The notes under the pieces: generated by a model
Database searches by the model: none
Told to the model about the DNA's origin: nothing
What the model saw: the letters and a program-made list of their open reading frames with translations, nothing else
NCBI RefSeq assembly: GCF_020745735.1
Contig: NC_083428.1
Coordinates: forward strand, 39,866,001-39,930,000
Direction: 5' to 3'
Source: Hemiscyllium ocellatum
Taxonomy: Eukaryota
Length of the DNA stretch: 64,000 bases
Part shown: positions 1-64,000 of the stretch, piece after piece
How positions within the stretch are numbered: the stretch's first letter is position 1
Layout of the letters: each line of letters begins with the position of its first letter
Translations under genes and position numbers: made by a program

Positions 1-1170
1 GTTTGTTGTGTTAGGCGTGAGATAGATGTTGACCAGTGACATACAGCAACATGTCCACCTCCCTCTTTAACCAGTCACTGCTGACAACCCCGACAAGCCG
101 CCAAGCCCCGTGGCTGTGCTAAAAGGGAAGGCAACACAGAGTGTACTGTGTGTAAGTTCTGAATGAGGCAGCAAAGTGCAAAAAGCCAAGGCAAGGCAGA
201 GCATAGATACTGCGAGCATCAAAGGCAGTGTAAAGTGAGTAAGTGTTACATAGTGAGCAAAATGCTCTGTGATGGACCCTGCTCCAATGCATAATGTGGG
301 TGCCTGACCCTGAGTGCAAAGTATACTGGCAGCAGCATTACAATGAAAGCTGTCAGTGTGCTCCATACCGCAGCACTGAAGTGGAGAGGTGTGTTGTAAG
401 TGAGTCAGAGACGCGCCATGACGATGTGGTCAGGCTGATGCATTTCTGATGCCAAACTCCATGGACCCGGGATTCACCTTAGTCATTCCCCAGGGAGTGA
501 ACACTGAGATACTGGGAATACTGGCCAAGATGGTGGTCCAGAGGAGCATGCGTTGAGTGGGAGCCTGCAGGTGCCACCTTTGAGGGTCATGTGGGGAATT
601 GGTGCCACCTAGTTTCTCCCCACTGCTGGGAGGATAGCAAACTGCAGATAAATAACATGAGAATAAGCAACATTGAGATGTTTGATCATGGAAACAGGCC
701 ACTTGTTTTTCATTGGCAGGATTCTCATCTCATTGTTCAAAATTGGTTACAAACTAGAACTGTTTTTCATAAAGTTGAGAATCTCATTTTCCTGATCTTG
801 CATTTCTGATCTCCCGTGTCATACAAGGACTGGGAGAATTCTACCGATTGATTCAAATAAACATGTTTCTCCTGCTATCCAAAAGTAGAGCATTCCTGAG
901 AAACCTTTCATAAGCCGAAATGGCATAAAGTGAAGAAGCAATTAGTGAAAAAGCGAAAATCCTCTTTGGATTTCTTTTGGTTAGTGAAAACAGATGCTAA
1001 TGTAGGTCTTTTGTAAAGGTGAAGTGGCATAAAGCGAACTTTCGAAAAGCAGGGAATACCTGTAGATTCATTCTGACGCAAAGAGGAATGAAGACTTGAC
1101 TGAAAGCAATTCAAATGGCTTCATCCATAGTTATCGTAGAGTCATAGAGTCATAGAATCCCACAGCATGG

Positions 1171-3243
1171 CCTGGATGTAGGTTTGCTCGCTGAGCTGCA
1201 AGTTTCGTTTTTAGGCGTTTCATCATCATACTAGGTAACATCATCAGTGAGCCTCCAGATGAAGGACTGGTGGCATGGCCCACTTTCTATTTATGTGTTT
1301 AGGTTTCCTTGGGTTGGTGGTGTCATTTCCTGTGGTGATGTCATTTCGAGTGGTGACATAATTTCCTGTTCTTTTTCTCAGGGGATGGTAAATAGGATCC
1401 AAGTCAATGTGTTTGTTGACAGAGTTCCGGTTGGAATTCCATGCTTCTAGGAATTCTCACACATGTCTCTGTTTGGCTTGTCCTCAGATGGATGTGTTGT
1501 TCCAGTTGAAGTGGTTTCCTTCCTCAACTGTTTATAAGGATGCTAGTGAGAGTGGGTCATGTCTTTTTGTGGCTAGCTGATGTTCATGTATCCTGGTGGT
1601 TAGTTTTCTGCCTGTTTGTCCAACATAGTGTTTGTTACAGTTCTTGCATGGTATTTTGTAAATGTCATTAGTTTTGCTTGTTATCTGTATAGGATCTTTC
1701 AGGTTCATTAGCTGCTGTTTTAGTATGTTGGTGGGTATGTGGGCTACCAAAGAGGTCTGAGGGGTCTAGCAGTCATTTCTGAGATGTCTTTATGTACGGG
1801 AGAGTGGCTAAGGCTTCTGGACGCATTTTATCTGCTTGTTTGGGTTTATTGCTGAGAAATTGGTGGACTGTGTTCATTGGGTACCCGTTCTTTTTGAATA
1901 CACTGTATTCATGATTTTCCTCTGCTCTGCTTAGTTCCTCTGTGTTGCAGTGTGTGGTGGCTCATTGAAATAATGTTCTAATGCAGCTTCGTTTGTGGGT
2001 GTTAGGGTGTAATGCAGTATTTGGTCAGTATGTGTTGTTTTCATGTAGACGCTGGTTTGAAGTTCCCCATTTACTGTTCATTCTACTGCAACATCTAGGA
2101 ATGGCAGTTTGTTGTTGGTTTCCTCCTCTTTATTGAATTTCATGCAGTAAGGGTATTATTGATGGTTTTGAAGGCTTCTAATTTGTTTTGTTTAGTGATG
2201 ACAAATGATGTCATCCATGTAGTGGACCCAAAGTTTCGGTTGGATGGTTGGCAGAGCTGTTTGTTGGAGTCTCTGCATTACTGCCTCTGCTAAGAACCCT
2301 GAAGTCGAAGATTCCATGGATGTTCCATTGGTTTGTCTGTAGGTTTTGTTGTTGAAGGTAAAGTGGGTGGTACCGCAGAGGTCCACTAGCTTGATAAAGT
2401 TGCCCCTGCTTGATGGTGTTTGGTGTATGTATCTTTGGTTCTTCTAATAGTGTAGACAGTGTTTCCTTGGCCAAGTTTATGTTGATGGATGCGCACAGGA
2501 CTGTTACGTCATAGGAGACCATTATTTCATTCTCTTCTATCTTGGTGTCTTTGATGGTCTTCAGGAATTCTAGGGTGGAGTGGATGGAGTGGTGTGAGCC
2601 TTCTACTCAGTGTTTTAGTCTTTGGTGTGGCTCCTTGGCCAGTCTGTAAGCTGGTGTTCCCGGGAGCGAAACTCTGGGTCTGAGGGGGGCTCCTGGTTTG
2701 TGAATTTTGGGTAGTCCGTAGAAGCGTGGTGTGTTGGATCTGTCTGGTTTCATTTTTTGGAAATCGGTTTTATTTGTTTCTCCAGATTTCTGAAGTTTTT
2801 TGAGTAGGACTGTGATTTGATTCTCTAGTTGTGGGGTCGGGTCTATCGACACTTTGTTGGTAAGTGTTGGTATTTTCAAGTAGTGCGTTCGCTTTCTCAG
2901 TGTGGTCTCTTTGATTTAAAATGACTGTCAAGTGTCCTTTGTCTGCAAGTAGGATAACAATGTTTTTATCTTTGTTTAGTCTTTCCAGTGCTTTCCTTTC
3001 TTGTGTATTGAGTGTGTTTCCTTCCTTTTTCCTGCTTAATGTTGGTGCGACTGTCTGTACGATGGTTTGCTGGGTTTTCTCTGCGAGTTGGTTGTCTTTC
3101 AGTGTTGTTTCTAAAGCTGCTAAGAAATCTTTCTCATCCACATCTTGGAAGTTGTAATTTAATCCTTTGACTAAGACGGCTTTTTCAGTGTCTGTTCAGG
3201 GTTGGTCAGATAAGATTTTTTATCCATGCTTCTATATTGTCCA
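1171..3243 (-). mobile_element. Degenerate Penelope-like retroelement (RT + GIY-YIG endonuclease)
   Basis: Minus-strand ORF fragments: PRFYGLPKIHKPGAPLRP (2607-2879), RQTNGTSM...WVHYMDD RT core (2192-2386), IYKIPCKNCNKHYVGQTGR GIY-YIG (1532-1750). Frameshifted; it splits a CR1 3' tail (1137-1168 / 3262 onward). Confidence 0.9.
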
Positions 3244-3261
3244 TATTGTTATTTTGTGATG

Positions 3262-4600
3262 ACCCTTTGGCCCAAACTGGTCCGTGGCAATGAGAATGTC
3301 CATCCACGCTAACCCCATTTCCCTGCACTTGGCCCATATCCTTTTTAATCTTTCCTATCCATGTATTTGTCCAAATGCCTTTTAAATATTGTTAATGTAC
3401 CCACCTCAACCACTTCTGCTGGCAGCTCATTCCATATGCGTACAACCTTCTGTGTAAAAGCATTGCCCCCTCAGGTTCCCTTTTATTCTTTCCCCTCTAA
3501 CCTTAAACTGATGCCCCCTAGTCCTCGTTCCCCCAACCCTGGGAAAAACGACTGAGTGCATTCACCCTATCAATGCCTCTCATGATCTTATGTTCTTCTA
3601 TAAGATCCCCATCAGTCTCCAATGTTCTAAGTTTAAAAAGCCTAGCTTGTCCAACCTCTCCCTATGATTCAGATCCTTGAGTCCTGCTAATATCCTTGTA
3701 AATTTCTTCTACACTCTTTCCATCTCTCTTCCTTTAGCAAGATGACCATAACAGAACACACCACTCCAAGTGCAGCCTCACTAACGTCCTGTAGAGCAGC
3801 AAAATAACTTCTCAACTCTTATACTTAATGCTCTGACTGATGAAGGTCAGTGTGCCAAAAGCCTTCTTTGCTGCCCTGTCTACCTGTGAGTCCACTTTCA
3901 AAGAGCCGTGCACCTGAATTCCAAGGTCCTTCTGTTCCACTGTACTCCTTAAAGCACTACCATTCACCATGAATCTCCTACCTTGATTTCACTTTCCAAA
4001 ATGCGAAAAGCTCACACTTATCAATATTAAATTCCATTTACCATTTCTCGGCCCACTTCTCCAGCTGATCAAGGTGCTGCTGCAATTTCTGATAAACTTC
4101 CTTGCCATCCATGATACCACCTATTATAGTGTCATCAGCAAACCTACTAATCAAGCCTTATACATTCTCATCCAAATCATTGATATAGATAACAAATAGC
4201 TGACCCCTGAGGCACTCCACTAGTCACAGGCCTCCATTCTAACAAGCATCCTACCACTATTACTCTCTGCTTCCTACCATCAAGCCAAATGTGTATCCAA
4301 TTTGTCAGCTCCCCCTGGATTCCATGCAGCCTTCTAGAGCAGTGTACCATGTGGAATCTTATCAAAGGCCTCACTGAAATCCATACAGACCATGTATATC
4401 ACCCTGCCCATTTCAACCTTCCTGGTCGCTTCATCAAAGAACTCTAACAAATTTGTGAGACATAATCTCCCGTGCACACACCCTGTCTTTCCAAATGCAC
4501 GGACACCTTATCTTTCAAAATCTTCTCAAGTAACTTACCTATCACAAATATTAGGCTTACTAGTGTGCAGTTCCCAGGTTTTTCTTTGATCTGGCCATCT
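3262..4600 (-). mobile_element. CR1-clade LINE 3' fragment
   Basis: Minus-strand RT pieces (GELTNWIHIWLDGRKQRVIV...VTSGVPQGS; VIGKLLEKILKDK) and typical shark CR1 3' sequence. Confidence 0.8.
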
Positions 4601-5964
4601 GATCTGGTTACACGAGGCCCTTTGCTCATCTAATCTTTTAAATGAACAGAGCTTAAGTAACATTCCGAGTCAACATAACCTGACCGATGGAGTGGCTGTT
4701 GGAGTGAAAGGGAGATTTCCTGCAGTTCACAACAAATATTCCCTGTACAGCAAACAACAATGAAACACACATTTATTAACGTAATGGAAGGACCCAAGTG
4801 ATTCACAAGAATTTGAGAAGACAAATTATGTCACTGAGCCTCTGAGGGAAATATTGGGTTGAATTGTCAAAATCTTGTTCAAAGAATTGGTTTTATAACT
4901 GACTGAAAGGAGGAAGACAAGCTGGGGAAGTGGAGAGTATAGGTAGGGACTTTCAGATTTTGGGACCTAGGGAAATGAAGGCATGATCAGAAATGGTCAA
5001 GTAATCGCAATTGGGGATGCACAGGAGACAGAATTAGAGGAACATTGATGTCTTAGACTTTGTGAGTCTGGAGGTGATAATAAACACAGAGGAGCAAGAA
5101 AACAGAAGGGTTTGCAAACAAAAGGTGAGAATTTTAAAATCAAGACATCACTGGACAGAAGTCACCATAAATGAGCAAGTATGGAGCTGACAAAATGGAT
5201 GTAGTTTGTAACATAAAGATCTAAGCCATACATTACTGGGTTGTGTGGCCAATTGCACCAAGATAACAAATCTGGTCTTGGAAATAGATAAATGCTTTAT
5301 GATCAACCTGGCAATCAAATCTTGGACAGCTTGAGATTATTGTTGCTGGTTAACCAGTCACAGAGAGATAATTGTTTGCACACAGTGTCAGATGGATGTG
5401 CAGGCTACAGCTTAGAGAGGTACAGTACAAGGCATTTCTTTCCTTGGCTGGCGAAAGTTTCCTGAGGAATTGCTGTGCATGAGGAATGCAGGAGAAATAG
5501 AAATTGTTTCAGCTAAACATCTCACCAATACTGCAGAGATATTTACCCATCTGGATCTAGATGGTTGAACTGTAGCATTGCATCTTAAATTCCTTAAGTT
5601 TGTCTCTTGCCCTGTCTGAATGGAGGGAAGTGAGATGTTTAAAGGAGAATTTGAGCACCCAACGCTTAGGCAGCTCTAAAGATTCAAAATTCAAGCAGAA
5701 GAATTTTAATTTGAAGTTAATTTGCAGGATGTGGGCACCGCTGGCTGGGCCAGCATTTATTGCCTGTCAGTTGCCCTTGAGAAGGTGATGGTGAGCTCCC
5801 TTCTTGATTTGCTGCAGTCCATCTGCTGTGGGTTGACATTAGGGAGGGAATTCCAGGATTTTGACCCAGTGACAGATATATTTCCAAGTCAGGATGGTAA
5901 ATGGCTTGTGCGGGGAATTTAAAGGTGATGATGTTCCCATGTATCTGCTGCCCTTGTCCTTCCA

Positions 5965-6200
5965 GAGGACAGATGTCAGAGGTAGTTTCTCTACTCAGAG
6001 AGTAGTAAGGGTATGAAATGTTTTGCCTGCAACGGTAGTAAATTCACAAACTTTAAGTACATTTAAGTCGTCATTGGACAAGCATATGGACGTACATGGA
6101 ATAGTGTAGGTTAGACGGGCTTCAGATTGGTATGACAGGTCGGCGCAATATCGAGGGCCAAAGGGCCTGTACTGTGCTGTAATGTTCTATGTTCTATGTG
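5965..6200 (+). mobile_element. CR1 LINE 3' end
   Basis: Typical 3' end finishing in ctgtaatgttctatgttctatg short tandem tail. Confidence 0.7.
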
Positions 6201-6384
6201 GGTGTGGAAGGTGTTGTCTGAGGATCTTTGGTGAATTTCTGCAGTGTATCTTAGAGATAGTTGATACTGCTGCTACAGAGTGTTGGTGGCGGAGGGAGTG
6301 GATGCTTGTGGGTGCAGTGCCATCAAGTGAGCTCCTGTGTCCTTGGTGATGTCGAGCTTTCTGAGTGTTCCTGGAGCAGCATGT

Positions 6385-9380
6385 GTGCAGAAGGGTTTAA
6401 GTTCAAGGCAGACTATGAAAGAATGAAAAAGAAAGGAAAACGCAGGAGAATATAATTCAAGGTATTGGAAGTCATGAGGTAAGAAAGCTAGCATAAGGGC
6501 ACCTTACATGAATGCTCATAGCATTCGTAACAAGGTCGATGAGTTAACTGCACAAATCATCACAAAGGAATATGATTTAGTAGCCATTGCGGAGACTTGG
6601 TTAAAGGATGTTCACAACTGGGAGTTAAACATCCAGGGCTACCAAACTATTTGGAAGAACAGACAGGAAGGTAAGAGAAGTGGTGTAGCTCTAATAATCA
6701 AGGAACACTTCAGGGTGGTGCTGAGAGACGATATAGGTTGTATGGAGAATGAGCTTGAATCTATTTGGATGGAAATTAAAAATTCTAAGAAGAAAAGGTC
6801 ACTGATAGGCCTGGTCTATAGGCCACCAAATAATAACATCACATCGGGGTGGGCAATAAACAAAGACATAACTAATGCCTGTAAAAATGGTACGGCAATT
6901 ATTATAGGGGGATTTTAATCTCCATGTCGATTGGTCGAAGCAGCTCAGTCAGGGTAGTTTTGAGGAGGAGTTTGTTGAGTGTATCTGTGAATTTTCTTGA
7001 ACAATATGTAATGGAACTGATGAGGGTGCAATCTATCCTTGATCTGGTTCTGTGTAATGAGACAGGAATAATTAATGACCTCATAGTCAGGGATCCTCTT
7101 GGAAGGAGCGATCACAGTAAGGTTGAATTTAGAATACAGTTGGAGAGTGTGAAGATAAAATCCAATACCAGGGTCCTACAATAGAATGAAGGAGGTGTTG
7201 GCTACAAAATATTTTGAAATAAAAATTTGACGGTGAGGCAGTTGACAAGCAGTGGAAGACTTTCAAAGCAATTTTTCAAAGTGCTCAGCAAAAGTATATT
7301 CCAGTGAAAAGGAAGGACTGTAAAAAAAAGGGGGTATCTGCCATGGATGCCTAAGGAAATAAGGGAGTCTATCAAATTGACAGAGAAGGCATACAAAGTG
7401 GCCAAAAACAGCAGGAAACTAGAAGATTGGGAAAACTTTAAAGGTCAACAGAAAGCCACAAACAGAGCTATAAAAAAAAGTAAGGTAGAACATGAGAAAA
7501 ATCTAGCACAGAATATAAAGACAAATAGCAAAAGTTTCTACAAATATATAAAATGAAAGAGTGGCTCAAGTAAATGTTGATCTTTTAGAGGATGAGAAGG
7601 GGCATTTAATGATGGGATATGAGGAAATGGCTGAGACATTGAACAGATATTTAGTATCAATCTTCACAGTGGAGGACACTAATAACATGCTAGAAATTGA
7701 CAAAGTAACGAAGGTAGGTGAGGACCTGGAAACAATTATTATTATGGAAGAGGTAGTGTTGGGCAAGCTGATGGAGCTAAAAGTAGACAAGTCTCCTGGC
7801 CCAGATGGAATGTATCCCAGGATACTAAAGCAGATAGCAGGAGAAACAGTAAGTGCACTGGTGATAATTTTCCAAAATTCTCTGGACTCTGGGGCAGTTC
7901 CAGCAGACTGGAAAACAGCAGATGTGATGCCACTGTTTAAAAAGGGAGGTAGAGAAAAGATGGAGAATTATTGACAGGTTAGCTTAACCTTTGTAGTGGG
8001 GAAAATGCTTGAGTCTATTATCAAGGAAGAAATAGCAAGAAATCTAAATAGGTATTGTCCCATTGGGCAGACACAGCATGGGTTCATGAAGGGTAGATCA
8101 TGCTTAATAAATCTTTGGAAATTCTATGAAGACATTATGAGCAAAGTGGACAATGGGGACCCAGTTGATGTGGTGTACCTAGATTTCCAAAAGACCTTCA
8201 ACAAGGTGCCACACAAGAGGCTGCTGCCTAAGATAAAAATACATGGGATTACAGGTAAAGTATTAGCATGATAGATTCATTGACTAACAGGAAGCAAAGA
8301 GTGGGGATAAATGAGTGCTATTCTGGCTGACAATCTGAACTAGTGGTGTGCCTCAGGGATCAGTGTTGGGACCACAATTATTCACAATTTACAGAGATGA
8401 TTTGGGGTTGGAGACCACATGTATGGTGTCAAAATTTGCCGATGACACTAAGATGAGTGGCAGAGCAAAGTGTGCAGGGTACTGAGAAACTTTGCGGAAG
8501 GATATAGATAGTTTAAGTGAGTGGGCAAAGGCCTGGCAGATGGAATAAATGTGAATATATGTTAATAAATGTGAAGTCATCCATCTTGGTAGGATTAACA
8601 GTAAAAAGGATTATGACTTCAATGGTTAAAAAGTTGCAGCGTGCTGCTATGCAGAGGGACCTGGATGTCCTTGTGCATGAATCACAGAAGGTTGGTTTGC
8701 AGGTACAACAGGTTATTAGGAAAGCAAATGGAATTTTGTCCTTCATTGCTAAAGAGATTGAGTTTAAAGCAGGGAGGTTATATTGCAGCTCTACAGGGTG
8801 CTGGTGGGGCCACACCTGGAGTACTGTGTGCAGTTTTGGTCTCCTTACTTGAGAAAGGATGTACTGGCACTGGAGGGGGTGCAGAGGAGGTTCACTCGGT
8901 TGGTTCTGGAGTTGAGGGGATTTGCTTATGAGGAGAGACTGAGTAGACTGGGATTATATTCATTAGAATTCAGAAGAATGAGGGGGGATCTTATAGAAAC
9001 ATATAAAATTATGAAGGGAATAGATAAGATAGAAGTAGAGAGGATATTTCCACTGGCAGGTGAAACTAGGTCAAGAGGGCATAGCCTCAAGGTTAGAGGG
9101 AGCAGACTTAGGACTGAATTGAGAAGGAACTTCTTCACCCAGAGGTTTGTACATCTGTGGAATTCCTTGCCCAGGGAGGTAGTTGATGCTACTTCAGTAA
9201 ACATCTTTAAAGCTAAGGAAGATTTTTTTTGAGCAATAACGGAATTAGTGGATATAGTGAGATAGGGTGTATGTGGAGCTGAGTCCATGAAAAGATCAGC
9301 CATGATCTTATTGAATAGTGGAGCAGGCTCGAAGGGTCAGATGGCCCACCTCCGCTGCTAGCTCTTATGTTCTTATGTTC
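6385..9380 (+). mobile_element. CR1-clade LINE with near-complete but frameshifted ORF2 (APE endonuclease + RT)
   Basis: MNAHSIRNKVDEL...DLVAIAETWL endonuclease start (6508), KSPGPDGMYPRILK, YLDFQKTFNKVPH, FADDTK codons near 8440, RRMRGDLIETYKI C-terminus, ttatgttcttatgttc tail. Confidence 0.93.
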
Positions 9381-9384
9381 ATAG

Positions 9385-10035
9385 ATCCCTGCTGTTAGCA
9401 GAACATGTGAATAGGATAGTTAAGAAGGCACAGGGTACACTTGTTTCTATCAGTTATGGCATAGAGTATAAGAGCAAGGAAGTAATGTTGGAGTTATACA
9501 GAGCGTTGGTTAGGGCACAGCTGGCATACTGTGTGCAGTTGTGGTCACCTCACTACAGGAAGGATGTAATAGCACTAGAGGGTGTAGTGGAGGTTCACTG
9601 GGATGTTGCCTGGAATGAGAAATTAAACTATAAGGAGAGACTAGAAAGGTTTACATTGTTTTGCTCGAGCAGAGAAGACTGAGGGGTGACATGATTAAGG
9701 TGCTTAAGATTATGAGGGTGAATAGAGAGTGGTTGTTCCCCTTGGTTGAAGGATGACAGTTTTTAGGTAAGATGTAGGAACTTCAGAGGAGAATTGAGAA
9801 AGAAACCATATTTACTCAGAGAGTCATGGGAAGCTGGAATGAACAGCCTGGGAAGGTCATGGAAGCTGGAAACCTTACAACCTAGCAAAATATTTGGATG
9901 AACACATGAAATATCATAACAGTTAAAGATATAGGACAAGTGTGGGAAATTGGGATTAATGCAGGTTTAGTGGTAGTTATTGTTGGTGCAGGCTCGATGG
10001 GCTGAAGGGCCTTTTCTGCGCTGTGTGATTCTGAG
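9385..10035 (+). mobile_element. CR1 LINE 3' fragment
   Basis: ELYRALVRAQLAYCVQLWSPHYRKDV motif (9407-9682) plus 3' UTR. Confidence 0.8.
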
Positions 10036-10103
10036 AACTTCAAGAATAGTGAATGTGGTCAAGAGGTGGATTAGCCCACGAGAGTCTTCCTAGCTTTCCT
10101 AAT

Positions 10104-10453
10104 GGGGTAAAAACAATGACTGCAGATGCTGGAAACCAGATTCTGGATCAGTGGTGCTGGAAGAGCACAGTAGTTCAGGCAGCATCCAACGAGCAGCGAA
10201 ATCGACGTTTCGGGCAAAAGCCCTTCATCAGGAATAAAGACAGTGAGCCTGAAGCATGGAGAGATAAGCTAGAGGAGGGTGAGGGTGGGGAGAGAGTAGC
10301 ATAGAGTACAATGGGTGAGTGGGGGAGGAGATGAAGGTGATAGGTCAGGGAGGAGAGGGTGGAGTGGATAGGTGGAAAAGGAGCTAGGCAGGTCGGACAA
10401 GTCCGGACAACTCTCTTCCCACCTCCACCCTCCCCTAGCTTATCTCTCCATGC
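10104..10453 (-). mobile_element. Penelope terminal-fragment insertion with hammerhead-like core and internal inversion
   Basis: 16-bp TSD tcctagctttcctaat (10088-10103 / 10454-10469); empty site in copy 2 near 43971-43990; CTGATGA-A-GGGCttttGCCC-GAAAC on minus strand at about 10201-10232. Confidence 0.85.
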
Positions 10454-10739
10454 TCCTAGCTTTCCTAATAGCTGAGAGAATTCCAGTACTGAAGCTGTGA
10501 CTATATAAGGTGGGCCTGGCTGAAAAAGGAAAAGAATTTCAAACATTTTGAGGTTCTTTAAATCACATCTTTGAGATTCATCTGAAGATTCTGACAGATG
10601 TTTCCCATCTGGTGCGCACACCAAAGGTTAACCTGGATGTCAGTGATATACACTGTCTGACCTCAGTGGGGTCAGGCTGTCATGTCAGGGAACAATTCTA
10701 ACTTCATCAATACAGTGAAAGGCCAGATTTGGGAGATTA

Positions 10740-12395
10740 GGGGCCAGGCTGTTCAGTGATGGGTCCTCCAGAGTGATTGAAGGTAAAAGATATGCAGTAG
10801 TGGATGGAATAGAGGGGAGTGTTATTAAGGCTAGTAGACTACCCAATGATTGGTCAGCGCAGACTTGCAAACTTTATGCACAAGGAAGAGCCGTTAACAT
10901 CTTGGAAGGCAAAGAAGGAACTGTATACACAGATTCTAAGAATGCCTTCGGATGGCACACACATTTGGGAAGATATGGCAGGAGAGGGGACTGATGAACA
11001 GTAGGGGTAAAGAAACCTTCACAAACCTTGGGTAAAGAACTGGCTCATGAGGAATTGGTAAAATAAGTATTGGAATCCCTTTTGTTGCCAATGGAAATAG
11101 CAATAGTCCACATAAATGGACTTCAGCAGGGACATGATCCCGAAGCAAAGGGAAATAGATTGGTGGATGAAGTCACTAAGGAGGCAGCTCTGAACCCCCA
11201 GCCCGCTACAATGTAGATTTTGGTACCGATGGTGCAGGAACCTGGGGGGAGACCGATATTTAGCACTAAGGAAGAGAGAGGTAGAAGAACTAGGAGCTCC
11301 AGTAAAGGGGTGCTGGATGCTACCTGATGGCCAGGAGATGCTAAATAAGATGATGATGCGAGAAATTAGGGCTGTCTTACACCAGGGAAGTCACTGGGGA
11401 GTGCAAGCAATGTGTGATTTGGTCTTAACGAAATATGGATGCAAAGGGATCTATACAGTAGCCAAACAGATGTGTGAGGGATGTATAACACGCAAGAAAA
11501 TCAACAAGAACATATTGAGGAAACAGGAGGGAGAGAACCTGAGCTAAGACCATTTCAGAGCATTCAGGTAGATTATACTGAATTACCCCGAGTGGGAAAA
11601 CTGAGGTATATGCTGGTAATGGTTGATCACCAATCTGGATAGGTGGAGGCATACCCTTTAGCCACTGCCACCGCAAGTGGGGTGTCCAAGATAATACTTG
11701 AACACTAATCCCCAGATACGGGATAATGGAATGTATAGATTTGGATCAGGAACTCATTTTACTTCCAGGGTACTCCAGGGAGTAATGAAGGGGTTAGGAA
11801 TCTCCTGGGAGTTCCACACCCCTTGGCACCCACCTTCAACAGGAAAGGTTGAGAGAATGAATCAGACACTCAAGAAGCAGTTATCGAAATTAATAGTAGA
11901 AACCAGACTCCCTTGGACTAAGTGTTTACCAAAGCCCTTTTGCAAGTGCGAACGGCCCCAAACGAAAGATATGGGGCTGTCCCCTTATGGGATATTGTTT
12001 GGCCTTCCCTATGTGGGAATGAAAGGGGAACTGCAACCCTGGAGACTAAAGGTCTGTTCTTAAAGAAGTATATAATGGGCATGTCCTCCTCTTTGTCTTT
12101 TCTCAGGAGACAATGGTTACTGGTACAGACTCCACCCCTTGAATTCGCCATTCATCCCATCTGGCCTGGAGATTGGGTCCTAATTAAGTCATGGACAGAA
12201 ACTAAATTGCAACCAGATTGGGAGGGACCGTACCAGGCTCTTTTGACTACCAAAATGGCGATACGCATGGTGGAAAAAGGCTGGACTCACTCCACCAGGA
12301 CTAAAGGACCGGTGGAATCCCCGGTTAAGAAAGAAGTCTGGACACCGAATCGACGGAAGAACCACCGAAACTCAGACTCAAAAGACTTTAAGTAA
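10740..12395 (+). pseudogene. pol: ERV pol remnant (RNase H + integrase), with stops and frameshifts
   Basis: LFSDGSSRVIEGKR and VYTDSK RNase H motifs; HQGSHWG...CEGC zinc finger; PFQSIQVDYTELP; FHTPWHPPSTGKVERMNQTLK DDE core; WEGPYQALLTT C-terminal module. Confidence 0.92.
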
Positions 12396-12442
12396 CTGAT
12401 TTTTATGCGGACGCGGGATAGTTTCTTTTTGATATCTATATA

Positions 12443-14398
12443 TTGTATTGCATGTTAAATCTCTCGGTCCTTCAATACTGTTGTAGGATGCTGGGGACAC
12501 TTAGGGTTACCATATTAGCCTTCTTAGTATTGGAATTTTGTCAAATGATCATGTCATCTCCATATTTGTTATTAACGATCCCTGAGTCTGAACATCCGCA
12601 AGTAATTGAAGTCAATGCTTGCAGCCTAGTAAAATGCGCAGATGTAAAGTATCAAAGGGAGTATATTTCCTCTGAAATCTTTCTTAAGACCCTACCGGAC
12701 ACAAGGTATGGTTTGCAAAAACCGCCACATGGCTCTATCCATAGAAGCCCCCTTTCGCCCAGCCCTAGACTGTTCTGACAAAAAGTGCCACCCGATATAT
12801 CTCACCATTAGGAATACCTCCTCTGAAGAGTCCTTTCCCCATTAAAAATGGGTTTCGACTCCTTAGTAATGATTTAAAGATAGTAATAGCTGTCACTGGG
12901 AAGTGTTTTTCTGGCTGCTGTTTCCGAATAGTCATAGGAAACGGAAAATGAGCTAAACCACTTGATAGTAAGATACAACATTTTGCCCTTCCCAACAACC
13001 CAAAGGTGGTAAAAATTATAGAGGTGAAGGACTTGAAGCAGACCAATGAAATAAAAACTAGATACGGGGACACAAATACCTGGGTTGAATAGGTAAAGTT
13101 CACTGTTAAAACTCTGAATAAAAGCAATTGCTATACATGTGCCTCCAGTAGACCAGTTGCCCACAGTCCCCTTTCTGCTCGGGTGGAACTGAAACAGGAA
13201 GGGCATGGGATGCATGATAGCCCTGTATCAGGATAAGGCTGCATGGAATGATAGGAATTGTATATCCCTATCTCTAATGTTCACTTCTTTGGAGAAGACA
13301 GATTTGAAAGTTCCCCCCATATTTTTGACCAGGGTCGGGAATCACACATCGTGTATAAGCCAACAGGGTACTAATCAGTCTCGAGACTTGGGGGAGCTGA
13401 GGTTATGTATAGAAACTCAGAATGACACAGAAACAGACAAAGGAGGGAACTACTCAGCACTCAGGGTTCCCTGGGCGGATCTCTGGTGGTACTGTGGAGG
13501 CAGAATATTGCGACCTACCCTACCTCCTGACTGGAGAGGGATATGTGCAATTGTAACAATTGGCAATCCCATTCACCTTGGTATTTGAGAAGGAGAAGGT
13601 GGTAGTAACAAAGAATGAGAGGAGTAAAAGGTCATTATTAGATACTTCCTTTGATGATAAGCTTTACCTCAACTCCATAGGAGTTCCTAGAGGGCTCCCC
13701 GATCAGTTCAAGGCTGTCAACCAGATTGCAGCAGGTTTGGAATCAGTCCTATTTTGATGGGTAACGGTCAACAAGAATGTGGATTGGATAAACTATATTT
13801 TTATAACCAGCAAAGATTCATCAATTACACTAGAGATGCAGTCAAGGGTATTTCCGAGCAACTTGATGCAACCAGCAGAATGGCCTGGGAAAACAGACTG
13901 GCCTTAGTTATGATCCTAGCCGAAAAAGGGGGTGTATGCGTGATGTTAGGAGATAGCTGTTGTACCTTTATTCCAAATAATACAGCACCTGATGGGTCAA
14001 TCTCTCATGTCTTGCAAGGATTGACCACCTTGGCGGAAGAATTGGCTGAGAATTCAGGGGTGGACACATCACTCACGGGATGGCTGGAATCATGGTTTGG
14101 GAAGTGGAAAGGCGTGGTAGTCTCCATCCTCACCTCCCTGATAGTGGTAGCAGGGGTACTGACAGCAATTGGCTGTTGTATCATACCTTGTGTACAGGGG
14201 TTAACCCAGCGGCTGATTGTTTTGCCAAGTCTGTCTCAAACACCCCTAAAAGGTAATCAGGCAGAGGAACTCAACCTCTTGAACAATGAGGGGATGGGTG
14301 ACCTTAAGGAATTAGCCATGATAAATGAAGTCTCAGGGATGATGCTAGCGAACTGGAAAGCAACTTATGAGACAAATGCAGAAGACAACACTTCGTAG
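12443..14398 (+). pseudogene. env: Gamma-type envelope remnant, HERV-I / EnvP(b)-like
   Basis: CYTC CXXC motif (near 13130), furin site RSKR, GVPRGLPDQFKAVNQIAAG, ISD-like MAWENRLALVMILAEKGGVC, CX6CC (CVMLGDSCC), TM segment VVVSILTSLIVVAGVLTAIGCCII. Broken into at least four ORFs. Family assignment is from recalled motifs, not a search. Confidence 0.9.
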
Positions 14399-14419
14399 CC
14401 AAGAAGAAAATTTTGGGAT

Positions 14420-14983
14420 TGTGACATATAGGGTTAAAATTGTGCAGAATAAGGGAACAGGTGTTGCTTCTGCAAAACCTTACATTATAAAATTAAGCTG
14501 TACATACCAATACTAAACAATGAGAAGTGAAAACAGGTAGAATTATCTATGACTAATAAGGCAGAGCAACCGTGTAGCAGGATGTACCAGGCCCAGGAGA
14601 ATAGTGTGCCAGTCACAGGAGGGACATGGCCAACGGATGGAATTTAGTTTGCCAGGATAGTCACATATAAGGAATGAGATAAATAAAAGTAAGGGGCGAC
14701 AGGCTTAGAGTAATGGGAGAAGTAAACAGAGGCAGAGAGAAGCTAGACAAAGGTGAAGTGAAGTAGAGCTTGTGATAGGCGACGTGCTACAGCAAAAGTA
14801 ACGAATGGGGTGAAAGGAGAGGACCGAGAGACGCAGCTGAACAGCATAAATCAGAATGTAACCCTCAGATCGGGGAGCTTACTCGTTAGGCATCCATTCT
14901 TGCAAGTATGTATCAATAAAATTCGCTGCTTCAGAATTTGACTTGGACTGAAATTTATTAATATGTGAGTTTTGTTTCTCACA
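14420..14983 (+). repeat. ERV 3' LTR (564 bp)
   Basis: Follows purine-rich aagaagaaaa...gggat; starts TGTGA and ends TCACA (5-bp inverted termini); TATA-like cataaat near 14846 and AATAAA at 14915-14920. Confidence 0.88.
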
Positions 14984-16559
14984 GTTTATCACTCACTGTT
15001 CTTCCAATTGTTCTGTTTTATGAGCTGTTGTTTTAAATCCCAGCACTACACACAAACAGTTTGTAACAAAATGTGTATAACTCAGATTCCAGAATGAAAT
15101 GTGGTGAGAGGTGGTGACATTGCATGGAACTGGAATACAGGGACATCCAGAAAGCCTTTGACAAACTATTACACAGGAGATCACAAAGGGACAGTGGAAG
15201 AGGGTGAAGAATAATGAATTGAATTAAGATGTATTGGAAGAGATAAACAGAGTGAAGGGGTTAAGAATATTTTCTCAGACATAGTTCAAAGTGGACAGTG
15301 GAATCTCAGTGTCTGTTCTGGGATCATTTCAGAACAAAGGTAGAAAAACAACCTGAAAATACAACAAATTTTCTTGTATCTCATATTCAGGGCATTCTGA
15401 AACACTGGCCACTCCAGTTCGCTTCTTGGTGTTTGCTCCCCCAGACCTCCATGTTGGACACCCAGCACCAACACCTCAGGGCATGCTCCAGGGGCACTGG
15501 CCACATGCCCCCCACATCCATAGATGTGGCATCAACACCTGCCAGCCTCTCCTCATCATCATGGCACATCTCTGATCCACCAACAGTTCCGCACTTCAGA
15601 GTGTACAGGCAGCTGCCAGGGCAATGCTGCAGCAAACACACTGTGTACGCAGGGACAAAGGGATGGGGTCAGTCCTGGGGTCAATAAAATGCATATCAAG
15701 GGGGTTGGAGTGGAACCAGGAGCACTGCTGTGACTGGGAGGTGGAGGGACTCAATGGTGGGGAGAGTCAGCGGCAGCCTGGTTTACGGAGAATACAAAGA
15801 TGGCGAAGGGGATTGGGGCGACACTTGAAAATGTAATGGCAGAGCCAGTTGTGCTCGTGGGGGAATGGGATACTACGGGCAGGGGAGTTATAGACAGTCA
15901 TCACCACTGTGGCCTCTACAGTGCAGCTCGATAGTGGACATCACTGAACTGTCGTGTCTGGGCTTGGGGGGCACACTATTTGATGTGATGGCTGTCAAAG
16001 TGTAGGGATTTAGTAACAACAGGCTGTCCAGGGAGAGCAGGTAAAGGGACAAGTGAGTTCATGAGTTGGTTGGACCTGTGTTCCATCGGAGCCTGATATC
16101 ATGGTGTCCAGTCTGACCTGCTTTCCCTTCCATATCTGTCAATTCGTGTGAATGATAAATGGCTGGGATCACATCCGTGTGGGTGAAGTCTGAGGCAGTT
16201 CAATGGGTAAAAGGAGGACTCCATTTCTGAGTGAGGTGTAGAGTACAGGTTCACATCATTTGCCTCACATCATACAATGTGAAATACACGCAGTGTACAT
16301 GTGTGTTGGGTGCAAATACTGGCTTCATGCAATGACCACCATGTTACTGATCCTTGCAAACTGCAGGTCAACAGTGATCACAGCTGATCTTAAAAGAGAC
16401 ACCTGTGTGCTATAAAGAACACAGTTGATGGCATGAAGCAAAATGGCACAGAACCCATTCTCTGCCCATCCAGTCTGGAAGTATTCTGTAAAATACTTGT
16501 ATACAGCACCTGAAGCTGTCACAAGCAATGGGTTTCCTCAGGCGGTGTCTAAGATACAG

Positions 16560-16870
16560 GGGAGCCAGGGGCTTTCATCCTGATGAGTGAGGCTCAGTAT
16601 TGGTGCAGGTTACGATTTCCCAGGTCACCAGGACAGAACTATGCCAGCCTCTGGATTGGCACCTCCAACCTGAAGGCATCCTATCACAGTCCCCCAGGAG
16701 GTGACAGTGCTGTTGAACGTCTATGTGACTGGCTCCTTTTGGAGAGTAAGATAATCTCTGTCACTCACTCACAGATGCATCAAGACAGCGATGGTAATGG
16801 CACCAGGGATGCTGCTTCGTTATGAGGATACCTGTGCTGTGGCAACTTCCCACAGTGAGAGGTAGAATCC
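16560..16870 (+). mobile_element. Highly degenerate PIF/Harbinger transposase remnant
   Basis: Frameshifted peptides MSEAQYWCRLRF, VTVLLNVYVTGSFW and THRCIK resemble HARBI1-type N-terminal motifs; partial copy at about 46300-46480. Confidence 0.45.
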
Positions 16871-18254
16871 AGCTACTATTGGACAGGAGGGGCACCATAG
16901 AGGAGTGGTCAGTCATTAATGAGGCAGGTTTGAACCATAGCACAAGAAAGCTGCTCGGACTCGTGAACAGACACAATGAAAACTCGACAAAACTGACAAT
17001 GTGACAAATCAAAGTGTAACATTCATGTATATTCTTTCTTTCCCTTCACATGGAGTTTTTAAATAAGCTGATGCAAAGCTGACCATGCCATAGATTCCGA
17101 ACAGAACTGGTTCGCCTCCTTAAACAGTGATGTTTCTGTTACTTAAGTGGGTGGAAAGGAATCTGAGAGATTTGGGTACGGCTGCAGTAAAATGATGTTA
17201 TATTGAGGTTGACTGTGTTCTGGACAGTCCCTCTGCTTAAAATAACAGGCCCCAGTTCCTGCTGGGGGCCAGGTGTTTGTTCATTTCACCCACTCGGAGC
17301 AGCTGGATTGGACGGCACAAACCACCCTCAAATACTGAAAGCTGATTGGCTGAAACTGACTGCTCAGCAGCTTCACTCAAACTCCTTCAAAGTTCCCATG
17401 AGGTTCCATTCATTCTCAATGTTCGGGTTCCATGGAAATAACAGATATACTTATTGTCTCAATCATATTCACCATTCTGGGCAATATTGTTAATTGTGTA
17501 ACTGGTCACCTGGTGGTCAATAGCAGGTTAGAGTCTGATAGTTAGGTGGCAAGTAGGTGCATCATTAACTAGTCACATGCTCAGCTCTTTCATGTTCACA
17601 CAAACTGTGACAGAGCAAAATTATCCAAACATTAACTGAGGGGATTCACCAACACCTCAGGCTGGATATTCCCCCTGGGGAGGGATACAGGAGTTGGGAA
17701 TGTCACTCTGCTCCAATCCCTCTCTTGGAGGCTGGGAACACACACACATTGGGATTCTCACAGAGGGATCCTCTGAACTGGCCTGGAGACAGGGTCCTCG
17801 TGAATTATGGGTGGATGGAGTGTAGCCCCTTCACAGGGCAGCATTTAGTTGCTCTAATACCCAGGCAGGCAGGAGGGCCTTTCCTTATTCAAACAGGCCC
17901 CTACACAAACTGGAAGTTGGAGACTTGCTGGAAATGACTCATCAATGTCCATTAGTTCAGTGTTAACAAGACCCTAACAGAGTCTAATTGGGCACCTGCC
18001 CTACCCTGCTGGGCCCAGACCCACAATGTCTGAAATAGCTGGAGCTGGGAATGATGTTGGAAACTTTCTACCTCCAATCATGCCTCAAGTCGGTTTGCAA
18101 ATTAAATATGTATACCAGACATTCAACAAGTGGCCTATGCTTAGAAGTTCGCTGTATCACGTTGCAGATCCATTTTCCTGCAGGAAGGCATTAGAACATA
18201 CACATTATGTGATAAAAAAGATCGACAATATGCAGATTTTTAAAAGCTCTTCAG

Positions 18255-18775
18255 GGTGGCATGTTGGTTAGCACTGCTGCCTCACAGTGCTAGGGACTTG
18301 GGTTCAATTCTAATCTCAGGTGACTGTGTGTGGAAATTGCACATTCTCCCTGTGTCTGTGTGGATCTGTTCCAGTTTCATCCCACAGTCCAAAGATTAGA
18401 TTACTTACAGTGTGGAAACAGGCCCTTCGGCCCAACAAGTCCACACAGACCACTTCGGCAATTTAGTGTAGCCTGCACAATTTCGGATTGTGGGAGGAAA
18501 CTGGAGCAAACTCACACAGACATGGGGTGAATGTGCAAACTCCACACAGTCACCTGAGGCAGGAATTGAACCCAGGTCTCTGGTGCTGTGAGTGCTAACC
18601 ACTGTGCCACCGTGCTGCCCATAAAGATGTGTAGGTTAGGTGAATTGGCCATGCTAAATTGCCTGTAGTGTTAGGTGGAATAGTCAGAGGGAAATGGGTC
18701 TGGGCGGTTTACACTTTGGAGGATTGGTGTGGACTTGGGTCAAAAGGCCTGTTTCCACACTGTTGGGAATCTCAC
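18255..18775. mobile_element. Nested, oppositely oriented tRNA-derived shark SINEs (HE1/V-SINE type)
   Basis: Plus-strand SINE head ggttagcactgctgcctcacag interrupted by a minus-strand copy (about 18397-18620); the outer copy resumes aaagatgtgtaggttagg. Confidence 0.8.
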
Positions 18776-19031
18776 CTATTAACAAGAGCAACAAATAATT
18801 TACACTAGAAAGACATTTTTTCATAGTAGGTGTGAAGAACAATTTTAACTCCAGGGCTGGTCAGAAGATGCAGTAAACATAAAGGGAAATATCAGACAAT
18901 AAATGAGCTTCAGTGTAAAATGTGACAGTTCTTCCAGTCGGACTGAGGCATCACTGCATCAACCTGAATCTCTGAGCCTGAATGGGCGGGTTTCAGATCC
19001 TTGCTCTGGTTGGTCAGTGTGAATCGCTCTC

Positions 19032-19071
19032 ATTTGCACGGATTTCCTTCCTGTTGTGAAGGGCTCTATAA
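19032..19071 (+). promoter_or_regulatory. IgL V promoter: octamer-like ATTTGCAC and TATAA
   Basis: ATTTGCAC at 19032-19039 (one mismatch to ATTTGCAT), TATAA at 19067-19071, leader ATG at 19147; conserved in cluster 2. Confidence 0.7.
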
Positions 19072-19146
19072 CTGGCTTCAATGGGAACCTGCTGCCACAG
19101 TCTGTCCCAGATACAGTCGCTGAAGGCAGGCAGCTCATTGACAGAA

Positions 19147-19195
19147 ATGATGTGGATCTTGTGCTTTCTCTGTTCCCTGGCAGTGTGGCTGGGCT
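19147..19195 (+). CDS. IgL cluster 1 leader exon
   Basis: MMWILCFLCSLAVWLG + 1 nt, then GTAAGT donor; the 98-nt intron ends ttttacag and splices in frame to Y-G-Q-C-QTLTQ. Confidence 0.88.
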
Positions 19196-19293
19196 GTAAG
19201 TAAAACACTGCTCCTTCCACAGCAGCAGGTTGGGGTTTTACAGTCACCTTTAAAAGGGTCCATTTCTGATGTTTAATCCTTGCTCTTTTACAG

Positions 19294-19620
19294 ATGGACA
19301 GTGTCAGACTCTGACTCAGCCTGCACAACTGACTGTGAAACCGGGGAACACGGCCACACTGGACTGTAACATTGGAACGGATGATGGCTATTACGTGTTC
19401 TGGTACAAGCAGACACCAGGATCAGCTCCTCAGTGGATCCTCTATTACTATCACTCGCTCAGTGCGCCTACCTATGGGTCTGGGTTTAGCAGCGACCGTT
19501 TCACATCGACAGTCAACAACGGCCACAACATTTACCAGTTAATCATCAAAAACGTGGGTGTGAATGATGCCGCCGTCTATTACTGTGGAAAGTGGTTTAG
19601 CTCGGCCAGTGCTAATGTCT
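19294..19620 (+). CDS. Ig light chain V segment (sigma-like), cluster 1, unrearranged
   Basis: QTLTQP...LDCNIG...FWYKQ...DAAVYYC Ig V hallmarks; long CDR2 YYYHSLSAPTYGSGFSSDRF typical of sigma V; open frame; followed by 12-RSS. Confidence 0.95.
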
Positions 19621-19648
19621 CACAGTGACAGAAGGTAACACAAAAACT
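19621..19648 (+). other. 12-bp-spacer recombination signal sequence of V1
   Basis: CACAGTG + acagaaggtaac (12) + ACAAAAACT. Confidence 0.97.
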
Positions 19649-19954
19649 GATATCAGGAAATAACGTCCTCCTAATATCATTGTATTGGATCAAATACTCT
19701 AATATTTAAGATTTCATAAATAACTTTAATGTTGTCCTTCGGTATAATATTTTCCATTTCCCGTTCTTTCATAATTGGTAACTTTCTGAAATCACTGCCC
19801 ATTACCGAGTGTTGATGACATTTTAATGTCAGTGTGAGGATGTTGTTGTGAGGTTATTCCTTACTGTCCCACACCAACTGGGACACTGGGAATACATGAT
19901 CAATGCTGGCACTGGAGTATCTGAAGGTGTTTTCTTTCCAATTCCAGGATCCTG

Positions 19955-19993
19955 GATAACTGTATGGACTGAACCCTAGAACATCACACTGTG
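19955..19993 (-). other. 23-bp-spacer RSS of J1 with divergent nonamer
   Basis: Plus-strand GATAACTGT + 23 nt + CACTGTG directly before J; heptamer perfect, nonamer 5/9. Confidence 0.8.
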
Positions 19994-20030
19994 TATGTGT
20001 TTGGGCAAGGGACCAAGCTCTTTGTTGCAG
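19994..20030 (+). CDS. Ig light chain J segment, cluster 1
   Basis: YVFGQGTKLFVA + g, FGXG motif, GTAAGT donor at 20031; phase matches the C exon. Confidence 0.96.
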
Positions 20031-20772
20031 GTAAGTGGCTGAGAATTCCCTCTGTGGATACTAACTGTGTGAATTTAGGCACTTGATTGAAATTTAATTA
20101 TTTCCTCATGCCTGTTTCTTAACCTGAGTGAAAATGTTGGTTGTTTCTCCAGAGTCTAGCAGCAGAAGCAGAGCAATCACTCTTGGTGCTGCCTGTCTGA
20201 GTTTGTGCTGTTTCTGACATTGGCTGTTAGTTCATAGTTTTGTACATAATAGTGTTTTTGTTCATAAGTGCTTTGATTTGACCAAATCTTTTTTGCTTTT
20301 TAGCATGCTGTACATTAGTTAATGTATTTGGTGGTGGCACATTTTTGAGAATGTGGTTTAATTTTTTTTTCAAGGCTTTGAAAGTGCAATGTTGGGAACA
20401 GAGTTAAATTTAGTTCTGTTGGTTTTATTTAAAATGTGCAATTGAAAGAAAGAAACTTCATTGATATGTTTTTAATTTTTCATGCCCCAAAACATTTCAT
20501 GGTGAATTAATTAATTGAAGCTTTGTCATTGCTACTCAACTAAAAAGCAATGTGCCTACACAGAACCCATTATTAATTTTGACAAATATCAGAAGCAATC
20601 ATTCTTAGAAACCAAGCATTGCTAATGCAGTACTCAGTAAAATGCCAGTGTAGTTCCTGAGTCAGTATTTCTGTGCTCTGGTCCTCTCTCTCAATTATTA
20701 ATGCCTATTGATAACTTTGTCTGTGCTTTTTTATTTATGCACTGAACTGGAACCTGTTGTTATCTTTACTTC

Positions 20773-23700
20773 TGAAATAACCTGACAGAGGCCAGTATCC
20801 TGTCACCAAGTCATCCTGTATATACACATGCAAAGTACATGACACTGATTCAGTCTCCTCAGAGCCAGCTAATCGTGAACAGAACCTCTGACACTCCTGG
20901 TTGGTTGTTTTGGTTATTTATGTATTTGGGTTTGGATCCCCCCCCCCCCCTCCAACCCCACTATACCAACACAGTAGTCGCGCTTATTTATTTCTCCATA
21001 GCCTCCATGTTGTGTAAATGCAGGAACTCAGTGAAGACCCCACTGTGCAAATAATCGTATTCAATCTCTCCTCCACCAGGAAAAGGCACCCAAGTGGCCA
21101 GGGAACCAGTGACAAGCAAAGCCCAATAGGGGAAAATGCTGATCTAGGGAATTCAAAATGAAGTGGGAGGGTGGGGCTGGCACTCCTATTTCAAAATGTT
21201 ATTTATTTTATGTTTATCTTTTTCCCATCCTCGTCACAGTCCATTTACACATGGAGAGTCCTTGACACTGATCCAGATCCCTCAGAACCAGCTCTGAGTG
21301 ACCAGGATGTCTTAACATGCCTTTTTAAACATTTTTTTTTATTAAACAATTCAGTTTATGAAATAATTAACATTAACAGCTGTATACAAAGAAACAGCAA
21401 TTTTACAAGGGAGAGGAGCAGCAAAGTCAGGTCCCAAACCTGACTGTTCAACCAGTTTACAGGGAAGTGAAGAACTTCAAATCCCAGTTTCAAACATGCC
21501 AAGACAGTAATAATGACATTTGTAGACACTCCTATTTATACCCATCACCCAGTGTCCCCTGATTGGACCAGATTAACAACAGCATCGATAAGGAAACTCC
21601 TATTCTATGAGGGCCATCTAGTTAACCCCATCACAATCATTACATCCATCCCCCTCTCTGTCCGGGGACAGAGGCCTGTTCGTTTTCTCATATCGTCTGT
21701 AGTGGGGGTTTACCCACCAGGTCCGGTTACTCCGACTCAGCCTCGGATACACAACAAGATCCTCGCACCCGGAGCGTGTTGGAAGAAATTGCTCCTTTTC
21801 TTCAGGTGGTTACGGTGCTGAGGCTGCAACATCCACCATGTCTGTCTCTGACTCTGACAGATGGCGGGTCGGAGTGGGTGGGGGTGAAGCTATGGGTTCC
21901 TGTAGCCTTTCCGGCTGATCTTGGGGACCAGGTATTTGACCCTGTCACGTTTGTGAGTTTGCAGCTTTCATCTGGTCCACATGCTTGTTCAGGACCAGCT
22001 CACTGACTTGAACTTTGTACATGACAGGACCTGACCTCTCATCAGCCATGCCTCTTACTCATGCAGGTCCACTTCCATGATATCGACGCCAAACATTGAC
22101 TTCTGTTGTAAACTGTCTCTCTCGCCTGGCATAGTCTTGTGTCCAGTGTTGATGTTCCTGATGCTGTTTCACTTTCCTGCTCCCCCTTCCCCAGGTCCGG
22201 GAGGATAAGCTTTAACCTGATGTGGAGTCTTCTCCCCGATAGCAACTCTGTTGGAGCTATTCCTGTAGCTGCCAGAAGCTATATATTAGATTAGATTACT
22301 TAGTGTGGAAACAGGCCCTTCGGCCCAACAAGTCCACACCGACCCGCCGAAGCGCAACCCACCCATTCCCCTACTTTTACCCCTTACCTTACACTATGGG
22401 CAATTTAGCATGGCCAATTCACCTGACCCGCACATCTTTGGACTGTGGGAAGAAACCGGAGCACCCGGAGGAAATCCACGCAGACACGGGGAGAACGTGC
22501 AAACTCGACACAGTCAGTTGCCTGAGTCGGGAATTGAACCCGGGTCTCTGGCGCTGTGAGGCAACAGTGCTAACCAGTGTGCCACCGTGCTGCCCATAGG
22601 GTGGTCAGATAATCGAATAGAAGCTGGGATAGTTTGGTAATGAGTGAAAGGGGAAACTGTGTTTCTTTAAAGTTTGCCTTCAGTTTGGTCTGGCTCTCCA
22701 CCAGCCCATGGGACAATGGATGGTAAGCAGCTGACCTGGTGTCCAAGACTTGTCTGTGACCAAGACTTCCGGGAGTCTGTATTACAAAAGATGTTTGCTG
22801 CTGCTGATGGTAATTTTTATCCCTGTTGGCACTCTGCACACTGACCCACCAACGTGGCTATGCCCGCATCCAATCCTGGCCACCTGACATGACCTCTATC
22901 AACATCTTCATCTTGGACTCCCCTGGATGATCCTGGTGGAGTTGAGCCAGGAACTGAGAGAGTCCTTTGTGTGGGACACTCCCTTCCACTCCCCATAATA
23001 AAATGCCATCCCCTACAGTGATCTGGTCTCACTGAGTCCAGGAAAGTATTCGGTTCAGGCTGTGATGGCCCTTTTGATGTTTCCCCCATCGGCGCCAGCT
23101 GTTATAGTTTTGCCAGGACGGAATCTTTTTGTGTCCACATTCCGATATTTGTAGCGGTGGCCGGAAGGGACTCCGGAAAGTTTAAACCCAGAACGGACTC
23201 TTCCAGTGGCCTCACTACCATTGGTGTATCTGCTGGCGGGAGGCAGCTCAATGCATCCGCATTTTCTACTTGGCTTCCCGGACAGTGTTCCCAGTTGTAA
23301 CTGTGTGCACTTCGCCTGAGAGCCCAATGCTGAATTCAACCTGGGTGGCACTGCGTTCTCCTCTTTGAGTAGCCCTACCTGGGGTTGGTGGTCAGTTTCT
23401 ATGACAACTTTACATGAGCAAAGGTATTGGTGCAACTTCCCCTCAGGAAAGATAACTGTTCACTTTCTTTCTTTGTCTGGGTGTATTTGTGTTCTACATT
23501 AGCCGCAGTCCAGGAAGTGCACACAATTGGGCATTCTTCTGCTTTGGGACTTGTGACTGGTGCAGACCAGTCCATAAACTGTATGGGTTTGATTTTTCCC
23601 CGGTATAGGTTCTCAGTCTAGCCGAGGCCATATGCAAAGTTAAGGGTTGGGGTCCAGAATGAAGTTTGTTCTAGACTGGTTCTGCAATCACTGATACAGC

Positions 23701-24461
23701 CACGTTGGTATCAACCTCCATTAGAACCAGGTGACCATTCAACCAGACATTTATTTTGATTGTGTGATTTTGATGTTGCTCCACAATTTAACTGTTTCAA
23801 GACCAATGCAAATGGGCGTTCTAGGGTGTACACTGTCCTGGACACCAGCCTACAGGTTCTTTAACTCACTTCAGGCCTAGTGTGTCTCTGTTGCTGTCTC
23901 GGTCCTGCACACCGGCAGCATCTACAATGGCTTGCCAGCCCCGATCCTGGAAAATGTTGATCTGTTTGGCTGAGGCTTGGCTTTGTTTTAGGGTTTTGCT
24001 GTGGTTTGACCTAGAGTCCTCCGGTTCAGGATATGTCCTGAGTGAGGCGATGCTGCAGGCTCAGTCTGCCCAGGAAAGGGGTCCATTTCCATCGGCATAC
24101 CCTCTAACTCTTACACTCCACTTGTCACATTTTCTAATGACACAGCCAGTTGTTGTGCCTGTTCGAAGTCCAGTTGGGCTTCAGCTAGCAGGCACCTTTG
24201 CATGGTTACATCATTAGTCCCAGTCTTATCGCCATTGAAATAACTTCACAGAGGCCTGTATCACCTCAGCCTTTATTTACAGCTGCATAGTGCAAGATGC
24301 TGATCCGGCTTCCTCCGCACCAGCTCCGAGTGAACAGAACCTCTGACACTCCTGTTTGTATCTGTCAGGCAGGACTCCCTCTGATTAGACCGGATTAACA
24401 GCCTCAATAAGGGAACTCGTGCTCTGAGGTTCACCTGGCTGACTTCATTTCAATCTCTACC
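20773..24461 (-). mobile_element. Degenerate Ty3/Gypsy LTR retrotransposon in the J-C intron
   Basis: 5-bp TSD ACTTC (20768-20772 / 24462-24466); LTRs at 24236-24461 and 20773-21644 (the latter interrupted); PBS-like tggcgataag; PPT agagagggggatgga; TDHQP RNase H, RWPGLDAGIATLVGQCAECQQ integrase zinc finger and LGRRLHTRL fragments. Confidence 0.88.
22285..22595 (-). mobile_element. Shark tRNA-derived SINE inserted in the Gypsy element (copy 1 only)
   Basis: Head gggcagcacggtggc... on minus strand, (ctaat)n tail; absent at 51535-51545 of copy 2. Confidence 0.88.
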
Positions 24462-26186
24462 ACTTCCTGCTTCAACACTTGTTTTTTTCCCCCCCCCCCT
24501 CCTTGCCTTCAGACTTTACATCTCTAATCCATCCTCAGCTTTTCTCCTTTCCATTTCTGGGGCAGATGAGCAAACCAATGTTTGCTGTAAGCCGACTGAA
24601 ATTCCTAACTTTCTTAGAGCACTGTCTCCTCTCACTCACTCTGGGAGCTCTATTTCATTCTTCTCACCTCAATCTCTGAGGAATCTGACGATGACCATAA
24701 CGATGCTTCTGTTGTGTCTCCCCTTCTCCTTGAGCAAGGAAGCCCCACCTCTCTCATCACAATCTCTTGCTTTAATGTGGCTCCTTTTTTAATATAGTAG
24801 TAAACTGTCCCCAGGACATACAGATTTATCAAATAAAATGTTACTTCAGCACCTAATGAAGTATTACATTAAAGGCCAAATTGATAGAATTTAAGGCATT
24901 TCACAAACCATTTTTTCTTCATAGGTGATTTGTCAAGCCGTTGGTGTTCACCTCCTCACATTCTCCCAATACGTGCTGGAACTCTCCCTCCACTCCCTTT
25001 CCTTCATTGTCATCGTTTGCTCTCATTGCTCCTTGGAGACTTGTTGCTTTGATTTAGGTTTTGCACGTTCTGAGGCTGGAGCTTAGGTTCTGAGATGAAT
25101 TCACTGAGATGGTGTAGCCGTCACTCTGTAGCCGGACTGTGGCAGGAGTGAGCGTGCAGTAAAAGGGCTAGCTGGGTTTTTGTTGAGTTTCAGTACTGAT
25201 ACCCCAGACCCTAGCCTTTACCACTCGCTCATTGTGAGCTGCTGCTGAACATCATGCTGACATTGAACCTGTGCCAGGAGTTGATGTTGCTGCATTGTGT
25301 ACACTGCCATCAGCCTTTCCTCATTTGGAGGAATCTGAGGGAAATAAAGGTGATGTTGAGGCTGGGGAAAGGATCATTGAAGATCAAGCAAGAAGTTCTT
25401 TTGTTCTTCTCACCTTGAATGGGCTAATTGGAGTATCCTCACAGACCATTCCATGTCATGTTGCTCATTAGTCTGTAGAGATCAGGACCACACACATGGA
25501 GCTTTCAGTCAAAGCTGTGGAGAGTTTGAGATAATTTTATTCCCAAATGCCAGAGGTTGGCATTGAAGAGGCACGGTGATGTAGGAATGGGGAGTAGGTT
25601 AACAGGAATATGGTCGGATAGGTCAGAGCTGTAATTCCCAGGTGTGGTTCTCCTTTACGCTGACTTTGTTTGTTCCCCTCAAATCCATGAAGCTCAGTGT
25701 CACAGCTCATCACAATAGGTTTTCGGGAAGAACAGGAATTGCTGGAAAACTCAGCAGATTTGGCAGCATCCGTAGAAAGAAAGCAGAGTTAGATTTTCAG
25801 GTCCAGTGATGTTCTACAGAAAACAGATTTTGAACTTTGAAAGCAAAGATCAGAGTCAGGGATCACTGAGATCAGCCGCAGTGTCCCTGATACATTACCT
25901 GGGATGACCCAACATAGCACAGACCTGTGTACAGCCATTGAGTTGGAAGTGAATTCCCCACAGTGAATGATGCTCAAATCCACAGGACAATTGGTTTGAC
26001 ATCCAAATTTAGTACTTTCTATTGTCACAAACCTCAACAGTCTTAGCAGAGGGATGCTAACTCCCACAATAACCTTCTGAGGCCCAATTCTGGAAGCTGC
26101 AACATCTCAAACCTGTTCTTATTAAACTGAAATGATGTTATATTCTTTGCTAACTTTGTACGCAAACATTGTCTTTTCTCTTGCAG

Positions 26187-26509
26187 CTCAGCAACTCCCT
26201 GACCCTTCAGTAAAACTGCTTGGGCCTTCAGATGAGGAGATGTCCAGGAAAGGAGCCGGCACGTTAGTTTGTCTGGTCAGTAAACTGTCCATGGGCTTTG
26301 CTGCGGTCAGCTGGACAGTGGATGGGAGTCCGACGAGCAGTGATGTCCAAACCAGCATGGTGTCCCGTGACCCGGACAACAGCTTCAGTCTCAGCAGCTA
26401 CCTGACCGTCCCTGGCAGTGATTGGAGCAGTGGGAAGGTGTACTCCTGCACAGTGCAACAAGGAACAGCTTCAGGAACGACCGCAACAGTCTCTCAATCC
26501 GGCTGTTAA
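26187..26509 (+). CDS. Ig light chain C exon (sigma-like), cluster 1
   Basis: Acceptor tctcttgcag; (A)QQLPDPSVKLLGPS...TLVCLVS...VSW...SLSSYL...YSCTVQQ...SGC-stop; C1-set Cys/Trp pattern and terminal Cys. Confidence 0.96.
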
Positions 26510-26849
26510 ATATTTGGAAGTTTCATATGTGTTTGCTGTCTAACTTCGGCAGAAAATGTCACTGATCTTCCACCCCTTCACCATTACCCAGCCTCTTCCT
26601 CTGGAGTCTGCTGCATTTTGTGTTCCTGTTTTGCTCTGTGTTTGTGCTGTATTATGTTTGAAGTGTTTGTGCCTGAGGCAGGTTCTGTTCAGTTTCTCAT
26701 TTCAAGTTTCAGTGACCAGTGACTTGGCTCCAGTCAGGAATTTCAGTTCATGTGGGTGCTGTGCTCAACACCCCATGCTGGATTTCATGTGAGTTCATGA
26801 TCAGCCAACAGCATCAGGCGAGTAAGAATTGTTGCTGAGTGTAATGTTC

Positions 26850-26855
26850 AATAAA
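26850..26855 (+). terminator. Polyadenylation signal of cluster 1
   Basis: First AATAAA seen after the C stop, about 340 nt downstream; conserved in copy 2 and followed by GT-rich sequence. Confidence 0.7.
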
Positions 26856-28559
26856 AAGAATCTGTGCAGGAAATCCTTCCGTGTATTTGGTCCTCTCTCA
26901 CTGCATCTACACAATATAGGGCATCTACTCCCCAAGACACTTTCAAAATGACGTTCCAAATTTGTGACTTCTCCTAATTTAGAGGAAAAAATAGCAACAA
27001 AAGCATGGGCATACCATTCCCATGTCCTGACCTGGAGATTATTGCACTGTTCCTGGAATTCCCTTCCACAGAATAGTGAGTTGAACATTAATAGCAGTTG
27101 AAGAAGGGAGTTCATCGACACCTTCTCAAGGACAGTTAGAGATGGGAAATAAATGCTGGCCTTGCCTGTGGTGTTCACACGCACATGGAATAATTTTAAA
27201 AAGATTCTGTACTTCCCCCTCCCCCAGTTCTGATTTGATTTCTTTTTGTCCCAGAAGAGCTTGGATACGAGAGTTGGCTCAGTCAACTGGAGAGTTGCCA
27301 CTCTAACATTGAGTTTATATAGAAATAATCTTGGCAATTACAGACCGGACAGTTTACCAGCAGCAGAAGAAACTTCTAAATGTGACATGGAAGATGGATT
27401 AATGTTCACCTGGAGACAGGGACTTATTAGGATGACCAGAATACATTGATAAATATGTATCTCGATTGAAAAGTGCAAATGTATGTTATGAAGAGAAAAG
27501 AAATTCAGTCAATGTTTTTACGCAGACTTTCACAAGGGGATTGGGAAAATGCAACACTCAAGACTTGTTCAACTTAGGAATGTGGTAACATTGAAAGGAA
27601 AAAGTTTTGTGGTTCATAGATATTAATTTGTCTGGAGGGACATTCAAGCTGTGGTGTTTAGATATAAGTCCAATAAATAAAGAGATGGTGGAGCAACTCA
27701 GTCCCATTGAGTTTTGTGACATACAGGAACTCCAGGCCATTTCCTGTGATGTGGACAAGGATTTTTGTTGAATCCATCCAAACAGACAATTGCAGCCTCC
27801 AAGTAATGCAAGTGCAGGAGAGCACTTCCAACAAAGCAGCACTGCCTCAGTATTGTAGTCGAGCAGCAGCCACGTTTTGGGGCTCAAATTCTGGTGTGGG
27901 ATTTATACCCAGAACGTCAGGGTAAGCAACTGTCCTCTTAACTGAGCTGCAATCCCCTGGTGTTGTTGGACAATCAGATGGACAGGAATTGTCATCGGTT
28001 CAGTTATATGTTGACATCACTGCAGTCCTTTTTGTTTTGTTATTCCTTTGGGGAGCGTAACCAGATCCCGAACTTGGTTCAGTGTACAGGGTTTGTACAG
28101 AAGGCTTGAAGGAGTTAATGATATGTATTTCGAGAGTTAGGAAAACAGACAAGCTTTTCTTTGCCCCCAGCCCTGATTTCATGATGGTACTTTGTTTGGT
28201 GCCATGTCAAGAATGCCACTGAGCAGCTGCATTTTGAGAGAGGGTGGGTGAACTGCCAGAGGTCATGTCCCATCATAGTGGGAATGACATCGTCAGATAC
28301 AAAAATGTGGTCCTCCAGACAGACTTTAGCAAGCAGGGAAAGGTTTAAATAAGAAGTACCTCAAGGGAAGCAATCTCTGGATAACACGTAGTACCATGCA
28401 CTGTTGAGTAGAGAAATTGGAGAATAATGCAGAGGAGAGAAGCTGGAGAAATGATGCAGCAGAGAGGGAATGTTGGGACATTGAATATATTTTAAAGAAT
28501 ACAGCCACTCGGCCCATCCAACCTGCCCTGCTGTTCAATACGATCATGGCAATTGAAGA

Positions 28560-29650
28560 CTTCAATGCCTTTTAATCACCCCATGGCCATAAAGTCCTAC
28601 ACCACTGGTAATCCGATGTAGAACAAGGGATCCTGGGGGTTTATCAACTTCATTCCAAATACGAATCATTCTGAGTGAAAAAAGCTTGTCTTTCATGGCC
28701 TTTTTCTATCTTTATCCTCTCACCTTACAAATCTGCCCCATGTTATTGAACTCCACTACCCTTGGGAAAAGACTCTTGCTCTGTTGTTGGGATATCTGGT
28801 CAGCATGGACAAGTCGGACCAAAAGGTCTGTCTCCATGCTGTACATCTCTATGTTCATCTTATCCATGTCCCTCATGATTTACTAAACCTCCATAAGGTC
28901 ACCCCTCATCCTCCTACTTTGCAGTTAAAAAACTCCCAGCCTCTCCAGACTACCTTCATAACTGAAACCTTCCAATTCTGGCAATATGCTGGTAATTTTT
29001 TTCTGAACCCTCTCCAATGTCATAATATCTTTCCTGTAGCAGGGCAACCAGAACAGCACACAGTACTCCAGAAGACACCTCACCAACATCCTGTACAATT
29101 TCAATATGACCTCCCAATTCCTATACTCAAAGATCTGAGAAATGAAAGCAAATATGCTAAAGGTCTCCTTAAGCACCCTGTTTGCATGTGATGCAGATTT
29201 CAAAGAATTATATAGCCCAGGTCTCTCTTTCTACAACACTACCCAGGGCACTACCATTAATTATGAGTCCTGGTTTTGTTTGTTTTACCAAAATGCAATA
29301 TGTCGCATTTATCCAAATTAAACTGACCTGCCACTCTTCAGTACATTGACCCAATTGACCAAAGTTTCTTTGTAATCTTAGATAACCTTCATTAGTGTCC
29401 ATGATACCACCAATCATGGTGTCATCCATACCAATCTTGCTTCCATAATTCTCATCCAAATTGTTTCTATAAATAACAAACAACAGTGGACCCAACATTG
29501 ATCCCCGCGGAACATGTCTGGTCACAGGCCTCCAGTGTGAAAAACAACCCACTAATACCATCTGTCCCCTATCTACAAGCCAATTTTATATCCAGTTGGC
29601 TAGCTCTCCCTGTGTTCCATGTGATCTAACTTTACTATTTAGTCTACAAT
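28560..29650 (-). mobile_element. CR1 LINE fragment
   Basis: LYRMLVRCLLEYCVLFWLPCYRKD and VPRGSMLGPLLFVIY fragments. Confidence 0.8.
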
Positions 29651-32600
29651 GTGCTCCTGCTGAGCCAAGAGTATTATTTAAAGAATTGATTCATTATTAT
29701 GCAACATACGAAGAAGATAATCCAATGACAACATTTTATTATTTCATATAACCCTTACATAGTATTTGGGCATATAAGTGATCTTCATAAATAATTTAAA
29801 TGTAAATATAAAATGACTATTAAAGTTGAAATTCAGATTAAAATCAGAATAGAGACTCATGCAAGACATTCTGTAATGTGTCCAAATTGAGGCACTGAAA
29901 AATATCTCATCACAGATTCTTAAACAGGTATTACCAGATCTCATATCGTCATCAGATCTAATACATTTCATACAAGTCATGAGGTGATTCCATTTTATTG
30001 AAAGTTTCATTGCTAATTTTGTGTGATCAAGTTTTAGGGTACAACTTTGTGCTACCCAGACGTTTCAGGAAGTTTGACCTGATTTTGTTCCCAAATGTTC
30101 CGATTTCATAAATCTCAGGTGTTTACAGACCACATGGAGAACTTGAATGGAGACTTAATGTAACTTGGTTCACTAATTATTTTGACCCACTGTGCATTTC
30201 TAGAAGGTTTTGTTTCAGGATTCTGTCAAATGATTTTTTTTTTCCATTTGATGTAAAGGTTTCTTTTAATCTATTACTTTGAATTGCTTTGCTGCCATTA
30301 CCTCACACTGTGTTCCTGATGAACAGTTATAGCATCACCTGATCTCCTAACATCCTGCACCTCTCCTTTATGTGAAGATTGGTGACATCACTGGCAAGGC
30401 TGGCATTTGTTGTCCATCCCCAATTAGTCTTGAATTGAATGACTTCCCCATTTCAGAGAGGATTTAGAGTCAACTATGTTGCTGTGTACTGGAGTCACAT
30501 GTAGGTCAGATCAGGTATGGATGGTAGATTTCCTTCCCAAAAGGTCATTAGTAAACCAAAAACAATAATGGATGCATGGCTAATGTTACTGAGACTTGCT
30601 TTCAATCCCTGTTTTCATTAAGTCAATTCAAATTCTGCCCGCTACCAAAATGGGATTTAAATCAATGACCCCAAAGCATTACTCTGAGTCTCTGAATCAC
30701 AAGTCCCGTGATATTATCACTCTTCATGAGATTGAGAAAATATAGCACTTGCCCCATTTCCATTCAAACTGCCACCCTATCTCCCACCATCTCCCCCTCG
30801 CTATCTCACCCTGAGCTCCAGGTTGGGCACCAACACTGCCCAGGCCGACAGTATTACAGCCAGACAACCATTCTCCATGTTGGCGGGCGATTGAGCTTCT
30901 GGAGAGGCTGCACCCCAATCCGGCCTTCTCTTTAACTAGCACCCTCCTATGTACAAGCTTTACAACCCAGGGAATGAAGAGTAAAAAGCTGCAGTGATGT
31001 AAGCTAAGGAAAACCACAGAATGTGGGAAATACCTGCCATGTTTGGCAGTTTCTATGGAGAAAGAAATCTAGTGAACATTTTAGATCAATAAGCCTCTCG
31101 ACAAAACTACAAAATCTTAGCTACACTTTCCTCCAATTATAGTTCCAAATAATTCTTTCTGGGATGAGGGAATCACCAACTAGGGCAGCATTTACTGCCC
31201 ATTCCTAATTACCCAGAGGGCAGCTAAGGGTGAACCACATTGCTATGGGTCTGGAGTCATATGCAGCCCAGGCCAGGTAAGGATAGCACTTTCCTTCCCT
31301 GACAGACATTAATGAACCAGATGGGTCTTTCCAACAATGGTTTCATAGCCATCATTAGTCTCTTCATTCTAGTTTTTGATTATTGAATTCAAAATTCACC
31401 ATCTGTTGTGGCAGGATTTAAACCCAAGTCCCCAGAATATTCCCTGTGTTTCTGGATTAACAGTCCAGCAATAATCACACTAAGCCATCACTTCATCTAT
31501 GAACCGTGGTCCATTTATAACTGGGGCAGAAGGTGCTTATAGATGTCATGTTAATAACTGGAGTGCATGTTCTGCGATGATTGATACTTTACTGAGGATT
31601 CAAGTCGACTCTAATAAAGGAGGGAAAGTGAAATGCCTCTGGGTTTGCACTGCGCATTTGAACATATTTATGAGGACATAAGCAGTTTGATGAAGGTAAG
31701 CAGTTAAAAATAGAGGTCACTGAAATCTTGAACTGATTTTCGTATTTCAGTGGAAGTCTCTCACAAACAGGGAACAGCTTGATGTGTATGTCCAGGTCTT
31801 TGGTATGCTATTCCTATGACATTTCTCTCTTTCAAACACAAGTGAAACATGAAGATGTGAGGTCACTCAAAACATCGATAACAAAGCAGACCTGGAAGGT
31901 GCAATCATTTCCTTTAATCAATGTCTCCACTGTGACAGGAAAACAGCACAATGCCACCTCATCCATCCAGCCATTGACGCACAGTGCCACTGCCTGCCAC
32001 TAGAGGGAACTTGTCCAAGCAGTCAGCTTTCAGCTCCAAGGCGAACAATTACAACACATGGCTGATGGTGATGAGGATCTGAAACCTGAACACAGGCTGA
32101 GGGAACCAGTTATTGTAAGGAACAACCACTTCATATATGCTCTTACTAACTTAGGTGGAAATAAAATAGCTTATTAATGCACATAACACAACAAAATGGC
32201 TTCTAGGCTGCAAATTGACAATTCTGCTTAAAGCTGCATAAAATGGCTTTTAACCTGCGAAAGCTGCATAATTGACTTGACTACAATCTGTCTCAATGAA
32301 GATTATCATACACTGCTTCCTTTACAGCATTGAAATAATTAGACTAGATAAGACACCACTGGCCATCCTAACTGACCTCAGGATGTGCAGATGCAAAAAC
32401 CCAGTTCATGAGATAAGAATGGCTTAAGTTTTGGAAAACAAATTTAGTTCCCAGGAAATATCATTGGGTTGAGTTGCTGTCAATAAAACCATTCTGTTAA
32501 TTAATTGGTAATTTTATACATTTATGAGCTGTACCTCTCTTTAAGAAAAGAATAAAAAGGTCTTTGTTTTAAGCCATGTGCGCAAATCCTCTGAGGAACA

Positions 32601-33999
32601 CAAAGTGTTTAACCTCTGTGTTTCTGGATGATCTGTGCCCGGCTGCGAGTAATAAAGTGTGAAGTCTTAAATAATTAGACCGATAGCTAGTGTTTATTGA
32701 CCAATCGTGGAACAGAGAGACCCCACACCCGGGGGTCCAGATCTTCAATGACAGCTTCTAATGCACAAAGGAATAATTGTGAAAGCAAACTATTGGTTTA
32801 TAGAATGTATAATAACCCAAAGGGTAATTATAGGCTGGTGATATAATGATCATGAGTGTAAGACACATTTCAGATTGGACACAGGAGGAGACATCTCTCG
32901 AGTTTTCATCGAAACCACATTTTGGTTGAAGCCTGAGTTTCTCCAATCATCCATCTTTTGATTTCATGGCCCAGACATTGTCTGACTGAAGGTACAAAGC
33001 CAGATTTTGCTCTTTTTCAATAAAATGGAAGAGAAATGTCCTTTGTGTCATCTATAAGTCACTCATTGTTTGATATCACTTTCCATCTCAAAGTACAAAG
33101 ACAGCAGTTATATGGGGACACTCCCACCTGCCAATTCCCCCTTTAAACCTGTACCATCCAGCCTTGGAACTCGATTACCCTTACTATATTGTCACTGGGT
33201 GGGAATCATGGAAGTGCCTTCCTAACAGCTCTGTGGGTTTGTACACCTGAAAGACTGCAGCAATTCAAGAGGCCAGCTCACTGTCAGGGCAATTAGCAAT
33301 GGGCAGTAAATGCTGATTGTGAAAATAACACCCACATCCTGAGAATGAATAGAAAAATCAAGGGTCAGCCATTTAAGATAGAGGAGAGAAGGAGGAATGT
33401 GTTTCCTCAAAGGATTAAGCTCTTAAAAAAGTTTCTTTGCCAGAGTGTCGTGGAGGCTGAGGCTTTGAATATGTTTGAGGCTGCGATGGACAGATCTACA
33501 GTAAAATCAAATAATATAGGGTAGAGACAGGAAAGTGGTGTTGGGGTCATACAGTCATTGAGTCATACAGCACAGAAAGGGACCCTTCAGTCCTACTCTT
33601 CCACTCTGACCGAGTTCCATTTGCCATTATCAGTTAAACCATGCTCTGATGAAAGGCAGGGTATGCTCGAGATTTCTTTGCTCCTGTATCTTATGTTCTT
33701 AAGATCTTACACAGAATACACAGTCTAGAATGGTGGTGCAAACAGACCAAATAATAAATTTCAACAGAGTGTGCATATTTCTTGAAATTAATTGAAAAAT
33801 TATGTTGTGGAAATTCATGTGTTAATCCTTTCAGAGAGTCAGTGGGTGAAATCTTTCTGTGCCCTGAACAACATGAGCTGCAGTGAGATATTTGGGACAA
33901 TGGTGTGAGGTGTTGAGTGAAGTGGAGCATGAAACCCTGTCTGCAAGTGGCCACTGTTATCTTCCACCACAGAGTGGCACAGTGAATCATTGGTGAGCA

Positions 34000-34260
34000 C
34001 TGCTGCCTCCTAGTGTCAGGGATCAGGGTTCAGTTCCAACACTGGGAATGTCGGTGTGAAACTTGCATATTTTCCTTGTGTCTGTGTGGGTTTCATTGAT
34101 GCGTTCTGGTTTTCTCTCACAATCCAAAGATGTGCAGGTTAGGTGGATTGGACATGCTAAATTGCTTACAGTGTCCAGGCGATGTGCAGGCCTGGTGGAT
34201 TATCTGTGGCAAACGCAGGGTGATAGGGTTGGGAGAGTGGGTCTTGTTGGATGCTCTTCT
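34000..34260 (+). mobile_element. Shark tRNA-derived SINE
   Basis: gcactgctgcctc...tccaaagatgtgcaggttaggtggattgg core. Confidence 0.7.
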
Positions 34261-35529
34261 GAGGTGTCAAGGACTGTTTATGTGTAAATAAGGGAGATTT
34301 AGTGATGGGACACTGTTCTCTGTGGAGATAGTTCAGATAGAATAGCGGCATTTAGGCAGACATGGACAAACACGGAAGAGAGGGATAGAGACTATGTGTT
34401 TGCTGAAGAGATTAGTTTAGAATGGCATCACGGTCAGCACGGTTATGATGGGCTGAAGAGCCTGTTCCTGTACTGTACCGTTCTATGTTCTCGAGGACAA
34501 TTTAGTGTGCACTAGGCCATTGCTCGCTCTAGACAGTCATCCTGCTTTGTAGCTTCACCAGGTTGACACCAGATTTTAAATTTGTCTTGTGCTGCTCCGA
34601 GTATGCCCTCCTGTAGTTTTCATTGAGCTGGGGTTGAATGTCTGGTCTGATGGTATTACTACAGTGGGGGGATAAGCTGGGACATGAAATTGTAGATTGG
34701 AGTATGATTCTGTTGCTGCTGATGGCCCTCAGTGCATTATGGGTGCCTAGTATTGGGTTGGTAGATCTATTCAAAATCTGCCCCATTTAGCATGGTTCGT
34801 TAAAGATAGATGCCTCTGCACAGCAATGTCTTCTGACGTATTCTCACAATTTACTTCAGCAAATGTGTGCCTGATACCGCCATAATTTTGTTCATTACAA
34901 TTTAACATTAAACACAATGTTATCAGGCGACTAAGCCAGTACAAGTCAGGCTGCTCACAGCAACAGAAATGGGAATTATATAAGAAAGGCTGAATAGGGG
35001 CTGTTTTCCTTGGAGCAGTCATTCTAAATGTGTATAAAATCATGAGAGGCATGGATAGGGTAAATAGACATGGTATTTTCTCTGGGTTGGGTGAGTCCAG
35101 AACTAGAGGGCACAGGTTGAAGGTGAGAGGGTAATGATTTAAAAGGGACCAAAGGGGCAACTTTTTCATGCAATGGGTGTATGGAATGAGCTGCCAGAAG
35201 AAGTAGTGAAGGCTGGTACAATTCCAACATTTAAAAGGCATCTGGAAGGGTATATGATTAGGAAGGGTTTAGATGGATATGGGCCAAGTGCTGGCTAATG
35301 GGACAAGATTAATTTAGGATATCTGGTCAGCATGGAGGTGTTGGACTGAATGGTCTGTTTCCATGTTGCACCCTCTATGATTGTCAGACTCAAAATGTGA
35401 GTCAGCTCTACTGTACATTAAGATCATGGCTGTTATGATTAAGACGTTAATTCCATTTTCCTGCCCATACCTCATAATTCCAGCCTTGACTTCATGGCTT
35501 TCAAAAATCTGTTTAACTCAGCCTGGAAT

Positions 35530-38500
35530 ATCTTTAATCAGTGATACAAATATCTCTGCTAGGGCCCCTGAATTTTTTTCCCTAGCTTCCCACTATGTCC
35601 TTGGATACACTGGATCAGGCCCAAGGGATTTATCTACCTTTATGCATTTTACGACCTCCAGCATTGCATCCTCTGTAATGTGAATTATTTTCAAGACATT
35701 ACTATCGACTTCCCTGTGTTCCTGATCTTCCATGTCTATCTCACAGGAAATACTGATGTGAAGTACTCATTTAGGATCTCACCGATCTCCTGTATAGATG
35801 GCCTTGTTGGTCTTCAAGGGGCTTTATTATCTCCCTGATTATTCTTATGCTCTTAATATCCATGCTGAATCTCTTCAGACTCTCATTGACCTTATCTGCC
35901 ATGCTGATCTCCCTCTTTAGTGTATGCTTGCCCCGCTATGCTCCACAAAGGATTCTCTTGATCCCAGCTGTCTATCCCTGACAAATGCTTCTTTTGTCTT
36001 GATTAGAACCCCAATCAACTTTTGTAACTTCCTGTCTCATTGCATCAAAATTATCCTTGCCCCAGTTTAGAATTTTAATTTGTTTCTTTTCCATAACAAT
36101 TTTAAAACGAATTGTGTTCAGGTCACTGGGCCCAAAGTGATCCCCCACGAACACCTCAGTCACTTGCCCTTCCTTATTTCCCAAGGGGAGTTCAGGCTTC
36201 ATCCTGTCTCTGGGAGGTCAATCTGCTCACTGATTGACAAGCAACTCTTGAATACACTCACAAAACCCCTCCCCATTCAAGCCCTTATCACTATGACTGT
36301 CCCAATCTATGTTTGGAACGTTAAAATCCACTATTATTACAATTCCTAGATTCTTGCAGCTATGTACGATGTCCCTAAATACTTGCTGCTGTATTTCCTA
36401 CTGACTATGAGTTGGGTTGGGTGGATGTTGGTGGGGTGGAGATGAGGGTAGGGAGGGGGTGTTATAGTCAAGCTCTATCAAAGTGATCATCCCTTTTTAT
36501 TTCTCAGATCCACCCATATAACTTTACTGGACAATCCTTCAAGAATATCCTCCCTGAGCACTGCTGTGATGTTTTTCTTAATTAAAAATGCCAATCCCCC
36601 TCCTCTCTTGCCTACCCTTCTATCCTTCCTGTACCATCTGTATGCCAGGACATTTAGCTGCCAGTCCTGTCCCTCCCTCAGCTGTGATTCTGTAGTAGCT
36701 ATACTCTGCCAGTCCCATGTTCTCCTCTATCCCTGACTTATTGACAGGCTTCTTGCATTTAAGTAAATGCTGTTTAATTCATCAGTCTTCCCTTGTTCTC
36801 TGCCCTGCTCTTGTCTGCCTTGTTTATTTAACTTGCTCTCGTTCACGTCTGTACCAGTCTCCATCTTCTCTCTTGTCTCATTATTGCCTAGGGTCTGCCT
36901 CACCCCTCTCCCCAGACTAGTTTAAACACTCCCATGTAGCTCCAGCAATACATCTCATCCCCCTCCAGTTCAGGTGCAACCTGTCCCTCCGAATAGGTCA
37001 CGTCTGCCCCAGTAGAGATCCCAGTGATCCAAAAATCTGTATCCCTGTCCCCTGCTCCAGCTCCTCAGCCACAGGTACATCTGCCTGATCCTTTTATTCC
37101 TTGCCTCACTAACACGTGACACTGGGACTAATTCAGAGATTCCTACCCTTCAGGTCCTACTTTCTGCAGAACTCCTGATGTTGACTCTGCAGCACCTCAT
37201 CCCTTTTCCTACCTGTGTTGTTGGTACCAATGTGTACAATGACCTCATGCTGCCCTTTGACAATTTTGACCACAGAAATGCCTGTCTGTGTTCCTGATGT
37301 TCACTTTGATTTTGTCAAACCATGCTTTACAGCAAAGTCAGTCATGGTGCGAAATGCAGGCCCAGCCGAATTAATTGATCTTGATAAGACAGTCCCACCA
37401 CCCCCAGTCCCAGCCCAGTCAACCTCCGCTGCACTCTGTCTCAAACAAGTCTTTGCTTTCTTCAATAGAGAGACCAAAACTGTGCTCATATGGTCTTACC
37501 AAGTCCCTGTGTAACTGCAGTACATCAGCCCTACTTCTGAACTCCAATCCTCTTGCAATGAAAGCAAAATCCAATTTGCCAATCTGCTCCCTTGCTGCGC
37601 CTGCCTGTTTACTTTCATTTGGCAAAAGTGGGGACTGCAGATGCTGGAGATTAGAGTCAAGGTTAGAGTGGTGCTGGAAAAGCACAGCAGGTCAGACAGC
37701 ATCCGAGGAACAGGATTCCCGATGAAGGGCTCCTGCCTGAAATGTCGATTTTCCTGCTACTCGGATGCTGCCTGAACTGCTGTGCATTTCCAGAACTGTA
37801 ATTAATCTAAGTAATTTAAGTAACTGTAATCTTGATTGTTTACTTTCATTGACTGGGGTGTGTGGACACCCAGATTTCCCTCTCTGTTCACACTTGCTCG
37901 TATATTACCATTTACATAAATCTCTTCCTTTATGATTTTCACACCAAAGCTTACAACTTCACATTTCTCTCCAAGGTTATACCCCTGCCATGTGTTTCCC
38001 CACTCACTCAAGTTGAGTAAATTACTTTGAAGCCTCCTTGCATCCTCCTTCACAATTCACAATCCTGCTCTCTTTTGAGTTGTCAGCAATTTCGGTAATA
38101 TTGTGGTTGTTTCATTATCCAGGACAATTTTATATATCGCAAATAGCTGGAACGCCAGTACAAATCCTTGCAGTATCCCACCAGTCACTTCCCGACACCC
38201 GGAAAACATTTATTCCCACTCTCTGTTTCTGTCTCTCAACCAATTCCTGATCCATGCTGATATACGATATCTTCTCCCATCTCCTTTCATTTTGCACACT
38301 AGGGATTGTATTAAAAGCTGTCTGATAGTCCAAAGTCACCACATCCACTGGTTCTCCCCTATCTACTCGACTGGAGACATCTTCAAAAAACTCCATCAGC
38401 ATACTTAAGCATGATTTCACTTTCCTAAACCCATGTTGGCCTTGTTCAATCTCACCAATGTTTTACAAATGTTCTTTTATAATCGACTCTCGCATTTTTC

Positions 38501-38900
38501 CCACAACTGGCATTAGATTAATTGGTCTGTAATTCACTGTTTAATTCACCATCTCCCTCCCTTTTTAAATAGTGGGGTTGCATTTGCCACTGTACAATCT
38601 GCAGGAACAGTTTGAGAGACCAGAGGATTTTGTCAGATGATCACCAGTGCATCGAATGTTTTTGGGGGCCACTTCTTTCTCACTCTGGGATGTAGATTAT
38701 AGGCTCTGGTGCCCTGTCAAACATTAAAAGCAATAAACCTCCAGCAGGATTTTCATACTAATAGTGATTTCTCTCAATTCTACTGTCTCCCTGCAGCGGT
38801 TGTTCACTATCATTTCCGGAAGGTTCTATGTCCCCTCTTGTGTGAAGACAGAATCGAGGTGTACGCTTAATTCTTCGACCATTTCTATGTTAAATGGAGA
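35530..38900 (-). mobile_element. Cluster of CR1/L2 LINE fragments
   Basis: GQVTEVFVGDHFGPSD (endonuclease region), KSCL...EFFEDVSSRVDRGEPVDVV (RT region); short Penelope-end hairpin at about 37673-37793. Confidence 0.75.
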
Positions 38901-39039
38901 ATCACAGAAGTTCATGTTGAGATCACTGGATCTGTCCAGGACTTTGGTGGAGTCTCACTGTCAGAGCTGAGGACGGAATGTGCTTTGTTAAACATTCAAG
39001 TTTCCGAGGGTTTCACAGCTTCATACAACTGAAGTGTAA

Positions 39040-39598
39040 GGTGGAAAATGTCATGATTTGGAGATGCCGGTGTTGGACTGGGGTGTACAAAGTTAAAACT
39101 CACACAACACCAGGTTATAGTCCAATAGGTTTAATTGGAAGCACTAGCTTTCGGAGCGCTGCTCCTTCATCAGGTGGTTATGAGGTACATCATTGTCAGA
39201 CACAGAATTTATAGCAAAAGTTTACAGTGTGATGTAACTGAAATTATACATTGAATTGAAAAATACTTTGATTGTTTGATTGTTTGTCAAGTCTCTCATC
39301 TGTTAGAATGACCATGGTAGTTTCACTTCGTTCATATGTAAATCACAAAACGTTTTTAAAATGTTACATTCTCAAGTTAACTGTAACAAGTGGTGTCAGC
39401 CCAGATAAGTTGTTAAGATGTTGAAGGTGTTAGCCCCCTGTGTTCCCAGTCTGTACCAAAATGTTTAGACTGATTCTAATCTAAACAGTGAGTTAACAGA
39501 GATCCATGCAGTTTTTGAGCAAAGTACAATGTAACTCTGCAAGTACAAATTCACCCTGCAAATGTATATGTGTATGTGTGTATGTGGGTTTGTTGCGT

Positions 39599-39632
<34 letters not shown>

Positions 39633-39635
39633 AAA
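39040..39635 (-). mobile_element. Penelope-type terminal fragment with hammerhead-like core and (GT)n tract
   Basis: Minus strand CTGATGA-A-GGAGCagcGCTCC-GAAAGCTAG at about 39145-39174; (GT)n at about 39590-39632. Confidence 0.65.
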
Positions 39636-39639
39636 GAGG

Positions 39640-40100
39640 TCGAAGTCTGTGAGACTATCTTATGTTGAAAGACTGGAGCGACTTGGCCTGTATACCCTTG
39701 AGTTTAGAAGACTGAGAGGGGATCTGATTGAGACGTATAAGATTATTAAAGGATTGGACACTCTGGAGGCAGGAAACATGTTTCCGCTGATGGGTGAGTG
39801 CCGAACCAGAGGACACAGCTTAAAAGTAAGGGGTAGGCCATTTAGGACAGAGATGAGGAGACATTTCTTCACCCAGAGAGTGGTGTTGTGTGGAATGCTG
39901 TGCTCCAGAAGGCAGTGGAGGCCCAGTCTCCGGATTCGTTTAAGAAAGAGTCTGATAGAGCTCTCAAGGATAGCGGAATCAAGGGTTATGGAAATAAAGC
40001 AGGAACAGGATACTGATTGAGGATGATCAGCCATGATCATATTGAATGGTGGTGCAGACTCGAAGGGCAGAATGGTCTACTTCTGCACCTACTGTCTATC
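39640..40100 (+). mobile_element. CR1 LINE 3' end
   Basis: ERLERLGLYTLEFRRLRGDLIETYKII and 3' tail. Confidence 0.88.
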
Positions 40101-40259
40101 GTCTATTGAGAGGATTCATGTGTGAGTGTGGGAGTGTGTGTTTGTGTGTTGGGTGGGGGTGGGGGGTGGGGAATGGTTTGAGTGTCTCTGAGAGAGTGTT
40201 TATGTGTGTGTGAGTGTAAAGTAGTCTCAGTCTGTGAAAGGGAGCACGTGAGAGTGTGT

Positions 40260-40390
40260 NNNNNNNNNNNNNNNNNNNNNNNNNNNNNNNNNNNNNNNNN
40301 NNNNNNNNNNNNNNNNNNNNNNNNNNNNNNNNNNNNNNNNNNNNNNNNNNNNNNNNNNNNNNNNNNNNNNNNNNNNNNNNNNNNNNNNNN
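40260..40390. other. Assembly gap (131 N)
   Basis: Run of N following a GT/GA-rich low-complexity tract. Confidence 1.
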
Positions 40391-40632
40391 ATCCATCTGT
40401 TTTGTCACCTTCTCAAAGAACTCAATAAGCTTAATGTGGCACGGCTTACCCTTTAATAATCGAGTTGACTACCCCTAATCAAATTATTCCTTTCCAGATG
40501 ATTGTAAATCCAATCTCTTATAACCTTTTCCAACACCTTACCCACAACCAAAGGAAGGCTCAGTGGCCTATAATTACCAGGGTTGGCCTGACTCTCCTCT
40601 TAAACAAGGGATCAACGTTTGCTATCCTCCAG

Positions 40633-42950
40633 GTAAAAACAATGACTGCAGATGCTGGAAACCAGATTCTAGATCAGTGGTGCTGGAAGAGCACAGCAGT
40701 TCAGGTAGCATCCGAGGAGCAGTAAAATCGACGTTTCGGGCAAAAGCCCTTCATCAGGAATACAGGCAGAGAGCCTGAAGGGTGGAGAGATAAGTGAGAG
40801 GAGGGTTGGGGGTGGGGAGAAAGTAGCATAGAGTACAATAGGTGAGTGGGGGAGGGGATGAAGGTGATAAGTTAGGTGCGGGGGAGGGTGGAGTGGATAG
40901 GTGGAAAAGAAGATAGGCAGGTAGGACAAGTCATGGAGACAGTGCTGAGCTGGAAGTTTAGAACTAGGGTGAGGTGGGGGAAGGGGAAATGAGGAAACTG
41001 TTGAAGTCCACATTGATGCCCTGGGGGTTGAAGTGTTCCAAGGCGGAAGATGAGGCGTTCTTCCTCCAGGCGTCTGGTGGTGAGGGAGCAGCGGTGAAGG
41101 AGGCCCAGCTCCTCCATGTCCTCGGCAGAGTGGAAGGCGGAGTTGAAATGTTGGGCCACAGGGCGGTGAGGTTGATTGGTGCGGGTGTCCCGGAGATGTT
41201 CCCTAAAGCGCTCTGCTAGGAGGCGTCCAGTCTCCCCAATGTAGAGGAGACCGCATCTGGAGCAATGGATATAATAAATGATATTGGTGGATGTGCAGGT
41301 AAAACTTTGATGGATGTGGAAGGCTCCTTTAGGGCCTTGGATGGAGGTGAGGGAGGAGGTGTGGGCACAGGTTTTGCAATTCCTGCAGTGGCAGGGGAGG
41401 TGCCAGGATGGGAGGGCGGGTTGTAGGGGGCCATGGACCTGACCAGGTAGACACGGAGGGAACGGTCTTTGCGGAAGGCAGAAAGGGGAGGGTAGGGAAA
41501 TATATCCCTGGTGGTGGGGTCTTTTTGGAGGTGGTGGAAATGTCAACAGATGATTTGGTTTATGCGAAGGGTGGTAGGGTGGAAGGTGAGCACCAGGGAC
41601 GTTCTGTCCTTGTTACAGTTGGAGGGGTGGAGTCTGAGGGCAGAGGTGTGGGATGTGGACAAGATGCATTGGAGGGCATCTTTAACTATGTGGGAAGGGA
41701 AATTACGGTCTCTGAAAAAAGAGACCGTCTCGTGTGTCCTGTGGTGGAACTGGTCCTTCTGGGAGCAGATACGGAGGAGGTGGAGGAATTGGGAATACGG
41801 GATGGCATTTTTGCAAGGGGTAGGGTGGGAAGAGGTGTAATCCAGGTAGCTGTGGGAGTCGTTGGGTTTGTAAAAAATGTCGGTATCAAGTCGGTCGTCA
41901 TTAATGGAGATTGAGAGGTCCAAAAAGGGGAGGGAGGTGTCAGAGATGGTCCAGGTAAATTTAAGATCAGGGTGGAATGTGTTGGTGTAGTTAATGAATT
42001 GCTCAACTTCCTCGCGGGAGCACGTGGTGGCGCCAATGCAGTCATCAATGTAGCGGAGGAAGAGGTGGGGAGTGGTGCCGGTGTAATTACGGAGGATCGA
42101 CTGTTCTACGTAGCCAACAAAAAGACAGGCATAGCTGGGGCCCATACGTGTGCCCATGGCTACCCCTTTGGTCTGGAGTGAGCGGGAGGATTCGAAGGAG
42201 AAATTGTTAAGGGTGAGGACCAGTTTGGCCAAACGAATGAGAGTGTTGGTGGAAGGGTATTGTTGGGGACGTCGGGAGATGAAAGAATGGAGGGCTTGGA
42301 GGCCCTGGTCATGGCGGATGGAGGTGTAGAGGAATGGATATCCATGGTGAAGATGAGACGTTGGGGGCCGAGAAAACGGAGGTCTTGGAGGAGGTGGAGG
42401 GCGTGGGTGGTGTCTCGAACATATGTGGGGAGTTCCTGGACTAGGGGGGATAGGACAGTATCGAGGTAGGTAGGCAGGTAGGTAGGTGGGGCAGGAGCAT
42501 GCTGAGACAATGGGTCGGCCAAGGTGGTCAGGCTTGTGGATCCTGGGAAGGAGGTAGAACCAGGCAGTGCGGGGTTCCCAGACAATGAGGTTGGAAGCTA
42601 TGGGTGGGAGATCTCCTGAGGTGATGAGGTTCTGTATGGTCTGGGAGATGATGGTTTGGTGATCGGGAGTGGGGTCATCGTCGAGGGGGCGGTAGGAAGA
42701 GGTGTCCTCGAGTTGGCATTTGGCTTCAGCGGTGTAGAGGTCAGTGTGCAGGACTACCACTGCGTCCCCTTTATCTGCTGGCTTGATGGTGCGGTCGGGA
42801 TTGGAGCAGAGGGATTGGAGGGCTGTGCATTGTCAGGGTGAGAAGTTGGAGTGCGGATGAGGGGTAGACAGGTTGAGGCGGTTAATGTCCCGGCGGCAGT
42901 TGGAAATGAAGAGGTCGAGGCCAGCGCGGGGTGTCCAGGTTGATGCAGTG
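40633..42950 (-). mobile_element. Penelope-like element (RT + GIY-YIG) inserted into a CR1 LINE
   Basis: 405-aa RT ORF (KGVAMGTRMGPSYACLF, LRYIDD), GIY-YIG NIIYYIHCSRCGLLYIGETGR; 13-bp TSD tg(c/t)tatcctccag (40620-40632 / 42951-42963); hammerhead-like core at about 40727-40758. Confidence 0.93.
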
Positions 42951-43285
42951 TGTTATCCTCCAGTCTTATGGCACTACTCCTGTTGACAATGATGACATCA
43001 AGATCGAAGACAAAGACTCTGCAATCTCCGACCTGACTTCCCAGAGAATCCGAGGATAAATCCCAATTTATCTATTTTCAGATCTTCCAAAATTGCTGAC
43101 ATCTCTTCTTTGTCAACCTTCATCCAATCTAATCTTGTAGTTTGTATCTCCATATTCTTACTAATATTGCCCTTTTCCAATGTGAATACTGACAAAAAGT
43201 ATTCATTAAGCGCTTCTGCAATGTCCTCAGATTCCACACACAACTTTCCACTACTATCTTTGATTGGTCCTAATCTTATTCTTGC
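42951..43285 (-). mobile_element. CR1 LINE fragment (host of the Penelope insertion; continues 40391-40632)
   Basis: RLGPIKDSSGKLCVESEDIAEALNEYF fragment. Confidence 0.8.
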
Positions 43286-43562
43286 CTCACAGTGCCAGGG
43301 TTCCAGGTTCGATTCCAGACTTGGGCGACTATCTGTGTGGAGTTTGCACATTCTCCCCGTGTCTGCGTGGGTTTTGTCCAGTTGTTCCGGTTTCCTCCCA
43401 TAATTCAAAGATGTACAGATCAGGTGAATTAGCCATCCTAAATTGCCTATAGTGCTAGGGGCATGTCAAAAGAAATGGGTCAGGGTGGTTACTCTTCGTA
43501 GGGTCGGTGTTGATAGTTGGGCCGAAGGGCCTGTTTCCACACTGTAGGGAATCTAATCTAAT
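43286..43562 (+). mobile_element. Shark tRNA-derived SINE
   Basis: gcctcacagtgccaggg...ccacactgtagggaatctaatctaatct tail. Confidence 0.8.
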
Positions 43563-44651
43563 CTCTGTTCTTCCTGAAACATCTAAATCCCAGAAGCTGC
43601 AACAACCACTCCAGTCCCTCCTCTGGCCATATCTCTGAAATGGTGACAACATCCAAATCCCAGGTAACAATCCAGGATCACTCTCCTTATTCTGGATTCT
43701 CCTGGCATTGAGCTACACACATGTCAAACCAACATTTTCATTGCCAGTGCCCTCTCGCGACTTGTAAATCTATCCCTGACCTCACTACCCTCAACCTCCT
43801 GCACACCGGACAACCACGGGAGAAGTGTGGGAAATTGGGATTAATGCAGGTTTAGTGGTAGTTATTGTTGGTGCAGGCTCGATGGGCTGAAGGGCCTTTT
43901 CTGTGCTGTTTGACTCTGAGAACTCAAGAATAGTGAATGTGGTCAAGAGGTGGATTAGCCCACGAGAGTCTTCCTAGCTTTCCTAATGGCTGAGAGAATT
44001 CCAGTACTGAAGCTGTGACTGTGTGAGATTTTTGCCTAAAACGTTGATTTTACTTCTCCCTGGATGCTGCCTGAACTGCTGTGCTCTTCCAGCACCACTA
44101 ATCCAGAATCTGGTTTCCAGCATCTGCAGTCACTGTTTTTAACCTGTATGAGGTGGGCCTGGCTGGAAAAGGAAAGGAATTTCAAACATTTTGAGGTTCT
44201 TTAAATCACATCTTTGAGATTCATCTGAAGATTCTGACAGGTGTTTCCCATCTGGTGCACACCAAAGGTTAACCTGGGTGCCAGTGATATACACTGTCTG
44301 ACCTCAGTGGGGTCAGGCTGTCAGGTCAGGGAACAACTCTAACTTCATTAATACAGTGAAAGGCCCGATTTGGAAGATTGTTTATCACTCACTGTTCTTC
44401 CAATTGCTTTTCTTTATGAGCTGTCGTTTTAAATTCGGGTTCCACACACAAACAGTTTGTAGCAAAATGTGTATAACTCAGATTCCAGAATGAAATGTGG
44501 TGAGAGGTGGTGACATTGCATGGAACTGGAATACAGGGACATCCAGAAAGCCTTTGACAAACTATTACACAGGAGATCACAAAGGGGCAGTGGAAAAGGG
44601 TGAAGAATAATGAATTGAATTAAAATGTATTGGAAGAGATAAACAGAGTGA

Positions 44652-44972
44652 GATGAGATTAGATTCCTTACAGTGTGAAAACAGTCCCTTCAGCCCAACA
44701 TGTCCACACTGACCCTCCGAAGAGTAACCTACTCAGACCCATTACCCTCTGACTAATGCACATCACACCATGGGCAATATAGCATGGCCATTTCACCTGA
44801 TCTACACATTTCTTTTGGATTGTGGGAGGATTGTGAGAGCACCCGCAGGAAGCCCGCGGAGACACAGGGGCAATATGCAAGCTCCACAAAGACAGTCGCC
44901 TGAGGCTGGAATCAAACCTGGGTCCCTGGTGCTGTGAGGCAGCAGTGCTAACCATTCAGCTACTGCACCGCA
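44652..44972 (-). mobile_element. Shark SINE (copy 2 only)
   Basis: SINE head and tail motifs; empty site at about 15250-15260 in copy 1. Confidence 0.8.
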
Positions 44973-47867
44973 CTGAGAAGGGGTTAAGAATATTTTGTCA
45001 GACAGGGTTCAAAGTGGAATGTCAGTGTCTGTTCTGGGATCATTTCCAGAACAAAGGTAGAGAAGAAAATCTGAAAATATAACATAATCATTATCTCATA
45101 TTCAGGACATTCTGAAACACTGGCCACTCCAGTTCGCTGCTTGGTGTTTGCTCTCCCAGACCTCCATGTTGGACACCCAGCACCAACACCTCAGGGCACA
45201 CTCCATGGGCACTGGCCACATGCCCCCCACATCCATAGATGTGGCATCAACACCTGCCAGGCTCTCCTCATCATCATGGCACATCTCTGATCCACCAACA
45301 GTTCTGCACTTCAGAGTGTACAGGCAGCTGCCAGGGTAATGCTGCAGCAACCACACTGTGTACGCAGGGACAAAGGGATGGGGTCAGTCCTGGGGTCAAT
45401 AAAATGCAAATCAAGGAGGGTAGAGTGGAACCAGAAGCACTGCTGTGACTGGGAGGTGGAGGGACTCAATGGTGGGGAGGGTCAGCTGCAGCCTGGCTTG
45501 TGGAGAGTACCAAGATGGTGAAGGGGATGGGGATAGTCTTGAAAAGAGCAATGGCAGAGCCAATTGTGCACGTGAGGGCATGGGATACTGCAGGCAGGGG
45601 AGTTACAGACAGTCATCACCACTGTGGCCTCCAGAGGGGAACCGTGCAGCTTGGTAGTAGACATCACTAAACTGTCGTGACTTGGCTTGGGGGGGCATGG
45701 TGGAACATTAAAGTCTCAATTAAATGTGGTGGCTGTCAAAGTGTGGGGATTTAGTAACAACAGGCTGTGCAGGGAGAGCAGGTAAAGGGACAAGTAAGTT
45801 CATGAGTTGGTTGGACCTGTGTTCCAGGCGGAGCCTGAAATCATGGTGTCCAGTCTGACCTGCTTTCCCTTCCACATCTGTCAATCCATGTGAATGATAA
45901 ATGGCTGGGATCACATCCGTGTGGGTGAAGTCCGAGGCAGTTCAATGGGTAAAAGGAGGACTCCATTTCTGTTGGCGTGTGGAGTACAGGTTCACATCAT
46001 TTACCTCACACCATCCCATGTGAAACACATGCAACGTACATGTGTATTGGGTGCAAATACTGGCCATATGCAATGGCCACCATGTTACTGATCCTTGCAA
46101 ATTGCAGACAGACATCTCAATTTTGCAGAAGTGATCACAGCTGACTGTAAAAGAGGCAACTGTGGGTCACAAATATCACAATTGCTGACAAAGTAGCACA
46201 GGTCCCATTCCCCACCCGATCTGGAAGTATTTTGTAAGACTCCTCAATGCAGCATCTGAAGAGGTCACAGCTGTTGGGTCTCTCAGATGCTGTCCAAGAT
46301 ACAGGAGAGCCAGGGGCTTTCATCCTGATGAGTGAGGGTCAGTATTGGTGCAGGTTACACTTTCCCAGGTCACCAGGACAGAACTGCAAGCTCTGGATTG
46401 GCATCTCCAACCTGAAGGCATCTTATCACAGTCCCCTGCAAGGTGACAGTGCTGTTGAAGTTCTATTTGACTGGTCAGCTAGTATTGGACAGGAGGGGCA
46501 CCATAGAGGAGTGGTCAGTCATTAATGAGGCAGGTTTGAACCATAGCACAAGAAAGCTGCTCGGACTCATGAACAGACACAATGAAAACTCGACAAAACT
46601 GACAATGTGACAAATCAGAGTGTAGGATTCATCTATATTCTTTCTTTCCCTTCACATGGAGTTTTTAAATAAGCTGATGCAAAGCTGACCAGGCCATAGA
46701 TTCCGAACAGAACTGGTTCGCCTCCTTAAACAGTGATGTTTCTGTTACTTAAATGGGTGGAAAGGAATCTGAGAGATTTGGGTACGGCTGCAGTAAAATG
46801 ATGTTATATTGAGGTTGACTGTGTTCTGGACAGTCCCTCTGCTTAAAATAACAGGCCCCAGTTCCTGCTGGGGGCCAGGTGTTTGTTCATTTCACCCACT
46901 CGGAGCAGCTGGATTGGACGGCACAAACCACCCGCAACTACTGAAAGCTGATTGGCTGAAACTGACTGCTCAGCAGCTTCATTCAAACTCCTTCAACATT
47001 CCCATGAGGTTCCATTCATTCTCAATGTTCGGGTTCCATGGAAATAACAGATATACTTATTGTCTAAATCATATTCACCATTCTGGGCAATATTGTTAAT
47101 TGTGTAACTGGTCACCTGGTGGTCAATAGCAGGTTAGAGTCTGATAGTTAGGTGGCAAGTAGGTGCATCATTAACTAGTCACATGCTCAGCTCTTTTATG
47201 TTCACACAAACTGTGACAGAGCAAAATTATCCAAACATTAACTGAGGGGATTCACCAACACCTCAGGCTGGATATTCCCCCTGGGGAGGGATACAGGAGT
47301 TGGGAATGTCACTCTGCTCCAATCCCTCTCTTGGAGGCTGGGAACACACACACATTGGGATTCTCACAGAGGGATCCTCTGAACTGGCCTGGAGACAGGG
47401 TCCTCGTGAATTATGGGTGGATGGAGTGTAGCCCCTTCACAGTTGCTCTAATACCCAGGCAGGCAGGAAGGGCCTTTCCTCATTCAAACAGGCCCCTACA
47501 CAAACTGGAAGTTGGAGACTTGCTGGAAGTGACTCATCAATGTCCATTAGTTCAGTGTTAACAAGACCCTAACAGAGTCTAATTGGGCACCTGCCCTACC
47601 CTGCTGGGCCCAGACCCACAATGTCTGAAATAGCTGGAGCTGGGAATGATGTTGGAAACTAAATATTCACTTTCTACCTCCAATCCTGCCTCAAGTTTGG
47701 CTACAAATTAAATAAGGACTATGTATAGCAGACATTCAGGAAGTAGCCTATGCTTAGAAGTTCGCTGTACCAAGTTGCAGATCCATTTTCCTGCAGGAAG
47801 GCATTAGAACATACACATTATGTGATAAAAAAGATTGACAACATGCTGATTTTTAAACGCTCTTCAG

Positions 47868-48417
47868 GATGGTATGTTGGTTAGCACTGCTGCCTCACAG
47901 TGCTAGGGACTTGGGTTCAATTCTAATCTCAGGTGACTGTGTGTGGAAATTGCACATTCTCTCTGTGTTTGTGTGGATTTGTTCCAGTTTCATCCCACAG
48001 TCCAAAGATTACATTACTTACAGTGTGGAAACAGGCCCTTCGGCTCAACAAATCCACACCGACCCACAAACGTGCAGCCCACCCAGACCACGTCGGCAAT
48101 TTAGTGTAGCCTGCACAATTTTGGATTGTGGGAAGAAACCGGAGCAAACCCACACAGACGTGGGGAGAATGTGCAAACTCCACACAGACAGTTGCCTGAG
48201 GCAGGAATTGAACCCAGGTCTCTGGTGCTGTGAGTGCTAACCACTGTGTCAGCGTGCTGCCCATAAAGATGTGTAGGTTAGGTGGATTGGCCATGCTAAA
48301 TTGCCTGTAGTGTTAGGTGGAGTAGTCAGAGGGAAATGGGTCTGGGTGGGTTACACTTTGGAGGATTGGTGTGGACTTGGGTCAAAAGGCCTGTTTCCAC
48401 ACTGTTGGGAATCTCAC
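47868..48417. mobile_element. Nested inverted SINE pair (paralog of 18255-18775)
   Basis: Same structure as in copy 1. Confidence 0.8.
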
Positions 48418-48673
48418 CTATTAACAAGAGCAACAAATAATTTACGCCAGAAAGATATGTTTTGATGGTAGGTGTGAAGAACAATTTTAACTCCAGGGCT
48501 GGTCGGGAGATGCAGTAAACATAAAGGGAAATATCAGACAATAAATGAGCTTCAGTGTAAAATGTGACAGCGATTCCAGTCGCACTGAGGCATCACTGCA
48601 TCAACCTGAATCTCTGAGCCTGAATGGGCGGGTTTCAGATCCTTGCTCTGGTTGGTCAGTGTGAATCGCTCTC

Positions 48674-48713
48674 ATTTGCACGGATTTCCTTCCGGTTGTG
48701 AAGGGCTCTATAA
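48674..48713 (+). promoter_or_regulatory. IgL V2 promoter: ATTTGCAC and TATAA
   Basis: ATTTGCAC at 48674-48681, TATAA at 48709-48713. Confidence 0.7.
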
Positions 48714-48788
48714 CTGGCTTCAATGGGAACCTGCTGCCACAGTCTGTCCCAGATACAGTCGCTGAAGGCAGGCAGCTCATTGACAGAA

Positions 48789-48837
48789 ATGATGTGGATC
48801 TTGTGCTTTCTCTGTTCCCTGGCAGTGTGGCTGGGCT
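48789..48837 (+). CDS. IgL cluster 2 leader exon
   Basis: Identical peptide to leader 1; GTAAGT donor. Confidence 0.88.
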
Positions 48838-48935
48838 GTAAGTAAAACACTGCTCCTTCCACAGCAGCAGATTGGGGTTTTACAGTCACCTTTAAAAGGG
48901 TCCATTTCTGATGTTTAATCCTTGCTCTTTTACAG

Positions 48936-49262
48936 ATGGACAGTGTCAGACTCTGACTCAGCCTGCACAACTGACTGTGAAACCGGGGAACACGGCCACA
49001 CTGGACTGTAACATTGGAACGGATGATAGCTATACCGTGTACTGGTACAAGCAGACACCAGGATCAGCTCCTCAGTGGATCCTCTATTACCATTACTCGC
49101 TCAGTGCGCCTACCTATGGGTCTGGGTTTAGCAGCGACCGTTTCACATCGACAGTCAACAACGGTCACAACATTTACCAGTTAATCATCAAAAACGTGGA
49201 GGTGAATGATGCCGCCGTGTATTACTGTTACAAGTGGGTTAGCTCGGCCAGTGCTTATGTCT
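48936..49262 (+). CDS. Ig light chain V segment (sigma-like), cluster 2, unrearranged
   Basis: Open frame with conserved Cys/Trp; 9 aa differences from V1. Confidence 0.95.
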
Positions 49263-49290
49263 CACAGTGACAGAAGGTAACACAAAAACT
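49263..49290 (+). other. 12-RSS of V2
   Basis: CACAGTG + 12 nt + ACAAAAACT, identical to V1. Confidence 0.97.
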
Positions 49291-49593
49291 GATATCCGGA
49301 AATAATGTCCTCCTAATATCATTGTATTGGATCAAATACTCTAATATTTAAGATTTCATAAATAACTTTAATGTTCTTGGGTATAATATTTTCCATTTCC
49401 CGTTATTTCATAATTGGTAACTTTCTGAAATCACTGCCCATTACCGAGTGTTGATGACATTTTAATGTCAGTGTGTGGATGTTGTTGTGAGGTTATTCCT
49501 TACTGTCCCACACCATCTGGGACACTGGGAATACATGACCAATGCTGGCACTGGAGTATCTGAAGGTGTTTTCTTTCCAATTCCAGGATCCTG

Positions 49594-49630
49594 GATAACT
49601 GTATGGACTGAACCCTAGAACATCAGTGTG
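49594..49630 (-). other. Altered J2 RSS
   Basis: GATAACTGT + 21 nt + CAGTGTG (alternatively + 23 nt + GTGTGTG ending at 49632); 2 nt shorter than J1-RSS. Confidence 0.6.
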
Positions 49631-49667
49631 TGTGTGTTTGGGCAAGGGACCAAGCTCTTTGTTGCAG
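49631..49667 (+). CDS. Ig light chain J segment, cluster 2
   Basis: CVFGQGTKLFVA + g; GTAAGT donor at 49668. Confidence 0.93.
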
Positions 49668-50385
49668 GTAAGTGGCTGAGAATTCCCTCTGTGGATACTA
49701 ACTGTGTGAATTTAGACACTTGATTGAAACTTAATTATTTCCTCATGCCTGTTTCTTAACCTGAGTGAAAATGTTGGTTGTTTCTCCAGAGTCTAGCAGC
49801 AGAAGCAGAGCAATCACTCTTGGTGCTGCCTGTCTGAGTTTGTGCTGTTTCTGACATTGGCTGTTAGTTCATAGTTTCGTATATAATAATGTTCTTGTTC
49901 ATAAGTGCTTTGATTTGACCAAATCTTTTTTGCTTTTTAGCATGCTGTACATTAGTTAATGTATTTGGTGGTGGCACATATTTAAGAATGTTGTCTAATT
50001 TTTTTTCAAGGCTTTGAAAGTGCAATGTTGGGAACAGAGTTAAATTTAGTTCTGTTGGTTTTGTTTAAAATGTGCAATCAAAAGAAAGAAACTTCATTGG
50101 TATGTTTTTTAAAATTTTCATGCCTCAAAGCATTTCTTGGTGAATTAATTAATTGAAGCTTTGTCATTGCTACTCAACTAAAAAGCAATGTGCTTACACA
50201 AAACCCATTATTAATTTTGCCAAATATCAGAAGCAATCATTCTCCGAAACCAAGCATTGCTAATGCAGTACTCAGTAAAATGCCAGTTTAGTTCCTGAGC
50301 CTGGTCCTGTCTCTCATTTTTAATGCCTATTGATAACTTTGTGTTTTTTTATTTTTGCACTGAACTGGAACCTCTTGTTATCTTC

Positions 50386-53300
50386 TGAAATAAGTCTAGC
50401 AGAGGCCAGTATCCTGTCACAGGTGTATTGTATATGACACTGATCCAGTCTCCTCAGAGCCAGCTTATAGTGAACAGAACCTCTGACACTCCTGGTTGGT
50501 TGTTTGGTTATTTATGTATTTATTTTTGGATTCATCCCCACCCCCAAAGAGCCAGCTCTGAATGACCAGGATGTCTTAACACTTTTTTTTTTACATTTTA
50601 TTAAACCATTCACAGTTTATGAAATAATTAACATTAACAGCTGTATACAAAGAAACAGCAATTTTACAAGGGAGAGGAGTGGCAAAGCCAGGTCCCAAAC
50701 CTGACTGTTCAACCAGTTTACAGGGAAGTGAAGAACTTCAAATCCCAGTTTCAAACCTGCCAAGACAGTAATAATGACATTTGTAAGCACTCCAATTTAT
50801 ACCCATCACCCAGTGTCCCCTGATTGGACCAGATTAACAACAGCATAGCTAAGGAAACTCCTATTCTATGAGGGCCACCTAGCTGACCCCATCACGATCA
50901 TTACATCCATCCCCCTCTCTGTCCGGGGACAGAGGCCTGTTTGTTTTCTCATACCATCTGTAGTGGGGGTTTACCCACCAGGTCCGGTTACTCCGACTCA
51001 GCCTCGGATACACAGCCTGACTCTCACACTCGGAGCGTGTTGGAAGAAATTGCTCCTTTTCTTCAGGTGCTTACGGTGCTGAGGCTGCAACATCCACCGT
51101 GTCTGTCTCTGACTCTGACAGATGGCGGGTCGGAGGGGGTGGGGGTGAAGTTACGGGTTCCTGTAGACTTTCCGGCTGATCTTGGGGACCAGGTATTTGA
51201 CCCTGTCACGTTTTGTGAGTTTGCAGCTTTCATCTGGTCCACATGCTTGTTCAGGACCAGCTCACTGACTTGAACTTTGTACATGACAGGACCTGACCTC
51301 TCATCAGCCATGCCTCTTACTCATGCAGGTCCACTTCCATGATATTGGCACCAAACCTTGACTTCTGAAGTAAACTGTGTCTCTCGCCTGGCATAGTCTT
51401 GTGTCCAGTGTTGATGTTCCTGATGCTGTTTCACTTTCCTGCTCCCCCTTCCCCAGGTCCGGGAGGATAAGCTTTAACCTGGTGTGGAGTCTTCTCCCCA
51501 ATAGCAACTCTGTTGGAGCTATTCCTGTAGCTGCCAGAGGGTGGTCAGATAATCAAATAGGAGCCGGGACAGTTTGGTAATGAGTGAAAGGGGAAGCTGT
51601 GTTTTTAAAGTTTGCCTTAAGTTTGGTCTGGCTTTCCACCAGCCCATTGGACAATGGATGGTAAGCAGCTGACCTGGTGTTCAAGACTTGTCTGTGACCA
51701 AGACTTCCAAAAGTCTGTGTATTACAAAAGATGTTTGCTGCTGCTGATGGTAATTTTTATCCCTGTTGGCACTCTGCACACTGACCCACCAACGTGGCTA
51801 TGCCTGCATCCAATCCTGGCCACCAGACATGACCTCTCATCAACATCTTCATCTTGGACTCCCCTGGATGATCCTGGTGGAGTTCAGTCAGGAACTGATA
51901 GTGTCCTTTGCGTGGGACACTCCCTTCCACTCCCCATAATAAAATGCCATCCTCTACAGTGATCTTGGTCTCACCGTGTCCAGGAAAGTATTCATTTCAG
52001 GCTGTGATGGCCCTTCTGATGTTTCCCCCATCGGCGCCAGCTGTTATAGTTTTGCCAGGACGGGATCTTTTTGTGTCCACATTCCGATATTTGTAGCGGT
52101 GGCCGGAAGGGACTCCGGAAAGTTTAAACCCAGAACGGACTTTACCAGTGGCCTCACTACCATTGGTGTATCTGCTGGTGGGAGGCAGCTCAATGCATCC
52201 GCATTTTCTACTTGGCTTCCCGGACGGTGTTCCCACTTGTAACTGTGTGCACTTCGCCTGAGAGCCCAATGCTGAATTCAACCTGAAGTTCTGGGTGGCA
52301 CTGCCTTCTCCTCTTTGAGTAGCCCCACCAGGGGTTAGTGGTCAGTTTCTATGACAATTTTACATGAGCAAAGGTATTGGTGCAACTTCCCCTCAGGAAA
52401 GATAACTGCTCACTTTCCTTCTTTGTCTGGGTGTATTTGTGTTCTGCATTAGCCGCAGTCCAGGAAGCGCACACGATTGGGCATTCCTCTGCTTTGGGCC
52501 TTGTGACCGGTGCAGACCAGTCCATAAACTGTATGGGTTTGATTATTCCTTCGCTTTCCAGCCTCCTGATGTCTGCCTCTACTTTCCTCTGGAAGGACAG
52601 GCCTTGCAGGATCATGGAATCACTTCCTAGTCAACATGCAAGGTGGTCTTTTGCTCCTGTGATAGTCCCGATCCCTTCCTGAAAAGTGCCTGAGAATTTA
52701 ATTAGGACTTTACTCTGGCTCAACATTTATCCATTAGAAAATGGTTGGCTATGAAGGTGAATCTTTTTCAACCAATTTCCCACCATCAAATGAGACCAGA
52801 ACTGGTTTTACCCTTAACCTGAAAAGGTTCCCCGGTATAGGTTCTCAGTCTAGCCGAGGCCATATGCAAAGTTAAGGGTTGGGGTCCAGAATGAAGTTTG
52901 TTCTAGACTGGTTCTGCAGTCACTGATACAGCCACGCTGGTAGCAACCTCCATTAGAACCTGGTGACCATTCAACCAGACACTTATTTTGATTGTGTGAT
53001 TTGGATGTTGCTCCGCAATTTAACTGTTTCAAGACCAATGCAAGTGGGCGTTCTAGGGTGTACACTGTCCTCAACACCAGACTACAGGTTCCTTTACTCA
53101 CTTCAGGCCTAGTGTGTCTCTGTTGCTGTCTCGGTCCTGCACACCGGCAGCATCTACAATGGCTTGCCAGCCCGGATCCTGGAAAACGTCGACCTGTTTG
53201 GCTGAGGCTTGGCTTTGTTTTAGGGTTTTGCTGTGGTTTGACCTAGAGTCCTCCGATTCAGGATATGTCCTGAGTGAGGCGATACTACAGGCTCAGCCTG

Positions 53301-53693
53301 CCTGGGGAGGGGGTCCATTTCCATCAGCATACCCTGTAACTCTTACACTCCACTTGTCACATTTTCTAATGACACAGCCAGTTGTTGTGCCTGTTCGAAG
53401 TCCAGTTGGGCTTCAGCTAGCAGGCACCTTTGCATGGTTACATCATTAGTCCCAGTCTTGTCGCCATTGAAATCACTTCACAGAGGCCTGTATCACTTCA
53501 GCCTTTATTTACAGCTGCATAGTGCGAGACGCTGATCCGGCTTCCTCCGCGCCAGCTCAGAGTGAACAGAACCTCTGACAGTCCTGTTTGTATCTGTCAG
53601 GCAGGACTCTCTCTGATTAGACCGGATTAACAGCCTCAATAAGGGAACTTGTGCTCTGAGATTCACCTGGCTGACTTCGTTTCAATCACTACA
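50386..53693 (-). mobile_element. Ty3/Gypsy element in J-C intron of cluster 2 (paralog of 20773-24461)
   Basis: Same LTRs; retains an extra RT segment RLESEGIIKPIQFMDWSAPV that is deleted in copy 1; right TSD acttc at 53694-53698. Confidence 0.88.
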
Positions 53694-54806
53694 ACTTCCT
53701 GCTTCAACACTTGCTTTTTCCCCCCCTTTGCCATCAGGCGTGACATCTCCAATCCATCCTCAGCTTTTCTCCTTTCCATTTCTGGGGCAGATGAGCAAAC
53801 CAATGTTTGCTGTAAGCCGACTGAAATTCCTAACTTTCTTAGAGCACTGTCTCCTCTCACTCACACGAGGAACTCTATTTCATTCTTCTCACCTCGATCT
53901 CTGAGGAATCTGACGATGACCATAACGATGCTTCTGCTGTGTCTCCCCTTCTCCTTGAGCAGGGAAGCCCCACCTCTCTCATCACAATCTCTTGCTTTAA
54001 TGTGGCTCCTTTTTAATATAGTAGAAAACTGACCCAGAATGTACATAAAGAATCATCAAACAAAATGTTATTTCAGCACCTAATGAAGTATTACATTAAA
54101 GGCCAAATGGATAGAATTTAAGACCTTACACAAACCATTTTTTCTTCATAGGTGATTTGTCAAGCCGTTGGTTTTCACCTCCTCACATTCTCCCAATACA
54201 TGCTGGAACTCTCCCTCCGCTCCCTTTCCTTCATTGTCATCGTTTGCTCTCATTGCTCCTTGGAGACTTGTTGCTTTGATTTAGGTTTTGCACGTTCTGA
54301 GGCTGGAGCTCAGGTTCTGAGGTGAATTCACGGTGATGTAGGAATGTGGAGTAGGTTAACAGGAATATGGTCGGATAGGTCAGAGCTGTAACTCCCAGGT
54401 GTGGTTCTCCTTTACGCTGACTGTCTGTTCCCCTCAAATCCATGAAGCTCAGTGTCACAGCTCATCACAATAGGTTTTCAGGAAGAAAAGGAATTGCTGG
54501 AAAACTCAGCAGATGTGGCAGCATCTGTAGAGAGAAAGCAGAGTTAGTTTTTCAGGTCCAGTGATGTTCTACAGAAAACAGATTTTGAACTTTGAAAGCA
54601 AAGATCAGAGTCAGGGATCACTGAGATCAACTGCAGTGTCCCTGATACATCACCTGGGATGACCCAACATAGCACAGACCTGTGTACAGCCATTGAGTTG
54701 GAAGTGAATTCCCCACAGTGAATGATGCTCTAATCCACAGGACAAACTGAAATGATGCTGTATCCTTTGCTAACTTTGTTTGCAAACATTGTCTTTTCTC
54801 TTGCAG

Positions 54807-55129
54807 CTCAGCAACTCCCTGACCCTTCAGTAAAACTGCTTGGGCCTTCAGATGAGGAGATGTCCAGGAAAGGAGCCGGCACGTTAGTTTGTCTGGTCAG
54901 TAAACTGTCCATGGGCTTTGCTGCGGTCAGCTGGACAGTGGATGGGAGTCCGACGAGCAGTGAGGTCCAAACCAGCGTGGTGTCCCGTGACCCGGACAAC
55001 AGCTTCAGTCTCAGCAGCTACCTGACCGTCCCTGGCGGTGATTGGAGCAGTGGGAAGGTGTACTCCTGCACAGTGCAACAAGGAACAGCTTCAGAAACAA
55101 CCGCAACAGTCTCACAATCCGGCTGTTAA
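54807..55129 (+). CDS. Ig light chain C exon (sigma-like), cluster 2
   Basis: Intact; differs from C1 at D/E, M/V, S/G and G/E. Confidence 0.96.
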
Positions 55130-55467
55130 ATATTTGGAAGTTTCACATGTGTTTGCTGTCTAATTTAGGCAGAAAATGTCACTGATCTTCCACCCCTTCA
55201 CCATTACCCACCCTCTTCCTCTGGAGTCTGCTGCATTTTGTGTTCCTGTTTTGCTCTGTGTTTGTGCTGTATTATGATTGAAGTGTTTGTACCTGAGGCA
55301 GGTTCTGTTCAGTTTCTCATTTCAAGTTTGTGACCAGTGACTTGGCTCCAGTCAGGAATTTCAGTTCATGTGGGTGCTGTGCTCAACACCCTGTGCTGGA
55401 TTTCATGTGAGTTCATGATCAGCCAACAGCATCAGGCGAGTAAGAATTGTTGCTGAGTGTAATGTTC

Positions 55468-55473
55468 AATAAA
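55468..55473 (+). terminator. Polyadenylation signal of cluster 2
   Basis: AATAAA at the position orthologous to 26850. Confidence 0.7.
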
Positions 55474-57131
55474 AAGAATCTGTGCAGGAAATCCTTCTGT
55501 GTATTTTGTCAACTTGTGTGGTTTATCCTCCTCTCTCGCTACATCTACACAATGTATGACATCTACTCCCCAAGACACTTACAAATTTGGAACGTCATTT
55601 TGAAACTTTTACTGATCCAGAGGGAAAAAAAATAGCAACAAAAATATGGGCATACCATTCCCATGTCCTGACTTGGAAATTATTGCCCTGTTCCTGGAAT
55701 TCCCTTCCACTGAATAGTGAGCTGAACAGCAAATAGCAGTTCAAGAAGGAAGTTCATCGACATATTCTCAAGGGCAGTTAGAGATGTGAAATAAATGCTG
55801 GCCTAGCCTGTGGTGTTCACATGCACCTGAAACAATTTTAAAAAGTTACTGTACTTCCCTTCTGTTCTGATTGGATTTCTTTTTGTCCCAGAAGAGCTTG
55901 GATACGAGACTTGGCTCAGTCCCCTGGAGAGTTGCCACTCTAACATTGAGTTCATATAGAAATAATCTCGGCCATTATAGACCAAGCCGTTTAACAACAG
56001 CAGAAGAAACTTCCAAATGTTATGTGCAAGATGGATTAATGTGCACCTAGAGACAGGGACTTATTAGGATGACCAGAATATTTTCATAAATGTGGAATTC
56101 AGTTGAGAAGTAGAAATGGGCTTTATGAAGAGAAAAGAAATTCAGTCAATGTTTCATATGCAGACTTTCACAAGGGGATTGAGAGAGTGCAACATTCAAG
56201 ACTTGTTCAATTTCGGAATGTGGTGAGATTGAAAGGACACGTTTTGTGGTTAATAGATATTAATTTGTCTGGAGGAACATACAAGCTGTGGTGTTTAGAT
56301 AGGAGTCCAATAAATAGAGAGATGGCAGAGCAACTCAGTCCCATTGAGTTATGTGACATGTAGGAACTCCAGGCCATTTCCTGTGACGTGGACAAGGATT
56401 TTTGTTGAATCCACCCAAACAGACAATTGCAGCCTCCAAGTAATGCAAGTGCAGGAGAGCACTTCCAACAAAGCAACACGGCCTCAGTGTTGTAGTCGAG
56501 CAGCCGCCATGTCTTGGGGCTTGAATCTGAAGTGGGATTTATACCCAGAACTTCAGGATGGAAAAGCAAGTGTCCACTTAACTGAGCTGCAATCCCATGG
56601 TGTTGTTGGACAATCGATGCACAGGAATTGTCATTGGTTCAGTTATATGTTGACATCACTGCAGTCCTTTTTGTTTTGTTATTCCTTTGGGGAGCGTAAC
56701 CAGAGCCAGAACATGGTTCAGTGTACAGGGTTTGTACAGAAGGTTCAAAAGAATTGATGATACATATTGCTATAGTTTGGAAAACAGACAATCTTTTCTT
56801 TGCCCACAGTCCCGACGTAATGATGGTACTTTGTTTGGTGCCAGGGTCAAGAATGCCACTGAGTAGCTGCATTCTGAAAGAGGGTGCGTGAACCAGCAGA
56901 GGTCATGTCCCCTCACAGTATTAATGACCTCAATGATGCAGGACATCATTATAATGAATCAATTTTTTTTTACTGCAGAATTGATTCATTATAATGGAAC
57001 AAAGGAAGAAGATGATACAATGACAACATTTTATGATATCATATAGGTCTTACTTTGCAGAGTTGTCACTTCCATATAAATGATCTTAATAAATAATTTT
57101 AAATGTGAATATAAAATGATTATTAAGGTTT

Positions 57132-57726
57132 GTTGTCGTTCTGTTTGATGAGCTAGGAAGTTGTGTTGCAGAAGTTTCGTCCCCTGTCTAGGTGACATCC
57201 TCAGTGCTTGGGAGCCTTCTGTGAAGCGCTTCTGTAATCTTTCCTCCGGCATTTATAAAGATTTATACCTGCCGCTTCCAGTTGTCAGTTCCAGCTGTCC
57301 GCTGCAGTGGTCGGTATATTGGGTCCAGGTTGATGTGCTTGTTGATTGAATCTGTGGATGAGTGCCATGCCTGTAGGAATTCCCTGGCTGTTCTCTGTTA
57401 CTACTACTATAGGACAAGCCAAACAGAGAACAGCCAGGAATTCCTACGGGCAAGGCACTCATCCACAGATTCAATCAACAAGCACATCAACCTGGACCCA
57501 ATATACCGACCACTGCAGCGGACAGCTGGAACTGACAACCGGAAGCGTCAGGTACAAACCACTATAAATGCCAGAGGAAAGATCACAGAAACGCTTCACA
57601 GGAGGCTCGCAAATACTGAGGATGTCACCTAGACAGGGACGAAACTTCTGCAACACAAATTCCCAGCTCGGCAGACAGAACCACAACAACGAGCACCCGA
57701 GCTACAAATCTCCTCGCAAACTTTGA
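57132..57726. mobile_element. Palindromic Penelope terminal-repeat insertion (copy 2 only)
   Basis: Inverted arms 57132-57399 and 57422-57687; 13-bp TSD attattaaggttt (57119-57131 / 57727-57739); empty site near 29816-29828. Confidence 0.88.
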
Positions 57727-60700
57727 ATTATTAAGGTTTAAATTCATATTAAAACCAGGATAGAAACGAATACAAGACATTCCAGAACATGTCCAAATTG
57801 AGGTACTGAAAAATATCTCATTACAGATTCTTAAACAGATTTTACCAGATCTCATATCTTTATCAGATCTGCTACATTTCATAAAAGTCTTTATGACTCC
57901 AAAGCTTTAGGTGATTCCATTTTGTTGAAAGTTTCATTGCTAACTTGATGTGATCAACTTTCATGGATACGCCTTTGTGCTATCCTGACTTTTTAGGAAG
58001 TTTGACCTGTTTTTGTTCCCAAATGTTCTGATTTCATAAATCTCAGGTATTAACAGACCACATGGAGAATTCCAATGAAGGCTTAACATACCTTGGTTCA
58101 CTAATCATTTAGACCCACTGTGTATTTCTTACAGTTTTTGTGAAATGATTTTTTCTCTTTTAATCTATTATTTTGAATTGCTTTGCTGTCATTACCTCAC
58201 ATTGTGTTCCTGATGAACAGTTATAGCATCACCCGATCTCCTACCATCCTGCACTTCTCCTTTATTTGAAGGTTGGTGACATCACTGGCAAGGCTGGCAT
58301 TTGTTGTCCATCCCCAATTACTCTTGAATTGAATGACTTCCCCATTTAAGAGAGGATTTAGAGTCAGCTATATTGTTGTGTAGTGGAGTCACATGTAGGT
58401 CAGATTAGGTACGGATGGCAGATTTCCTTCCCTAAAGGTCATTGGTGAATCAAAGGCAACAATGTGTGCATGGCTACTATTACTGAGACTTGCTCTCAAA
58501 TCTTGTTTTCTTTAATTCAATTAAAATTCCACCTGTTGCCATGGAATTTGAGCCAATGACCCCAAAGCATAACTCTGAGCCTCTGGATCAGAAGTCCTGT
58601 GACATTACCACAATTCCAGAGATCAAGAAAATGTAGCACTTATCCCATCTGCATTCACCCGACCATGATATCTCCCACCAATGCCCATCGCTATCTCACC
58701 CTGAGCTCCAGGTTGGGCACCAACACTGCCCAGGCCTACAGTATTACAGCCAGACAACCATTCTCCATGTTGGCAGGTGATTGAGCTTCTGGAGAGGCTG
58801 CACCCCAATCCGGCCTTCTCTTTAACTAGCACCCTCCTGTGTACACGCTTTACAACCCGGGGAATGAAGAGTAAAGAGCTGCAGAGATAGAAGCTGAAGT
58901 AAAAACACAGAATGTGGGAGATACCTGTCAATTTGGCAGGACAGTAGCTCCCCTCCCCAGTACCTGCAGGGGACTTGTTCCAAGACCTACAGCGGAAGCC
59001 TGAAATCTTGGATGGAGCGAACCCATTCTTTTCAATGGGAACTGTACCTTCCTGGCAGCTCCTGGTGCCTGGTTCTGGAATATTTGGTGTAATATATTCA
59101 GGTCGCTGTAAACTGTGGGTAACTGAAACCGCAGAAAGTGATTCTGGGGATACAGTGGTCACCCTGTATCTTTGGAAAAAGAAACCTCATGAACGTTTCA
59201 GATCAATGAGACTCTCGACAGAACAGAAAACTTTTCATGACACTGTCTCTCTTCTGGTTATAGTTCCAAAGAACTTTTGTTTCATTCATTCATGGACAAG
59301 GGTATCACTGACTAGGCCAACATTTATTGTCCATAACTATTATCTAGAGGACAAGAATGAGTCAACCACATTGGAGTGGGTGTGGAGTCACATGCAGCCC
59401 AGGCCAGGTAAGGATAGCACTTTCCTTCCCTAAAAGAGATTAATGAACCAGATGGGTCTTCCCAACAATAGTTTCATGGCCATCATTAAACTCTTAATTC
59501 TAGATTTTTTTATCGTTGAATTCAAAACTTCATCATCTGCTGTGACAGAATTTAAACCCGAGTTCCCAGAATATTCCCTGGATTTTTGGATTAACAGTCC
59601 AGCAATAATAACAGTAATCCATCACTTCATCCATGAACTATGGCCCGTTTATAGTTGGCGCAGAAAGAGTTAATAGCTGTCGTGTGAATAACTGGAGTAA
59701 TTTAACATGGTGGCAGAGGACTGAACAACTCTACTGAGGATCTCGTGGACTCTGAACAAGGAGGGAAAGGGAATTGCCACTGGACTTGCACTGCATGCTT
59801 GATTATATTTAAGAACACGTAGACAGCTTGCAGTGGCATGGTGGCTCAGTGGTTAGCACTGCTGTCTCAGAGGGACATGGGTTCGATTCCAGCCTCGGAT
59901 GGTTACTCTTTGGAGGGTGGGTGTGGACTTGTTGGACTGAAAGGCCTGTTCCCACACTCCAAGGATTCTATTAAGAATCCATTAAATATAGAGAGCTCAC
60001 TGAAATCTTTAACTGATATTCCTATCTCAATGGCAGTCTCTCACAGACAGGGAACAGCTGGACATGGATGTCCAGGACTTTACAGCAGTTATTTATTTCT
60101 TTGACGTGTGTCTCTTTCAAACAGAAGTTAAACATGGAGATGTGAGGTCCCTCAGAACACCAATAACTAAGCAGACATGGAAGGTGCAATCAATTCCAAA
60201 GGTTAGCAGGTTAGGTGGATTGGACATGCTAAATTGCTTACAGTGTCCAGGCAATGTGCAGGCTAGATTGATTATCTATGGCAAATGCAGGGTGATAGGG
60301 GAGTGGGAGTGGATTTGGTTGGATGATCTTCGAGGTGTTGCTGTGAAGTCAAAGGGTCCAATGGCCCACTTCCACCCTATAGGGATTCCATGACCTCTGA
60401 ACATCTACCACTCTGCCTTCAAATCTTTGTGGTTACTCCCTCAAAAAACATCTCAAATAAGTTTGTGAGTCTTCAGTGCCAGCATATTGTCGAGTGCCAA
60501 ACCCTTTGTAATATTCAGCTCCTCCAAGTGCTTCTTGGTATCACATGGAGTGAATTAAATTGGCTGAAGACTGGATCAGGGAGCTTGAAGAGGACAAGGT
60601 AGATCATCCATTTAGCACTTCTGACTGAAAATTGTTGTGAATTCTTCAGCACTGCCTTTTGCACTGATGTGCTGGCCTTCCACATTATTGAGGATGGCAT

Positions 60701-60859
60701 ATTTGTGGAGCTTCCTCCTTCAGTGAGTTAGTAAATTGCCCACCACTATCACTCTGACTGGATGGGACAGGATCACTCACTTGCTATTTCTGATGTTTGG
60801 CACGCAAGTTAGTTAATATTTATTCATTCATTGGATGTGGGGTGGCCATTTACTATCCA

Positions 60860-61800
60860 TCCTAACTGCACAGTAGCAATGGCAGATATACAAAGGGATC
60901 TTGAGATGCAAGTCCACAGTTCCCTGAAAGTGGAAATACAAATGGATGAGGTGTAAGTAAAGAAGGTGTAACTGTATGCGTGCCTTCATCAGTCGGTGCA
61001 TTGAGTACAAATCATTGGCAAGCCATGTTGCAGCTGTATATAAAAACTGCAGTTCAGCCAGATTTGGAGTATTTTGCACAGTTCTGATCACCACACCGTA
61101 GGAAGGATGTGAATGTTTTGGAGAGGGTATAACAGGGCTTTACCAAGATATTGACTGGATTGTAGTGTATTAGCTACAAGCAGAGGTTGAACAAACTTGG
61201 AATCTTTTTGCCAGAACATCTGAGGCTGAGGAGCAATCTGACAGGAAGTATATAAAAATAAGAGAGGGATGGCTCAGGTGGATAGTTGGAGTTTGTTTAT
61301 AAGGATGGAAATGTCAAATATTAGGGGCATAGGTTAAAGGTGAAAGATAGAAAGTTTAAAGGAGCTGTGCTGGGAAGATGTCTTTTTTACACTCAGGGGG
61401 TTGTAGATGCCTTGAAAGCATTGCAAGGGGACGTGGTAGAAGCAGATAGTGTCGTGATTGTAATGAGATCAACCAGCTGGACGCTCTGGAATACGATTTC
61501 CCTGATTGGATCAGATTAACAGCCCCAACCATGGAGTCCCTGCTGACACATAAAAAGATGGAGCGTCAGAGATACTGACACCTTGGTACCTGACTATGAA
61601 TGAGGCAGTACTAGGGTCAAGGACCGTTCACCCGTCAATAAGGGAGACTTGGTGATGGGATACTGTCCTCTGTGGTGTCATTACAGATAGGAATGCAACA
61701 TTGAAGAGGCATTTAGACAGACATGAGCAAGCATGAAAAAGAGGGATACAGACCATGTGCTGGCTGAGGAGGTGAGATCAGATTGGAATCACTGTCGGTA
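60860..61800 (+). mobile_element. CR1 LINE 3' fragment interrupted by a solo LTR
   Basis: CR1 C-terminal coding remnants and 3' UTR. Confidence 0.7.
61450..61685 (+). mobile_element. Solo LTR related to the intronic Gypsy LTRs
   Basis: TG...CA termini, 5-bp TSD GATAG (61445-61449 / 61686-61690); similar to 24236-24461. Copy 1 retains only its 3' end (about 34260-34334). Confidence 0.8.
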
Positions 61801-61844
61801 CAGACAGGATGGGCTGAAGAGCCTGTTTCTGTACTGTACCATTT

Positions 61845-61971
61845 CCTGATGAAGGGCTTATGCCCGAAACATCGAATTTCCTATTCCTTGGATGCTGCCT
61901 AACCTGCTGTGCTTTAACCAGCAACACATTTTCAGCTGTGATCTCCAGCATCTGCAGACCTCATTTTTTAC
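61845..61971 (+). mobile_element. 127-bp Penelope-end insertion beginning at a hammerhead-like core
   Basis: 11-bp TSD ctgtaccattt (61834-61844 / 61972-61982); absent in copy 1 near 34470-34490. Confidence 0.85.
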
Positions 61972-62509
61972 CTGTACCATTTCTATGTTCTAGAAGACAG
62001 TTAAGTGTCCACTAGGTCATTGCTCGCTCTAGACAGTCATCCTGCTTTGCAGTTTCACCAGATTGACCCCTAATTTTTCAGTATGTTTTATGTTGCTCCA
62101 AGCATGCCCTCCTGTACTCTTCATTGAGCCAGGGTTGAATGTCTGCTTTGATGTATGACTACAGTGGGGGGAATAGGCTGGGACATGAGGTTGCGGATTG
62201 GAGTATGATTTTTTTGCTGCTGATGACCCCCAGTGCATTATGGGTACCTAGTATTGGGTTGGTAGATCTATTCAAAATCTGTCCCATTTAGCATGGTTTG
62301 TAAAAGGTAGATGTGTCTGCACAGCAGTGTCTTCTGATGTACTCTTGCAATCTACCTCAGCAAATTTGTGCCTCATGTCTTCATAATTTTGCTTATTACA
62401 AGTTAGCCCTCTTCAATCAGATTGAACTCCATCACTTTCAAACACAATGTTTTCAGGCTACTAAGCCTGTACAGGTCAGACTGTTCACATCAACAGAAAA
62501 GGGAACAAT

Positions 62510-64000
62510 ATAAGAAAGGCTGAATAGGCTGGGGCTGTTTTCTCTGGAGCGTTGGTGGCTAAGGGGTGACTTATAGAATCATGAGGGGCTTGGATAGGAT
62601 AAATAGACAAGGACTTTTCCCTGGGTTGGGGAGTCCAGACCTAGAGGGTATAGGTTGAGGGTAAGGGGGAGATAGGGAGCGAAGCGGTAACATTTTCATG
62701 TAAAGGGTCGTGTGTGTATGGAATGAAATGTCAGAGGAAGTGGTAGAGTCTGGTACAATTACAACATTTAAAAGGCACCTGGATGGGTATATGATTAGGA
62801 GGGGTTTGGAGGAAAATGGGCCAATTGCTGAACAAGATTAATTCAGGATATCTGATCGGCAAGGACGAGTTGGACGTGTTGTATATCTCTAAATGAGTGC
62901 GAGCAGGGTATCTGGATTTTAAACCTACTCTACTCTGCATCAAGGTCATTGCTGTTATGACTAAGACCCTATCTCCATTTTCCTACCCATCCCTCACAAT
63001 TCTAACCTTGACATCCTGGGTTGACAGTAATCTGTTTAACTCAGCCTGGAATATATTATATAAGTGAACCTGCACTGCATTTTGGGGAAAAGAATAATAA
63101 CCCTACAAGAGAAGAAATTACTCATCTTCATCTGAAATGGGAAACCTTTAAATTTTAAACTGTGTTCTCTAGTCTGGATTTCCCCATGAGGTGAAATATT
63201 CTCTAAACACCTACCCAATGAAATCCCTGCATTACCTGATATTTCAATCGGATCATCTCATGATTGTCTCAACTCCAAATTGATAGGCCCAATTTCCTTG
63301 ATCTCTCTGTTCAGAAAACAACACTTTCACACCTGGATTCAGCTTTATAAACCTCCTGAGTCCAGTGCAAATCTATTCTTTCTTTAGGAGACCAGACTGC
63401 AAAGAATACTCTTCTTAGAGTCTCACCATTACCCTGAAGGATACAGTCTCCTTAATATTCCATTCCCTTAAATAAATTCCAACTTTTCAATTGCTTCCCT
63501 AATTACTTGCTGTATCTGCATCTTTAGAAAAACTGCCTCAATAATTACCTGCCCTGTCCTGATGGTGTCTCTCACATCCATCATTTGCACTATCTTACCA
63601 AGCACCATTCTTGGAAGAACTCGACACTCAGCAGGTATCTGCTGAAACACCAGCATCTTTTGTCCCACCATCTTTAAAAGTCTGTTGTGAACCTTGATGA
63701 TCACTGACATTCTGAAGGTGCGCTGCCTGTTGACAAACAGTATCTGACAGAATCTGAACATGGCATTGCGTCATAGATTCATACAGCAAGGAAACAGAGC
63801 CTTTGGTCCAACTCGTCCGTAATGACAAGGTACCACTTCCTCTAGTGGTTTGTTCCACACACCCACCAGTCTCTGTGTGAAAAAGATGCTCCTCAGGGTT
63901 CTTTTAAATCCTTTCACTTTCACTATAAACCTATTCCCTCTACTTTCGGACTCCCTTTCCCGGGAAGAAGACTTGGGATATTCATTTATCTATGCCCTCA
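62510..64000. mobile_element. CR1 LINE fragments (plus-strand 3' end to about 62900; minus-strand fragments beyond 63070)
   Basis: Typical shark CR1 3' sequence. Confidence 0.65.

What the first reader, a model, noticed from the sequence alone, without database searches (positions are those of the whole stretch)
19147..55129. Two intact sigma-type V-J-C clusters about 30 kb apart in the same orientation, permitting inter-cluster V1-to-J2 joining
Seen: V1 (12-RSS) lies upstream of J2 (23-type RSS) in deletional orientation, 30 kb away. Known: cartilaginous-fish Ig clusters are generally described as rearranging within a cluster, whereas closely spaced teleost IgL clusters can recombine between clusters. 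Inference: V1-J2-C2 products (deleting J1-C1-V2) would add combinatorial diversity. They are detectable because C1 and C2 differ at four residues.
Basis: partly seen in the sequence, partly recalled or inferred. Interest (0 to 1): 0.7.

Follow-up and report, generated by a model that had tools for sequence, protein, structure and literature searches.

The report
Two neighbouring shark sigma light-chain genes
Two complete antibody light-chain mini-genes sit about 30 kb apart in the same direction in the epaulette shark genome, so cross-joining between them is geometrically possible, but nothing shows that it happens and it would add almost no new antibody diversity.

Summary
The window is epaulette shark (Hemiscyllium ocellatum). 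It contains exactly two leader-V / J / C sets, on the + strand, offset by 29,642 bp. They lie in a tandem duplication of about 30 kb. All coding parts are open, and both are already RefSeq gene models. By CDR lengths and 85-92% identity to nurse-shark sigma cDNAs they are sigma light chains. C1 and C2 differ at exactly the four residues reported.

There are three caveats:
- "Intact" and "23-type RSS" are too generous for J2. Its signal is either a 6/7 heptamer with a 21-bp spacer or a 4/7 heptamer with a 23-bp spacer. Both J nonamers match only 5/9.
- The N gap is intergenic but lies at the boundary between the two duplicated units, so adjacency rests on scaffolding I cannot see.
- A third sigma cluster on the same scaffold shares three of the four "C2 markers". 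An earlier scan note also reports an orphan C exon upstream.

V1-to-J2 deletional joining is allowed by orientation and the 12/23 rule. It competes with a 373-bp join within cluster 1. It would destroy J1, C1 and V2, and its product would differ from V1-J1-C1 by at most five residues, none in CDR1 or CDR2. I found no evidence for or against its occurrence. The verdict is ordinary shark miniclusters with an untested, probably rare, side reaction.

The parts
19032..19039 (+). Octamer-like promoter motif ATTTGCAC, about 115 bp upstream of the cluster 1 start codon
   Evidence: Motif scan; the same motif lies at 48674 before cluster 2.
19147..19195 (+). Cluster 1 leader exon (ATG to GT donor, phase 1)
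   Evidence: Sequence read; identical to leader 2; matches residues 1-16 of XP_060702284.
19294..19620 (+). V1 exon, sigma type, with Cys23, Trp41 and Cys104 present; CDR1 6 aa, CDR2 9 aa
   Evidence: Pfam V-set 2.7e-17; 100% match to the RefSeq model P0033.
19621..19648 (+). V1 12-RSS: CACAGTG, 12-bp spacer, ACAAAAACT
19955..19993 (+). J1 23-RSS: perfect heptamer (19987-19993), 23-bp spacer, weak nonamer matching 5/9 (19955-19963)
19994..20030 (+). J1 coding segment (YVFGQGTKLFVA) followed by a GTAAGT donor
26187..26509 (+). C1 exon, from AG acceptor to TAA stop, with the C-terminal Cys; AATAAA at 26850
   Evidence: Pfam C1-set 5e-18; sequence.
40260..40390 (.). Assembly gap of 131 N, intergenic, at the boundary between duplicated unit 1 and unit 2
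48789..48837 (+). Cluster 2 leader exon
48936..49262 (+). V2 exon; differs from V1 at 9 replacement and 2 silent codons, mostly in the CDRs
   Evidence: matches XP_060702114.
49263..49290 (+). V2 12-RSS, identical to that of V1
49594..49632 (+). Degenerate J2 RSS lying in a (GT)n-like run: a 6/7 heptamer at 49624-49630 with a 21-bp spacer, or a 4/7 heptamer at 49626-49632 with a 23-bp spacer; the nonamer matches 5/9
49631..49667 (+). J2 coding segment (CVFGQGTKLFVA if cut after 49630)
54807..55129 (+). C2 exon; four residue differences from C1
10106..35544 (+). Duplicated unit 1, collinear with 40632-63067
   Evidence: Self-BLAST: about 94-97% identity around V-J-C, falling to 76-88% in the tail.
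40632..63067 (+). Duplicated unit 2

Best explanation
These are two paralogous sigma immunoglobulin light-chain miniclusters of the epaulette shark. They arose by a lineage-specific tandem duplication of a unit of about 30 kb. Each has its own octamer-type promoter, split leader, V with a perfect 12-RSS, one J about 370 bp downstream, and one C exon 5-6 kb further on.

The most likely mode of action (inferred, not shown) is the textbook shark one. RAG joins V to the J of the same cluster by a deletion of about 370 bp, and the VJ exon is then spliced to that cluster's C. The two clusters thus act as independent genes whose V regions have diverged mainly in the CDRs.

A V1-to-J2 deletion of about 30 kb is permitted by orientation and nominally by the 12/23 rule. 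I expect it to be a rare by-product for three reasons. V1 has a better partner signal 373 bp away. The J2 signal is the weakest one present. The product would be nearly the same protein, made at the cost of losing J1, C1 and V2.
For: - Anatomy and open reading frames.
- Exactly two V, two J and two C in the window.
- Pfam V-set and C1-set.
- 100% identity of clusters 1 and 2 to the H. ocellatum RefSeq models XP_060702284 and XP_060702114, with a third model, XP_060702172, on the same 57.1-Mb scaffold.
- 85% (V) and 92% (J-C) identity to a nurse-shark cDNA named sigma. CDR1 of 6 aa and CDR2 of 9 aa fit the sigma rule in PMC5985310.
- Tandem duplication.
- V exon less conserved (95.4%) than its non-coding flanks (97-100%), with 9 replacement against 2 silent codon changes.
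- RSS scores.
- The three H. ocellatum V regions form their own clade (support 96/92).
- RefSeq isoforms of sigma genes in four other species differ only at the V-J junction.
- Reviews state that joining is within clusters. Mouse lambda, a same-polarity two-cluster locus, rarely leapfrogs.
Against: - No rearranged DNA or transcripts of this species could be examined, so joining within clusters is inferred from other sharks and not shown here.
- A distance of 30 kb is small for RAG in other loci, and I found no excess of CTCF-type motifs between the clusters. Nothing in the sequence forbids V1-J2.
- The published argument that distance prevents joining between shark clusters (PMC3014032; 120 to over 200 kb for IgH in PMC5192425) does not apply at this spacing.
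Confidence: 0.75

Rival explanations
1. One reading: V1 joins J2 across the 30 kb at a useful frequency, so the array works as a small translocon and adds combinatorial diversity.
For: Same orientation, a perfect V1 12-RSS, and a J2 signal that can be read with a 23-bp spacer. The spacing is short compared with that reported for shark IgH clusters. No insulator-like motif excess was found.
Against: The J2 signal is the poorest of the four. V1 has J1 only 373 bp away. The product differs from V1-J1-C1 by at most 5 residues outside CDR1 and CDR2. The deletion removes a whole second gene. The mouse lambda analogue rarely leapfrogs. RefSeq isoform sets in other elasmobranchs show junction variants only, never two different V regions on one C (weak evidence).
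Confidence: 0.12
2. Cluster 2 is impaired at its J. The heptamer change leaves J2 poorly cleavable, so V2-J2 joining, and V1-J2 with it, is inefficient. Cluster 2 would then be decaying, or V2 would depend on a J further downstream.
For: At the spacer-23 register the J2 heptamer is CACACAC (4/7). The 6/7 reading needs a 21-bp spacer. The nonamer is 5/9. The read-through in the RefSeq model suggests that J3 keeps the J1-type heptamer, so J2 is the odd one out.
Against: All cluster 2 coding parts, splice sites and the V RSS are intact. V2 shows CDR-focused replacement changes, which suggests it is in use. The first three heptamer bases (CAC), the ones I recall as most critical, are kept. The position of cluster 3 is unknown.
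Confidence: 0.25
3. The adjacency is a scaffolding artefact. The two contigs on either side of the N gap are wrongly joined, ordered or oriented, or the second copy is a retained haplotype.
For: The gap sits within about 240-370 bp of the boundary between the two units, where tandem repeats typically break assemblies. Continuity could not be tested in the window.
Against: Contig 1 runs 4.7 kb past the last unit-1 to unit-2 homology, and there is no contig-end overlap. The copies differ by 3-24% and carry private insertions of 4.2 kb and 3.2 kb, too much for alleles. RefSeq places three distinct sigma genes on this scaffold. The bamboo shark has two sigma models with consecutive accessions on one chromosome.
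Confidence: 0.1
4. V1-C2 transcripts, if found, come from routes other than RAG joining: read-through with splicing of J1 to the downstream C2, AID-driven recombination between the 95%-identical J-C introns, or chimeric PCR or assembly products.
For: Atlantic stingray RefSeq isoforms XP_059847629 and XP_059847630 share an identical L-V-J but carry two different C domains with 19 differences. V regions expressed with the C of another cluster are reported for shark IgH (PMC4279169). The J segments and the first 51 C codons are identical between the clusters, which invites chimeras.
Against: The stingray isoforms are automatic models of unknown support. Switching of this kind has not, to my knowledge, been reported for shark light chains.
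Confidence: 0.3

Closest known systems
Nurse-shark and horn-shark sigma (type IV) light-chain genes (named GenBank cDNAs ABO64184-88; Criscitiello and Flajnik 2007 as cited in PMC5985310)
   Same: 85% V and 92% J-C identity to the nurse-shark chain, 75% in the leader-V part to the horn-shark chain. Short CDR1, long CDR2, J motif VFGQGTKLFVA and a C-terminal Cys.
   Different: A different species. Here the germline layout is visible: three clusters on one scaffold, plus an orphan C reported by an earlier scan note. RefSeq calls them 'lambda-1 light chain-like'.
Cartilaginous-fish minicluster organisation (one V, one J, one C; joining within the cluster)
   Same: Single V, J and C in one orientation, with V-J about 370 bp and J-C 5-6 kb. 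This fits the 250-500 bp quoted in PMC5192425.
   Different: The neighbouring cluster starts only 22 kb after C1, much closer than the 120 to over 200 kb quoted for IgH clusters. An earlier scan note reports similar spacing (about 28 kb) for kappa in this genome.
Mouse Ig-lambda locus, two clusters in the same polarity
   Same: Same-orientation clusters in which a join between them deletes the intervening V, J and C.
   Different: In the mouse such leapfrogging is described as extremely rare (PMC3014032). Mouse clusters have several J-C pairs and lie much further apart (the spacing is from my own knowledge).
Zebrafish IgL rearrangement between clusters (PMC3014032)
   Same: Closely linked V-J-C clusters, with a 12-RSS on V and a 23-RSS on J.
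   Different: The zebrafish joins are inversional because the V segments face the other way, so intervening segments are kept for editing. Here only deletion is possible and nothing is kept.
Shark IgH switching between clusters (Zhu et al. 2012, as summarised in PMC4279169)
   Same: It produces the V of one cluster with the C of another.
   Different: It is AID-dependent, acts after V(D)J joining, and is described for heavy chains. It is not RAG joining.

Membership tests
Immunoglobulin light chain, sigma isotype | One V-set domain plus one C1-set domain, with a C-terminal Cys for the bond to the heavy chain | tested here: met
   Pfam V-set 2.7e-17 and 7.4e-17, C1-set 5e-18 and 2.9e-17. Both C exons end in ...SGC before the stop.
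Immunoglobulin light chain, sigma isotype | Longest CDR2 of the isotypes (9-10 residues); sigma-2 has CDR1 of 8 and CDR2 of 7 (PMC5985310) | tested here: met
   By my own IMGT-style delimitation of the translated V exons, CDR1 is 6 aa and CDR2 is 9 aa.
Immunoglobulin light chain, sigma isotype | Closest named relatives are sigma chains | tested here: met
   Among elasmobranch hits, the only ones with a curated isotype name are 'immunoglobulin sigma light chain' of nurse shark and horn shark, with 79-86% overall identity. I did not run a tree against kappa, lambda or sigma-2.
Immunoglobulin light chain, sigma isotype | Kappa-like signal polarity: 12-RSS on V, 23-RSS on J | tested here: inconclusive
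   The V signals are clean 12-RSS. J1 has a perfect heptamer and a 23-bp spacer but a 5/9 nonamer. J2 is ambiguous between 21- and 23-bp spacers.
Cartilaginous-fish minicluster (autonomously rearranging V-J-C cassette) | [quoted passage not shown] | tested here: met
   The cluster spans are 7,363 and 6,341 bp.
Cartilaginous-fish minicluster (autonomously rearranging V-J-C cassette) | Rearrangement confined to the cluster | not testable with these tools
   No rearranged DNA or transcripts of this species were available.
Loci with V-J joining between clusters (zebrafish IgL, mouse lambda leapfrogging) | Compatible signals in an orientation that yields a chromosomal coding joint | tested here: met
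   V1's 12-RSS is upstream and J2's signal downstream, both on the + strand. The weakness of J2 applies here too.
Loci with V-J joining between clusters (zebrafish IgL, mouse lambda leapfrogging) | Documented VJ-C products that combine segments of two clusters | not testable with these tools
   None of the three RefSeq models is a hybrid. No transcript-derived proteins were found.

The most novel reading that the evidence does not exclude
Shark light-chain miniclusters spaced only 20-30 kb apart in one orientation undergo RAG-mediated deletional joining between clusters at a measurable rate (here V1 to J2, or V2 to a downstream J when J2 fails). The sigma array would then behave as a nascent translocon, and the 'strictly within cluster' rule would be a consequence of distance rather than of cluster autonomy.
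Probability: 0.12. Interest if true: 0.6.

Novelty: new member of a known kind. Interest (0 to 1): 0.3.

Why it matters
If the two clusters rearrange only within themselves, this is a routine example of shark antibody gene organisation, and it is already present in RefSeq as gene models under a misleading 'lambda-1-like' name.

Its value is as a clean test bed. Two neighbours in the same orientation lie 30 kb apart, with distinguishable V regions, and three of the four RSSs are good. The published explanation for the lack of joining between shark clusters is distance, and that does not hold at this spacing. A repertoire experiment here could therefore show whether cluster autonomy is enforced by something other than distance. 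The pay-off for antibody diversity itself would be small.

Tried and rejected
- Fetching DNA and coordinates for the third sigma cluster and for cluster 1 with the look-up of encoding contigs returned no DNA and no coordinates because the file is too large. The order and spacing of cluster 3 remain unknown.
- Searching the protein collection for transcript-derived epaulette-shark sigma chains found only the three RefSeq models, so a V1-C2 product could not be tested.
- A scan for a germline signal-joint footprint (back-to-back heptamers) found only two 2-mismatch hits, in 4 of 100 shuffles matched. They are paralogous sites inside the J-C introns. Rejected.
- A scan for CTCF-type motifs between the clusters found one hit, at chance level.
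- Rfam found nothing in the window.
- I tested continuity across the gap by looking for a paralogous junction upstream of unit 1. Only LINE-tail family matches appeared, none collinear across the junction.
- The key shark IgL papers (Hsu 2016; Iacoangeli 2017; Criscitiello and Flajnik 2007; Matz 2021) are not held. Statements about them rest on reviews that cite them.
- The false-duplication (haplotype) reading was rejected on divergence and private insertions.
- The bacterial promoter scan is irrelevant to a vertebrate gene.
Full report
**What is there.**
An ORF list and an RSS scan followed by direct reading show two complete light-chain gene sets on the + strand.

| Part | Cluster 1 | Cluster 2 |
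|---|---|---|
| Leader exon | 19147-19195 | 48789-48837 |
| V exon | 19294-19620 | 48936-49262 |
| V signal | 19621-19648 | 49263-49290 |
| J coding | 19994-20030 | about 49631-49667 |
| C exon | 26187-26509 | 54807-55129 |

- The cluster 1 leader ends in a GTAAGT donor. J1 encodes YVFGQGTKLFVA and is also followed by GTAAGT.
- Each V signal is CACAGTG, 12 bp, then ACAAAAACT.
- C1 runs from an AG acceptor to a TAA stop, with AATAAA at 26850.
- An octamer-like ATTTGCAC lies about 115 bp before each start codon.
- tblastn with V, J and C finds exactly two of each in the 64 kb.
- The two V signals are the only sites of that quality on either strand, so this is far beyond chance.

**Whose genes and which isotype.**
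- Pfam gives V-set and C1-set.
- The in-silico spliced products match H. ocellatum RefSeq models. Cluster 1 is XP_060702284 and cluster 2 is XP_060702114. A third model, XP_060702172, has a different V and a C carrying E, V, S, E. All three are on one 57.1-Mb scaffold of GCA_020745735.1.
- These models read through the J heptamer, so they look like germline-based predictions rather than rearranged transcripts.
- The closest relatives with a curated name are nurse-shark and horn-shark 'immunoglobulin sigma light chain' cDNAs, at 85% (V) and 92% (J-C) identity for nurse shark.
- CDR1 of 6 aa and CDR2 of 9 aa match the sigma pattern and not the sigma-2 pattern given in PMC5985310.
- The RefSeq name 'lambda-1 light chain-like' is therefore misleading.

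**The duplication.**
- Self-BLAST shows collinear homology from 10106/40632 to 35544/63067.
- Ungapped identity by segment:

| Segment | Identity |
|---|---|
| 2.3-kb 5' flank | 97.0% |
| Leader | 100% |
| Leader intron | 99% |
| V signal | 100% |
| V-J spacer | 97.7% |
| J-C intron | 95.1% |
| C exon | 98.1% |
| Just downstream of C | 88.5% |
| Tail | 76-84% |

- The V exon (95.4%) is less conserved than its non-coding flanks. It has 9 replacement and 2 silent codon changes, at codons 31, 33, 35 (CDR1), 52, 53 (CDR2), 88, and 98, 101, 107 (CDR3).
- Each unit has a private insertion. Unit 1 carries a truncated gammaretrovirus-like fragment at 10739-14983 (integrase C-terminus and env TM). Unit 2 carries a Penelope-like element at 40932-44144 (RT plus GIY-YIG).
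- The three H. ocellatum V regions form their own clade (support 96/92), as do those of the brownbanded bamboo shark. The duplications are therefore lineage-specific, or the copies are being homogenised.
- Many elasmobranchs carry several sigma models on one chromosome, so a sigma array is normal.

**The gap.**
- The 131 N at 40260-40390 lie 13,751 bp after the C1 stop and 8,399 bp before leader 2. No exon is near, so reading frame is irrelevant. The ORFs that cross the gap are runs of X.
- The left flank is GT-rich low-complexity sequence behind a LINE tail. The right flank is unremarkable.
- The gap lies about 240 bp before the first unit-2 homology, at the unit boundary, where tandem repeats tend to break assemblies.
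- I looked for a paralogous junction upstream of unit 1 that would show whether the flanks are collinear. Only repeat-family matches turned up. There is no contig-end overlap either.
- Continuity is therefore untested and rests on scaffolding evidence I cannot see. I did not attempt to fill the gap.
- A haplotype artefact is unlikely, given 3-24% divergence and the private insertions.

**The recombination signals.**
- The J1 signal is a perfect heptamer, a 23-bp spacer and a nonamer ACAGTTATC (5/9, with only one of the central A positions kept).
- J2 lies in a (GT)n-like run. It is either CACACTG (6/7) with a 21-bp spacer or CACACAC (4/7) with a 23-bp spacer, with the same 5/9 nonamer.
- A 5/9 nonamer at a fixed position is expected in about 5% of random sequence (my own binomial estimate). 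The '23-type' label therefore rests mainly on the J1 spacer and on the 12/23 rule.
- The J3 read-through in the RefSeq model is of the J1 type, so J2 is the deviant. 'Two intact clusters' is true for coding sequence but generous for J2.

**How it most likely works.**
- The following intervals were measured here:

| Join | Interval lost |
|---|---|
| V1-J1 | 373 bp |
| V2-J2 | 368 bp |
| V1-J2 | 30,010 bp |

- Inferred from reviews: shark V(D)J joining occurs 'exclusively' or 'almost exclusively' within a cluster (PMC5192425, PMC4279169, PMC12227049).
- One author group attributes this to distance and polarity (PMC3014032). Distance is not a strong barrier here.
- Three points still argue that V1-J2 is at most a rare by-product:
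  1. V1 has a better signal 373 bp away, and J2 has V2's perfect signal 368 bp away.
  2. J2 is the weakest signal of the four.
  3. With one V and one J per cluster, a V1-J2 join is not a second chance. It needs both clusters unrearranged, and it deletes J1, C1 and V2, so two independent tries on that chromosome become one.
- The product would differ from V1-J1-C1 only at the first J codon (Tyr/Cys), which sits at the joining end of J, and at four C residues. That is no real gain in binding-site diversity.
- The closest analogue is mouse lambda, where leapfrogging between same-polarity clusters is described as extremely rare.

**Evidence sought on whether it happens.**
- No transcript-derived sigma proteins of this species are in the protein collection.
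- None of the three RefSeq models is a hybrid.
- RefSeq isoform sets of sigma genes in small-spotted catshark, starry smooth-hound, thorny skate and whitespotted bamboo shark differ only at the V-J junction. That is what junctional variants formed within a cluster would look like. This is weak evidence.
- One set is different. Atlantic stingray XP_059847629 and XP_059847630 share an identical leader-V-J but carry two C domains that differ at 19 positions. If real, this points to splicing to an alternative downstream C.
- That observation, the reported switching between clusters in shark IgH, and the identity of J and of the first 51 C codons between the two clusters mean that 'V1 CDRs with C2 markers' would not prove a V1-J2 DNA join.
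- The third cluster shares three of the four C2 markers.
- I found no signal-joint footprint, no CTCF-motif excess and no Rfam hit.

**Verdict.**
- These are ordinary shark sigma miniclusters that are already annotated. The spacing does make them a convenient place to test the within-cluster rule.

Noticed in passing
window 19294-19620 vs 48936-49262: The V exon is more diverged (95.4%) than its non-coding flanks (97-100%). It has 9 replacement against 2 silent codon changes, concentrated in CDR1, CDR2 and CDR3. This pattern suggests diversifying selection on top of homogenised flanks.
   Followed up: partly
window 10739-14983: An insertion private to unit 1. Its ORFs hit the MLV-type integrase C-terminus and the retroviral env TM domain. 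It is a truncated endogenous gammaretrovirus-like fragment, absent from unit 2.
   Followed up: partly
window 40932-44144 (minus strand): An insertion private to unit 2. ORFs at 41543-42760 and 40872-41546 hit reverse transcriptase and GIY-YIG nuclease, the domain pair of Penelope-like elements. Short inverted repeats of about 80 bp flank it (40644-40761, 44033-44131), and a related copy lies at 37633-37796.
   Followed up: partly
outside the window: Hypanus sabinus XP_059847629 / XP_059847630 (P0132, P0043): Two RefSeq isoforms of one stingray sigma gene share an identical leader-V-J but carry different C domains (19 residue differences). This may be splicing of one VJ to two alternative C exons of neighbouring clusters, or a modelling artefact.
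   Followed up: no
same scaffold, not in window: XP_060702172 (P0067): A third epaulette-shark sigma cluster with its own V, a J1-type J read-through and a C carrying E, V, S, E. Its gene span is 7,524 bp. Its position relative to this window is unknown.
   Followed up: partly
window 19943-19956 and 49582-49595: A 14-bp perfect palindrome (TCCAGGATCCTGGA) abuts the weak J nonamer, overlapping its first two bases, in both clusters. Its meaning is unknown.
   Followed up: no
window 26187-26509 vs relatives: C2 and C3 keep the residues seen in bamboo sharks (E, V, E at three of the four marker positions). C1 carries the derived D, M, G, so C1 is the faster-changing copy.
   Followed up: partly
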